From: an uncultured Spirochaetota bacterium
GTDB lineage: Bacteria; Spirochaetota; Spirochaetia; SZUA-6; Fen-1364
Assembly (NCBI GenBank): GCA_963745235.1
Contig: CAVUXE010000081.1
Coordinates: 1-48,128 of the forward strand
Reading direction: 5' to 3'
Length of the DNA stretch: 48,128 bases
Under the pieces are notes generated by a model. That model did not search any database. It was not told where the DNA came from and saw nothing but the letters and a program-made list of their open reading frames with translations. Made by a program: the position numbers and the translations under genes. The stretch's first letter is position 1; each line of letters opens with the position of its first letter. Of this stretch, positions 1-48,128 are shown one piece after another.

Positions 1-2
1 AG

Positions 3-1010
3 ATCTCTGCAAGCGCCCAAAAGCTCGCCGAAGGTGCGCAGAGCCAGGCCTCCAGTCTGGAGGAGACCAGCGCCTCGGTGGAAGAGCTGACGGCCTCCGT
101 GGACCAGGTGGCCGAGCATGCGCAGAGCCAGGCCTCCGCGGTGGAGCAGGGCACCGCCTCCATGAGCCAGGTCAAGAAGTCCATCGAGGAGGTCTCGGGA
201 AATCTCAACGGCATCTCGGATCTTGCCAAGGCATCCGTTGAAGAAGCGATGGAGGGGGCCAAGGCGGTGCAGCAGGTGGTGGACGGGATCAACCTGATTG
301 CGGCCAGCTCGGAGAAGATCGGGGGGATCGTCGACGTGATATCGGACATCGCCGACCAGACCAACCTGCTGGCCCTGAATGCCTCCATCGAGGCGGCGCG
401 GGCAGGCGAGCACGGCCGCGGGTTCGCGGTAGTGGCCGACGAGGTGAGCAAGCTTGCCGACAGGAGCGCCGCTTCGACGAAGGAGATCGAGAGCCTGATC
501 AAGGAGAGCGTGAAGAACGTCACCGAGGGGGTGAAAACCGCCAAGGGCGCGCAGACGATGATGGAGCAGATTCGCGGCGGCGCCCAGAAGGCGAAGGAAA
601 TGATCGCAAGCCTTTCGGAATCGATGAGTCAGCAGGTGGCGGCGGTTCAACAGCTGTCCACGGCCCTCAACAACGTAAGCGAAATGAGCCAAAGCATCTC
701 CGCTGCGACTGAAGAGCAGACGGTAAACGCGAAGCAAGTGTCAAAGGCTGTGGAGGAAGTAAACGAAATCACGCAGTCGGCCGCCTCCTCGGCAGAGGAG
801 ATGTCCTCGGCTACCGAGCAGCTTTCCAGTATGGCGCAGGAGTTGCAGCGGCTTATGTCTCAGTTCAAGATTGAGGACGGCAATGATTCTGCGATCGACG
901 GGAATGGCCGCGTAAAGAACGACGGCGATGGAAAAGCGAGGAAAGCGAAAGTGGAGATTAGTGAACACCAGCAATCGCACTTGAATCTGAACAGTATCAA
1001 GGAGTCTTGA
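3..1010 (+). CDS. Methyl-accepting chemotaxis protein, C-terminal signalling domain (5' end outside window)
   Basis: The frame is open from position 3 ([22 protein letters not shown]...) and carries the hairpin-tip motif [33 protein letters not shown]. Confidence 0.95.
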
Positions 1011-1016
1011 TTTGCG

Positions 1017-1052
1017 GGCGTGGCTGTGGGGGAATCCCGCTTCCACGCCTTT
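1017..1052 (+). terminator. Possible stem-loop after first MCP
   Basis: GGCGTGG...CCACGCC stem followed by only a short T run. Confidence 0.35.
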
Positions 1053-1117
1053 CAAATGCTTTCCTTGCGTCTGAGCATTAAACGCACGAAGTAAATCGTT
1101 TCAAGCAGGAGGAACTC

Positions 1118-1231
1118 ATGGATGAGTCAAGGACTCAAGAGGAGAATGCCGCCGAAATGCGGCAGCTTATCAGCTTTACCGTAGGCGACGAGCTGACAGC
1201 CTTAACGCTGTGGACAAAGCACCTGCCTTGA
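1118..1231 (+). pseudogene. Truncated CheW-like remnant (37 aa)
   Basis: Strong RBS (AGGAGGA) then MDESRTQEENAAEMRQLISFTVGDE, which resembles the CheW first strand (QLVSFxLGxE). Similarity then ends. It lies between two MCP genes. Confidence 0.5.
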
Positions 1232-1259
1232 GCAGGGCATGAAGGAAAGGAGATTGAAG

Positions 1260-3497
1260 ATGAAGAACTTGAAACTTGGGGTGAAGCTACATTGTGGTAG
1301 GGACGCTCATCATGGTGCTGCCCCTCCTCATCGTGGCACTGGTCGCCATTAACAAGTCCACGAAGGGGCTAACGGCGATGGAGAACGAACAGCTCGCCGG
1401 ACGGTAATGGACATCGCCCAAATGATCGACAGAGTTTTCGATGAGGAGAAGAAGATCGCCTTGAACTTCTCCATCGATCCGGACATTGTGGCTGCCGCCA
1501 ACGCAGTGGCCGAAAAAGCAACTGTGATTGCGGAGACGTCGGCGCCGGCTCCGAAAATGCCGTCAGCAAGCAAGATTGGTGCGAGCAAGACTGTGCCAGC
1601 TTCTACTAATACTGCTCCCGCCGGGACCGCGGAACTTGTGAACCGAGTGAATGCGAAGCTGGAACGATTCGTGCAGACAAAGGGGCTCGGTGACGGGTAT
1701 CAGGGAGTTGTGGTCCTCGGGCTTGACGGCTTCAGTTTTGCCGCTTCAGACCCTAGGTTCATCGGAGTCGACACGAGTGACCGCCAGTATTTCAAGGATG
1801 CTCTTGCCGGCGCGGTGAACGCCGGCGCGGCGGGCCTGAACAAAGTGACAAAAAAGCCGTTCACACCTTTTGCGGCGCCCATTCGCGCGGGAGACAAAAT
1901 TGTGGGTGTGGTTGCTACCCTTGTCGACATCAGTTTCCTCAACGATCTCGCCGCAAGTGAAAAGATCGGAAAAACGGGTTACACGGTGGTCGTCGATAAT
2001 ACTGGACTTGTCTTGGCACATCCGAAGGCGGAGAACGTTTTCACGCTAAACATCGCCAACATGACCGGGATGACCGAGCTTGCAAAGGCCATGATGGCGG
2101 GGAAAAGCGGTGTTATGAATTACGTCTTCCAGGGTGTGCCTAAGACTGAAGGATTCGCGCCAGTGAAAACCACGGGGTGGAGCGTCGGTCTCGCTCTTCC
2201 CGACTCCGAGTACCTGGCCCCGGTGAATGAGGCGAGGAATGTGACGCTGCTTGTTGCCATAGCGGCCCTTATCGTCGCTTTCATCGTTTTCCTTCTCTTT
2301 TCCCGCACCATCACGAAGCCATTGGCGAAGGGAGTAGCATTCGCGGAATTGGTGGCATCAGGAGACTTCACCCAGCAGCTTCCCATTCACCAGAAGGACG
2401 AGATCGGCAAGCTCGCTGAGGCTCTGAATGGGATGTCGGTGAAGCTGAAAGGCATGGTAGGCACAATCCAAGACAGCGCCGAGCAGGTAGCCTCCTCCAG
2501 CGAACAGATCACCGCCAACGCGCAGAGGCTGGCTGAGGGAGCTCAGAGCCAAGCGTCCAGTCTGGAGGAAACGAGCGCATCAGTGGAAGAGCTGACCTCG
2601 TCGGTGGACCAAGTGGCCGAACATGCGCAGAACCAGGCTGCGGCGGCGGAACAAGGCACTGCCTCCATGGCGCAGGTGCATAAATCCATAGAGGACGTGT
2701 CGAAAAACCTTTCTGAGATAGCAGGACTTGCGGGCAAGTCTGTGGACAACGCGCTTCAAGGGGCGAAGGCTGTTTCGGAGGTCATGGAAGGGATTAACCT
2801 GATCGCGGGAAGCTCGGAGAGAATCGGGGGAATCGTTACGGTGATCTCCGACATTGCAGACCAAACGAACCTCTTGGCGCTCAACGCCTCCATCGAGGCG
2901 GCCCGTGCGGGGGAGCATGGACGGGGATTTGCAGTAGTAGCCGATGAGGTGAGCAAGCTGGCCGATCGCAGCTCAACCTCGACGAAGGAGATTGAGAGTC
3001 TGATCAAGGAGAGCGTCAAGAATGTGACAAAGGGGGTGGAAACCGCGAAGGGGTCGCAAGCGGCGATGGAGCAGATACGCACGGCTTCGCAAACGGTGAA
3101 GGACATGATCGCCGGGTTGTCGGTCTCCATGACGCAGCAAGTGGAGGCGGTGAAGGAGCTGTCGAAGGCCCTGGGCAACGTGAGTGAGATGAGCCAAAGC
3201 ATATCGGCGGCGACAGAGGAACAGACGACCAACGCGAAGCAGGTATCCAAGGCGGTGGAAGATGTGAATGAGGTAACCCAGAGCGCAGCCTCGGCGGCGG
3301 AGGAGATGTCTTCGGCCACTGAGCAGCTTGCGAGTATGGCGCAGGAGTTGCAACAGTTGATGGCGCAGTTCAAGATTGAAGATGGAGGCTCCGCGGAAGA
3401 CAGCGCGCCAACCCGGGCGGCCCGCAAGCACTCGACTGGTGCCACTGGGAACGGGAAGCCGCAACTCGCGCTAGTCGCGGAGGGTGATCAGAGTTAA
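1260..3497 (+). CDS. Methyl-accepting chemotaxis protein (TM-dCache-TM-HAMP-signalling); N-terminus interrupted by two compensating frameshifts
   Basis: ORF 1407-3497 has Cache-like ([22 protein letters not shown]), TM, HAMP (DEIGKL) and MCP motifs. ATG 1260 with an RBS reads [10 protein letters not shown]; a +1 base near 1290 precedes the first TM ([20 protein letters not shown]) and a -1 near 1405 restores the frame. Confidence 0.92.
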
Positions 3498-3524
3498 CGG
3501 TGAAGATTCTTTGAGAGAAGAATG

Positions 3525-3567
3525 AGCAGCACGTGAGGCGTGGAGACCTCACGTGCCGCTTGTTTTT
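3525..3567 (+). terminator. Rho-independent terminator
   Basis: AGCAGCACGTGAGG / CCTCACGTGCCGCT stem (one mismatch) followed by TGTTTTT, between convergent genes. Confidence 0.8.
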
Positions 3568-3624
3568 CCATATCTGCGGCCTCTGAAAGGCCAGTAGGTG
3601 GATTGTGTGTAGCGTGTCATTTGT

Positions 3625-4488
3625 TCATTTGTTTGTCGGATCCTTTGATTCAGTCATACGGTTTATTATCTCTTGGTAGCGTGATCTCCAGCTACCAGAC
3701 AATTTCGGATCGCCGAACCACTTGTCGAGATACTCGATTCCAGCAGGTTTCCCTTGAGTGTAGAACAGGGCAATTGAATGCATGAGGTGTGCCTGCCACG
3801 TATTGTTCGAATTTGAGTTGAAGTCTTCGACGATTTTCAAATACTGCAGGGCGTCGCCATACTGATCATTCTCAAAAAGGCTTCGTGCGATGGAAAAGGC
3901 GATGGTCTCCTGAAATGAGGGCGCGAGAGATACAGCTGTGCGAAGCTCCGCAAATACTTCTATTGCCTCGAAGGTACGCCCCAAGCCTACAAGCATAGTC
4001 AATAGCTCCCGAGAGTTCGCGTAGTCTCCCGATTTGAACTCATCGAAATCTGTTCTGACCCTTTCCCGGTATTCAGTTGTCTTTGACATCACATCGACAA
4101 ACGAGACTGCGTCGTGATACCCGACTACCTTTCCCACCAATGTCCTATCTCCTTCAACGAAGAGAATTGTCGGATAACCACTAACTCCAAAGCTCTCCAC
4201 ATAGGCTGCTCCAGCCTTGCTTTTCTCAGGGTTGAGTTTGAGAGCGACAAACTGCTGCGCCTCGACGATAACCTTTGCATCCGTGTAGGTTTTGGTGTCC
4301 AGCACCTTGCACCATTCGCACCAGTCGGTATACACATCGACCATCAGGATCTTGCCGGTTTGCTTGGCCTCCGCGGTGGCGGAGTCTAGATCGATTCGCC
4401 AGGCGATGCTCGGTGCCTCTGCGTAAGTACCCAGTGCCAAAGACAACATTACGGTCACTGTCGCGGCGACAAGAATCTGCTTCTTCAT
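3625..4488 (-). CDS. Exported thioredoxin-fold protein (CxxC) with helical/TPR-like C-terminus
   Basis: Signal peptide MKKQILVAA..., MVDVYTDWCEWCKVL active site and GYPT cis-Pro loop. Start placed at ATG 4488 behind AAAGGA. Confidence 0.85.
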   Translation of the reverse strand: MKKQILVAATVTVMLSLALGTYAEAPSIAWRIDLDSATAEAKQTGKILMVDVYTDWCEWCKVLDTKTYTDAKVIVEAQQFVALKLNPEKSKAGAAYVESFGVSGYPTILFVEGDRTLVGKVVGYHDAVSFVDVMSKTTEYRERVRTDFDEFKSGDYANSRELLTMLVGLGRTFEAIEVFAELRTAVSLAPSFQETIAFSIARSLFENDQYGDALQYLKIVEDFNSNSNNTWQAHLMHSIALFYTQGKPAGIEYLDKWFGDPKLSGSWRSRYQEIINRMTESKDPTNK

Positions 4489-4568
4489 ATCAGGCGTTCC
4501 TTTCGTCAAAGAAAACCTCAGCATGAAGGCAAACACACGTAAGACTCAGAATTCCACACCGAAAATCA

Positions 4569-4940
4569 CTCACGGGGGGGACAATCCGGAAGCCCACACG
4601 TAAGCCCCTCGGAAAATCCGGCACGCTGCTCGAGGCCGGGCCGCGCGGGTCATTCTGCCCGCCAAGCGAATAGTCGCCAAATCCAATCCCAGCACATCTG
4701 CCACACGTTTCTGCTACAACAGGCCCAGCGCATTCGGCGCCTTCTGCGTCGTTCCTCCTGAATTGCCAGGGTGCCAGGCTACCTGGTCTATATTGTCTGA
4801 GCCTGCGAACAAATGGTACTTGACTGCCCCCTGCTGTCCGCCACGCGGCCGCATATTCCCACTCTGCCTCCGTCGGCAAGCGGTAGCCGTTCGCGAACCA
4901 ATTGCTCCGTCACGTCGGTGCCATTGATGGTGTAGACTTT
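4569..4940 (-). pseudogene. Decayed FGE-sulfatase/SUMF1-domain gene fragment
   Basis: NGYRLPTEAEWEYAA, QNDPRGPASS and GFRIV motifs survive with frameshifts and deletions. There is no start; the fragment abuts the ankyrin stop codon. Confidence 0.75.
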
Positions 4941-7475
4941 TTAGATTTGATCGTGAGCCAACTTTCCTAAGTCAACTTCAAAGATTATATCTTTGCCCTT
5001 ACGGTCTATGTCTACGTCTGAGGCGCCTAAAGTTTTCAGGTTATAGGCATTCTTAAGGTCCTCGTGCATTGCCTCCGCCATGCTCAAAACATTTCTCATG
5101 TGAGCTGCCCGTGTTTTTTCGTCCACAATCCATATGCCATTGCCGTCGTACGACCCCGAGGCTGCTGCTGCCCGTGCTTCTTGGTCCGCACCCCATGCTC
5201 TCACAACTGCCTCCTTTATGAGATCATCTCTCTGCGTGTTGGGACCGTCCACCACTGGGGGACTTGAACCCTCGCCAAATTTGTTTAGCAACCAACGGGC
5301 GGCGCGAGAATGGGGATACCCCGTTCCACCGCCGCTCTGAGGTCCCGCTTGAGCGGTAGGAACGGCTAAATCGTCCGACGCACCGCCTGACGCGATAATG
5401 GCTATTCCTTGCGCATCTGAAAATATCTGTCCTACGGTGTCAAAATTCTGGTTGCCCGTGAGCCCAGCAACGGCATGCGACAACGAGGCAAAGCCTCCGA
5501 GTATCCCCGCAATATCCGACCCGGAACTCTGATTGGCGTTGTTCTGTTGAATAGGTCGATTTGAAGTTGTGGCTGCAGCCAACTGCTGGTAGGCAATAGT
5601 ATTCTGCATGGCGGGGTTAACTCGTGCGCCATCGAGAGCTCTTCCCCCGTTGTTAGCGGTTGCATTGGCATCGGCACCAGCCTGCAGCAAGAGGGATACG
5701 ACCCTGGGGTCTTGATTGTGGTTTGCAGCCAGTATGAGCGCCGTTTGACCGTCGTTCTGTTTCGTTTCGACATCGGCGCCAGCCTTTAGCAGCGCGGAGA
5801 TCACATCTTGGTTTTGGTTATTATAGGCAGCAGCCATCAGCGCGGTAGCGCCTTCGTTGTTCTTCGCGTTAACATCGGCGCCGGCCTCCAACAGAACGGA
5901 GACAACCGTGGGGTTCTGGTTAAAGGCCGCTGCCAATATAAGCGCCGTATTGCCATCGCGGTCCTTCGCGTTAACATCGGCGCCGGCCTTCAACAGAACG
6001 GAGACAACAGTTGGGTTTTCGGCCGCTGCCAATATAAGCGCCGTATTGCCATCGCGGTCCTTCGCGTTAACATCGGCGCCGGCTTGCAGCAGTAGTGAGA
6101 TCATCTCGGAATTTGGATTGGCGGCATTTGGATTGCGTAGTGCAAGTCTGAGCGCCGTTTCGCCGCCGTAGTCTTTCGCGTTGACATTGGCGCCTGCCTT
6201 CAATAGTACGGAGACCACCTCGGGGTTCTGGTTGAGATATGCAGCCGATATGAGCGCAGCATCAACCGCCCTAACACCAGCTTTGTCTTGCGCGTTGCCA
6301 TCGACGCCAGCCTCCAATAGAGCCGAAACAATACCAGGATCTGAATTGTACTCGACAGCTAAGGTGAGCCAGTCCGAACCGAAGTGACGTATCTCGTCAA
6401 GAAATCTAGAAGGGGCATGAAGCGAGTAGCTCTGAATTGCTCGTTGTAAGGACGCGGCAGTTCCCTTTTCAATAAGTGAGTCTAAGTCTATGTCCACAGT
6501 GGCTGCAGCCAACTGCTGGTAGGCAACAGTGTTCTGCATGTACGAGTTATGTCGCGCGCCATCGATAGCCCTTCCCCCATTGCTCGTTATTGCATTGGCA
6601 TCGGCACCCGCCTGCAGCAGTAAAGATACAACCTCGGGGAATGGACAAATATCTGCAGCCAGTGTGAGCGCCGTTTCGCCGTCGTTATTTTTCGCGTTGA
6701 CATCGGCGCCTGCCTTCAACAGTACGGAAACGATCATTGGGCCTCTGATTGCAGCCAGCATAAGGGCCGTATCGCCGTCCTTGTTCTTCGCGTTGACATC
6801 AGCGCCCGCTTGTAGTAGAGCGGAAATAGCACCAGGATCCGCGTTGTATTCGGCAGCCACCATGACCCATGGCTCACCGTCGCTTCTTGTCGCTTTGGCG
6901 TCAAGAAAGTGATTTTGTATTGCTTTTTGTACGTCGTCGGCAGTCCCCGTTCTCAAAACTAAGTCTATATCGACATGCTTCGTCGTTGCTGCAGCCAATT
7001 GCCGATACGCAACTGTGTTCTGCATCGCGGGGTTAACCAGAGCGCCATCGAGAGCTCTTGCCCCATTGTTAGCTGTCGCATTGACATCAGCGCCGGCCTG
7101 CAGCAGCACGGAGACGATTTTAGAGTTTTGGTTCAAAAATGCAGCCAGCATAAGGGCCGTATCGCCGTCGCTGTTCTTCGCGTTGACATCAGCGCCGGCC
7201 CGTAACAGGGCTGAGATAACCTCGGGGTTTGGGTTGTATTCAGCGGCCAGCATAAGCGCCGTATCGCCGTGCAAATCAGGGTCATTGATGATTTGCCCCT
7301 TGGGGTCAAGGCGGCCATTTTTTATTGCTTGCTTTATCTCAGCGGCAGTTCCCGATTTCACTATCTGATTCACGTCGACGGGCTGGGAGCTTTGTGTGAA
7401 TGCATAGCTTGCACCAAAATGAAAAGAAATCAGTATCACCGTAGTCTTTAGGACTCTGGTCAAACGCTCGACCAT
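4941..7475 (-). CDS. Secreted ankyrin-repeat protein with unknown C-terminal domain (844 aa)
   Basis: Many LLxAGADVNAKxxDGxTALxLAA repeats and an N-terminal signal-like segment. Confidence 0.93.
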   Translation of the reverse strand: MVERLTRVLKTTVILISFHFGASYAFTQSSQPVDVNQIVKSGTAAEIKQAIKNGRLDPKGQIINDPDLHGDTALMLAAEYNPNPEVISALLRAGADVNAKNSDGDTALMLAAFLNQNSKIVSVLLQAGADVNATANNGARALDGALVNPAMQNTVAYRQLAAATTKHVDIDLVLRTGTADDVQKAIQNHFLDAKATRSDGEPWVMVAAEYNADPGAISALLQAGADVNAKNKDGDTALMLAAIRGPMIVSVLLKAGADVNAKNNDGETALTLAADICPFPEVVSLLLQAGADANAITSNGGRAIDGARHNSYMQNTVAYQQLAAATVDIDLDSLIEKGTAASLQRAIQSYSLHAPSRFLDEIRHFGSDWLTLAVEYNSDPGIVSALLEAGVDGNAQDKAGVRAVDAALISAAYLNQNPEVVSVLLKAGANVNAKDYGGETALRLALRNPNAANPNSEMISLLLQAGADVNAKDRDGNTALILAAAENPTVVSVLLKAGADVNAKDRDGNTALILAAAFNQNPTVVSVLLEAGADVNAKNNEGATALMAAAYNNQNQDVISALLKAGADVETKQNDGQTALILAANHNQDPRVVSLLLQAGADANATANNGGRALDGARVNPAMQNTIAYQQLAAATTSNRPIQQNNANQSSGSDIAGILGGFASLSHAVAGLTGNQNFDTVGQIFSDAQGIAIIASGGASDDLAVPTAQAGPQSGGGTGYPHSRAARWLLNKFGEGSSPPVVDGPNTQRDDLIKEAVVRAWGADQEARAAAASGSYDGNGIWIVDEKTRAAHMRNVLSMAEAMHEDLKNAYNLKTLGASDVDIDRKGKDIIFEVDLGKLAHDQI
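5862..6083. repeat. Recent tandem duplication of ankyrin units
   Basis: CTTCGCGTTAACATCGGCGCCGGC occurs at 5862, 5964 and 6060. 63 nt are identical at 5925-5987 and 6021-6083. Confidence 0.9.
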
Positions 7476-7898
7476 TGGTTTCTCCTTAACGGTGTGGCTG
7501 CGACTCCATAGAGCGATGCCAACTGTCGAATAAATATGATCAAAAACGTCATGAATCGGCGAACCCCGCGTGTTGGCCTAAAGGGGGATCCTCTGAGAAT
7601 TGCAGATCGACATCCTCCCCGTGGCCAAAGTGGCATGTTTTGTCTTCGCAAGTATCGAACGGGCGCTAAGCAACACACGCAGTAGGCCAGGGAGAGCACT
7701 TCGCGAGCTTGAAAAGTTTAGTGCACATAACGCCCCCAAAGGACCTTTTGCCCAATCCAGCAAATTGTGCCTCTTCATGGCTTTACAGAGGGCCTGGGAG
7801 GGGCTAAAATAGCGCATTAGAAGTGCGCTTTTAAGGTGAAAGGGGAGCCTGTCAGAAAATTACCGCCTCCCAACCCCCAAACCGATACTAAGGGCACA

Positions 7899-8906
7899 AT
7901 GTCGGCGATCCCAGGCCTGCCTGTTATTTCACCATCCCCTGGAAAAACCACGCCTGTGCTCTCTGGACGCCCGCCAAGCGGCTCAAATCCAGCTCTGGTG
8001 TATCTGGCTAGCCTCAAGCCCTCGGGGCGCGTTGTGATGGCAGGATCCCTGGACATCGTCGCACGCAGGCTCGGCGCCAAGGATGCGCGCTCCATGCCCT
8101 GGGCGAGCCTGCGCTACGAGCACCTGGTCGCCTTAAGGCAGTGGCTTGCTGAGACCTTCAAGCCAGCAACGGCCAACCGCTACCTGGCTGCGATCAAGGG
8201 AACGCTGCGGGAAGCCTGGCGCCTGGGGCAGTTTCCTAGCGAGGAGCTCGAGCGCGTGCGCGACATCAAGTCTGTTTCAGGGTCTTCGGTGCCTGCGGGG
8301 CGCGGGCTGTCTTCTGGGGAGCTACGAGCTCTACTCATGGCCTGCGTCGACGGCAGCCCATCTGGCTACAGAGACGCAGCGGTGCTGGCTCTCGGGTACG
8401 GGGCCGGCCTGCGCCGCGCTGAGATTGCTGCCCTGGATATCGAGGACGCAAAGATCGATGGGGAGACCATCGTGGTGAAGGTCCGTCACGCCAAGGGCGG
8501 ACGCGAGCGAGTTGTCTACCTGGACAACGGTGCACGTGATGCGTTACGCGACTACATGGAGATTCGCGGGAAGGAGCCCGGAGGGCTCTTTTGGCAAGCG
8601 CGCAAAGGCGGGAAGCTGGTCCATCAAGGGATGACCGATGACGCGGTGTGGCGTCTCATTGAGAAGAGAGCGAAGTTGGCGGGAGTGACCGACGTCTCGC
8701 CGCACGATCTGCGGCGGTCTTTCGTCTCGGACCTGCTGGATGCTGGGGTCGACGTGACCACGGTTTCGAAGATGGCGGGACACGCAAGTGTGCTGACCAC
8801 CGCTAAGTATGACAGGCGAGGCGAAGAAGCGAAGCGGAAAGCCGCAAAGGCACTGCACGTGCCCTACCCTGGCCGGCCGCGTGATCTATTCACAGAACAA
8901 AACTGA
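7899..8906 (+). CDS. Tyrosine recombinase/integrase
   Basis: GLRRAE, AKGGRER, PHDLRRSF, AGH and TTAKY catalytic motifs plus a SAM-like N-domain. The start is uncertain (7836 or 7899). Confidence 0.93.
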   Translation: MSAIPGLPVISPSPGKTTPVLSGRPPSGSNPALVYLASLKPSGRVVMAGSLDIVARRLGAKDARSMPWASLRYEHLVALRQWLAETFKPATANRYLAAIKGTLREAWRLGQFPSEELERVRDIKSVSGSSVPAGRGLSSGELRALLMACVDGSPSGYRDAAVLALGYGAGLRRAEIAALDIEDAKIDGETIVVKVRHAKGGRERVVYLDNGARDALRDYMEIRGKEPGGLFWQARKGGKLVHQGMTDDAVWRLIEKRAKLAGVTDVSPHDLRRSFVSDLLDAGVDVTTVSKMAGHASVLTTAKYDRRGEEAKRKAAKALHVPYPGRPRDLFTEQN

Positions 8907-9092
8907 AAAGCATCAGGGCTGGACCCCGTGAAATGACACGGCGGGCGTCCAGAAAACCTCGCCACACTCCACCACGCGCGTCGTTCAGCAAGATTTGGCT
9001 CACTTGCAACCACCTCATTGATGACCCTTAAAGAAAGTTTGTTTGTTTGGATTGTCCAACAGTGTCGGGCGCGCTAAGATAAAGCCCAACAA

Positions 9093-10040
9093 ATGAAACC
9101 ACCCCAAGTGCTCAGTTTTTCAAAAGCTCCCGCCGTCAGGGATTGGTGGAAAGACAAAATCATCTGCGGTGACTCACGTGAGGCGCTGCACGCGATGCCG
9201 AATGAATCCGTTCACCTGGCTATCACATCACCGCCATACAATGTCGGTCTCGAATATGACTCGCACAACGACAAGATGCCATATGCGGATTACCTGAAAT
9301 GGTTAATGGGCTTTTGGGCTGAGCTCTATCGTGTCCTTGTTCCCGGCGGAAGGTTTGCACTCAACGTTGCCCCAACTAGGATCAAAGACTTTCGCCCAGT
9401 TCATTACGATATGGCCCGCGACTTGATGCAGCTGGGCTTCATCATGCGTACAGAAATCCTTTGGTACAAACAGACCATGCGTCGCCGAACGGCATGGGGC
9501 TCCTGGAAAAGTCCACGCAATCCACATATGGTCCCGAGCTGGGAGTATGTTCTTGTGTTCTGCAAAGGATCATGGGCGCTCGAGGGCGACAAAGCAGACG
9601 CAGACATAACTTCTGAGGAGTTTATCAAGTATTCTGACGCGTTCTGGGCGATTCAGCCAGAAACACGGGGTCGACAGCCCTTCCTGAATAGTCTCTACCC
9701 ACCTCGTAGAGGGCGAAAAGCCCCAGAGCAGAAGAAAGGAGGGCATCCCGCCCCCTTCCCCGAGGAGTTGATTAAACGACTTATCAAGTTCTACAGCTAT
9801 CGGGGCAATGTTGTGCTCGATCCTTTCGGTGGAACGGGTACCGTCGCGGCCGTCGCGTACAGATTCAATCGTCACTTTGTTCACTTAGACATATCGAAGA
9901 AGTACTGCTCGATCGCGGCGCAACGTGTTGCAGCTGAGGCGAAGCCGCTATCCGAGAAGGTATCAGCCAGCAAGCCGACCAGCCCTTCTGCTCCCGCTTT
10001 GCTCGAGCAAATGCCACGAAAGAAAACCAGGCACAAATGA
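9093..10040 (+). CDS. Site-specific DNA methyltransferase (N4-C/N6-A, beta class)
   Basis: TSPPY catalytic motif precedes HPAPFP and the LDPFGGTGT SAM-binding motif. Confidence 0.93.
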   Translation: MKPPQVLSFSKAPAVRDWWKDKIICGDSREALHAMPNESVHLAITSPPYNVGLEYDSHNDKMPYADYLKWLMGFWAELYRVLVPGGRFALNVAPTRIKDFRPVHYDMARDLMQLGFIMRTEILWYKQTMRRRTAWGSWKSPRNPHMVPSWEYVLVFCKGSWALEGDKADADITSEEFIKYSDAFWAIQPETRGRQPFLNSLYPPRRGRKAPEQKKGGHPAPFPEELIKRLIKFYSYRGNVVLDPFGGTGTVAAVAYRFNRHFVHLDISKKYCSIAAQRVAAEAKPLSEKVSASKPTSPSAPALLEQMPRKKTRHK

Positions 10041-10071
10041 GCGCAATCCAGACCTCCGAGGCCTGCCACCG

Positions 10072-10872
10072 ATGAGCGCCTCCAACTACTATAGCAAGAT
10101 CAAAGGCGAGTTGACCGATTTTGGAAAGAACGCTGTGGCGGACGTCGGCAGGATCATGACCTTAGTGCAAAGTCTGATGATTCCAGAAAAAGAAGTCATG
10201 AAAGTCGTTCAAGATATCTATATCGCCCATTATCAGGCAGTTAACGGAGTGGATGCGAATAAAGCACGCCAGAGTTGGGTTGCCGCCAGCGGGAACAACT
10301 TCGAAGACTTCATGCGCCACTTCATCAACGACAACCTTAACGCTGAGGGGATTCTTGCGGTAAAGGGCGATCGTTTGAGGCAAAAGCCGCAAGCAACTAA
10401 GATTGTTGAGTTTCTTACCCTCAAGGCAAATCGCCGTTGCACTCAAACAACAACCGGAGTCTGGCCTGATTCAGACATCGTGGTGCTGACGAAAGAAAAG
10501 ACAGGAGCTCTTAAGGCCTTCGCTCTTCTAAATTGCAAAACGAGCGATCATAGCAGAAACGACGCAGTCCTCTTTTGGGCATTAGCATTACGTGACAATA
10601 ATATAAAGTATTGTCTCTTAACCCAGGACCTCGACAAGCGATTCGCTAAAGGAGATTCTGATCCACAAGTCAGCAACCTTCGGAAAAAAGCAGAAGCATT
10701 TCTCGACAGAGTGTACTCCACCAATCCTACAACTACGGAATGTTCGCAGGTAAAGAGATTGGATTTCAGGACTCCGGGTGGGGCTGATTCCTTGTTAATG
10801 GATCTACGCCATTGGCGCCAGGATGTAGTACCCAATTTTGTATTGGAAACCTTGGAAGAGACATCACTTTAG
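10072..10872 (+). CDS. Type II restriction endonuclease, PD-(D/E)xK fold, BsaWI-like
   Basis: Directly follows the MTase. QSWxxxxGxxFE, PDSDIVV and NCKTS motifs recall the BsaWI family. Start placed at ATG 10072. Confidence 0.75.
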   Translation: MSASNYYSKIKGELTDFGKNAVADVGRIMTLVQSLMIPEKEVMKVVQDIYIAHYQAVNGVDANKARQSWVAASGNNFEDFMRHFINDNLNAEGILAVKGDRLRQKPQATKIVEFLTLKANRRCTQTTTGVWPDSDIVVLTKEKTGALKAFALLNCKTSDHSRNDAVLFWALALRDNNIKYCLLTQDLDKRFAKGDSDPQVSNLRKKAEAFLDRVYSTNPTTTECSQVKRLDFRTPGGADSLLMDLRHWRQDVVPNFVLETLEETSL

Positions 10873-10988
10873 CGAGCTTTAATGTTTTATCTCACCGAGC
10901 GAACCTGAATGTTCGCTCCCCTGCCCCCTTACCCGCTTTCTACCCTGAATCGCGGCACAGCTGGAAGGTCGCGCGAAAGGGCATTTTA

Positions 10989-11011
10989 ACAACCAATCAC
11001 AGATTGGTTGT
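10989..11011. promoter_or_regulatory. Perfect inverted repeat upstream of recombinase 2
   Basis: ACAACCAATC-ACA-GATTGGTTGT; function unknown. Confidence 0.45.
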
Positions 11012-11054
11012 ATACTTGGTTTACGATGAGCGGCTATGAGGAGGGGGCTGATTT

Positions 11055-12093
11055 TTGGCGGACAAGTTTGTTTCAAGTGCAGGGGGTGGTCTGGAGGGCC
11101 TTGGGCCCTCCAGGAGCGCTGGAGGCTCAGGCCTTGGGGGGCCCAAGGCCCCCCAAGCCTCCCGGACAGTAAAGAACCCTGCGGGACTTTATCTGGCGTC
11201 TCTGCTGCCCTCAGGACGCATAGTCATGGCAGGAGCCTTGAATATCATAGCGCGCGACTTCCTGGGCTTCAAGAATGCGCGGGAGGTTCCCTGGGCGCAG
11301 CTACGATACGAGCACGTGCAGGCCATCAGGACGAAGCTGGACGAACGCTACAAGCCCGCAACGGCCAACAGGTACTTGTCGGCAGTCAAGGGAGTGCTTC
11401 GCGAGGCTTGGCGGCTGGGGGAGTTCGCCGGAGAAGAGCTCGAGAAGGTAAGGGACGTACGATCGGTGCCGGGATCTGCGGTGCCGGCAGGCCGAGCTCT
11501 CAGCAAGGGCGAGCTCAAGTCTCTTATGGATGGATGCTCGGACGGAACGCCGGTGGGGATCCGCGACGCCGCGGTGATCGCTTTGGGCTACGGCGCGGGA
11601 CTGCGAAGAACTGAGATCTCGGGGCTCACTCTCGAGGATATTCGCACCGAGGGCGCTGGCATGGTCGTGAAGGTCATTGGGAAGGGAGCTAAGGAGCGCC
11701 TCGTGTACCTGGACAACGGAGCCATGGAGGCAATCGCGGACTACATCGAGGCACGAGGTCAGGAGCCAGGGGCATTGTTGTGGTCAGCGAGAAAGGGAGG
11801 TCGGCTCAATGAAGGCGCTGGCATGAGCGATGAGGCGGTGGCGGTGATATTGAAGAAGTGTGCGACTAGGGCTGGGGTGGGAAAGCTGTCGCCGCATGAC
11901 TTGAGGCGGAGTGCGGAGTTTCGTCAGCGATCTGTTGGATGCTGGGGTGGATATCGCCACGGTGGCAGCCATGGCGGGGCACTCGCGCGTGACAACCACT
12001 CAACGGTATGATCGACGGGGGGAAGAGGCAAAGCGGAAAGCGGCGGGGACTCTTCATGTGCCGTATACGAAAAGGATCAGAAAGAATGCTTGA
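11055..12093 (+). pseudogene. Tyrosine recombinase paralog, frameshifted by a 7-bp duplication
   Basis: Colinear with 7899-8906. GCGGAGT is duplicated at 11906-11919; the second frame continues [10 protein letters not shown]...AGH...[14 protein letters not shown]. Confidence 0.9.
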
Positions 12094-12332
12094 AAATCTG
12101 CGAGCAGCCTCCGTTACCCGTAACAACTCTAAAATCATCGCAGGAGGTCCAGCATCGCATGTCAAAAAAGAAGTTTCGGTTTGAACAGAAGCGACCATAT
12201 CGGTACAAGCGGCGCAGAGGAGGATAGTGAGTTTCTGACTGAGTGTTTCGTTGACACGGGTTATGTGTCGATCGCCCGGAAGGTCGACGGCGGGTTCACA
12301 CGTCGGGCCACTTCAAGAGGTACGGTACGGTC

Positions 12333-12944
12333 ATGAAGAGCTTGAAGAGTGCATCGCCTGTGATGGCGGTGACTTGCTGCCTTGTCGCCATTACTTCGTG
12401 CCGAGACGGTAGAGGTCCTCAGCCGGTGACAGGTCTCGGAGGAACCGTACTTGAGCAGCCGTCCAAGGCGGTGGACTTCACCCTTACTGACCAGCACGGT
12501 TCGACCTTCCGCATGGCCGACACAAGGGGCAAAGTTGTCCTGATGTCTTTTCTCCAAACGCATGGCGGAGACGCCGAGGCTACCGAGGTGAAGGCAGTTG
12601 ATGATCTGTTGGGCGCAGACATCGAGTACGTTGTGTTGGTGTCGGTGACTCTTGATCCAGAACGGGACACCCTTGCGGTGCTGGCCGCCTACAGCAAGCA
12701 GTTCGGGCTGTTCGACGTCTGGCATTTCGTTGACGGTTCGCCCAAGGATGTAAAGGCCGTGTGGTTTGACTATGGAGTCGCGGTTTCGGCTGATCCAGAA
12801 ACGCCATTCGGCAGCCATGACCTTGAGTACTACGCTCCGCTCTGCTTGATCGATAAGCGCGGATACATTCGAGCTTTCATGGACAGTGACGTGACTCCTG
12901 CGGAAATCGCGAGAGACATCCGCGTTCTCCTTGCGCTCAAGTAG
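12333..12944 (+). CDS. SCO-family lipoprotein lacking the copper ligands
   Basis: DFTLTDQ and VTLDPERDT motifs are present, but CxxxC reads THGGDAE and the aligned His is absent. Confidence 0.8.
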   Translation: MKSLKSASPVMAVTCCLVAITSCRDGRGPQPVTGLGGTVLEQPSKAVDFTLTDQHGSTFRMADTRGKVVLMSFLQTHGGDAEATEVKAVDDLLGADIEYVVLVSVTLDPERDTLAVLAAYSKQFGLFDVWHFVDGSPKDVKAVWFDYGVAVSADPETPFGSHDLEYYAPLCLIDKRGYIRAFMDSDVTPAEIARDIRVLLALK

Positions 12945-13151
12945 GTTAAATGAACGCGCTTTCACGTGTCCCTGGAGCGACCCCGCATCTCTCGCGCGTT
13001 TTGGCGGCTCCCGCAGCCAGGGCGGACGCGCCCTAACGGTTGCTGAACAAAAGCATCAGTGGTTTGAAAAATCATACTGGAAGCGAGACCGCTGAAGATT
13101 TTGCTCTCCTGTATTTCCAGCACTATCTTTCAAGTCAACGGAGGTCAACAA

Positions 13152-13871
13152 TTGAAGACGGCAAGGCTCATGATCGTATCAGCTCTTCTCTGTTGCGTTC
13201 TGATTCCAGCCTCTGCGACGGGCAGCAGGGAGGAGCAACCTGTTACCGGGCTCGTCAATAACATGGTGCAACAGCCACAACAGGCTGCCGATTTCACACT
13301 CACCGATCAGAACAATCAACCCTTTCACATGGCGGACCAAAGGGGCAAAGTGGTTCTGATGTGCTTCATCTACACCCACTGCACCGACATTTGCCCGTTC
13401 ATCGCGGCCAAGGTGAAAGAGGTCTACCAGCAGCTTGGGCCCGACGCGAAAAACGTGGTTCTTGTTGCAGTAACCACCGATCCCAAGAGAGATGTACCAG
13501 CGGTCACGCTGCCGTATAGCAAGGCGCTTGGATTGGACGATGTGTGGCATTTCGTGGGAGGCCCTGCGAAGGCGGTTCAGGCGGTATGGGCAAGCTATGC
13601 GATCGGGGTGACGGTTGATCCTGACACCGACGCCGTGGCGCCGCCGAAGGGCGCGATGGATATGGACAAGCCGCCGACGCAGGGTTTGAGTTCAGATGAC
13701 CTTTCCCTTGTGGGAAAAATTGTTCAGCAGTTTGGTGGGGGTTACGACGTTGGTCATTCAGCGCCTTTCTGGATTGTGGACAAGAAGGGCTGGATTCGCG
13801 TCGGGATGGATGCGGATGCAACGCCTGCTGATATCGTGACGAACGTGAGGGTGTTGCTGAACCTCAAGTAG
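13152..13871 (+). CDS. SCO-family copper chaperone
   Basis: YTHCTDICP and GHSAPF motifs; TTG start behind GGAGG; exported N-terminus. Confidence 0.9.
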   Translation: MKTARLMIVSALLCCVLIPASATGSREEQPVTGLVNNMVQQPQQAADFTLTDQNNQPFHMADQRGKVVLMCFIYTHCTDICPFIAAKVKEVYQQLGPDAKNVVLVAVTTDPKRDVPAVTLPYSKALGLDDVWHFVGGPAKAVQAVWASYAIGVTVDPDTDAVAPPKGAMDMDKPPTQGLSSDDLSLVGKIVQQFGGGYDVGHSAPFWIVDKKGWIRVGMDADATPADIVTNVRVLLNLK

Positions 13872-14266
13872 TTGCGACGATTGGCTGCGCCGCGGCAACT
13901 TCGCTCAGTCAGAGCTCAACTCGCAGAGTTTACAGAAGCCGAAGTGGCCAAGGCTTAAGAGAGAGTTCAGAGAAGATGTCTCGATAGGATAAGTCATTCG
14001 ACAGGAAGACCGAAGGCATTTTATGAGAACTTCTTCGATGTCCCGCCGGCGCCAACGAAGGAGACGCCTTTTTCTTTCACGATCCACAACATCGGGATAT
14101 ATTTCTCACGAATACCCCCAAGTGCTATTGGAGGCAGTAGAATTGATCGCATCAAGGAGTGTGAAAAGAAACACGGCAAATCTCCTAAAACGTGTCTACA
14201 GAGCCCTGTTGAAAGGCTATTATCTTTAACATGACGAGCACGACGACAACGGTGAGGTGAACGGAG

Positions 14267-15079
14267 ATGTGTGAACGGAAAGTGATCGGCGTTTCCCTTT
14301 TGTTTTTCGCTTTCATCCTGTTGACCACATGTCAGCTGCAGCTCAACAAAGCCGGCAATGGGTTTACCCTACGAGTATTAATTCCGGGAAACGCTTCCGA
14401 CGGAATAAAAAGTACCCCCACCCTTGCCTCGAACGCGAAGGACCTGTCGGGTGGGACTAGCGTTACGGTGACGATCATCACCCAAACGGGTTCAACGTGG
14501 GCAAGCTCCGGGCTTATCTCCATAGGTGGAAAAACCAGTGTCGATTACTCAGTTGTCTTGCCGCCGCCAGGCGTGTATCAAGTCTCCGCACAGTTGCTAG
14601 ATGGATCGGGGAATGTTATTTCCCAGGCGTCAACCACGTTTACCGTGCCGTCGCAAACAAACCTTGTGGTTCTCACCATGACATCGGCCGCTCCTTTGGG
14701 GGGAGGGATTCAGCTTGCATGGTCAGCAAGTATCTCGGGCCCCTTTACGGCAATAACAAATGGTGACTATTCGGTTCCCTACTCGAACGTGTATTCTGAC
14801 AACACTTGGCCTCAAATTTACTATTACCAGATCACTAACACCTCTTCTACAGAATCGCTGGGCGTGGGGCCCGCAACAGTCACAAACAACACGGGGTCCG
14901 TCTTTTCTGTTAACGTCCCCCCTACATCACCAGTCCCCCCGAGTGGGACAGAGATTTTTGAAGTTCAGGCCGTCTACGAAGGTGGGAACACCTACACAGA
15001 GACGGTCACGCTAAAAACAACATCGACGAACCCGCCTGATCAGACCTTCACTTTCACGGTTACTGACTTCCAAAGCTGA
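14267..15079 (+). CDS. Lipoprotein type B: conserved N-domain plus ASH/choice-of-anchor-D-like Ig domain
   Basis: Signal ending LTTC; Ser/Thr-rich beta protein. The first ~140 aa are homologous to 18010-18735 and 37437-38198. Confidence 0.8.
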   Translation: MCERKVIGVSLLFFAFILLTTCQLQLNKAGNGFTLRVLIPGNASDGIKSTPTLASNAKDLSGGTSVTVTIITQTGSTWASSGLISIGGKTSVDYSVVLPPPGVYQVSAQLLDGSGNVISQASTTFTVPSQTNLVVLTMTSAAPLGGGIQLAWSASISGPFTAITNGDYSVPYSNVYSDNTWPQIYYYQITNTSSTESLGVGPATVTNNTGSVFSVNVPPTSPVPPSGTEIFEVQAVYEGGNTYTETVTLKTTSTNPPDQTFTFTVTDFQS

Positions 15080-15086
15080 GCTTCTT

Positions 15087-16877
15087 GTGGCGATACCGGA
15101 TGAGAGTCGCGACGCCGAGCAGTTCATTGCCGCAGGCATTGAAATACAGCCTGCGGCAAGCGGCATGACTTGGGCGATCAACAAACGCGCAGGCACCATC
15201 GAACTTTTGGATGACTCCGCTGCAGTCTTGCTACAGTACCTGGATCGCTGGCGTTCGCTGCAGAGCCATGTTGCTGCAGTCGCTGAGGCTGGGGTGGGAG
15301 GCCAGGCGAGCGGAATGATCGAAGAGCTTATTGTGGAACTTTTGCATCGCGGTCTTCTCATTTCTCGCTCCCAATTCACTGACGCCTTGCGATCAAGCAC
15401 TAGACCTACAGTCTCGCCTGCAATCAACGTGATGTCATGGTGTACTAAAGATCGCCCCGCCGAGCTCGCCCACAGCATGGAAAGCTTCCTCAGCAGCGCC
15501 GCGCGTCATGGTCATGCGCCGCAGATTCTGGTTTGCGATGATTCGCGAGATCAAGCAGTGCAGGAGAAAAATCGATCGACTGTTGCGAAGGCAGGACGGG
15601 AACATGGGCTCACAACCCGCTATCTCGGATTGAAGGAAAAACAGTACATCGCCAGTGAGCTTCTTTCCCGTAATAGCGATATTCCTCCGGAGATTCTTGA
15701 GTTTGCACTCTTTGGTCTCCGAGGCTTTTCGGACACCACGGGCGCAAACCATAATGCCATGCTTTTGGCCACCCGGGGACAGATCGTGTTCAACACCGAC
15801 GATGACACCCTCTGTGAGTTTGCCAGGAGCCCGGACGCGGAAGCGCAGGGCTTTGAGTTGTCCTCTGCGCCCGATCCCACGGTGTCCTCCTTTTATCTGG
15901 ACTCGACTTCCTTCGCTGAAGGAGTCGCGTTCGAAGATTCGGACATTCTATCCACCCAGGCCGCGCTAATAGGAGGCATCAGCAGCGATCGTTTCCCGTC
16001 CGCCCCGCGCATCGACGCCATGACAGCACAGTTCGTGCATCGGCTCATGAATCGGACCTGCAGAGTTGCAGCAGTGGCCTGCGGAGTCGGCGGCGACTGT
16101 GGTCTCTGGGATCCCCGTTTTCTGCTGCGACTGACGACAGGCTCCCGCGACAGGCTCATTCAGTCAGAAGCTACTTACTACGCCGCATCGAGCAACCGGC
16201 TCCTCCTGCGCGTTGTGCCGCGCGCCACGGTGAGCAGCAGCACGTTCTTTCAGGCTATGTGCGTTACCCTTGACAACAGCCTGCTCTTGCCGCCTTTCTT
16301 TCCTGTTGGACGCGGCTTCGACGGCATCTTTCCCCAGACGATGCGTACGCTCCTGCCTGATCTTTTCATCGCACATGTCCCTCTGGCTGTGAGGCACGAG
16401 CCGCCTACACTGCGGCAATTTGAGCCCGGCTCCATCCGACGGATGACGTTCCGATTTTCTGAGCTTATCAACCTCGTTCTGGCCGATCGCGCGGCCCACG
16501 TGAGCCTTGCTTCCGCGGCTGACGCCCTTGAGGACGCCGGCCGATTTTTGGAAGAACTCGCATCCCTTCCAAGCGGGGATTACCTTGCATACGTCAGGAG
16601 TCGCTACCTCGCGCACCTCAGCCGTTATATCGCGGACCTTGAGACTCTATTGGCCGAACACAAGGCCCGCCCTAGGTTCTGGGCCGAGGATGTTGAGAGC
16701 CTCCTGGAGACCCTGGTTAAGCTACCTACGCGCGAGGATTTCTGTATTCCATTAGACCTGAAGAACGGGCGAAACGACGAGGAAGTGCTGACACTTGCCC
16801 GCCAGCTCACCGACCGATTCGGCGGGCTGCTTTCAGTCTGGCCAGAAATGCTCGAAGCTGCAGCACACATCCTTTAA
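15087..16877 (+). CDS. GT-A-fold glycosyltransferase-like protein with PqqD/RRE-like N-terminus (596 aa)
   Basis: CTKDRP, VCDDS, GANHN and TDDD motifs; paralog of 35601-37430; no signal peptide. Confidence 0.7.
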   Translation: MAIPDESRDAEQFIAAGIEIQPAASGMTWAINKRAGTIELLDDSAAVLLQYLDRWRSLQSHVAAVAEAGVGGQASGMIEELIVELLHRGLLISRSQFTDALRSSTRPTVSPAINVMSWCTKDRPAELAHSMESFLSSAARHGHAPQILVCDDSRDQAVQEKNRSTVAKAGREHGLTTRYLGLKEKQYIASELLSRNSDIPPEILEFALFGLRGFSDTTGANHNAMLLATRGQIVFNTDDDTLCEFARSPDAEAQGFELSSAPDPTVSSFYLDSTSFAEGVAFEDSDILSTQAALIGGISSDRFPSAPRIDAMTAQFVHRLMNRTCRVAAVACGVGGDCGLWDPRFLLRLTTGSRDRLIQSEATYYAASSNRLLLRVVPRATVSSSTFFQAMCVTLDNSLLLPPFFPVGRGFDGIFPQTMRTLLPDLFIAHVPLAVRHEPPTLRQFEPGSIRRMTFRFSELINLVLADRAAHVSLASAADALEDAGRFLEELASLPSGDYLAYVRSRYLAHLSRYIADLETLLAEHKARPRFWAEDVESLLETLVKLPTREDFCIPLDLKNGRNDEEVLTLARQLTDRFGGLLSVWPEMLEAAAHIL

Positions 16878-16907
16878 ACGTCAGCACATCAATCGACAGA
16901 ACCGGGC

Positions 16908-17972
16908 TTATCGGTTCTCCTGAGCACTCCACACATGGCTCTCCGATAAGTCGGTGTCATCACCGTCACTGCCGCTAATCAAGGCCTCCGGTTCTCCTCT
17001 AATTTTTGGCTCAGCCCCCGGATGCGGTCTTCTATCGCGCCAAGTCACGAAGCGAATCAGTTTTGAGAACTTCCGCACTCCGCGAAAAAGCAGGCTCCTC
17101 CTCTCCACTTTTTTGTACTTCTGCGCGATCAGCGGGTCTATGTAGATAAAGGGAGGGAGGCGAAGCTCGTTCTTGCAGCTTAGAGTCGGATGAAAATACC
17201 GTGCAGAGAACCTCATATGGATCCCTGAGCCATCAGCGCCCATGTTGTTCACAAGGGATTCGACCGGAACAAGGCAGACGGCGTTGTGAATGAACTGGGT
17301 GTAAGTCCACCGGATGGCCCAGGAATCGACTTGACCGTGCATCTGCGCATCCAGCATGCCCGGCAGGTCAAGCCCACTTTCCCGAAATGAGCGCTTCCAC
17401 GACTCGTTCTTGCTCAGGGAAGCATAGTCACGGATTTGCCAGTCAGCCTTTTCCCATCTGTCCCGCCAGGTTCCCCACCCCCAGCACATGTGTCGCGAAA
17501 CGAAAAATGCGTCGTAGGGATATCCGGCGGGGATGCGGAAAACCCTTTGAGGGTAATTGTACCCGCTGATGCTGAAGACCCCTGGTGCCGATCGGTAGAG
17601 GTCAAGGGCTCGGTTCATGTAGCGAAGGAATGTTGGTGACACGACCAGGTCATCCTCGACTACAACAACCTGCTCATGGCGTTTGAGGACCTGTGTGATG
17701 CCATCGATGATGTTTCCTGAAAGCCCCCAGTGATGATCTCTTTCGACGATGTGCACCTTGAGAAACCCGGAAGTCGCTCGAGAAGCTATCCGCCTAACTT
17801 CCTCGACGAGGAGAATGTCCACCCCATCCCGGGGGCCGTCCAGGAAACAATAAAGAGTTGTCCTTGAAGATTCGGCGTTCTTGTGCAGGCCGGAGATGCA
17901 TTCTTCGAGATGATGAGGGCGATTATAAGCAAACAGGGCAATTGAAGGGTCCCCGTTGATAGGCATTCTCAC
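16908..17972 (-). CDS. Glycosyltransferase (GT-A, family 2-like)
   Basis: IALFAYNRP, FLDG, VVEDD, CWGWGTW and NxGxDGSG motifs. Confidence 0.88.
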   Translation of the reverse strand: MRMPINGDPSIALFAYNRPHHLEECISGLHKNAESSRTTLYCFLDGPRDGVDILLVEEVRRIASRATSGFLKVHIVERDHHWGLSGNIIDGITQVLKRHEQVVVVEDDLVVSPTFLRYMNRALDLYRSAPGVFSISGYNYPQRVFRIPAGYPYDAFFVSRHMCWGWGTWRDRWEKADWQIRDYASLSKNESWKRSFRESGLDLPGMLDAQMHGQVDSWAIRWTYTQFIHNAVCLVPVESLVNNMGADGSGIHMRFSARYFHPTLSCKNELRLPPFIYIDPLIAQKYKKVERRSLLFRGVRKFSKLIRFVTWRDRRPHPGAEPKIRGEPEALISGSDGDDTDLSESHVWSAQENR

Positions 17973-18009
17973 AGGGCCCGGCTCTCAACCGCCGCCCGCA
18001 AAGCTAGTT

Positions 18010-18735
18010 TTATCCTCCATTCGGCTGATAGGTGTAGGTCGACGAAGTGGTCCCATCTGCCGACGTCACCACGATGACTACTGGGTAATTGGTGGCTGGG
18101 ATCGTGTATAAGCCGGCAGCAGGTGAAATAACAGTTCCGTTTTGTATCACAGTGATCGACGCGCTTGGATCCACGGCACTCACCGTCAAGTAAATCGGAA
18201 ATAAGTAGGTACTCGTAGTGTAGGGGCCGTATGCCACGGGAGTGAATGGTGGGTTCATTGGATATTGGAGGCCCGTAGAGTCGGTAACGACCATCGTGTA
18301 CAAATTCGACGGCATGGTCAGCACCACTGGATTGGTTTGCGTTGGCACCGTAAAAGAGGTAGGCCCTGCTTGAGACAGAAGGTTCCCAGATGCATCCATT
18401 AGCTGAGCCGAGGCCTGATAGGCACCTGGCGGCGGCAATGGAACCGTGAAATTGACGCTAGTTTTTCCACCCGTGGCAATGGGCTCGGAGTTCGCCCACG
18501 GCACACCTGCCTGGGTCTGGATCGCCACCTGAACGCTTGCCCCGCTTGGACCAGCGACGTCTTTGGCGCTAGCAGCATTATTAGCGCCAACACTTCGTGC
18601 TCCACTGGAGATGCTTCCCGGGACAATAACGTGCAGCGCAAGGCCCTTGGATTGATTCAGCTGCAGCTGGCAGGTGGTCAAAACGCTGAAGGCCAAGAGC
18701 AGCAGGAAAGCTCCGATTACCCTTTGTCTATTCAC
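18010..18735 (-). CDS. Lipoprotein type A: conserved N-domain plus cadherin-like beta-sandwich
   Basis: Signal ending LTTC; C-terminal DPSASITV...VVTSADGTTSSTYT pattern. Confidence 0.8.
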   Translation of the reverse strand: MNRQRVIGAFLLLLAFSVLTTCQLQLNQSKGLALHVIVPGSISSGARSVGANNAASAKDVAGPSGASVQVAIQTQAGVPWANSEPIATGGKTSVNFTVPLPPPGAYQASAQLMDASGNLLSQAGPTSFTVPTQTNPVVLTMPSNLYTMVVTDSTGLQYPMNPPFTPVAYGPYTTSTYLFPIYLTVSAVDPSASITVIQNGTVISPAAGLYTIPATNYPVVIVVTSADGTTSSTYTYQPNGG

Positions 18736-18736
18736 C

Positions 18737-19462
18737 TCAGTTTACCGTCACTGTCATCGTCGCAAGCCCTGCCGCAGCGGGAAGAACATTCGGCGGCGTC
18801 AAGTTATCCGTGTAGGCGCCCAAGGTCCAACCGCCTTCATGAGAGCTCGCCCACCACAAAAGGTCGCTTGGGATCCAACCGCTTGAGGAGTGCTGCGTAA
18901 TAATCTGATCTGGCAACCTGAGGTGGCCACTGTCACCAACGGCTCCAAACATCCCCGGCCCCACGCTGATTTCCTGGCCCGTCGCGTTACTGACAAGGTA
19001 AACGTGACCGCTTATTCCTTCCGCCTGATCCTCGACATCGACGCCAAAATTGAACTCTGTCCCACGAACGGCAGCTGTCGCAATAGGCCCAACGACCGTA
19101 AAGTCATTCTTTTCCCCAGACCCTGCTTTCACCGCGGCGTTTATCCTCCCCACCCGCAGGGTCAGTGCCGTGACGTTTGTCGTGTCCTTTTTGACCAGCT
19201 CTCGAAGAAGCATCCGCGTCAAAGGCTGGATTGTGATTTCCGTTTGGCCAAGCTCCAGGGTAAGCCGGGAGGAGAACCCGGTGGATACCGTTGCTCCCTG
19301 GGATACGATCATGTTCAGCTGGACTGGCTGCCAGTCCTGGTCCGGCTGTTTCACCTCGACTTTCCCTGAGAACTGCTTGACAACCGCCTGCAGCTGTTGC
19401 GCCGAAGCTGCCATCGGGAAGAGTAGGAAAAGCGTCAGCAGGAACAAAGACACTTTGCGCAT
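18737..19462 (-). CDS. Exported FecR-domain protein with Trp-rich tail
   Basis: Signal peptide (AASA/Q) and FecR signature ATAAVRGTEF. Confidence 0.85.
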   Translation of the reverse strand: MRKVSLFLLTLFLLFPMAASAQQLQAVVKQFSGKVEVKQPDQDWQPVQLNMIVSQGATVSTGFSSRLTLELGQTEITIQPLTRMLLRELVKKDTTNVTALTLRVGRINAAVKAGSGEKNDFTVVGPIATAAVRGTEFNFGVDVEDQAEGISGHVYLVSNATGQEISVGPGMFGAVGDSGHLRLPDQIITQHSSSGWIPSDLLWWASSHEGGWTLGAYTDNLTPPNVLPAAAGLATMTVTVN

Positions 19463-19474
19463 GTACCACCCTCC

Positions 19475-20833
19475 TCAGAAGTTGACCATGACATTCAGTC
19501 CCGTTTTGAATTGCACTCCCGCACCGGAGGCGAAAGCCGTCCCGGGGACAAAGACGCCGCCCCAAAGGGAAGTCCCCACATCAGAGAGAGGGCTGTAGTT
19601 AATGCTTAGATCCATTTCGGAGCCCAGGTAGGAGCTCGCACTCCCGGGGGCAAGGCCTGGTTCGCTGATCGCCCCTGTAGTGGGGCGGAAGTATGCATCC
19701 GCCTGCAGACCCGTTTGAAGTTTCGAAAGAGGTTTCAGAGAGTAGCTTGCCTCCGCAACGAGGATATTTGACAGCTGCGGCGAGAACACGTTGTCCAACG
19801 TCGGCCGCGATATCGGGATGAAAACAGAAAAGCCCTGACTCTGGCCTTCAGCGACCGTGCTGGCGTTGGGATCACCACTAGCGTACAAAACTCGCACCCC
19901 GATAACAGAAGACAAAGCCTCGGGAAGAAAAACTCGCACCCCACCGCCTGCAAGAGCCGCGAAGAAAAGGATACTCTGATAGCTTCCGCTCTGGTAGGAG
20001 AGCATCTGCCCTGATTCAAGATACGAAAAGACATCATAGTAAAGGTTGCCGACAATGTTTCCGCTCATTCCCAGGCCCACGTACTGCGTGTTGACGTGAC
20101 CACCTTCCGCTGGCTCGTCCGTCGTTGATCCCTCCGATACAAGCGATTCGGCGTTGCCATCCGCTAGATCAAGCGGCGTTCCACGCAGATCCTGTTGTGC
20201 GATTGCGGAGACCGCAAGCCTTTGCCCGGGCAGCGCGAGAAGAGTGGCCTGGACAAGCTCGATCACACGCGGTGAGGCAAAATTGACGCCGGTGTTTGTA
20301 TAATCGTTGAGGTCGGACTTCGAGAGCTCTATCGTCGAAGCTCCCTTTGTCACCAGCCCTGTATAACCCGCGGCGACGTTCAAAGATATCCCAGAGAACT
20401 CCAGGTCTACGAGTAGGCCATCTGCTTCGTGAGAAAGCACCCTGGTGGTGAAGTCGGAAAGTACGAGACGACCGACGGTGAACTGCAACTGTCGAAGGGC
20501 TCCATTCAGCTGGTAGCTGCCGTGCAAGTTCAGCAAGTCGGCGTTTGCATAGAGGAGTAGCGTGTTGAAAGGCAGAACCGGAGCTGTGTTGAAGGTGCCA
20601 TCAACCTGAACGTTCAAGGACAAACTATCGCTGAAGGCCGCCTGAACCCACCCTTTCAGCACATCCTCCTGCACGAGCCCTGGCGAGGTGCCCGGGACAG
20701 CGCCCGCGCCGGAGGAATTGCCCACTCCTGTGAGATTGAAGAAGGTGCCGCCAAGATCAATACTACCGGCGCCTGCCGAAACACCGAGGATCATGGCAAA
20801 GCCCACGACAGAGAGAAGTCTCAGCAGACGCAT
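19475..20833 (-). CDS. Predicted outer-membrane beta-barrel protein
   Basis: Signal peptide, amphipathic strands, YLGSEMDL motif (alginate-export-like) and C-terminal Phe (LNVMVNF). Confidence 0.8.
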   Translation of the reverse strand: MRLLRLLSVVGFAMILGVSAGAGSIDLGGTFFNLTGVGNSSGAGAVPGTSPGLVQEDVLKGWVQAAFSDSLSLNVQVDGTFNTAPVLPFNTLLLYANADLLNLHGSYQLNGALRQLQFTVGRLVLSDFTTRVLSHEADGLLVDLEFSGISLNVAAGYTGLVTKGASTIELSKSDLNDYTNTGVNFASPRVIELVQATLLALPGQRLAVSAIAQQDLRGTPLDLADGNAESLVSEGSTTDEPAEGGHVNTQYVGLGMSGNIVGNLYYDVFSYLESGQMLSYQSGSYQSILFFAALAGGGVRVFLPEALSSVIGVRVLYASGDPNASTVAEGQSQGFSVFIPISRPTLDNVFSPQLSNILVAEASYSLKPLSKLQTGLQADAYFRPTTGAISEPGLAPGSASSYLGSEMDLSINYSPLSDVGTSLWGGVFVPGTAFASGAGVQFKTGLNVMVNF

Positions 20834-20834
20834 G

Positions 20835-21314
20835 TCAGACTTTCTCCTTCCAGTCGAGAACGGCACCGAGAATCCACATCACCTCTTCTCCGGAGACGAC
20901 TCGATTCGGGTGAGTGTATCCCTTCAAGAGTCCCAACGAGGCCAGTTCTCGCGTCGCATAACGCGGGCCAGGAAAAAGGGAGTAGAACAACCCTCCTTTG
21001 ATTCCCTGGGTTTCCATAATGAGATAGCAAACCTCGCCAAGCGTTACCGGATCTACCGGCGAAGGTGTTTTCGGCAGAAGCTTCTTCTCCGCAACCGCGG
21101 CTGCCGCATCCTCACCTGTGGCACCCTCAGGGACAAAACCGACGGCAGACAGGATGACGTATGCAGCGTCTCCGAACATCGCGGGCTTTTCCGCAAGCAA
21201 ACGATCGATGGTTTGGTTCGATTGCGCAGTAAGGTTTGCTGCGCAGGCAAGCAACAGAACGACCACAAGGTGGAATCGCCTCAGGTGAGAGCATTTAAGC
21301 GAGTTCTTTAACAT
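20835..21314 (-). CDS. Small exported protein, possibly SLH-like
   Basis: Signal ending A/QSN; motifs PVTLGEVCYLIM and VSGEEVMWILG; paralog at 40420-40899. Confidence 0.75.
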   Translation of the reverse strand: MLKNSLKCSHLRRFHLVVVLLLACAANLTAQSNQTIDRLLAEKPAMFGDAAYVILSAVGFVPEGATGEDAAAAVAEKKLLPKTPSPVDPVTLGEVCYLIMETQGIKGGLFYSLFPGPRYATRELASLGLLKGYTHPNRVVSGEEVMWILGAVLDWKEKV

Positions 21315-21359
21315 CACTTTCCCTCCAACCAAACGACCGTTAAAGCGGTGTCCCTCCTT

Positions 21360-21388
21360 ATATTACAGTGCTCCGCCGTAGTCGCCAA
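21360..21388 (-). promoter_or_regulatory. Candidate sigma70 promoter for operon copy 1
   Basis: TTGGCG-N17-TAATAT on the minus strand upstream of 21314. Confidence 0.3.
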
Positions 21389-21692
21389 CCTTTTTGAATA
21401 ACGAGTCATTTCACCAATACAAGCTATTGGAAAGCCGCCAAGGACTCCCAAATCGATGTAGCGATCCTTTCCCCTGACCTTTTGTGAGCTGGATGCGACT
21501 GTCCCCTCCGGGTTGGACGGTGTCCCTTTTTCCGCCACGAATTTCGTCATATGTAGAGCACAGACTTCGACATGACAGGAGGAAGACCATGAAGAAGTTC
21601 GTCGTTCACGGAGGAAAGACTCCAAGGAAGTCCGTCACGGATGCAGGTGCCTGCTTCGGAGTCATGGCAAATTAAGGTAAAGGAGAATCAAC

Positions 21693-22001
21693 ATGGCCAA
21701 GTTTTTGGTGATCTATCACGGTTCTGGAACTGGAATGCCTCACGATCCAGTATTAATGGCACAAGCCAAGGAAGCCTTTGATAAATGGGTAGCTAAAGTA
21801 GGCAATGCGGTCGTTGACGTTGGAGCGCCAGTCCGCATGGTCGCACAGGTGTCAAACAGTAGCGCAAATGAACCTGTCGATGTAAATGGCTACTCAATAA
21901 TCGAGGCAGCAACATCAGAGGATGCGGTCAGGCTACTACAAAGTCATCCCTTCGTAGGCAGAGGCGGCATCCTCCAGGTAAATGAGCTAATGGTGGTATA
22001 G
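21693..22001 (+). CDS. YCII-related protein
   Basis: KFLVIY start and VNGYSIIEA...HP motif; RBS AAGGAG. Confidence 0.8.
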   Translation: MAKFLVIYHGSGTGMPHDPVLMAQAKEAFDKWVAKVGNAVVDVGAPVRMVAQVSNSSANEPVDVNGYSIIEAATSEDAVRLLQSHPFVGRGGILQVNELMVV

Positions 22002-22232
22002 CAGGGGCTCCGGAACAAAAAGGCCTTCGGGAGGGGAGCATTACCGCTCTCACGAAGGAAGCCAGGTAGCGGCCCAGCTCCTTCAACTCGGGGGGATCTT
22101 TTCATAGATCGGCGGCTTTTTGCCGTGAGCCAGCCTGTCCAGGAAGCGGTTCTCATGTGCAGCTCGTTGCTACTGTCTGTTGTTCGTCGGTGCATACGGT
22201 TTTTGGCGCAAGGAAATCCAAAAGAATGAAGC

Positions 22233-22607
22233 TCAGGTGCCGTTAGCTTTTCTCTCGTCCCGTTCGATCATTTCAGCGAGCTTTCGCACTTGATCTTCAC
22301 TTAGCTGTTTCTTATTGATGGCTCGCATCAATAGGGGGATCGCGGCATTTCTCCTCACGTGCTGCATATGCTCAGGAATAATACCGTTTTCATGTGCTGC
22401 CAATTCGAACAGCCTCTCTCTTGCTTCCCCTTCCAGTTGGAGTACACTAGCCAATTTGTTGAGACTCTCCTGCTTCTGAGGTGGCCGTGTCTTGCCAACT
22501 TCGATACGAGAAAGATAAGCACGATGAAGACCTGTTCTCCTGGCGAGTTCACTCGGCCAGATTCCTTTTTCGTCCATTAGCTGTTTGACATACTCTCCAA
22601 AAGTCAT
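22233..22607 (-). CDS. XRE-family HTH regulator
   Basis: MTFGEYVKQL...ELARRTGLHRAYLSRIEVG. Confidence 0.88.
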   Translation of the reverse strand: MTFGEYVKQLMDEKGIWPSELARRTGLHRAYLSRIEVGKTRPPQKQESLNKLASVLQLEGEARERLFELAAHENGIIPEHMQHVRRNAAIPLLMRAINKKQLSEDQVRKLAEMIERDERKANGT

Positions 22608-22976
22608 ATTGCCACGCTTTTCTTCGCTGATTTCTTTCAAGCTGTTGTTGCAATAAAACGTCATCAAAGAAACGCCAGGCGTCAAGGGTGAGCAGATTCA
22701 GCAAATCAGCACCCGTGGATCAGATCGGAGGCACACACCTCTTGACCACGGTCGTCTATTGATCAGAACGTCCGCCTTCCAGGGGCCGCACCGGGCTCCT
22801 GACTCGGGGTCAATCACAGCACTGCAAGCTCGGAATAGGTTTCCGCCGCCAAGATCGACGTGGCACAAAGAACTGGGACTGATCAAATTTGAAGTAGACC
22901 TAAACCCCGTTATGGGAACCAGTACGCCGCTGCCTTTCTGTTGCCAAAAAGCACACAAAGTGCTAATTTCTGATCG

Positions 22977-23276
22977 GTGAAGCAAATCCTTTGGGATGTG
23001 GACAAGAACTCGACTCTCCATCGAGAGCGGGGCGTCTGCTTCGAAGATGTGCTCCTCGCTCTTGAGCGAGGAGCTCTATTGGACAGACTCGAGCATCCCA
23101 ATCAGAGCAAGTATCCTGGCCAAAAAATGATGATTGTGGAGATTGAGCAATACGCTTACTTGGTGCCATACGTCGAGACAGAAGACTATCTGTTCCTGAA
23201 AACGGTGATTCCGAGCAGGAAAGCGACAAAGCAATACCTATCCCAGAAGGGAGTTGATGATGAAACTCACGAATGA
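22977..23276 (+). CDS. BrnT-family type II toxin
   Basis: WDxxKN...RGVxFE, HPN...YPGQ and LKTVIPSRKAT motifs. Confidence 0.85.
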   Translation: MKQILWDVDKNSTLHRERGVCFEDVLLALERGALLDRLEHPNQSKYPGQKMMIVEIEQYAYLVPYVETEDYLFLKTVIPSRKATKQYLSQKGVDDETHE

Positions 23277-23535
23277 TGAAAAGGATATTCTCAAGTCCTA
23301 TGAGCAAGGGGAATGGACATCCACGAAGAAGCTGGCCGCGGAACGGAAACTCCTTCGACAGTACGCAAAGAATACCCTAAGAAAAGACAAGCGGGTCAAC
23401 ATCCGAATCTCGGAGAATGACCTTGTGCAGCTTCAGCGCAAGGCTATTCATGATGGGTTGCCCTATCAAACGCTCATCTCAAGTGTGCTTCATAAGTTTG
23501 TCAACGGTAGCCTCATAGAACGGACGGCTGAGTGA
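23257..23535 (+). CDS. BrnA/CopG-like antitoxin
   Basis: Overlaps the toxin; RVNIRIS...GLPYQTLISSVLH ribbon-helix-helix motif. Confidence 0.85.
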   Translation: MMKLTNDEKDILKSYEQGEWTSTKKLAAERKLLRQYAKNTLRKDKRVNIRISENDLVQLQRKAIHDGLPYQTLISSVLHKFVNGSLIERTAE

Positions 23536-23584
23536 AGAAGACACAACAGAGTGGGATTTCTTTCCTATGAGCAGATGGTCCTCG

Positions 23585-23642
23585 GTAGACAGAAGACAGA
23601 ATTATAGGCAGTCGGTAGCGTCCAAGGCGCGTAAGGGTGTCA
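23585..23642 (+). repeat. TA-adjacent intergenic repeat, copy A
   Basis: 47 of 58 nt match 41912-41969 without gaps. Confidence 0.8.
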
Positions 23643-23669
23643 AGTTCCATAACGGCCCTTATGTGATAT
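23642..23669 (+). other. dif-like tyrosine-recombinase site
   Basis: AAGTTCCATAA-CGGCCC-TTATGTGATAT; the right arm matches E. coli dif TTATGTTAAAT at 9 of 11 positions. Confidence 0.45.
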
Positions 23670-23760
23670 TTTCACCCCGAAATGCCCCCTACATCCCCGC
23701 AGCGGGCTCGCCCTGCAACCGACCTGGCTTCCGCCTTGGGGGAAGGTCAAGGGCGCTGGC

Positions 23761-24505
23761 GCCCTCACCACGGCGGCCTACCGTAGCGCCCTCAGAGGCT
23801 TCCTGGACAGCGGCCAGGCGGTCACCGTTGAGGGATTCGCCGCGTACATCCACCAGCTGCGTCGCACGCGCTCGGCGGCGACCGTGAACCAGGCCCTCGC
23901 AGCCGGCCCTTGGACTTCCTGCAAAGGAGATCTCGCTCATCCGCGGAGCGCTGGGAGAAATCCCGGCTGTGAAGAAATCCCCGCCGGACGTTTCGGTGGT
24001 CTCGCCGGAGGAGCGGTTGGCGCTCTTCGCTGCGTTGCCGTTGCGAATGCGGCTGGTGGCCGAGACGCTGTACGCAACCGGGGCTCGCGTGATTGAGGTC
24101 CTCACGGTGAGAAGGGACCAGGTCAAGACGAACGGTGCCAGTGGCACCGTGGAGCTCAGGCTCTACGGCAAGGGCGGCAAGGAGCGGAGCTCAAGGATCC
24201 CCGCGGAGCTCTACAAGAGGATCCTCCAGGTGTTCCCGCGGGGCACGTACCTGTTTGAGAGTAGCCACAAGAAGCACTTCAGGAGGGAGTACATATCGAG
24301 AGAGATCGCGCGGGCTGCGCGGCGGGTACTTGGCCGCGCTGTCTCAGCTCACGTGCTGCGGCACTCGCGGGCGACGGACCTGGTGGCGGCAACGCACAGA
24401 ATCAAGGCGGTCTTGAGGCTGCTCGGGCATTCGGACGAGGCGACCACGTTGCGCTACTATGTACACGACGCATTCAGCGATGAGGACCTGTTCGGGGGGA
24501 TGTAG
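23761..24505 (+). pseudogene. Third tyrosine recombinase, frameshifted
   Basis: Catalytic domain TGARVIE/GKGGKER/HVLRHS/LGH/TLRYY (23969-24505). The SAM-like part (TAAYRSAL...SAATVNQALAA) lies in another frame, with a break near 23910-23925. Confidence 0.8.
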
Positions 24506-24580
24506 AGACACGGCAGGCTCTCGAAAAACCTCACCTTGGCCCGCTACGCGCGGCAGATTAGGACGTATGGAGACGCTCCT

Positions 24581-25714
24581 TTAGCGAGGCCATCTCTCTC
24601 GGACACCGGGAAGGATCGGAAACCTTCGATGAGGCTCTTCCTGGTACCAGTACGCAACGGACGCGATATCGTCTGTCCGCTCGAAGAGGTTGTGCATGTC
24701 ATGACCGATCTGCTGAATCGTGACTCGAAGCGTCTTGTCGAACATTATCGGGTCCAGGAGGTGCCATCGATACAACCCGTGCTTCGGGATCAGATCGAAC
24801 ACTTTGTCGATCTTCCTGTAGTCTGTTCCGAGGAGGCTGTTGAAGCTCTTCGTGCTCTCAGAGAAATAGGGATAGCCCATGAACGGGGTGGAGTACGTCG
24901 TCTCCACGAGGGTACTTCCCTGGTCTTCGTAGAAACACCAGGCGCCGCCGAAGTAGTCCTCAGTGCCTGTTCCGCATATTGTCGGCCACTGGTCGTCGTC
25001 GTCGATGTAGAACTTCATCTCCCCTTCACCCCACCAGAAGCGCTCCAGGGAGGTCCAGGCAAGATACGTTCCGACGTATTTTCCCCTGCCCTCGATGCCG
25101 TCCAGGAGAATGTAGTCGCGTCCATGCTGCGTGATGTTCTCTCTCCGCCACTGCGCGTGAAAGAGACCAGCCTCATCTGGAACGCGATCGACGAGGGAAT
25201 AGTCGAACTGGTAGAAAAACTGGGCGACGTCGGCCTCATGCCCGTTCTCGATAGTGATCCTCGCCTCTTTTCGAAAAGGCATCGGAAAGAAACAATTCAT
25301 TCCCCCTGTTGGATTGACAACGATCGGCAGGGAGTTAACTTTGCAACGCGCGCCGAACCCATTGGCGAAAAAATCCCCCAGGGGCACTTCCACCGAGGGG
25401 TCCGATTCGCCGTCCCAGTACATCCTGAGGACCAGATCCCGCAGCACAAAGTAGCCCGCGTCTGTCTTGTCCGTCACGGTCATCCAGAAATGCTGCAGGA
25501 TGCCGGCACCCCGTACGTGCGCAAGCTCCGTCTCGCGTCCACGGGGGAGGACGATGAACGGGCGACCTTTCCGCCCCTGGCCGAGAGCGCTGTGCGCGGA
25601 TCCGCCGGCTCCAGGCTCGCCTTCGGGATTCTCCGCGCTGATGGAACGACTCTTCCCGCCCGTCAGCAGGGGGGCTGTCGAGAGCCCGTCTCCAAATAGG
25701 AAATTTTGCTGCAT
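24581..25714 (-). CDS. Glycoside hydrolase family 172 (DUF2961)
   Basis: SRSISAEN, PLGDFF, WWGEGE and GTGTEDYF motifs. Confidence 0.93.
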   Translation of the reverse strand: MQQNFLFGDGLSTAPLLTGGKSRSISAENPEGEPGAGGSAHSALGQGRKGRPFIVLPRGRETELAHVRGAGILQHFWMTVTDKTDAGYFVLRDLVLRMYWDGESDPSVEVPLGDFFANGFGARCKVNSLPIVVNPTGGMNCFFPMPFRKEARITIENGHEADVAQFFYQFDYSLVDRVPDEAGLFHAQWRRENITQHGRDYILLDGIEGRGKYVGTYLAWTSLERFWWGEGEMKFYIDDDDQWPTICGTGTEDYFGGAWCFYEDQGSTLVETTYSTPFMGYPYFSESTKSFNSLLGTDYRKIDKVFDLIPKHGLYRWHLLDPIMFDKTLRVTIQQIGHDMHNLFERTDDIASVAYWYQEEPHRRFPILPGVRERWPR

Positions 25715-25716
25715 GT

Positions 25717-26559
25717 TCAGCCTTTCACCGCGCCGGACGTAAGACCCCTGATTAGTGCGCCTCGGAAGAAGAAGTAGGCGACAAAAATTGGAATCATGGA
25801 TAGAACCCCTGCGGCCGTCAGGGGTCCCCACTCGATACCCTTGCTCGTTATGAAGGTGGAAACACCGGCCATGAGCGGCTTTAGTCGGTCGGACCGGACG
25901 AAGGTCATAGAAATCATGAGCTCCTGCCAGACATAGATGAACACGGATAACCCCGTGGCCATGAGACCAGGAGTGAGCAAGGGTCCCACGATCCGGAGGA
26001 GGATGGTCGCGCTCGAAGCGCCGTCAATGGTCGCCGCCTCATCGAGCTGCCGGGGTATGCCGTTCACGAAGCCGAGGAGCAGCCATGTCCCAACGGGAAT
26101 ACTTATAGCGCTGTACGTGGCTATAAGCGCCGTGGGACCGTCGATAAGGCTCAACCGTGACCAGAAGATGTAGAGCGGGATGATCAACGTGGTAACGGGC
26201 ATCACTTGCGCAAGGAGAAGGCTAAGGAGGAAGGGCAGTTTGCCCCGGAAGGAGAACCGGCTGATGCTGTACGCCGCCATGCTGGAAGCCACCAGGACGA
26301 TGGCCACAGTGGACACCGCGATAACCACGGTGTTGAGCAGATACCGAGGGATGGCCGATGCTTTCCAGACCGCCACGTAGTTCATGAATGTCGGCACCGC
26401 GGGCAGGAATACCGGCGGTGATCGAAACACGTCCGAGGCCTGCTTCACCGACGTGACCAAGGTCCAGTAGAACGGGAATACCACTACCAGGACCGTCACA
26501 ATGGAGATGACCCAGATCACCGAAATACCAACGGCGGAGCGGCCTCTCAGGGTCGTCAT
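25717..26559 (-). CDS. Carbohydrate ABC transporter permease
   Basis: TM helices and EAA loop (LDEAATIDGA). Confidence 0.95.
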   Translation of the reverse strand: MTTLRGRSAVGISVIWVISIVTVLVVVFPFYWTLVTSVKQASDVFRSPPVFLPAVPTFMNYVAVWKASAIPRYLLNTVVIAVSTVAIVLVASSMAAYSISRFSFRGKLPFLLSLLLAQVMPVTTLIIPLYIFWSRLSLIDGPTALIATYSAISIPVGTWLLLGFVNGIPRQLDEAATIDGASSATILLRIVGPLLTPGLMATGLSVFIYVWQELMISMTFVRSDRLKPLMAGVSTFITSKGIEWGPLTAAGVLSMIPIFVAYFFFRGALIRGLTSGAVKG

Positions 26560-27437
26560 GATTCCCGCACCTTCCGGTACAGAGCACGGATGTAAGGCGC
26601 GCAGACCACCGCGACGATGAGGACGGAGAGTACCGCCATGGCGGAGGCCTGGCCGAAGTTGTTTGTAGCGAACCCCAGGAGGTACGTGTAGACGGGAAGC
26701 GTGGCCGTGGCGTTCAAGGGACCTCCCCGCGTGATGATCCAGATGATATCGAAACTGTTGAACGTCCAGATAGTGGTAAGCGTTGCGGTGGCCGCGATCA
26801 CCGGCTTCAGGTGCTGAAGGACGACGTGGCGAAACACGGCAAACTGCCCGGCGCCATCGATCCGCGCCGATTCAACCTGATCCCGGGGCACATCCATCAA
26901 CGCGGCGGTGATCATCAGAAACCAGAACGGCATCGCTTTCCAGGTGTTCACCATCGTCACGCTGGTCAGGGCGAGCCTCGGGTCCGAGAACCACAGAACG
27001 CTGCGGCCTTTTCCGCCCAAGGCTGTGATGAGATAGCTCACGACACCCAGATCGCTCTGCAGCATGCACATCCAGATCACGGAGGTGACGACGCCAGGGA
27101 TGATCCACGGGAGGAGAATGAGCGATTGCATCATTCGGGACGCCCCTCGCCGCATCCCATCCACTATCACCGCAAGGAGGATGCCGACTCCCATCTGAAG
27201 GCATACCCCACCGACCGTCCATAGGGCTGTGTTCAGCACCACACGGCCAAACGCATCTCCCGAGATAATCCTGGTGTAGTTCCGAAGCCCCACGAACGGG
27301 TGATCGGGAAACGCGAGCTGCCAGCGGAAGAAGCTGATTCCGATGTTGTAGACGAGCGGGTATCCCAGGAAGAGGAGTATCATGAGGGCGGCTGGAAGGA
27401 TGAAGATGTAGGGTTCAGCTCTCTTGGTCCAGGTCAC
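26556..27437 (-). CDS. Carbohydrate ABC transporter permease
   Basis: FVGLRNY and ESARIDGA motifs. Confidence 0.95.
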   Translation of the reverse strand: MTWTKRAEPYIFILPAALMILLFLGYPLVYNIGISFFRWQLAFPDHPFVGLRNYTRIISGDAFGRVVLNTALWTVGGVCLQMGVGILLAVIVDGMRRGASRMMQSLILLPWIIPGVVTSVIWMCMLQSDLGVVSYLITALGGKGRSVLWFSDPRLALTSVTMVNTWKAMPFWFLMITAALMDVPRDQVESARIDGAGQFAVFRHVVLQHLKPVIAATATLTTIWTFNSFDIIWIITRGGPLNATATLPVYTYLLGFATNNFGQASAMAVLSVLIVAVVCAPYIRALYRKVRES

Positions 27438-27455
27438 GGGTGATCTCCGGGAATT

Positions 27456-27484
27456 GCGGAGGAGGGGGCGATCCCCTCCTCCGT
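27456..27484 (-). other. Intra-operon stem-loop between binding protein and permease
   Basis: GCGGAGGAGGGG-GCGAT-CCCCTCCTCCGT. Confidence 0.65.
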
Positions 27485-27503
27485 TTGTAGGAGGCCTGCG
27501 ATT

Positions 27504-28814
27504 CTACTTTCCGGATACGATCTTGGTGATCGTGGTCTGGAACTCCGCAACGGCCTGATCGACCGTCAGCGCGCCGAAGATGACCTTGGAAGCCAGTTCC
27601 TGCTCTGCGACATTCAGGTCGCCTAGGTAAAGGTTCCCAGGGATCGGCTGGCGGGTGCTGGCGAACTGCTTGATTTCCACCGAGTGGATAGGGTCTTTAG
27701 CCCACTCGGACACCGCGAGGTTGGGCTTGCTCGGAGGCGGATTGGTGATAAGCTTGGAGTTGAACTCCGGTGACATGATCAGCTTGAGGAATGCCAAAGC
27801 CAGCTCCGGGTTCTTCTCGCCGGCTGGGATGCCCAGACCAAAACCTGCGCCGTAAGAGCCGTCCGGTCCGTCCGCGGTCATCTTGGGGATCATTGCCTGC
27901 GCAAACCAGGGTTGATCTCTAAGACCAGGGTTCTGGTCCAGCATCCATGAACCGTTAATCCGCATTCCCAGCTTGCCATTCACGTAGAGCTTGTCGTTTC
28001 CTTGCTGGTCCAGCGTGGCGAAATCCGGCGGAGAGAACGGCCGAAGATCCGCCATCAGCTTGAGGTAGCTCCGGAACTCAGGTGTGTCGACGTTCGCCTT
28101 TACGTGGCCGGCCTGGTCAACGGTGACCATGGTTCCCGCGGAGGCGCAGTACAGCGCCGACATGGTGAACTCCTTGACGGGCAGGTCGTAGGCGTTCCCG
28201 TAGGTGTCGATCGTGCCGGCGCCGGTGGTGTCCATGGTGAGGGCCTTGGCGTCTGCAAGATACTCCGCCCACGTCTTCGGGGGAGCATCAGGGTTCAGAC
28301 CGGCCTTCTTGAAGAGATCCTTGTTGTAATACAGCACGCGGGTGTCCATTGTGTAGGGCGTCGCAAAATGCTTGCCCTGCCACGTGTACATGGCCAGGAC
28401 GCCTGGGACGAACTGATCGAAGTACCCGTTGCCGAGTCGGGGTCCAAGGTCCATGAGGTACCCGGCGTTGGATAGGGCCGGCATATTCGCACAACCAATA
28501 AGATTGACGTCCGGCGAATTTCCTGCTGCAAACATCACCTGGTACTTGTCCATCCATGTCATGAATGGGTCGCTCAAGACTTCGGCGTCGGCCCCGGGAT
28601 TCTGCTTCTTGAAGGTATCCACAAGTGCCTTGAAGTAGGGTTTCAGGGCATCGATGCTCGTCCACTCGGAGATGGTGTAAAACGTGACCTTGCCGGTGAG
28701 AGCCGTCTTTGCGGGCGCCGCAGTGCGTTCGGCCTGCGGGCTTCCGTAGGCGGCGGCAGCGAAGATCGTCATAACAGCGATGGTCGACCAAAAAACGCTC
28801 AGGAATCGTCTCAT
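27504..28814 (-). CDS. Sugar ABC transporter substrate-binding protein
   Basis: Signal peptide and LYYNKDLFKKAG...PKTW motif. Confidence 0.95.
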   Translation of the reverse strand: MRRFLSVFWSTIAVMTIFAAAAYGSPQAERTAAPAKTALTGKVTFYTISEWTSIDALKPYFKALVDTFKKQNPGADAEVLSDPFMTWMDKYQVMFAAGNSPDVNLIGCANMPALSNAGYLMDLGPRLGNGYFDQFVPGVLAMYTWQGKHFATPYTMDTRVLYYNKDLFKKAGLNPDAPPKTWAEYLADAKALTMDTTGAGTIDTYGNAYDLPVKEFTMSALYCASAGTMVTVDQAGHVKANVDTPEFRSYLKLMADLRPFSPPDFATLDQQGNDKLYVNGKLGMRINGSWMLDQNPGLRDQPWFAQAMIPKMTADGPDGSYGAGFGLGIPAGEKNPELALAFLKLIMSPEFNSKLITNPPPSKPNLAVSEWAKDPIHSVEIKQFASTRQPIPGNLYLGDLNVAEQELASKVIFGALTVDQAVAEFQTTITKIVSGK

Positions 28815-29122
28815 AGGTTACCTCCTCCTATTCGTAAGATCAAAGGAATTCTGTCTCCGTCCTGACACTCACCACAAGCCGGCGGAGGGCACAAATCATG
28901 GAGTTATCCCACATAAATCGCTGTGGAGAACGCCAACCCACGACATGGAAACACATGAAAGGACACGTATAGCCAAGAATCCGATGGCCGAGGAGGCACA
29001 GGTTCGGACATTATGGGAAATGAAGCCACGAAACCACTGCATACGTGCTCCGCGCCGGCTTTCGCGTCGGCGCGAGCACACTTATGCTGATCACGCAGGA
29101 TCGTAGTACAGGAGGAGACGTG

Positions 29123-29968
29123 ATGGGAATGGATCAGATGGCTCTGTACTGGACAACTTCAGGCGTCTACCCGGGAGACGGTGAGATCAGCCGCTTCGAT
29201 TTCGCAGAGCGGGTGGAGTCCGCCGCGAAAGCTGGCTTCAAGGGGATCGGGCTTTGGCACACCGATCTGGAGCACATTACGCAAAGTCGATCGCTCAAGG
29301 AGATGAAGCGCATCCTGGACGCGAGCGGGATCATGTACCTAGAACTCGAGTTCCTCACCGACTGGTTCTCTGATGGCGCCCGAAGAAAAGAATCCGACAG
29401 CCGCAAGCGAAGGCTGTTGGAGGCATCCGCCGCACTGGAGGCGACGCACATCAAGATCGGCGATTTCTACAACTCCGTCTGCCCCATGAGCCGTGTTATC
29501 GATTCCTTTGGAGACCTGTGCCGTGAGGCTGATCAGTTTGGTGCGAAAATTGGCTTCGAGATAATGGACTGCGCGGTGGTCCACACCATCGCCGATGCCA
29601 TGGCAATGGTCCGGGGCGCGGGCGCCCGCAACTGTGGGCTCATCCTCGACGCGGTTCAGGTTGTAAACCTTGGGATGAGCTGCGGCGAGATACGCGGCAT
29701 CCCCTTAGAGTACCTCGTCGGCGTGGAGCTGGACGACGGCACACTGCCCGGGAGTCCGGGTCATGACCCGTCGGCGCGTCGATTCTGCGGGGAAGGCCAG
29801 TACAATCTTCCCGGGCTCCTGGGGTGTGTGAAGGACATGGGCTTTGACGGACCCTGGGCGGTGGAGGTGTTCAGTCGCGAACTGTGCGGGCTGCCACTGA
29901 AAATTTTGACGGATCGCGCTTACACGACCACCGCAGCAACTCTCTCGCGCGCCGGTGTGGGCCCTTGA
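29123..29968 (+). CDS. Sugar phosphate isomerase/epimerase (xylose-isomerase-like TIM barrel)
   Basis: AAKAGFKGIGL, GEG and AVEVFS motifs; RBS GGAGGAG. Confidence 0.85.
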   Translation: MGMDQMALYWTTSGVYPGDGEISRFDFAERVESAAKAGFKGIGLWHTDLEHITQSRSLKEMKRILDASGIMYLELEFLTDWFSDGARRKESDSRKRRLLEASAALEATHIKIGDFYNSVCPMSRVIDSFGDLCREADQFGAKIGFEIMDCAVVHTIADAMAMVRGAGARNCGLILDAVQVVNLGMSCGEIRGIPLEYLVGVELDDGTLPGSPGHDPSARRFCGEGQYNLPGLLGCVKDMGFDGPWAVEVFSRELCGLPLKILTDRAYTTTAATLSRAGVGP

Positions 29969-29993
29969 GCAGCGCGTCCATTCGTCGAAGTCA

Positions 29994-31550
29994 TCAGGGA
30001 TCGTTGCCGGCATGCCCTTCACTTCGCTTGCGGTATTCGCCTGGCGAGACGCCCGTGAGCTTGGTGAACACTTTGGTGAAATGTGTAACGTCGCTAAACC
30101 CCACCAGGGATGCCACCTCGTAGACTTTGTGCCGGTGGTCGAGCAGGAGCTGCTTGGCTCGCTCGACCCTTGTCCGTGAGCGGAAGTGGGAGAAGCTCTC
30201 TGACATCTCGCGGCTGAACTCGCGGCTCAGATAGCCTGGGCTCACGAGCAGGCGGCGTGCTACCCCCGCCAGCGAGACATCAGACGCAGGGTCGTCCCTG
30301 ACGAAATTGATGGCCTCGTTGATTCTCCGACTGACCCCCGCGCTCAGCCGTTCCCTGACAATCGAGCGGAGCTTTTCCAGATACGCCCGGGTAGCGGTAA
30401 AGATCCCGAGCACGCTGCGCTCGTAAGCGACGAGCTGGCCCAGGCCTTGAAATGCGGTGACCCCCGGTCTCAGCGTTGGGTACTCGGCCAGGCGGCTCAC
30501 GGCGCTCTCGACCGCCCTCGACACTTCCAGGCGGACAACGCTTGGGTCGCGTGCGTGGCCGTCGCGGGCAAGGCCGGCGAACATTCGCCATACCAGTTCC
30601 AAAGAGTCAGGTTCCTCTGCCCCCATGATTTCCTCGGCGAGCTGGGCAGGCGTCATGACAGAAGGGAGCCGTTTCTCGAGCGTCCGTCGGAGTTCCGCGA
30701 ACTGCATGGAACGCCGAGCAGGATTCACCGCGAGGGCTACGAGCGCCCACGACGCCTCGTGGTAGAGCTCCGTAGGGTCGCGGTCGTTTGAATCCAGAGT
30801 GGATCCGACATTCGAGGAGGTAAGCGTCTCGAGAGTGTCTGTAAACCCGGTGGAGCGGCGCGGTGTCGCATGTCCAGGGTCGCCGAATGCGAGGATGACT
30901 GTCTCGCTTTCGCCCAGACATAAGGAGAACACCATCACGCCTTCTGTCTGGAGCGCCCGCCGCAGCGCGTCCCCTTCCGATTCAGCCGCCGCTTCCTTCC
31001 CCGGTCCGGCGGGTTGCACAATGAAGAGCCTGCAGGGACCTGCAGCAGGTACATGCAAGGCCGATGTAAGGCGACGCCAAACCTCGGGATCGCGCATCCC
31101 GGCCTGCAGGTACAACTTCAGCTCGCCAATCGCTGCACTTTCCGACAATGCGGCACCCGTCTCCCTGCGGACGGAGTTTGCAAGATGCTCAGTGCAGCGC
31201 CGGAATGTCTTGTAGAGGGCAGCCTCCTCGATGGGCTTCATGATGTAGTCGAACGCACCATAGCGAAGCGCCTTTCTGGCGTACTCGAAGTTGCGATAGG
31301 CGCTCACGAAGACGACCTCGCACCGTGCATTGATGCCCTTCAGTCTCTTTAGAAGCTCGATCCCATCCATTCCAGGCATCCTGATGTCCGTGAGGACCAT
31401 GTCGGCCTCCACGTCACGGACCATCTCCAGGGCTTCTTGCGCCGTGGCGCAGACACCGGCGACGCGGATCCCCAAGGACCCCCAGTCGATGTAGCTCACG
31501 AGGCCTTCGCGGATGAGCCTCTCGTCGTCTACTATGATCAGGTTATGCAT
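29994..31550 (-). CDS. YesN-type response regulator (REC + AraC)
   Basis: IIVDDE and TDIRMPGMDG motifs plus a C-terminal AraC HTH. Confidence 0.93.
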   Translation of the reverse strand: MHNLIIVDDERLIREGLVSYIDWGSLGIRVAGVCATAQEALEMVRDVEADMVLTDIRMPGMDGIELLKRLKGINARCEVVFVSAYRNFEYARKALRYGAFDYIMKPIEEAALYKTFRRCTEHLANSVRRETGAALSESAAIGELKLYLQAGMRDPEVWRRLTSALHVPAAGPCRLFIVQPAGPGKEAAAESEGDALRRALQTEGVMVFSLCLGESETVILAFGDPGHATPRRSTGFTDTLETLTSSNVGSTLDSNDRDPTELYHEASWALVALAVNPARRSMQFAELRRTLEKRLPSVMTPAQLAEEIMGAEEPDSLELVWRMFAGLARDGHARDPSVVRLEVSRAVESAVSRLAEYPTLRPGVTAFQGLGQLVAYERSVLGIFTATRAYLEKLRSIVRERLSAGVSRRINEAINFVRDDPASDVSLAGVARRLLVSPGYLSREFSREMSESFSHFRSRTRVERAKQLLLDHRHKVYEVASLVGFSDVTHFTKVFTKLTGVSPGEYRKRSEGHAGNDP

Positions 31551-33336
31551 CTGCGGTCTCGCAGCGAGCAATAGGGATCTCGATCCATGCGCGTGTACCG
31601 GTGCCAAGCTTGCTCTCGATAGACAGCCCAAAAGGGGTCCCGTAGTAAAGCCGGATCTGCGTGTTGATGTTGCAAAGCGCAAACGCGACGTTGCCGTCAT
31701 TTCCGCCGCCTTCCAGGTCTGCGTGGATTGCAGCGAGCCTCTCCGGTGCGATCCCCTTCCCATTGTCCGTAACCTGGAATCGAAGGGAATCGCCAATATG
31801 GGCGAAAGAGACATCTACCATCCCGTCGCTCGTCGTGTCCGCAAGACCATGTATCACGGCGTTCTCCACAAGGGGCTGGAACAAGTACTTCAGGACGTGG
31901 AGGTCTTCAAGTGACGCATCAACGCTGCATTGATACCGGAAATCTCCCGGTCGCCTGACGAGCTGTATATCCATGTAGCTCTCGATGATCTGCATGATCT
32001 CCTTGACCCGGACCACGTCGCGCCCGTTGCTCAGGCTCAGCGAGTAGAACCTGGAGAGCGAGAAGACGACATCCGAGATCTCTTTCACGCCGTGCTTCCG
32101 GGCGAGCCAGTGAATGCAGTCCAATGTGTTGTACAGAAAGTGCTCGTTCAACTGGGAGAGCACCATCTTGAGTTGGGCATCTTTCCGCCCGAGCTGGATC
32201 AGGTAGTTGTCGTCGATCAAACGCTTCAGGTCGCGGACCGTGCGATTGAATCCCTCGTAGATATACCCGACTTCGTCTTTGCGCGTGGAGTCCAGCGCTA
32301 CGGTGAAGTCTCCCGCTGCTAGTGACTTCATGGCAAGGAACAGGGTGTTGAGCGGACGGTAGTAGCTGAGGTATGTGATCAGGGCCATGGCCACAAATAC
32401 GACGAAAAGCCCCACGTAGGTGTAGGCGATGCTCGTTAGCACGATGGGAACGAATGAGTTGACCTCGCGCAAGGGTAACACCGCGACGTAGCTGAGACCC
32501 GACTGCGGCGATACGTGACGGGCAACAAGAGAGGGCCCGGAGTCAAGGGCTACCGTGAGATAGTCCTTTCCCTCGGGGTCACTGGCGAACGCAGTGGCCG
32601 TCTTCCTGATTTCAGCCGCGCTCATGGCGCCGAGCGACACTGCAACGTTGCCCAAGCTGTCCAAGACGTACGATCGGCCGGCTCGCCCCAGGTTGATCTT
32701 GTTGAAGACCGCCTCCACCACAGCTGTGGCGATGTTGAGGGACAGGATACCCTTCGTCGACCATCCGTTCGTATTGACCCGAACGAGACGGTAGATGCTG
32801 AGCACGCTTTCTCCATTTGTCAATCCGGTGTTGACGGTCCACCACGACCGGTTCTCCACTTTCAGGTAGTTCCTGTACCATTCCGTCTCGGCGATATCGA
32901 CATCTCTTGGCTTCTGCAGATCTGCCCGGGCGACAATGGCGACGTGGTTGGCAATGTCGAGGTAGGTGAGAGATTGGATGTAGTTATTGCTCAAGTAGGC
33001 CTTGCCGAGAATTTCCTCGAGTTGCCGCATCCGCAGCAGGTCTGAATAGCTCGAGACCGGGTTGAGAAAAGCCAAATCCCGAGCCAGATCCATGAAGCTC
33101 TGGTTCGTGAGGAGCGGAGTGAAAACAAACTCGACGTTCTTCGTGATCTCGTCCACGCTCGCCGCGACGGTGCGAAGATTCCCGAGCGCATACTCGCCAG
33201 CACTTCGGATCGCTTGGTCCTTGAGCCGTGCAAGAACAACGGCTCCGGCGGCTGCAAGGCCCAACACCGCAACGAACACGAGCATCATGTACTTGAATTT
33301 GATGCTGTACAAACGACGGTAGGTCGCCACGCGCAA
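31543..33336 (-). CDS. YesM-type sensor histidine kinase
   Basis: TM-sensor-TM-HAMP layout with QLNEHFLYNTL, QPLVENA and DNGKG motifs. Confidence 0.93.
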   Translation of the reverse strand: MRVATYRRLYSIKFKYMMLVFVAVLGLAAAGAVVLARLKDQAIRSAGEYALGNLRTVAASVDEITKNVEFVFTPLLTNQSFMDLARDLAFLNPVSSYSDLLRMRQLEEILGKAYLSNNYIQSLTYLDIANHVAIVARADLQKPRDVDIAETEWYRNYLKVENRSWWTVNTGLTNGESVLSIYRLVRVNTNGWSTKGILSLNIATAVVEAVFNKINLGRAGRSYVLDSLGNVAVSLGAMSAAEIRKTATAFASDPEGKDYLTVALDSGPSLVARHVSPQSGLSYVAVLPLREVNSFVPIVLTSIAYTYVGLFVVFVAMALITYLSYYRPLNTLFLAMKSLAAGDFTVALDSTRKDEVGYIYEGFNRTVRDLKRLIDDNYLIQLGRKDAQLKMVLSQLNEHFLYNTLDCIHWLARKHGVKEISDVVFSLSRFYSLSLSNGRDVVRVKEIMQIIESYMDIQLVRRPGDFRYQCSVDASLEDLHVLKYLFQPLVENAVIHGLADTTSDGMVDVSFAHIGDSLRFQVTDNGKGIAPERLAAIHADLEGGGNDGNVAFALCNINTQIRLYYGTPFGLSIESKLGTGTRAWIEIPIARCETADA

Positions 33337-33692
33337 GTTCCCCTACGAGATAGAATACCATTAAGCGTCATGTTATGCTCATCGATGTCGAAGTCAACGC
33401 AAACAGGGTAGCGGCAAATCCGGGAAGGAGACTGTGGCCTGAGCGCCCTAATCCAAGGTGGATTTTTTCCCCATCTGTTAGTCGAGAATGACCTCCCTCC
33501 GGCCAGAGATGCCAGCGCCGATACGGACTCCAGATTGACCCGCCGTTCTATGCGGCGGAACTCAGGGCCCGGCGGGATGAACATAAGTCGCTCTTAAAAG
33601 CTGACCTTGGGTACGTCTCTGGTACGGGGGGAAGGCCGTTCGCCGAGGTTCGCTTCGCGTTCCAAGTCGACAGAAGGCGGCGTTATGGGCAG

Positions 33693-34646
33693 TCAAGCGA
33701 TGTCGGCGATCCGGCTCGCCTCCTGCGCCAGTCTCCGCAGCGCCTCCTTCAGTTCCGTCGGCTCTCTTACTACGAACGGCATGCGCAGCCCCATGAGGTA
33801 ACGAGCCCCATAGTCGAGGTCGTCTGTCGGCCACTCGAAAGCCACCCCGCCATCCACTTTCGTAAGGGTTCCATAGGAAGCCGGCATTCGCTTCCGAATC
33901 CGTGACAGCTCGACATCGAAGACCACCCTGATCCGCCACTTGGCCCGGATGTTTTCCAGGTACTCGACGGCGTACGCGCGGAAATCGAACTGCTCGTTTT
34001 TGTGGAAGCGCTCATCGAGAAGGCGGGTCTTTCTCATCCTATCCAGGCGAAATGTCCGGTAGTCTTTCCGCAAGCGGCAGTAACCGACCAGATACCACCT
34101 GCCTCGCCGGCCGACCAGACCATATGGCTCCACCATCCTGCGGGTGAGCTCATCGCTCTCAGACCGATAGGTGATCTGCACGCACTGCCGTGTCTGGACA
34201 GACTCGCTCAGGAGAATGAGCAGGGAGGCGTCGGGTCGGGCTTCCTCCCGGTAGGGAGAGAGAATCACCAGTGAGGAAATAGCCCTTACTCTCTCCCGCG
34301 CACCTTGGGGCAGTACCCGCGTGATCTTGGAGAGCGCTTCTTCCACCACTGCCTGGGACTGCCCGATTTCCAGCCATGAACTCCCCAGCAGCCCCAGCAC
34401 GATGGCCACGGCCTCTTCCTCGCTGAACATGAGAGGCGGCAGCTTGTAGCCGGCCCGCAACTGATAACCGCCAAAGCAGCCAGGCGTCCCTTCGACCGGT
34501 ATTCCCACGTCCTGCAACTTTGCAATGTAGCGGCGGACCGTGCGGACGTCCGTTTCCAAGCGCGCGGCAAGCTCCGGCCCGGTGAGCCCCGGCCGCGACT
34601 GCAGAAGCTCGAGAACCGTCAAGACACGCCCCGTAGGGTGGTACAT
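33693..34646 (-). CDS. YafY-family HTH-WYL transcriptional regulator
   Basis: RTVRRYI HTH, LPPLMF and WYLVGYC...FRLDR motifs. Confidence 0.95.
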   Translation of the reverse strand: MYHPTGRVLTVLELLQSRPGLTGPELAARLETDVRTVRRYIAKLQDVGIPVEGTPGCFGGYQLRAGYKLPPLMFSEEEAVAIVLGLLGSSWLEIGQSQAVVEEALSKITRVLPQGARERVRAISSLVILSPYREEARPDASLLILLSESVQTRQCVQITYRSESDELTRRMVEPYGLVGRRGRWYLVGYCRLRKDYRTFRLDRMRKTRLLDERFHKNEQFDFRAYAVEYLENIRAKWRIRVVFDVELSRIRKRMPASYGTLTKVDGGVAFEWPTDDLDYGARYLMGLRMPFVVREPTELKEALRRLAQEASRIADIA

Positions 34647-34669
34647 ACGGGGAACCTCCAACAAAAAAA

Positions 34670-34698
34670 TGAAAGAGGACCGATTCCGTCCTCTTTCA
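34670..34698. promoter_or_regulatory. Probable WYL-regulator operator
   Basis: Perfect TGAAAGAGGAC-N7-GTCCTCTTTCA between divergent genes, with an extra half-site AAGAGGAC at 34714. Confidence 0.7.
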
Positions 34699-34741
34699 AG
34701 ACTATCATTTCAGAAGAGGACGGGTCAAGAAGGAGGAGGTT

Positions 34742-35209
34742 ATGTACCACAACTGGTACGAACTGAGTATGGTGGCAAAACAGGTGCAAAAGAATCTGTA
34801 TCGGCAGGCGGACGAGGCGCGGCTGGTAGATGCCGCGCGAAAGACTCGAAAGGAGGAGAAGAGACGCGCCAGGCAAGCCACAACTGTAGTCAGCGCGTTT
34901 GCAACCTTCGTCCTCCAGCGCAATGAGGTCATTTCCATCCGTGTACCCCGCCGGTCTTATCGGATTTCCTGTATCACGGGCAGATTGTGGACGACGATCA
35001 ATGACAGCCCGGCAGACACGATCCTCGTTGCTGGCGAGACGACGACATACTGCAAAAGCGGAAAGATCGTGGTCCAAGCACTGCGTGTCGCAACTGTTCG
35101 GATCGAGTGTCCGAGCCCTTCCCCCGCTTCGCCCGGCCTTTCAATCAGGATGGGTGACCGCTTCAGGGCATCACATCTATCGCAAAATCGTGACCTGCTT
35201 CGAGCTTGA
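34742..35209 (+). CDS. DUF2917-like (cupin-type) protein
   Basis: CITGRLWTT...DTILVAGE motif; RBS GGAGGAGG. Confidence 0.7.
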   Translation: MYHNWYELSMVAKQVQKNLYRQADEARLVDAARKTRKEEKRRARQATTVVSAFATFVLQRNEVISIRVPRRSYRISCITGRLWTTINDSPADTILVAGETTTYCKSGKIVVQALRVATVRIECPSPSPASPGLSIRMGDRFRASHLSQNRDLLRA

Positions 35210-35600
35210 CGAACATTGTCTCTTCGTTTCGCCAGGATGTCCTTGAGACTGACCTTCGTCAGGTACTCTTCCATTCCGAAAGTCAAAAACATGTACCTGT
35301 CTATGAACATTAGTCAGTCACCGCCTGGCGGAGTAGCCGAGACTTTGGACTGATTCGTAGTCGACAAATCGCCGATTATTGGAAGTGCACCTTCTTCAAG
35401 AAACTAGCGAACGGTGTCCCACCTAACCTAACACCCAAAGTCAGCGCCTACAGGGGCCCCCGCGCGGCCTTCTTGCGCGTCGGCCCTCCCCTCGCCCCGC
35501 CGGCCTGACCCGCGCTGCAAAGGCTATTGCACCCTCCAGCCATCTAGTCATCAAGAAAGGAGCGACTCTCAGAGGGGGCCACGGTTTCTGCACGCATCGT

Positions 35601-37430
35601 TTAGACCGGCACAATCAATTCTTTCCCTGACTCGCGAAGAGACTGGGCAGCGGTGCGGATTTCCCTCCAGGATTCGAGAAGTTCTCCGAAAAGATCAACG
35701 AGCCGCCGGCTGAGCGAAATCACTTCCGATCTCTCCCTTCCCTCCCGGAGGTCGGCAGGAATGCAGAAGTCAGGCTCAGTAGGAAGCTCTTGCAATCGCT
35801 CAATATGGGATTCGACGTCCTTTGCCCAGAAATCAGGTTCATGTCCATAGATCGCCAGCAGTCCGTCCAAGTACTCCACATAACGACTGAGGTTGGATAG
35901 GCACGAGCCTCGGATGAACTGAAGAAAGTCCTGATCCGTAAGACTTGAAATGTCCTGAAGGAAGCGCCCAGCTTCTTCCAAGCGGTCCATCCCTTGAACA
36001 GCTCGGGCGCTTTTTTCAAATGCGGAGAGGAGGAGGTTCATGACTTCTGAAATGCGAATCGGCAGGTCCGTCACACTTCCCGGCGCCAAACTGCGTTTCT
36101 CTGGGGGTTCGTGATGGATTGCCCAAGGAAGATAGGCAATATACAAGTCGGGGAAGCAGGACCGAAGTGTCTGGCCGAAAACTGCATCACTACTTCTTCC
36201 CACTGGGAAGAAGGGAGGGAGGGGGAGAAAATTGTCCAGACCAACGCACATAGTCTGGCAATAGGTTGAGTTCCCGATTGTCGTTCGGGGTGCCGCTCGT
36301 ACTATCAGTCTGTTCGCAAGGGCTGCATGATAGATAGATTCAGAACCAAGAAGCCTGTCACGTGCAAGACCCTGTAGCGTAAGCATATGACGCGGACCTA
36401 CTAGGCCGCTGTCCCCGCATGTTCCCATGGCAGCCACGGCGATAGTGCCTCCGGACGTCACGAGAGACTGCGCAAACTGTGTCGAACATCTTGCAAGAAG
36501 CGGCGCGCGCGACTGTCCTTGGATACTCGCCTGGGCCACGCATTCACCAATAGAACGACCGAGGACCCCTTTTAAAGTGTCACGGATGTCAAGTTTCCTG
36601 AACTCCACTGCAGCGTCAAGAGCTTCTTTATTTTCGAAAAAGAGGAAATCGCTAGGGTCCGCTGCGGAAGAGAGCTCCACAGTGTCATTCACGGTAGCAC
36701 TCCGTGCGAACTCGCAAATGGTGTCATCGTCAGCGCTGACCGTCGCATCGCCGATTGTTGAAAGGAGTTGAGCGTTGTGGTTGGCGCCAGTAGTGATTCC
36801 CACCTCTCCCATTCCGAAAACCGCGAATCTGACCACATCCGGATTGATTCCATCGCCTCGAGCGAGGATCTCCTGAGTAAGCTTTTTCTTCTCGCTCTCC
36901 CCCATGTAGCGAATCTGCGGCGAAATATGCCGAAGTGCGTCACGGTTTTGCTTTCTCGCGCTTTCACTAGTGGAGTCGTCAAACACGACCAAGACTGGGA
37001 CATCATCAGAGGGCAAAAAGCAATCGGAAAAGCTGGCGATACTTCGTGCCAACTCATTGGGCCTGTCGCGCGTGCACCAGGTTACGGATGCTATGTGGGT
37101 CTTCCGTTCCACTCCTGGCTGGCGTGTCAGTAAGCCGACAAAACTCGCCCTTGAGACAAGCAGTCCGAGATCGGCAAGATGCCGGAGCTGCGAAAGTACC
37201 GACGATGGATTGAGGCCGCTGATTCCCACTTCCTCAAGGGAGGCGACATGTCTCTCCAATTTGCGCCATTCAGAGAGATGTGGGAGTAAAGCAGAAAGAT
37301 AATCATCGAGCAGGAGTACCGAGCCAGAAAGTCTGTTATGGACCCAAGAACGTCCACTGCCGGCTGGATGCACTTCCAGGCCTGCAGCGATATAGAGCTC
37401 GTCCGAATCCCGCACGGTATCTTGGTCCAA
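35601..37430 (-). CDS. GT-A-fold glycosyltransferase-like protein with PqqD/RRE-like N-terminus (609 aa)
   Basis: CTRDRP, FDDS, GANHN, ADDD and PPFFPVGR motifs; paralog of 15087-16877. Confidence 0.7.
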   Translation of the reverse strand: MDQDTVRDSDELYIAAGLEVHPAGSGRSWVHNRLSGSVLLLDDYLSALLPHLSEWRKLERHVASLEEVGISGLNPSSVLSQLRHLADLGLLVSRASFVGLLTRQPGVERKTHIASVTWCTRDRPNELARSIASFSDCFLPSDDVPVLVVFDDSTSESARKQNRDALRHISPQIRYMGESEKKKLTQEILARGDGINPDVVRFAVFGMGEVGITTGANHNAQLLSTIGDATVSADDDTICEFARSATVNDTVELSSAADPSDFLFFENKEALDAAVEFRKLDIRDTLKGVLGRSIGECVAQASIQGQSRAPLLARCSTQFAQSLVTSGGTIAVAAMGTCGDSGLVGPRHMLTLQGLARDRLLGSESIYHAALANRLIVRAAPRTTIGNSTYCQTMCVGLDNFLPLPPFFPVGRSSDAVFGQTLRSCFPDLYIAYLPWAIHHEPPEKRSLAPGSVTDLPIRISEVMNLLLSAFEKSARAVQGMDRLEEAGRFLQDISSLTDQDFLQFIRGSCLSNLSRYVEYLDGLLAIYGHEPDFWAKDVESHIERLQELPTEPDFCIPADLREGRERSEVISLSRRLVDLFGELLESWREIRTAAQSLRESGKELIVPV

Positions 37431-37436
37431 CTTCAG

Positions 37437-38198
37437 CTAAGAAGGGTTGACGAGAAAGACAAAAGGGGTATTTGACGGATCGCTCGTACGAAGGGTAACA
37501 GTCTCACTTCCGCTTGGCCCCGAATTGTTGACCATTTCGATAGCGAAATCGGCAGTGCCGCCTGGCGGTATCGGAGTGGATGGCAGCTGCGATGAGATAA
37601 TGTATTCCCCGTAAGTATCCGTCATTGTTACAGGACTGCTCCCAAAAGGATAGAGAGTGTTCGAACTGTCAGCGTTATTGACTTGGAACACTATCGGCGT
37701 GCCTAGGGCGTTAATCGCGTAAGTAAAGCCCTGGCTCACCGCCGTCGACGGGTTCGTAGGGCCTGCGGGGAAGTAGCTCACAACCACTTGTCCCGACGAG
37801 ACGCTGAGGGTCACGGGGTTGGTTTGGACCGGCACCGAAAACGGAGTTGAGGCTTGAGAAATGAGGCTCCCAGATCCACCAAATAGCTCTGCCGAGGCCA
37901 GATACGAACCAGTCGGCGGCAAACTAAATGAGTAGCTGACGCTGCTTCCATTTATGTCGAGCAGCGGAGAGGTTGCCCACTGTGTACCTGCCTGAGTAGT
38001 GATAGTCAGTGTTACTCCTGTCCCACCCGCCAGCGACTTGGCGCCATTTGCACTCCTTGCCCCGCCGGAGACACTCGCGGGAACGAGCAGTCGTATGCCA
38101 AGCCCTTTGCCTTCGTTGTTGAACTGAAACTGACATGTAGTCAAAATCATGAATGCAGAAAAGAGAAGGAGAAATCTGATCGCTTTCCGTTCGTGCAT
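37437..38198 (-). CDS. Lipoprotein type B: conserved N-domain plus ASH-like Ig domain
   Basis: Signal ending LTTC; PIPPGGTADFAI...TVTLRTSDP motif. Confidence 0.8.
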   Translation of the reverse strand: MHERKAIRFLLLFSAFMILTTCQFQFNNEGKGLGIRLLVPASVSGGARSANGAKSLAGGTGVTLTITTQAGTQWATSPLLDINGSSVSYSFSLPPTGSYLASAELFGGSGSLISQASTPFSVPVQTNPVTLSVSSGQVVVSYFPAGPTNPSTAVSQGFTYAINALGTPIVFQVNNADSSNTLYPFGSSPVTMTDTYGEYIISSQLPSTPIPPGGTADFAIEMVNNSGPSGSETVTLRTSDPSNTPFVFLVNPS

Positions 38199-38199
38199 C

Positions 38200-38320
38200 T
38201 CAGTTACCCTCTTTCTGATAGTCCCTCAAGGAGACAATAGCGGCGCGGCAAGGCCCTTGGACTGATTCAGCCGCTGCCAAGAATAGCAGAAAAACCCGAG
38301 TCGCTTTTTGTTTACTCATC
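38200..38320 (-). pseudogene. Deletion remnant of a type A lipoprotein gene
   Basis: GCTGAATCAGTCCAAGGGCCTTGC matches the 5' part of the 18735 gene (GCTGAATCAATCCAAGGGCCTTGC). The lipobox and gene body are deleted. Confidence 0.75.
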
Positions 38321-38321
38321 T

Positions 38322-39047
38322 TTAGTTCACCGTCACTGTGATTGTAGCAAGCCCCGACGCGGCGGGAAGAACATTCGGCGTCGTCAAGTTGTCCGTATAC
38401 GCGCCCAAGGTCCAACCGCCTTCATGAGAGCTGGCCCACCACAAGAGATCGCTCGGGATCCAACCGCTTGAGGAGTGTTGCGCAATAATCTGTTCGGGCA
38501 AGGTCAGGTGGCCGTTCCCGCCTACGGCTCCGAACATGCCTGGCCCAACACTGATTTCCTGGCCAGTAGCGTGACTGATCAGGTAAAAGTGCCCGCTGAC
38601 GCCCTCCCCTTGATCGTCTGTGTCGACGCCAAAATTGAACTCCGTCCCGCGAACGGCAGCTGTCGCAACAGGCCCAACAACCGTAAAGTCATTCCTTTCG
38701 CCCGACACTGCCTTCACCGCGGCGTTTATCCTTCCCACCCGTAGGGTCAGCCCCGTGACGTTCGTCGTTTCCTTCTTGATCAGCTCTCGGAGGAGCATCC
38801 GCGTCAAAGGCTGGATTGTGATTTCCGTTTGGCCAAGCTCCAGCGTAAGCCGGGAGGAGAACCCGGTCGAGACCGTCGCTCCCTGGGATACGCTCATGTT
38901 CAATTGGACCGGCTGCCAATCCTGATCCGGCTGCTTCACCTCGACCTTGCCAGAGAACTGCTTGACAACCGCCTTCAGCTGTTGCGCCGAAGCTGCGAGT
39001 GGGGAGAGAAAGACGAGCACTAGCAGAAAGAAAGACAATTTGCGCAT
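38322..39047 (-). CDS. Exported FecR-domain protein (copy 2)
   Basis: ATAAVRGTEF; paralog of 18737-19462. Confidence 0.85.
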   Translation of the reverse strand: MRKLSFFLLVLVFLSPLAASAQQLKAVVKQFSGKVEVKQPDQDWQPVQLNMSVSQGATVSTGFSSRLTLELGQTEITIQPLTRMLLRELIKKETTNVTGLTLRVGRINAAVKAVSGERNDFTVVGPVATAAVRGTEFNFGVDTDDQGEGVSGHFYLISHATGQEISVGPGMFGAVGGNGHLTLPEQIIAQHSSSGWIPSDLLWWASSHEGGWTLGAYTDNLTTPNVLPAASGLATITVTVN

Positions 39048-39059
39048 GTATCCCCCTCC

Positions 39060-40418
39060 TTAGAAGTTGACCATTACATTCACTCCCGTCTTGAACTGCA
39101 CACCCGCACCAGATGCGAAAGCCGTCCCCGGGACGAAGAGGCCACCCCATAGGGACGACCCCACATCAGAGAGAGGGCTGTAATTGATGCTCAGGTCCAT
39201 TTCGGAGCCCAGATAGGAGCTCGTACTCCCTGAGGCAAGGCCCGGTTCGCTGATCGCTCCCGACGTCGGACGGAAGTAGGCATCCGCCTGTAGACCCGTT
39301 TGAAGTTTGGACAACGGCTTTAGAGAGTAGCTTGCCTCAGCAACTACGATATTAGACAATTGCGGCGAGAATACGTTATCCAGCGTTGGCCGTGATATCG
39401 GAGTAAAGACAGAAAAGCCCTGGCTCTGGCCTTCAGCAACCGTGCCTGCGTTGGGATCTCCGCTCGCGTAAAGAACGCGCGCCCCGATGACGGAGGAGAG
39501 AGCGCCGGGAAGGAAAACACGCACCCCACCGCCTGCAAGAGCTGCGAAGAAAAGGATGTTCTGATAGCTTCCACTTTGATAAGAGAGCATCTGGCCTGAT
39601 TCAAGATACGAGAACACGTCGTAGTAGAGGTTACCGACAATATTCCCGCTCAGTCCTAGACCCAGATACTGTGTATTCACCTGGCCGCCTTCCTCGGGCT
39701 CGTCCATTGTCGATCCATCTGATACAAGCGATTCAGCGCTGCCATCCGCCAGATCCAGAGCCGTTCCTCTGAGGTCCTGTTGCGCAATTGCTGAGACCGC
39801 GAGCCTCTGCCCGGGCAGCGTGAGAAGAGTTGCCTGGACGAGCTCGATCACGCGCGGTGAGCCGAAGTTGACGCTGGTATTTGTATAATCGTTGAGGTCG
39901 GACTTCGAGAGCTCAATCGACGAAGCTCCCTTTGTCACCAGCCCCGTATAACCTGCCGCGACGTTCAAGGATATCCCGGAAAACTCGAGATCCAGGAGTA
40001 CACCATCTGCATCATGAGAAAGCACCCTCGTAGTGAAGTCAGAAAGCACGAGACGACCGACGGTGAACTGCAACTGTCGAAGGGTTCCATTCAGCTGGTA
40101 GCTTCCGTGCAGGTTCAACAAGTCCGCGTTTGCATAGAGAAGCAACGTATTGAAAGGCAGAACCGGAGCAGTGTTGAAGGTGCCATTGACCTGAACGTTC
40201 AAGGATAAGTTGTCGTTGAACGCAGCCTGAACCCATCCCTTCAGCACATCCTCCTGCACGAGCCCCGGGGAGCTTCCCGGCACAGTAGCTGCACCTGAAG
40301 AATTGCCTACCCCCGTGAGATTGAAGAAGGTGCCGCCCAGATCAACGCTACCCGCCCCAGCAGTAATCGTGAAAATCACGGCAAAGCCCATTACAAAGAG
40401 ATGCCTTACCAGCCGCAT
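39060..40418 (-). CDS. Predicted outer-membrane beta-barrel (copy 2)
   Basis: Colinear with 19475-20833; ends VNVMVNF. Confidence 0.8.
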   Translation of the reverse strand: MRLVRHLFVMGFAVIFTITAGAGSVDLGGTFFNLTGVGNSSGAATVPGSSPGLVQEDVLKGWVQAAFNDNLSLNVQVNGTFNTAPVLPFNTLLLYANADLLNLHGSYQLNGTLRQLQFTVGRLVLSDFTTRVLSHDADGVLLDLEFSGISLNVAAGYTGLVTKGASSIELSKSDLNDYTNTSVNFGSPRVIELVQATLLTLPGQRLAVSAIAQQDLRGTALDLADGSAESLVSDGSTMDEPEEGGQVNTQYLGLGLSGNIVGNLYYDVFSYLESGQMLSYQSGSYQNILFFAALAGGGVRVFLPGALSSVIGARVLYASGDPNAGTVAEGQSQGFSVFTPISRPTLDNVFSPQLSNIVVAEASYSLKPLSKLQTGLQADAYFRPTSGAISEPGLASGSTSSYLGSEMDLSINYSPLSDVGSSLWGGLFVPGTAFASGAGVQFKTGVNVMVNF

Positions 40419-40419
40419 A

Positions 40420-40899
40420 TCAGACTTTCTCCTTCCAATCGAGGACGGCTCCGAGGATCCACATCACCTCTTCCCCCGAGACGACTCGATTCGGGTGAGT
40501 GTAGCCTTTCAGCAGTCCCAGCGAGGCCAGCTCCCGCGTGGCGTAGCGGGGACCGGGAAACAGGGTGTAGAACAATCCCCCCTTGATCCTCTGTGTTTCC
40601 ATGATGAGATAGCAGACCTGACCAAGCGTTGCAGGCTCTGTCGGCAAAGGGGTCTTCGACAGAAGCTTCTTCTCTGCGACCGCCGTAGTCGCATCCTCAC
40701 CGGTCGCGTTGTCAGGGACAAATCCCACTGCGGACAGGATGACGTACGCGGCATCTCCGAAGGTTGCTGGCTTTTCGTCTAACAAACGATCGACGGTCTG
40801 GTTCGATTGCGCAGCAAGGCTTGCCGCGCCTGCAAGCAACAGGACGATCCAAATTTGAAATCGCCGAATATGAAAATGACCGAACTCGCTCTTCATCAT
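40420..40899 (-). CDS. Small exported SLH-like protein (copy 2)
   Basis: The C-terminal half is almost identical to 20835-21314. Confidence 0.75.
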   Translation of the reverse strand: MMKSEFGHFHIRRFQIWIVLLLAGAASLAAQSNQTVDRLLDEKPATFGDAAYVILSAVGFVPDNATGEDATTAVAEKKLLSKTPLPTEPATLGQVCYLIMETQRIKGGLFYTLFPGPRYATRELASLGLLKGYTHPNRVVSGEEVMWILGAVLDWKEKV

Positions 40900-41022
40900 T
40901 ACCTTTTCCTCCGCTTAAGACTCTTTCGAATTGTACCGCTTTATTGCCTGTCAAGGAAAATCGATGCATCAACCAATACCCTTTCCCGGCCTACCCCCCA
41001 TGAACGGTAGACAGTTCCCCCA

Positions 41023-41487
41023 TTACCGCAAGCTGAAGCGCTTTCCCCTTTTTCGAAGCTGCTCTCCGAGCTCCTGCCTGACGACCCTGATCTCCTTTTC
41101 AAGGTCAAGGCGCTCGAGACCTTTCCCTTTCCAAATCCCCTTGAGTTTCCTCTTGGTCTGACCTTTTTCCGAAGGATCCGTTGTCGCAATCCCTGAAAGA
41201 ACGACCGGCGGCCGGTCGGGGAACGCCGCCACTAGCTGCAGGTCCCCACCAAGCGCCCTTACAGCTTTTCTGAGCGTTGAAAGCAACAGGTCGCTGCGCT
41301 TCTCAAGACGTGAGACTCCCTCCTGGCGAATCCCCAGCGCTCTTGCTATCCGCACCTGGGTCACTTTCCGCGCCCTTCGCAGCTCCCGTAACGTCATCTC
41401 TTCAGCAACAAGCTGTGCGGCTCGAGCCTCCACCCTCTTCCTTCGGGAAGCGCTGAGACCCTTTATTTTCTGATCTAAGCTCTTCAT
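41023..41487 (-). CDS. HigA-like XRE antitoxin with extra C-terminal tail
   Basis: LRELRRA...TQ...VSRLEKRSDLLLSTL...LGG; overlaps the toxin stop. Confidence 0.88.
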   Translation of the reverse strand: MKSLDQKIKGLSASRRKRVEARAAQLVAEEMTLRELRRARKVTQVRIARALGIRQEGVSRLEKRSDLLLSTLRKAVRALGGDLQLVAAFPDRPPVVLSGIATTDPSEKGQTKRKLKGIWKGKGLERLDLEKEIRVVRQELGEQLRKRGKRFSLR

Positions 41488-41855
41488 GGCTCTCTTTTCC
41501 TTTCAGCTTTCAGCCTAGCCAAGTGTGCGGCATATCTCCCGTCGGCTATCGCAATCAGCCCGCGATAGAAGCGGCCTTCACTCACGCCAGATTTGTCGCC
41601 ACCACATAGAAGAATCGCTCTCCTTCTTGGATCAAACGCGAACACGATTCTCCACACACCATCCGCCGCATCAAACCGAAGCTCTTTCATCTTCGAATAT
41701 CGCGAACCCTTGAGCGTATCGACCCAAGGCCTTCCCAACTGCGGACCAAATGTCTCAAGAACTTTGAGGCTTGCAAGCGCCTCGTCTTGAACTTCCTGAG
41801 CAAGGTCATCGAGCTCGACTTCGAACTCTTCATGAAAGAACACTTCCCAAGGCAT
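41484..41855 (-). CDS. HigB/RelE-family toxin
   Basis: GPQLGRPWVDTLKGS, MKELR, AFDPRR and GGDK motifs. Confidence 0.9.
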   Translation of the reverse strand: MPWEVFFHEEFEVELDDLAQEVQDEALASLKVLETFGPQLGRPWVDTLKGSRYSKMKELRFDAADGVWRIVFAFDPRRRAILLCGGDKSGVSEGRFYRGLIAIADGRYAAHLARLKAERKREP

Positions 41856-41861
41856 GCTTAA

Positions 41862-41889
41862 ATTATGTCTTCGGAGACATACTTGTCAA
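41862..41889 (-). promoter_or_regulatory. TA promoter with embedded operator, likely leaderless mRNA
   Basis: TTGACA-N16-CATAAT ends 6 nt before the ATG; palindrome TATGTCT-N4-AGACATA at 41864-41881. Confidence 0.7.
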
Positions 41890-41911
41890 CTATGCATTAA
41901 CATGATGCGAA

Positions 41912-41969
41912 GTAGACCGAAGACAAGATTATGGGCAGTCGGTTAGGTCCAAAGCGCGCAAGGGGTTCA
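41912..41969 (+). repeat. TA-adjacent intergenic repeat, copy B
   Basis: 47 of 58 nt match 23585-23642. Confidence 0.8.
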
Positions 41970-42026
41970 CAGCCGTTCACAGCCCCCCGGATTGCAGTGC
42001 CAATTGGACTTAGGTAAAATTGCGCA

Positions 42027-42446
42027 GTGGCAGAGAATCGCAAGAAATCTGACAAGCGTCCTCCCTACAGGCGAAGCAAGCAGCGGGAAAGAATCCTTTC
42101 TCTCCTGAGATCAACGGACACCCATCCCACCGCAAACTGGCTCTTCGGCAGGCTGAAGAAGGAGTTCCCCAACCTCAGCATAGGAACCATCTACCGAAAC
42201 ATCGGGATCCTGGTCCAACAGGGCCTGATCGGTAGAATTGCCTTCGGCAGTACTATCGACCGCCTTGATGCGAATGTCACCGACCACTACCATTTCATCT
42301 GCGAAAAGTGTGATGCGATCATCGATCTGAAGCTCCCTGTCGAGCGCGGCCTGGATAAGCGGGTTCCGACCTCTGAGGGTTTCGAAGTACACAGGCACGC
42401 GGTCGAGTTTTACGGATTATGCCCGAAATGCGCGAAGAAGGCTTGA
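42027..42446 (+). CDS. Fur-family regulator (PerR-like by context)
   Basis: HPTA, TIYRN, HYHFICxxC and CxxC motifs; upstream of katG. Confidence 0.92.
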   Translation: MAENRKKSDKRPPYRRSKQRERILSLLRSTDTHPTANWLFGRLKKEFPNLSIGTIYRNIGILVQQGLIGRIAFGSTIDRLDANVTDHYHFICEKCDAIIDLKLPVERGLDKRVPTSEGFEVHRHAVEFYGLCPKCAKKA

Positions 42447-42487
42447 CGGCTTCCTCTTTCTGCCCAATAATAAGAATCGTTCCGAAT
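42443..42487 (+). promoter_or_regulatory. katG promoter with overlapping Fur/Per-like box
   Basis: TTGACG-N17-AATAAT followed by AAGAATCGTTCCGAAT. Confidence 0.5.
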
Positions 42488-42491
42488 ATGA

Positions 42492-44692
<2,201 letters not shown>

Positions 44693-44814
44693 TGACGGAG
44701 GAAAACTGTGGCTCTCTGAGCATAGCCGCAAGATGGGGTTCAAGCGAACATGAGGCGAACGATTTTGGAAAAGATAAAGACCCTAATACCGCTGGAAACG
44801 GCAAGGAGAATTCA

Positions 44815-45345
44815 ATGATCTCAAAGAAGATGGCCGAGAGGATTAATGAACAAATCAACAAGGAAATCTACTCGGCGTACCTCTATCTGGCGATGTCGGC
44901 ACGGATGACTGAAGCAGGTTTCAAGGGAGTGGGGAACTGGCTTCTGATCCAGTACCACGAGGAGATGTTTCACGCAATGAAGTTCTTCAACTATCTCCAA
45001 GACCAGGGTGCGGGAGTACAACTGAAACAGATCGCAACCCCCGAGTTCAAGGAGACAACGGTGAAGGACCTCTTTCAGCACGTGCTTGAACACGAAAAGG
45101 CTGTAACGAAAAGCATCCACGAAATCATGGCCTTGGCGGTCGAAGAGAAGGACTACGCCACCCAGATTCTGGATCAATGGTATGTCGATGAGCAGATCGA
45201 GGAAGAGAAGAACGCGTCCGAAATTCTGCAATCAATCGAGCTTGTGGGAAACACGCCCCAGGGCGTTTTCTTGCTCAACATCGAACTTGCGAAACGCAAG
45301 CTCGGTGTACCGAGTAACTTCACGCAGGTGGGTGGCGGGGAGTAG
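44815..45345 (+). CDS. Non-heme ferritin
   Basis: QINKEIYSAYLYLAM, EExxH, EHE and EQIEEE ferroxidase motifs. Confidence 0.93.
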   Translation: MISKKMAERINEQINKEIYSAYLYLAMSARMTEAGFKGVGNWLLIQYHEEMFHAMKFFNYLQDQGAGVQLKQIATPEFKETTVKDLFQHVLEHEKAVTKSIHEIMALAVEEKDYATQILDQWYVDEQIEEEKNASEILQSIELVGNTPQGVFLLNIELAKRKLGVPSNFTQVGGGE

Positions 45346-45771
45346 CCTCGTTACATAGCGGCAGCACAGCAGAAGCCGCGGTTTAACCCGACATCTGCGT
45401 GGCGATATTCGTTCATCTCATTTCTTGAGGGCATTCTACGAATGCCCTCAATCATTCGCCCCGAACAACAGTTGTGCGTCCCCTCCCCTTTTCGGACCAA
45501 AGTAGACACATCGCAGGTTATTGGCACAGCAGGCGGATTCTCGCGCACAAATAAGGTCGATACACTTTGACAATCAAGTCTTGGGCTGCGTTGCCTGAGC
45601 ACATCCTTTCTCTGTGTGCTTTCCGCCTTTTCTGTTCCAGAGAACGCTCGGGCTGCTTCCCTGCGAAGCTCCTACAAGGGAGCAATCCGTCCTGACGGCT
45701 GTGTCGCTGCCAATTTTGCCGTGTCGACAGCCATAACGACTCGGCTTTTGCCATCCTCAAAAGCATCCCTT

Positions 45772-46347
45772 TCACTTATTGTCTATGGCCCGGAAAATTA
45801 GTCCGTCACTCCGCATTGCGGTTATGGTGTCTGCGATGATTTTGTCAACATCGTCGGAACTAATCGAACCAATATAGTTGCCGGCCATTGCTTTTGGTGC
45901 ATCAAATTTAGCCTTGGCTCGCCAAACAGTGCGACCGAGTTCTGCGTCCACGATAGTAAAGTCGAAAACGCCGCTGACAAGCTCCTTTTGCTGATTAACA
46001 TTTTCTTCAGAAAGCCCTACAAGCATCACCACACTAGCACCAAAACCTTTCATGGCATTCTGCAATTCATCCTTGCTCAACTCCAAACCTCTCAGTCGCT
46101 TTCCCTTGGTTTCGATTCCTGCGGCGGCTAACTTCTTCTGCATGCAGTCGGCCAGATAGTCACCAAGTATATCGCTGCTACCAATCGTTCCATCGTTCAA
46201 GTTGCTCTCCCCTGTGTCTACCACCAAGTAGAGGCGATCCAAGACCTTGGTATAGTCTTGGTCTTTCTTGGATTCCACTGACATAGTCGACGCACAGGCT
46301 GCAAGAACGCAAACGGTGATAGTGAGCAGGATTAAGGACTTCCACAT
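45772..46347 (-). CDS. Hypothetical lipoprotein
   Basis: MWKS...VLAAC lipobox; RBS GGAGG. Confidence 0.75.
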   Translation of the reverse strand: MWKSLILLTITVCVLAACASTMSVESKKDQDYTKVLDRLYLVVDTGESNLNDGTIGSSDILGDYLADCMQKKLAAAGIETKGKRLRGLELSKDELQNAMKGFGASVVMLVGLSEENVNQQKELVSGVFDFTIVDAELGRTVWRAKAKFDAPKAMAGNYIGSISSDDVDKIIADTITAMRSDGLIFRAIDNK

Positions 46348-46410
46348 GACAGGCCCTCCAGTGGCGTTTAACTGATCCCGCTTTGGCACGACGGCTCCTT
46401 GCAGACGCTC

Positions 46411-47349
46411 CTACACGAGCACCGTTATTGCAAGCCAGCCAAAGACTGCCAGGGGATAGAAGCAGGCCATGTTGAAGAACCGCAGCGCCTCGTCGGCGGT
46501 CTGCCGGCGGAGCCAGCGCGCGATCGGCACGAGAAGCAGCGCGACGCCTGCGGCGGTCGCCCCGGCAAAGTAGAACAGGGCTCGCGGCATGGGAACCACA
46601 AGGGGAAAGAGCAGGCTGAGGAAGACCACGGCCGAAACGAAAGCAAAGGAAATCCACGAGGCCGCCTTCTGGCCATGCCGTACCGGGACAGTCTTGATGC
46701 CGAGGTGACGGTCCTCCTCGAGATCGCTCCAGTCGTTAGGAATGTTCCTACCGCCGATTTCCCAGGTGAAGGCCCAGGCAAAGAACACGAGCACCATGGC
46801 GATGCTCGGAGCGACGTTTACCGCCCAGACGCCTGCCAGGCCGCCTACGCCTACCATCAGTCCCGAGAGCAGCCCTTTCCAGTAGCTCACGCGCAGGAGC
46901 TTGCAGTAGACCGTTTCGAGGATGAACGCCCCCGCCAGCAGGAACGCGCAGCTTGGCCGCAGAAGGAACGCAAGGACAAGGGAAAGGAGGCCCCAGAACG
47001 CCACCCAGGCGACCCCCGCCCCATAGCTGAGGCTGTCCTGGGCGAGGGGGTGACGCTGCCCCATGGAATCGAGATCGAAGGTTGCGCGGTCGGATCGATA
47101 TTTCACCATCTTCTCGCGATCTACCTTCACATCGATGACGTCGTTGAGCGCAAAGACCGAGGTGTAGCCGGCGAAGCCGGCGACCAGCCCCAGGATGATC
47201 GTGCGAGTCGACGGCGGGCCTCCGAGGAGCACGGCAGCCAGCGCGCCGCCCACCGCGGGATGAGCCACGTCGAGAACGGAATGTGTCATCCTCGAAAGCC
47301 CGAAGAACTGCTTGATTCCTATGACTTGGCGTACCTGCGCGGCGTCCAT
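46411..47349 (-). CDS. UbiA-family prenyltransferase
   Basis: NDVIDVKVD and NDWSDLEED Asp-rich motifs; multiple TMs. Confidence 0.9.
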   Translation of the reverse strand: MDAAQVRQVIGIKQFFGLSRMTHSVLDVAHPAVGGALAAVLLGGPPSTRTIILGLVAGFAGYTSVFALNDVIDVKVDREKMVKYRSDRATFDLDSMGQRHPLAQDSLSYGAGVAWVAFWGLLSLVLAFLLRPSCAFLLAGAFILETVYCKLLRVSYWKGLLSGLMVGVGGLAGVWAVNVAPSIAMVLVFFAWAFTWEIGGRNIPNDWSDLEEDRHLGIKTVPVRHGQKAASWISFAFVSAVVFLSLLFPLVVPMPRALFYFAGATAAGVALLLVPIARWLRRQTADEALRFFNMACFYPLAVFGWLAITVLV

Positions 47350-47351
47350 GC

Positions 47352-47921
47352 AATCCTCCTCTCTATTGCCCTCGCGCTGATTGCGTGGGCGTCGTTGACA
47401 GCGCCCGGCCGCTTGGAGTGGGCACCGCCCACCTGCGTGCGCGGAACGCCCCGTAGCGGCACGGGTCCCTGCCGAATGTGGGGCGCATCAACAGGAACGT
47501 GGGGGACTTCCCGCAGGGACTTGATTAAGCCCGGCAGGCCGAAACGCAGCAGCCCCTCGGGTCGAAGGATCCCTGGTCCAGTCGGCCGTGCCCACGCCTC
47601 CTTCGACCCGCCTCGTGGCATCCAGCAGCTCGGAGAAGCCCTCGACACTGGCGAACGCAGGATGCGACCACTGGTCGAGAAGCTGCCGCATCACGGGCTT
47701 TTCCCGGAAGTTCAAGGGGACCGCGCGTCCCTCTGGTTCCAATCCGCGAGCATCAGGATCCCCCCAGGCTTGAGCACCCATGTCAGCTCTCCGGCAAAGA
47801 CTGCCTTGTCGGGCTTGTGGGGTCCGAACGATTGGTAACTGCATGCGGTTGAGAGATATAGGACGACACCGATGGCGAGCAGCACCGCAAGAACGTAGAT
47901 CACGATGAGACGCGCACTCAC
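47352..47921 (-). pseudogene. Broken MPBQ/MSBQ-type (cyanobacterial-like) SAM methyltransferase
   Basis: Fragments in three frames: LYLSTAxSYQS, GPHxPDKAVFAxEL.VLKPGG..ADWNQRD, LNFxEKPVMRQLLDQWSHPAF and RPEGLLRFG..G.IKSLREVP. The SAM-binding middle is deleted. Confidence 0.75.
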
Positions 47922-48128
47922 GAGGCGGGCACCTCGGTCCTGCCTGGAACGGTTTCATGGCCCGCCGTGGCCCATCTCGAACAGGCAAGAGGAATGTCTG
48001 GTCGCCACTGCATGAGGGCCCCATTCTACTGCCACGGAACATCACGTCAAGGCGACAAGGTTTCCTGTTCCCGACGTGCCGGGGTCCTCTCGTAGAGAGT
48101 TTCGTTCGCCTCATCATACACGGTGAGG

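Follow-up and report, generated by a model that had tools for sequence, protein, structure and literature searches.

Several described systems resemble parts of the locus analysed here, which lies in a stretch of 48,128 nt from an uncultured Spirochaetota bacterium (the whole stretch is referred to as the window). Its core module comprises a small secreted protein of putatively SLH-like fold, a β-barrel, a FecR-domain protein and a lipoprotein. In pairing a periplasmic SLH-like module with an outer-membrane barrel, it is similar to the OmpM, Mep45 and SlpA tethers of diderm Terrabacteria, and one relative of the window module (P0221) has both parts in one chain, as these tethers do. In contrast to the tethers, the parts are encoded in the window by separate genes 1 nt apart, Pfam SLH matches are absent (0/46 family members), the barrel belongs to PF13372, the phylum is Spirochaetota, and FecR and lipoprotein genes are attached.

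Other likenesses involve CHASE2, a widespread sensor domain the cues of which are described as unknown (PMC5192318). In S. meliloti, CHASE2 cyclases are reported to depend on NsrA, a barrel protein of the outer membrane (PMC7529298, PMC13001267), and the cAMP regulator Clr is reported to have the FecR-domain protein SMc02177 among its targets (PMC5498481). The functional or genomic link to a CHASE2 cyclase, known for NsrA with CyaK, CyaD1 and CyaD2 and for the Campylobacterota clusters of CHASE2 cyclases and FecR-domain outer-membrane proteins (PMC7529298, PMC13001267, PMC9239204), has a parallel in two distant relatives of the window module (L002 and L003), which have a CHASE2 cyclase beside them; however, NsrA is described in these papers as a protein of about 1200 aa, whereas the window FecR protein and barrel are separate small proteins. 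The window module also differs from these systems in the additional SLH-like protein and lipoprotein and in having no cyclase gene near its copies, and no TPR or phosphodiesterase gene was seen with it.

DUF4136 proteins are lipoproteins. One of them is encoded in a Burkholderiales operon together with a response regulator, a LysM+FecR protein and a CHASE2 histidine kinase, the LysM+FecR protein adjoining the kinase and the DUF4136 protein (PMC5192318). This operon is alike in combining a wall-binding module, FecR, a CHASE2 sensor and a small envelope protein, but its wall-binding module is a LysM domain fused to FecR, a barrel is not part of the operon, and the output is a histidine kinase (PMC5192318). 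With FecA-FecR-FecI, the module shares the PF04773 FecR domain, the Gly-Thr motif and an outer-membrane barrel partner, but its FecR protein has neither an anti-sigma domain nor an anchor, and ECF sigma factor and TonB-dependent receptor are missing. Secreted or lipidated spirochaetal FecR-domain proteins without anti-sigma parts are known from the leptospiral LipL45, Lsa33, Lsa19, LIC_10902 and LIC_20185; however, these were studied as adhesins, and the accessible parts of their descriptions mention no operon with a barrel and an SLH-like protein. A barrel gene that adjoins a lipoprotein gene varying between loci is also seen for Slam, SusCD and LptDE, but the window barrel has no Pfam match to these families. 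The alginate export porin AlgE belongs to the same Pfam family, PF13372, but for the window barrel the match is confined to the C-terminal half of the model, and there are no alginate genes in the window. We found no printed description of this spirochaetal module in the open-access papers that were searched. The module is so far known only from Spirochaetota, and its probable role is in sensing or display at the envelope.

Two diverged copies of one operon

The operon occurs twice on the minus strand (21314 to 16908 and 40899 to 35601), as a first-pass annotation of the sequence had reported. Copy A encodes the small SLH-like protein (20835..21314; 159 aa from an ATG at 21314, with GGAGG upstream), the PF13372 outer-membrane β-barrel (19475..20833; 452 aa, counted from the start matching that of copy B), the secreted FecR-domain protein (18737..19462; 241 aa), lipoprotein 1 (18010..18735) and a soluble GT-A glycosyltransferase of family GT2 (16908..17972; 354 aa). 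Convergent to it, on the plus strand, an inverted cassette encodes lipoprotein 2 (14267..15079) and a soluble GT-A-fold protein (15087..16877; 596 aa). In copy B, the genes for the small protein (40420..40899; 159 aa), the barrel (39060..40418; 452 aa) and the FecR-domain protein (38322..39047; 241 aa) are followed by the relic of a lipoprotein-1-like 5' end (38199..38321), a lipoprotein gene (37437..38198; 253 aa) and a gene for a soluble GT-A-fold protein (35601..37430; 609 aa). For copy A, the coordinates leave intergenic spacers of 1, 12, 1, 37 and 7 nt, and for copy B, spacers of 1, 12, 123 and 6 nt.

In BLASTP comparisons of the copies, the small protein, the barrel and the FecR protein are 81%, 90% and 88% identical, compared with 41-56% for the lipoproteins and 41% for the 596-aa and 609-aa proteins, which bears out the first-pass distinction between three conserved upstream genes and diverged lipoproteins. 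The DNA is 84% identical across 2591 nt (18692-21280 vs 38276-40865), and the identity ends just 3' of the FecR stop codon, reaching into the copy B relic up to 38276. The dN/dS ratios of the three shared genes are 0.145, 0.072 and 0.129, at dS values of 0.5-0.8. The operon duplication is old and under purifying selection. Chance is excluded, because dS of 0.5-0.8 is combined with dN/dS of 0.07-0.15, and because the same gene order is found in other genomes.

The relic, which fills the 123-nt spacer of copy B, was recognized by DNA alignment with the start of lipoprotein 1; having lost about 26 internal nt, it lacks the lipobox region. The earlier statement that every intact lipoprotein gene is followed by a GT-A gene is therefore aptly worded, and it is true for 3/3 genes, as judged by the PF00535 score and the fold of the 609-aa protein.

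The small protein, the barrel and the FecR-domain protein

The small-protein family has the signature GG..Y..FPGPRYA.RE and comprises 98 homologues with the copy B protein as the query; the copy A protein has an N-terminal hydrophobic segment. An AF2 model, built from the copy B sequence (pLDDT 88.8), was compared with the PDB by Foldseek. SLH-domain structures, among them 3pyw, 6bt4 and SpaA-SLH (TM 0.44-0.55), account for 13 of the 14 best matches, and an S-layer cytochrome stands at rank 3. The SLH matches are weak (TM 0.41-0.55, E 0.04-1, probability 0.75-1.0), and 0/500 matches had E <= 0.001. Pfam SLH (PF00395) was found in none of the 46 family members, even at E <= 10, and a profile search of the PDB with the small protein gave no match. 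The closest Atlas clusters are all from Spirochaetota and unnamed, and the nearest named one is SLH, with a weak score of 0.85. The likeness to SLH that the model suggests is thus one of fold only; the first-pass assignment finds some support there, but none at the level of the sequence family.

In P0221 (578 aa), the small protein (residues 31-157, 40% identity, E 1e-30) runs straight into the mature N-terminus of the barrel, with no second signal peptide in between. This fusion is rare, being found in a single metagenomic prediction among 196 barrel-set proteins, and both window copies and all three related loci encode the two parts separately. Besides the recurrent gene order, the cyclase neighbourhood and the FecR features described below, the SLH-like fold of the model and the fusion in P0221 are new in this analysis. 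If the spirochaetal barrel has an SLH-like stalk, this would bear on outer-membrane tethering beyond the Terrabacteria.

The barrel matches Alginate_exp (PF13372) with E 7.2e-10 and 38.6 bits in copy A, and E 2.3e-8 and 33.7 bits in copy B (cut-off 25.2), the match being limited to about model positions 199-387 of 395. It is no characterised porin, and its copy A sequence finishes with VMVNF, the last letter of which is the C-terminal Phe noted in the first pass. There are 49 close homologues, and 1589 representative clusters at E <= 1e-3.

The FecR protein matches PF04773 in copy A (residues 58-145; E 4.5e-7, 30.7 bits) and in copy B (E 6.7e-7, 30.1 bits; cut-off 24 in both cases). Its sole hydrophobic segment, at residues 4-22, is followed by A-S-A/Q, and with the FecR domain beginning at residue 58, it has no N-terminal anti-sigma domain or membrane helix. 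An R-G-T motif is present in three of the four aligned FecR proteins, and R-G-C in that of L002. FoxR and LipL45 are described as cleaving themselves at a G-T motif (PMC13719327). The FecR protein retains this motif, a putative self-cleavage site. The NCBIfam models Lsa33 (E 3.6e-10, 39.5 bits) and LipL45 (E 1.2e-6, 27.8 bits) match it far under their cut-offs of 420 and 350. In agreement with the first-pass view, Pfam scans of 45 window ORFs revealed neither an ECF sigma factor nor a TonB-dependent receptor, and the same is true of the 34 ORFs scanned in the related loci.

Related loci and a possible link to CHASE2 cyclases

The first-pass annotation had proposed co-occurrence elsewhere in Spirochaetota as a check, and indeed the order of small protein, barrel and FecR gene recurs in 3/3 related Spirochaetota loci (L001-L003). 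A lipoprotein gene comes after FecR in all four operons with downstream DNA (copies A and B, L002 and L003). In a tree, the window copies and L001 form a clade of their own, with L002 and L003 as the sister clade. The latter two loci share six genes only, for a CHASE2 cyclase, the small protein, the barrel, the FecR protein, a lipoprotein and a convergent OMP-like protein, and the flanks around this block are unrelated. The CHASE2 adenylate cyclases are 61-63% identical, and the barrels 45%; the cyclase gene is divergent from the module and not co-operonic with it. The first-pass account did not include this cyclase. No CHASE2 gene was detected in the window (tblastn, Pfam) or in the 10 kb upstream of the L001 module. 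The link is therefore seen in 0/3 operons of the window's own clade, and only in the two sister-clade loci.

We tentatively favour, at somewhat less than even confidence, a tethered outer-membrane receptor, in which FecR would signal to a CHASE2 sensor and the lipoprotein and glycosyltransferase cassettes would be lineage-specific additions. The small secreted protein (about 130 aa, SLH-like fold) would serve the barrel as a stalk or tether in the periplasm, and the cue would be met, on the cell surface or within the envelope, by the barrel and the lipoprotein, which may be part of one physical complex. The FecR protein, having no anti-sigma part, would pass the cue across the periplasm to an inner-membrane CHASE2 sensor, presumably the adenylate cyclase that is encoded beside the module in the distant relatives. 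In this genome, the sensor may be encoded beyond the 48 kb, or may have been lost. The printed FecR-CHASE2 associations, which the first-pass account lacked, point to sensing and not to export. Next to CHASE2 cyclases, a conserved module of this kind would provide a path from outer membrane to cAMP that can be tested. A more specific version appears decidedly unlikely. It holds that the split OmpM-like tether of SLH-like protein and barrel is the receptor of a CHASE2 cyclase, with a self-cleaving, anchorless FecR protein and an exchangeable, cytoplasmically glycosylated lipoprotein that sets the ligand specificity. If true, it would imply cell-surface signalling without sigma factor or TonB, and the orphan CHASE2 domain would for the first time have a proposed set of partners on the ligand side.

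The first-pass annotation favoured a machine for lipoprotein export or display, which we regard as rather unlikely, but as a serious alternative. The barrel would move the adjacent lipoprotein to the surface or hold it there, similar to Slam with TbpB or SusC with SusD; the FecR and SLH-like proteins would be periplasmic adaptors, and the conserved N-domain of the lipoprotein would dock, leaving the variable C-domain exposed. A Borrelia LptD preprint presents the surface delivery of spirochaete lipoproteins as an open question (10.1101/2022.12.21.521298). All three window lipoproteins have an L-T-T-C lipobox at residues 19-22, behind a hydrophobic segment (by eye). In favour of export, their mature N-domains are 52-59% identical, compared with 13-33% for the C-domains (13-25% for lipoprotein 1 against the other two). 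Over the first 144 residues, lipoproteins 1 and 2 share 56% identity, and lipoprotein 2 is 41% identical to the copy B lipoprotein. The copy B relic also counts in favour of export, as the trace of an exchanged cassette. Moreover, the lipoproteins of L002 and L003 are unrelated to those of the window past the signal peptide, despite the lipoprotein gene following FecR in 4/4 visible operons, and such adjacent but unrelated lipoproteins resemble translocon-substrate pairs. Slam translocons, however, consist of a barrel of the Slam family and a periplasmic TPR domain, and neither has a Pfam match in the 12 module proteins. The export reading also assigns no role to the FecR domain or to the CHASE2 cyclase conserved in L002 and L003. 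The Ig fold that had been ascribed to the lipoproteins is suggested by weak leads only: for the copy B protein, the Atlas leads are β-sandwich lipoproteins with a best score of 0.84, to be taken as a lead only.

It is also unlikely that the module is only a structural tether and diffusion channel, i.e. a split OmpM, in which the SLH-like protein fastens the barrel, and with it the outer membrane, to the cell wall, the barrel passes solutes, and FecR protein, lipoproteins and glycosyltransferases are neighbours without a common mechanism. The SLH-like fold, the fusion in one relative and the broad barrel family (1589 clusters) would be compatible with such a role, and OmpM is described as both a tether and a nutrient channel (PMC10628300). 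However, the spacings of 1-12 nt and the order with FecR and lipoprotein genes, kept in two clades, argue for a single unit, and the SLH sequence family is not matched (0/46).

Glycosyltransferases

The 354-aa protein matches PF00535 (E 1.7e-6, 28.5 bits; cut-off 23.3) and has a weak likeness to GnT-I (PF03071 at E 3.2e-4, under the cut-off; GnT-I structures at E 0.011). The GT-A genes behind the lipoproteins come from two different families, and their products have no signal peptide or membrane segment. The link between glycosyltransferase and lipoprotein is an adjacency in one window, and a glycosyltransferase gene after the lipoprotein gene was found in 0/2 related loci with downstream DNA (L002 and L003). 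By these comparisons, the GT-A genes are probably lineage additions outside the conserved module. Of the first-pass interpretation as a whole, the conserved set of barrel, adaptor and anchor has been found again in related Spirochaetota, but the glycosyltransferases have dropped out of the conserved system. The soluble enzymes would most likely glycosylate the Ser/Thr-rich lipoproteins (S+T content 22% in lipoprotein 1, 27% in lipoprotein 2 and 25% in the copy B lipoprotein) in the cytoplasm prior to export, or make their sugar donor. The pairing is a candidate example of exported lipoproteins being glycosylated in the cytoplasm.

Export of a polysaccharide or glycoconjugate, made by the neighbouring glycosyltransferases, through an AlgE-like barrel is highly improbable: the Alginate_exp match exceeds the Pfam cut-off and both copies have glycosyltransferase genes, but the match spans about half of the model, the enzymes are soluble and absent from L002 and L003, and Pfam scans of the 45 window ORFs revealed no polymerase, flippase, ABC exporter, Wza-like or alginate genes. 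That the cluster is mobile cargo of a variable island with a role in phage defence or exclusion is barely credible, since integrase genes (at 7836, 11055 and 23969), a restriction-modification pair (9093-10872) and a Gp49/HTH toxin-antitoxin pair immediately upstream of copy B are outweighed by the absence of PADLOC matches (0/12 proteins), mutually unrelated regulators upstream of the copies, the old duplication (dS 0.5-0.8) and the ordinary chromosomal surroundings of the related loci.

The AF2 model of the 609-aa protein (pLDDT 87.6, pTM 0.89) has 19 Foldseek matches at E <= 0.001, all of which, among those listed, are GT-A proteins; MtdL is the best (E 5.5e-6), and TarP, TarS, RmlT and UAM are also found. 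The protein has only 19 homologues, and the motifs DDS151-153 and DDD234-236 are invariant across the 19 sequences of the family. The 596-aa protein, 41% identical to it, has no Pfam family match and contains the same invariant DDS and DDD motifs.

Two operons with a shared core and variable cassettes

The genes that the first-pass annotation named in the two operons are present in the ORF tables. Copy A runs on the minus strand from the gene for the small secreted protein (20835..21314) through those for the barrel (19475..20833), the FecR-domain protein (18737..19462) and lipoprotein 1 (18010..18735) to that for a 354-aa glycosyltransferase (16908..17972). It also comprises an inverted cassette on the plus strand, which encodes lipoprotein 2 (14267..15079) and a 596-aa protein (15087..16877). 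In copy B, likewise on the minus strand, the genes for the small protein (40420..40899), the barrel (39060..40418) and the FecR-domain protein (38322..39047) are followed by a lipoprotein gene (37437..38198) and the gene for a 609-aa protein (35601..37430); an inverted cassette is absent. In copy A, the genes are separated by 1, 12, 1, 37 and 7 nt; in copy B, the spacers are 1, 12, 123 and 6 nt long.

The duplication is old, and purifying selection acts on both copies. Between copies A and B, BLASTP identities are 81% for the small protein, 90% for the barrel and 88% for the FecR protein. The DNA is 84% identical over 2591 nt, in an alignment that stops just beyond the FecR stop codon. According to the Nei-Gojobori method, dS is 0.82, 0.71 and 0.50, and dN/dS is 0.145, 0.072 and 0.129, for the small protein, barrel and FecR genes, respectively. 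BLASTP identities are 41-56% among the lipoproteins and 41% between the 596-aa and 609-aa proteins. In copy B, the 123-nt spacer is what remains of the 5' end of a lipoprotein-1-like gene, after a loss of about 26 nt that took the lipobox region with it. Therefore, the three core genes have stayed stable while the lipoprotein cassettes behind them were rearranged.

The regions upstream of the two copies cannot be aligned, and the HTH genes found there (22233..22685 for copy A) are unrelated to each other. A Gp49 (HigB-like) and HTH gene pair directly upstream of copy B (41023..41855, minus strand) is probably a toxin-antitoxin module. Promoter and terminator scans performed no better than shuffles (3 versus 3.6 and 11 versus 10.1, respectively), and the Rfam and tRNA searches returned no matches.

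The lipoproteins have L-T-T-C lipoboxes and a Ser+Thr content of 22-27%. The three proteins of the window are 52-59% identical in the mature N-domain and 13-33% identical in the C-domain. A Pfam Cadherin-like match (E 0.02) and an Atlas score of 0.84 are no more than leads to a beta-sandwich fold. With regard to the adjacent enzymes, the 354-aa protein belongs to GT2 by Pfam and bears a weak likeness to GnT-I. The 609-aa protein has 19 homologues, in which DDS and DDD motifs are invariant; the 596-aa and 609-aa proteins and 17 relatives match no Pfam family. The model of the 609-aa protein (pLDDT 87.6, pTM 0.89) matches GT-A proteins, best MtdL (E 5.5e-6), followed by TarP, TarS, RmlT and UAM. 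None of the three enzymes has a hydrophobic segment, which places them in the cytoplasm. In agreement with the first-pass annotation, we infer that the glycosyltransferases modify the lipoproteins, in view of the adjacency of the genes in all three pairs, the Ser/Thr richness of the lipoproteins and the cytoplasmic location of the enzymes. This would need glycosylation before export, which is known for some autotransporters and adhesins.

Components of the conserved core

The small protein matches no Pfam family, and has 98 homologues with the invariant signature GG..Y..FPGPRYA.RE. Its confident AlphaFold model (pLDDT 88.8) was compared with the PDB, and 13 of the 14 best matches were SLH-domain structures, with an S-layer cytochrome at rank 3. 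The TM-scores are about 0.5, with weak E-values between 0.04 and 1, none of which reaches 0.001. In the Atlas, the protein sits among unnamed Spirochaetota clusters, and the nearest named family is again SLH, with a weak score of 0.85. As judged from the predicted model, the likeness to SLH is by fold only.

The barrel belongs to the Pfam family Alginate_exp (PF13372; 38.6 and 33.7 bits versus a cut-off of 25.2), in a match restricted to the C-terminal half of the Pfam model. It has 49 close homologues, and a profile search collected 1589 representative clusters at E <= 1e-3, 389 of them at E <= 1e-30. A C-terminal Phe is present in the window barrel and in 128 of the 196 proteins of the barrel set. 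Among the 150 barrel representatives listed, two proteins exceed 500 aa. One of these two, P0221, is a fusion (1 of 196 proteins of the barrel set), whose residues 31-157 correspond to the small protein (40% identity, E 1e-30). This part runs straight into the start of the mature barrel, with no second signal peptide in between, as in the architecture of OmpM. The fusion is the best evidence that the small protein would be the periplasmic stalk of the barrel. A second long barrel form, P0237 (768 aa), has an unrelated 358-aa N-terminal region with a signal peptide; this region matches no Pfam family.

The FecR protein contains PF04773 at residues 58-145 and a cleavable-looking signal peptide, and it has no anti-sigma domain. 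Models of the leptospiral proteins Lsa33 and LipL45 match it far under the family cut-offs. A study of leptospiral FecR proteins (PMC13719327) describes a self-cleavage motif in FoxR and LipL45, and at this position the FecR protein retains R-G-T. Across four aligned proteins, G-T is found in three and G-C in one. Searched against the PDB by sequence, the profiles of the small protein, the barrel and the 609-aa protein gave no usable match. The FecR profile matched designed repeat proteins in which no stretch passed, and these matches were likewise not usable.

Related loci and a possible link to CHASE2 sensors

A single genome scan, based on a 14-sequence alignment and two peptide patterns only, matched 53 stretches, of which three encode a relative, so that there are at least three related loci. 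They come from a Spirochaetia MAG (L001) and two Spirochaetota MAGs (L002 and L003), with barrels that are 72%, 47% and 42% identical to that of the window, respectively. The order small protein, barrel, FecR is kept in all three; the L001 sequence ends within the FecR gene. Downstream of FecR, both L002 and L003 have a lipoprotein gene (split into two ORFs in L003) and no glycosyltransferase gene. The glycosyltransferases are lineage-specific. The lipoproteins of these two loci have no detectable kinship with those of the window (hhalign probability 3.3%, signal peptide only).

Of the 94 locus ORFs that reach 170 aa, 34 long, non-nested ones were compared with Pfam. In L002 and L003, a gene with CHASE2 and Guanylate_cyc domains lies divergently upstream of the small protein gene. 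There is none in L001, and the window contains no homologue of the CHASE2 cyclase. The cyclases are 61-63% identical between L002 and L003, above the 45% of the barrels. The L003 cyclase is encoded by a single 918-aa gene, and the L002 cyclase (6695..9734, minus strand) by two overlapping ORFs, which could reflect a frameshift or an assembly error. The only genes common to the two loci are those for the cyclase, small protein, barrel, FecR protein, lipoprotein and a convergent OMP-like protein; the flanks are unrelated. The convergent gene (minus strand, 13585..14736 in L002 and 13579..14559 in L003), part of the conserved CHASE2/barrel block, encodes a signal-peptide protein that is 54% identical between the loci and ends in Phe in L002. 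It matches no Pfam family and has no homologue in the window. In a quick tree of 38 rows, from which P0001 and P0037 (identical to window copy B and L003) and rows shorter than 430 aa were left out, the CHASE2-linked loci fall in a 7-row clade, sister to a 31-row clade with the window copies and L001. Copies A and B share one unresolved 7-row clade.

We favour the interpretation that the module may be a tethered outer-membrane receptor, which would report through FecR to a CHASE2 sensor, because both FecR proteins and barrels have published associations with CHASE2. In published work, FecR domains repeatedly adjoin CHASE2 sensors. In a Burkholderiales operon, the gene for a LysM+FecR protein is accompanied by those for a CHASE2 kinase and for a DUF4136 protein (PMC5192318). 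In S. meliloti, signal perception by CHASE2 cyclases requires the outer-membrane barrel protein NsrA (PMC7529298, PMC13001267), and the FecR-domain protein SMc02177 is in the same regulon (PMC5498481). The interpretation is weakened by the absence of a nearby cyclase from all three operons in the clade of the window, and also because the small protein resembles SLH only in its fold and there is just one fusion protein. The first-pass annotation proposed instead that the module would export or display the lipoprotein. This would account for the variable lipoprotein as well as a receptor does, but it leaves FecR and CHASE2 without explanation.

PADLOC matched none of 12 proteins, and literature searches of open-access papers found no published description of this spirochaetal module. 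All its parts come from known families or folds, and it combines known kinds, namely a tether that resembles OmpM and envelope sensing of the FecR/CHASE2 type.

Other features of the window

Copies A and B are separated by a carbohydrate-use locus (24581..33336) with genes for a DUF2961 protein, an ABC sugar transporter with binding protein and a xylose-isomerase-like TIM barrel, and with a Cache histidine kinase and an AraC-type response regulator. This locus is followed by a gene for a WYL-domain regulator (33693..34664). In an oxidative-stress cluster (42027..45345), genes for a Fur-family regulator and a Dps/ferritin protein accompany a catalase-peroxidase-like gene, which is divided between two ORFs that are not in the same frame (42510..44150 and 44165..44692); a frameshift or a sequencing error could account for this split.

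Two chemoreceptor (MCP) genes (1..3497, plus strand) resemble each other in their signalling domains, which are 78% identical in DNA and lie 2505 nt apart. Two neighbouring SCO1/SenC paralogues (12333..13871, plus strand) have in common a stretch of 97 nt that is 70% identical. A restriction-modification pair, formed by an N6_N4 methylase (9093..10040) and a BsaWI-like endonuclease (9925..10872), lies between two integrase genes (7836..8906 and 11055..12011), and the region 7836..12011 looks like a small mobile island. A truncated integrase is found at 23969..24505. Finally, the gene for an 844-aa ankyrin-repeat protein (4941..7475, minus strand) holds families of 87-287-nt direct repeats, and is unusual cargo in a free-living spirochaete.
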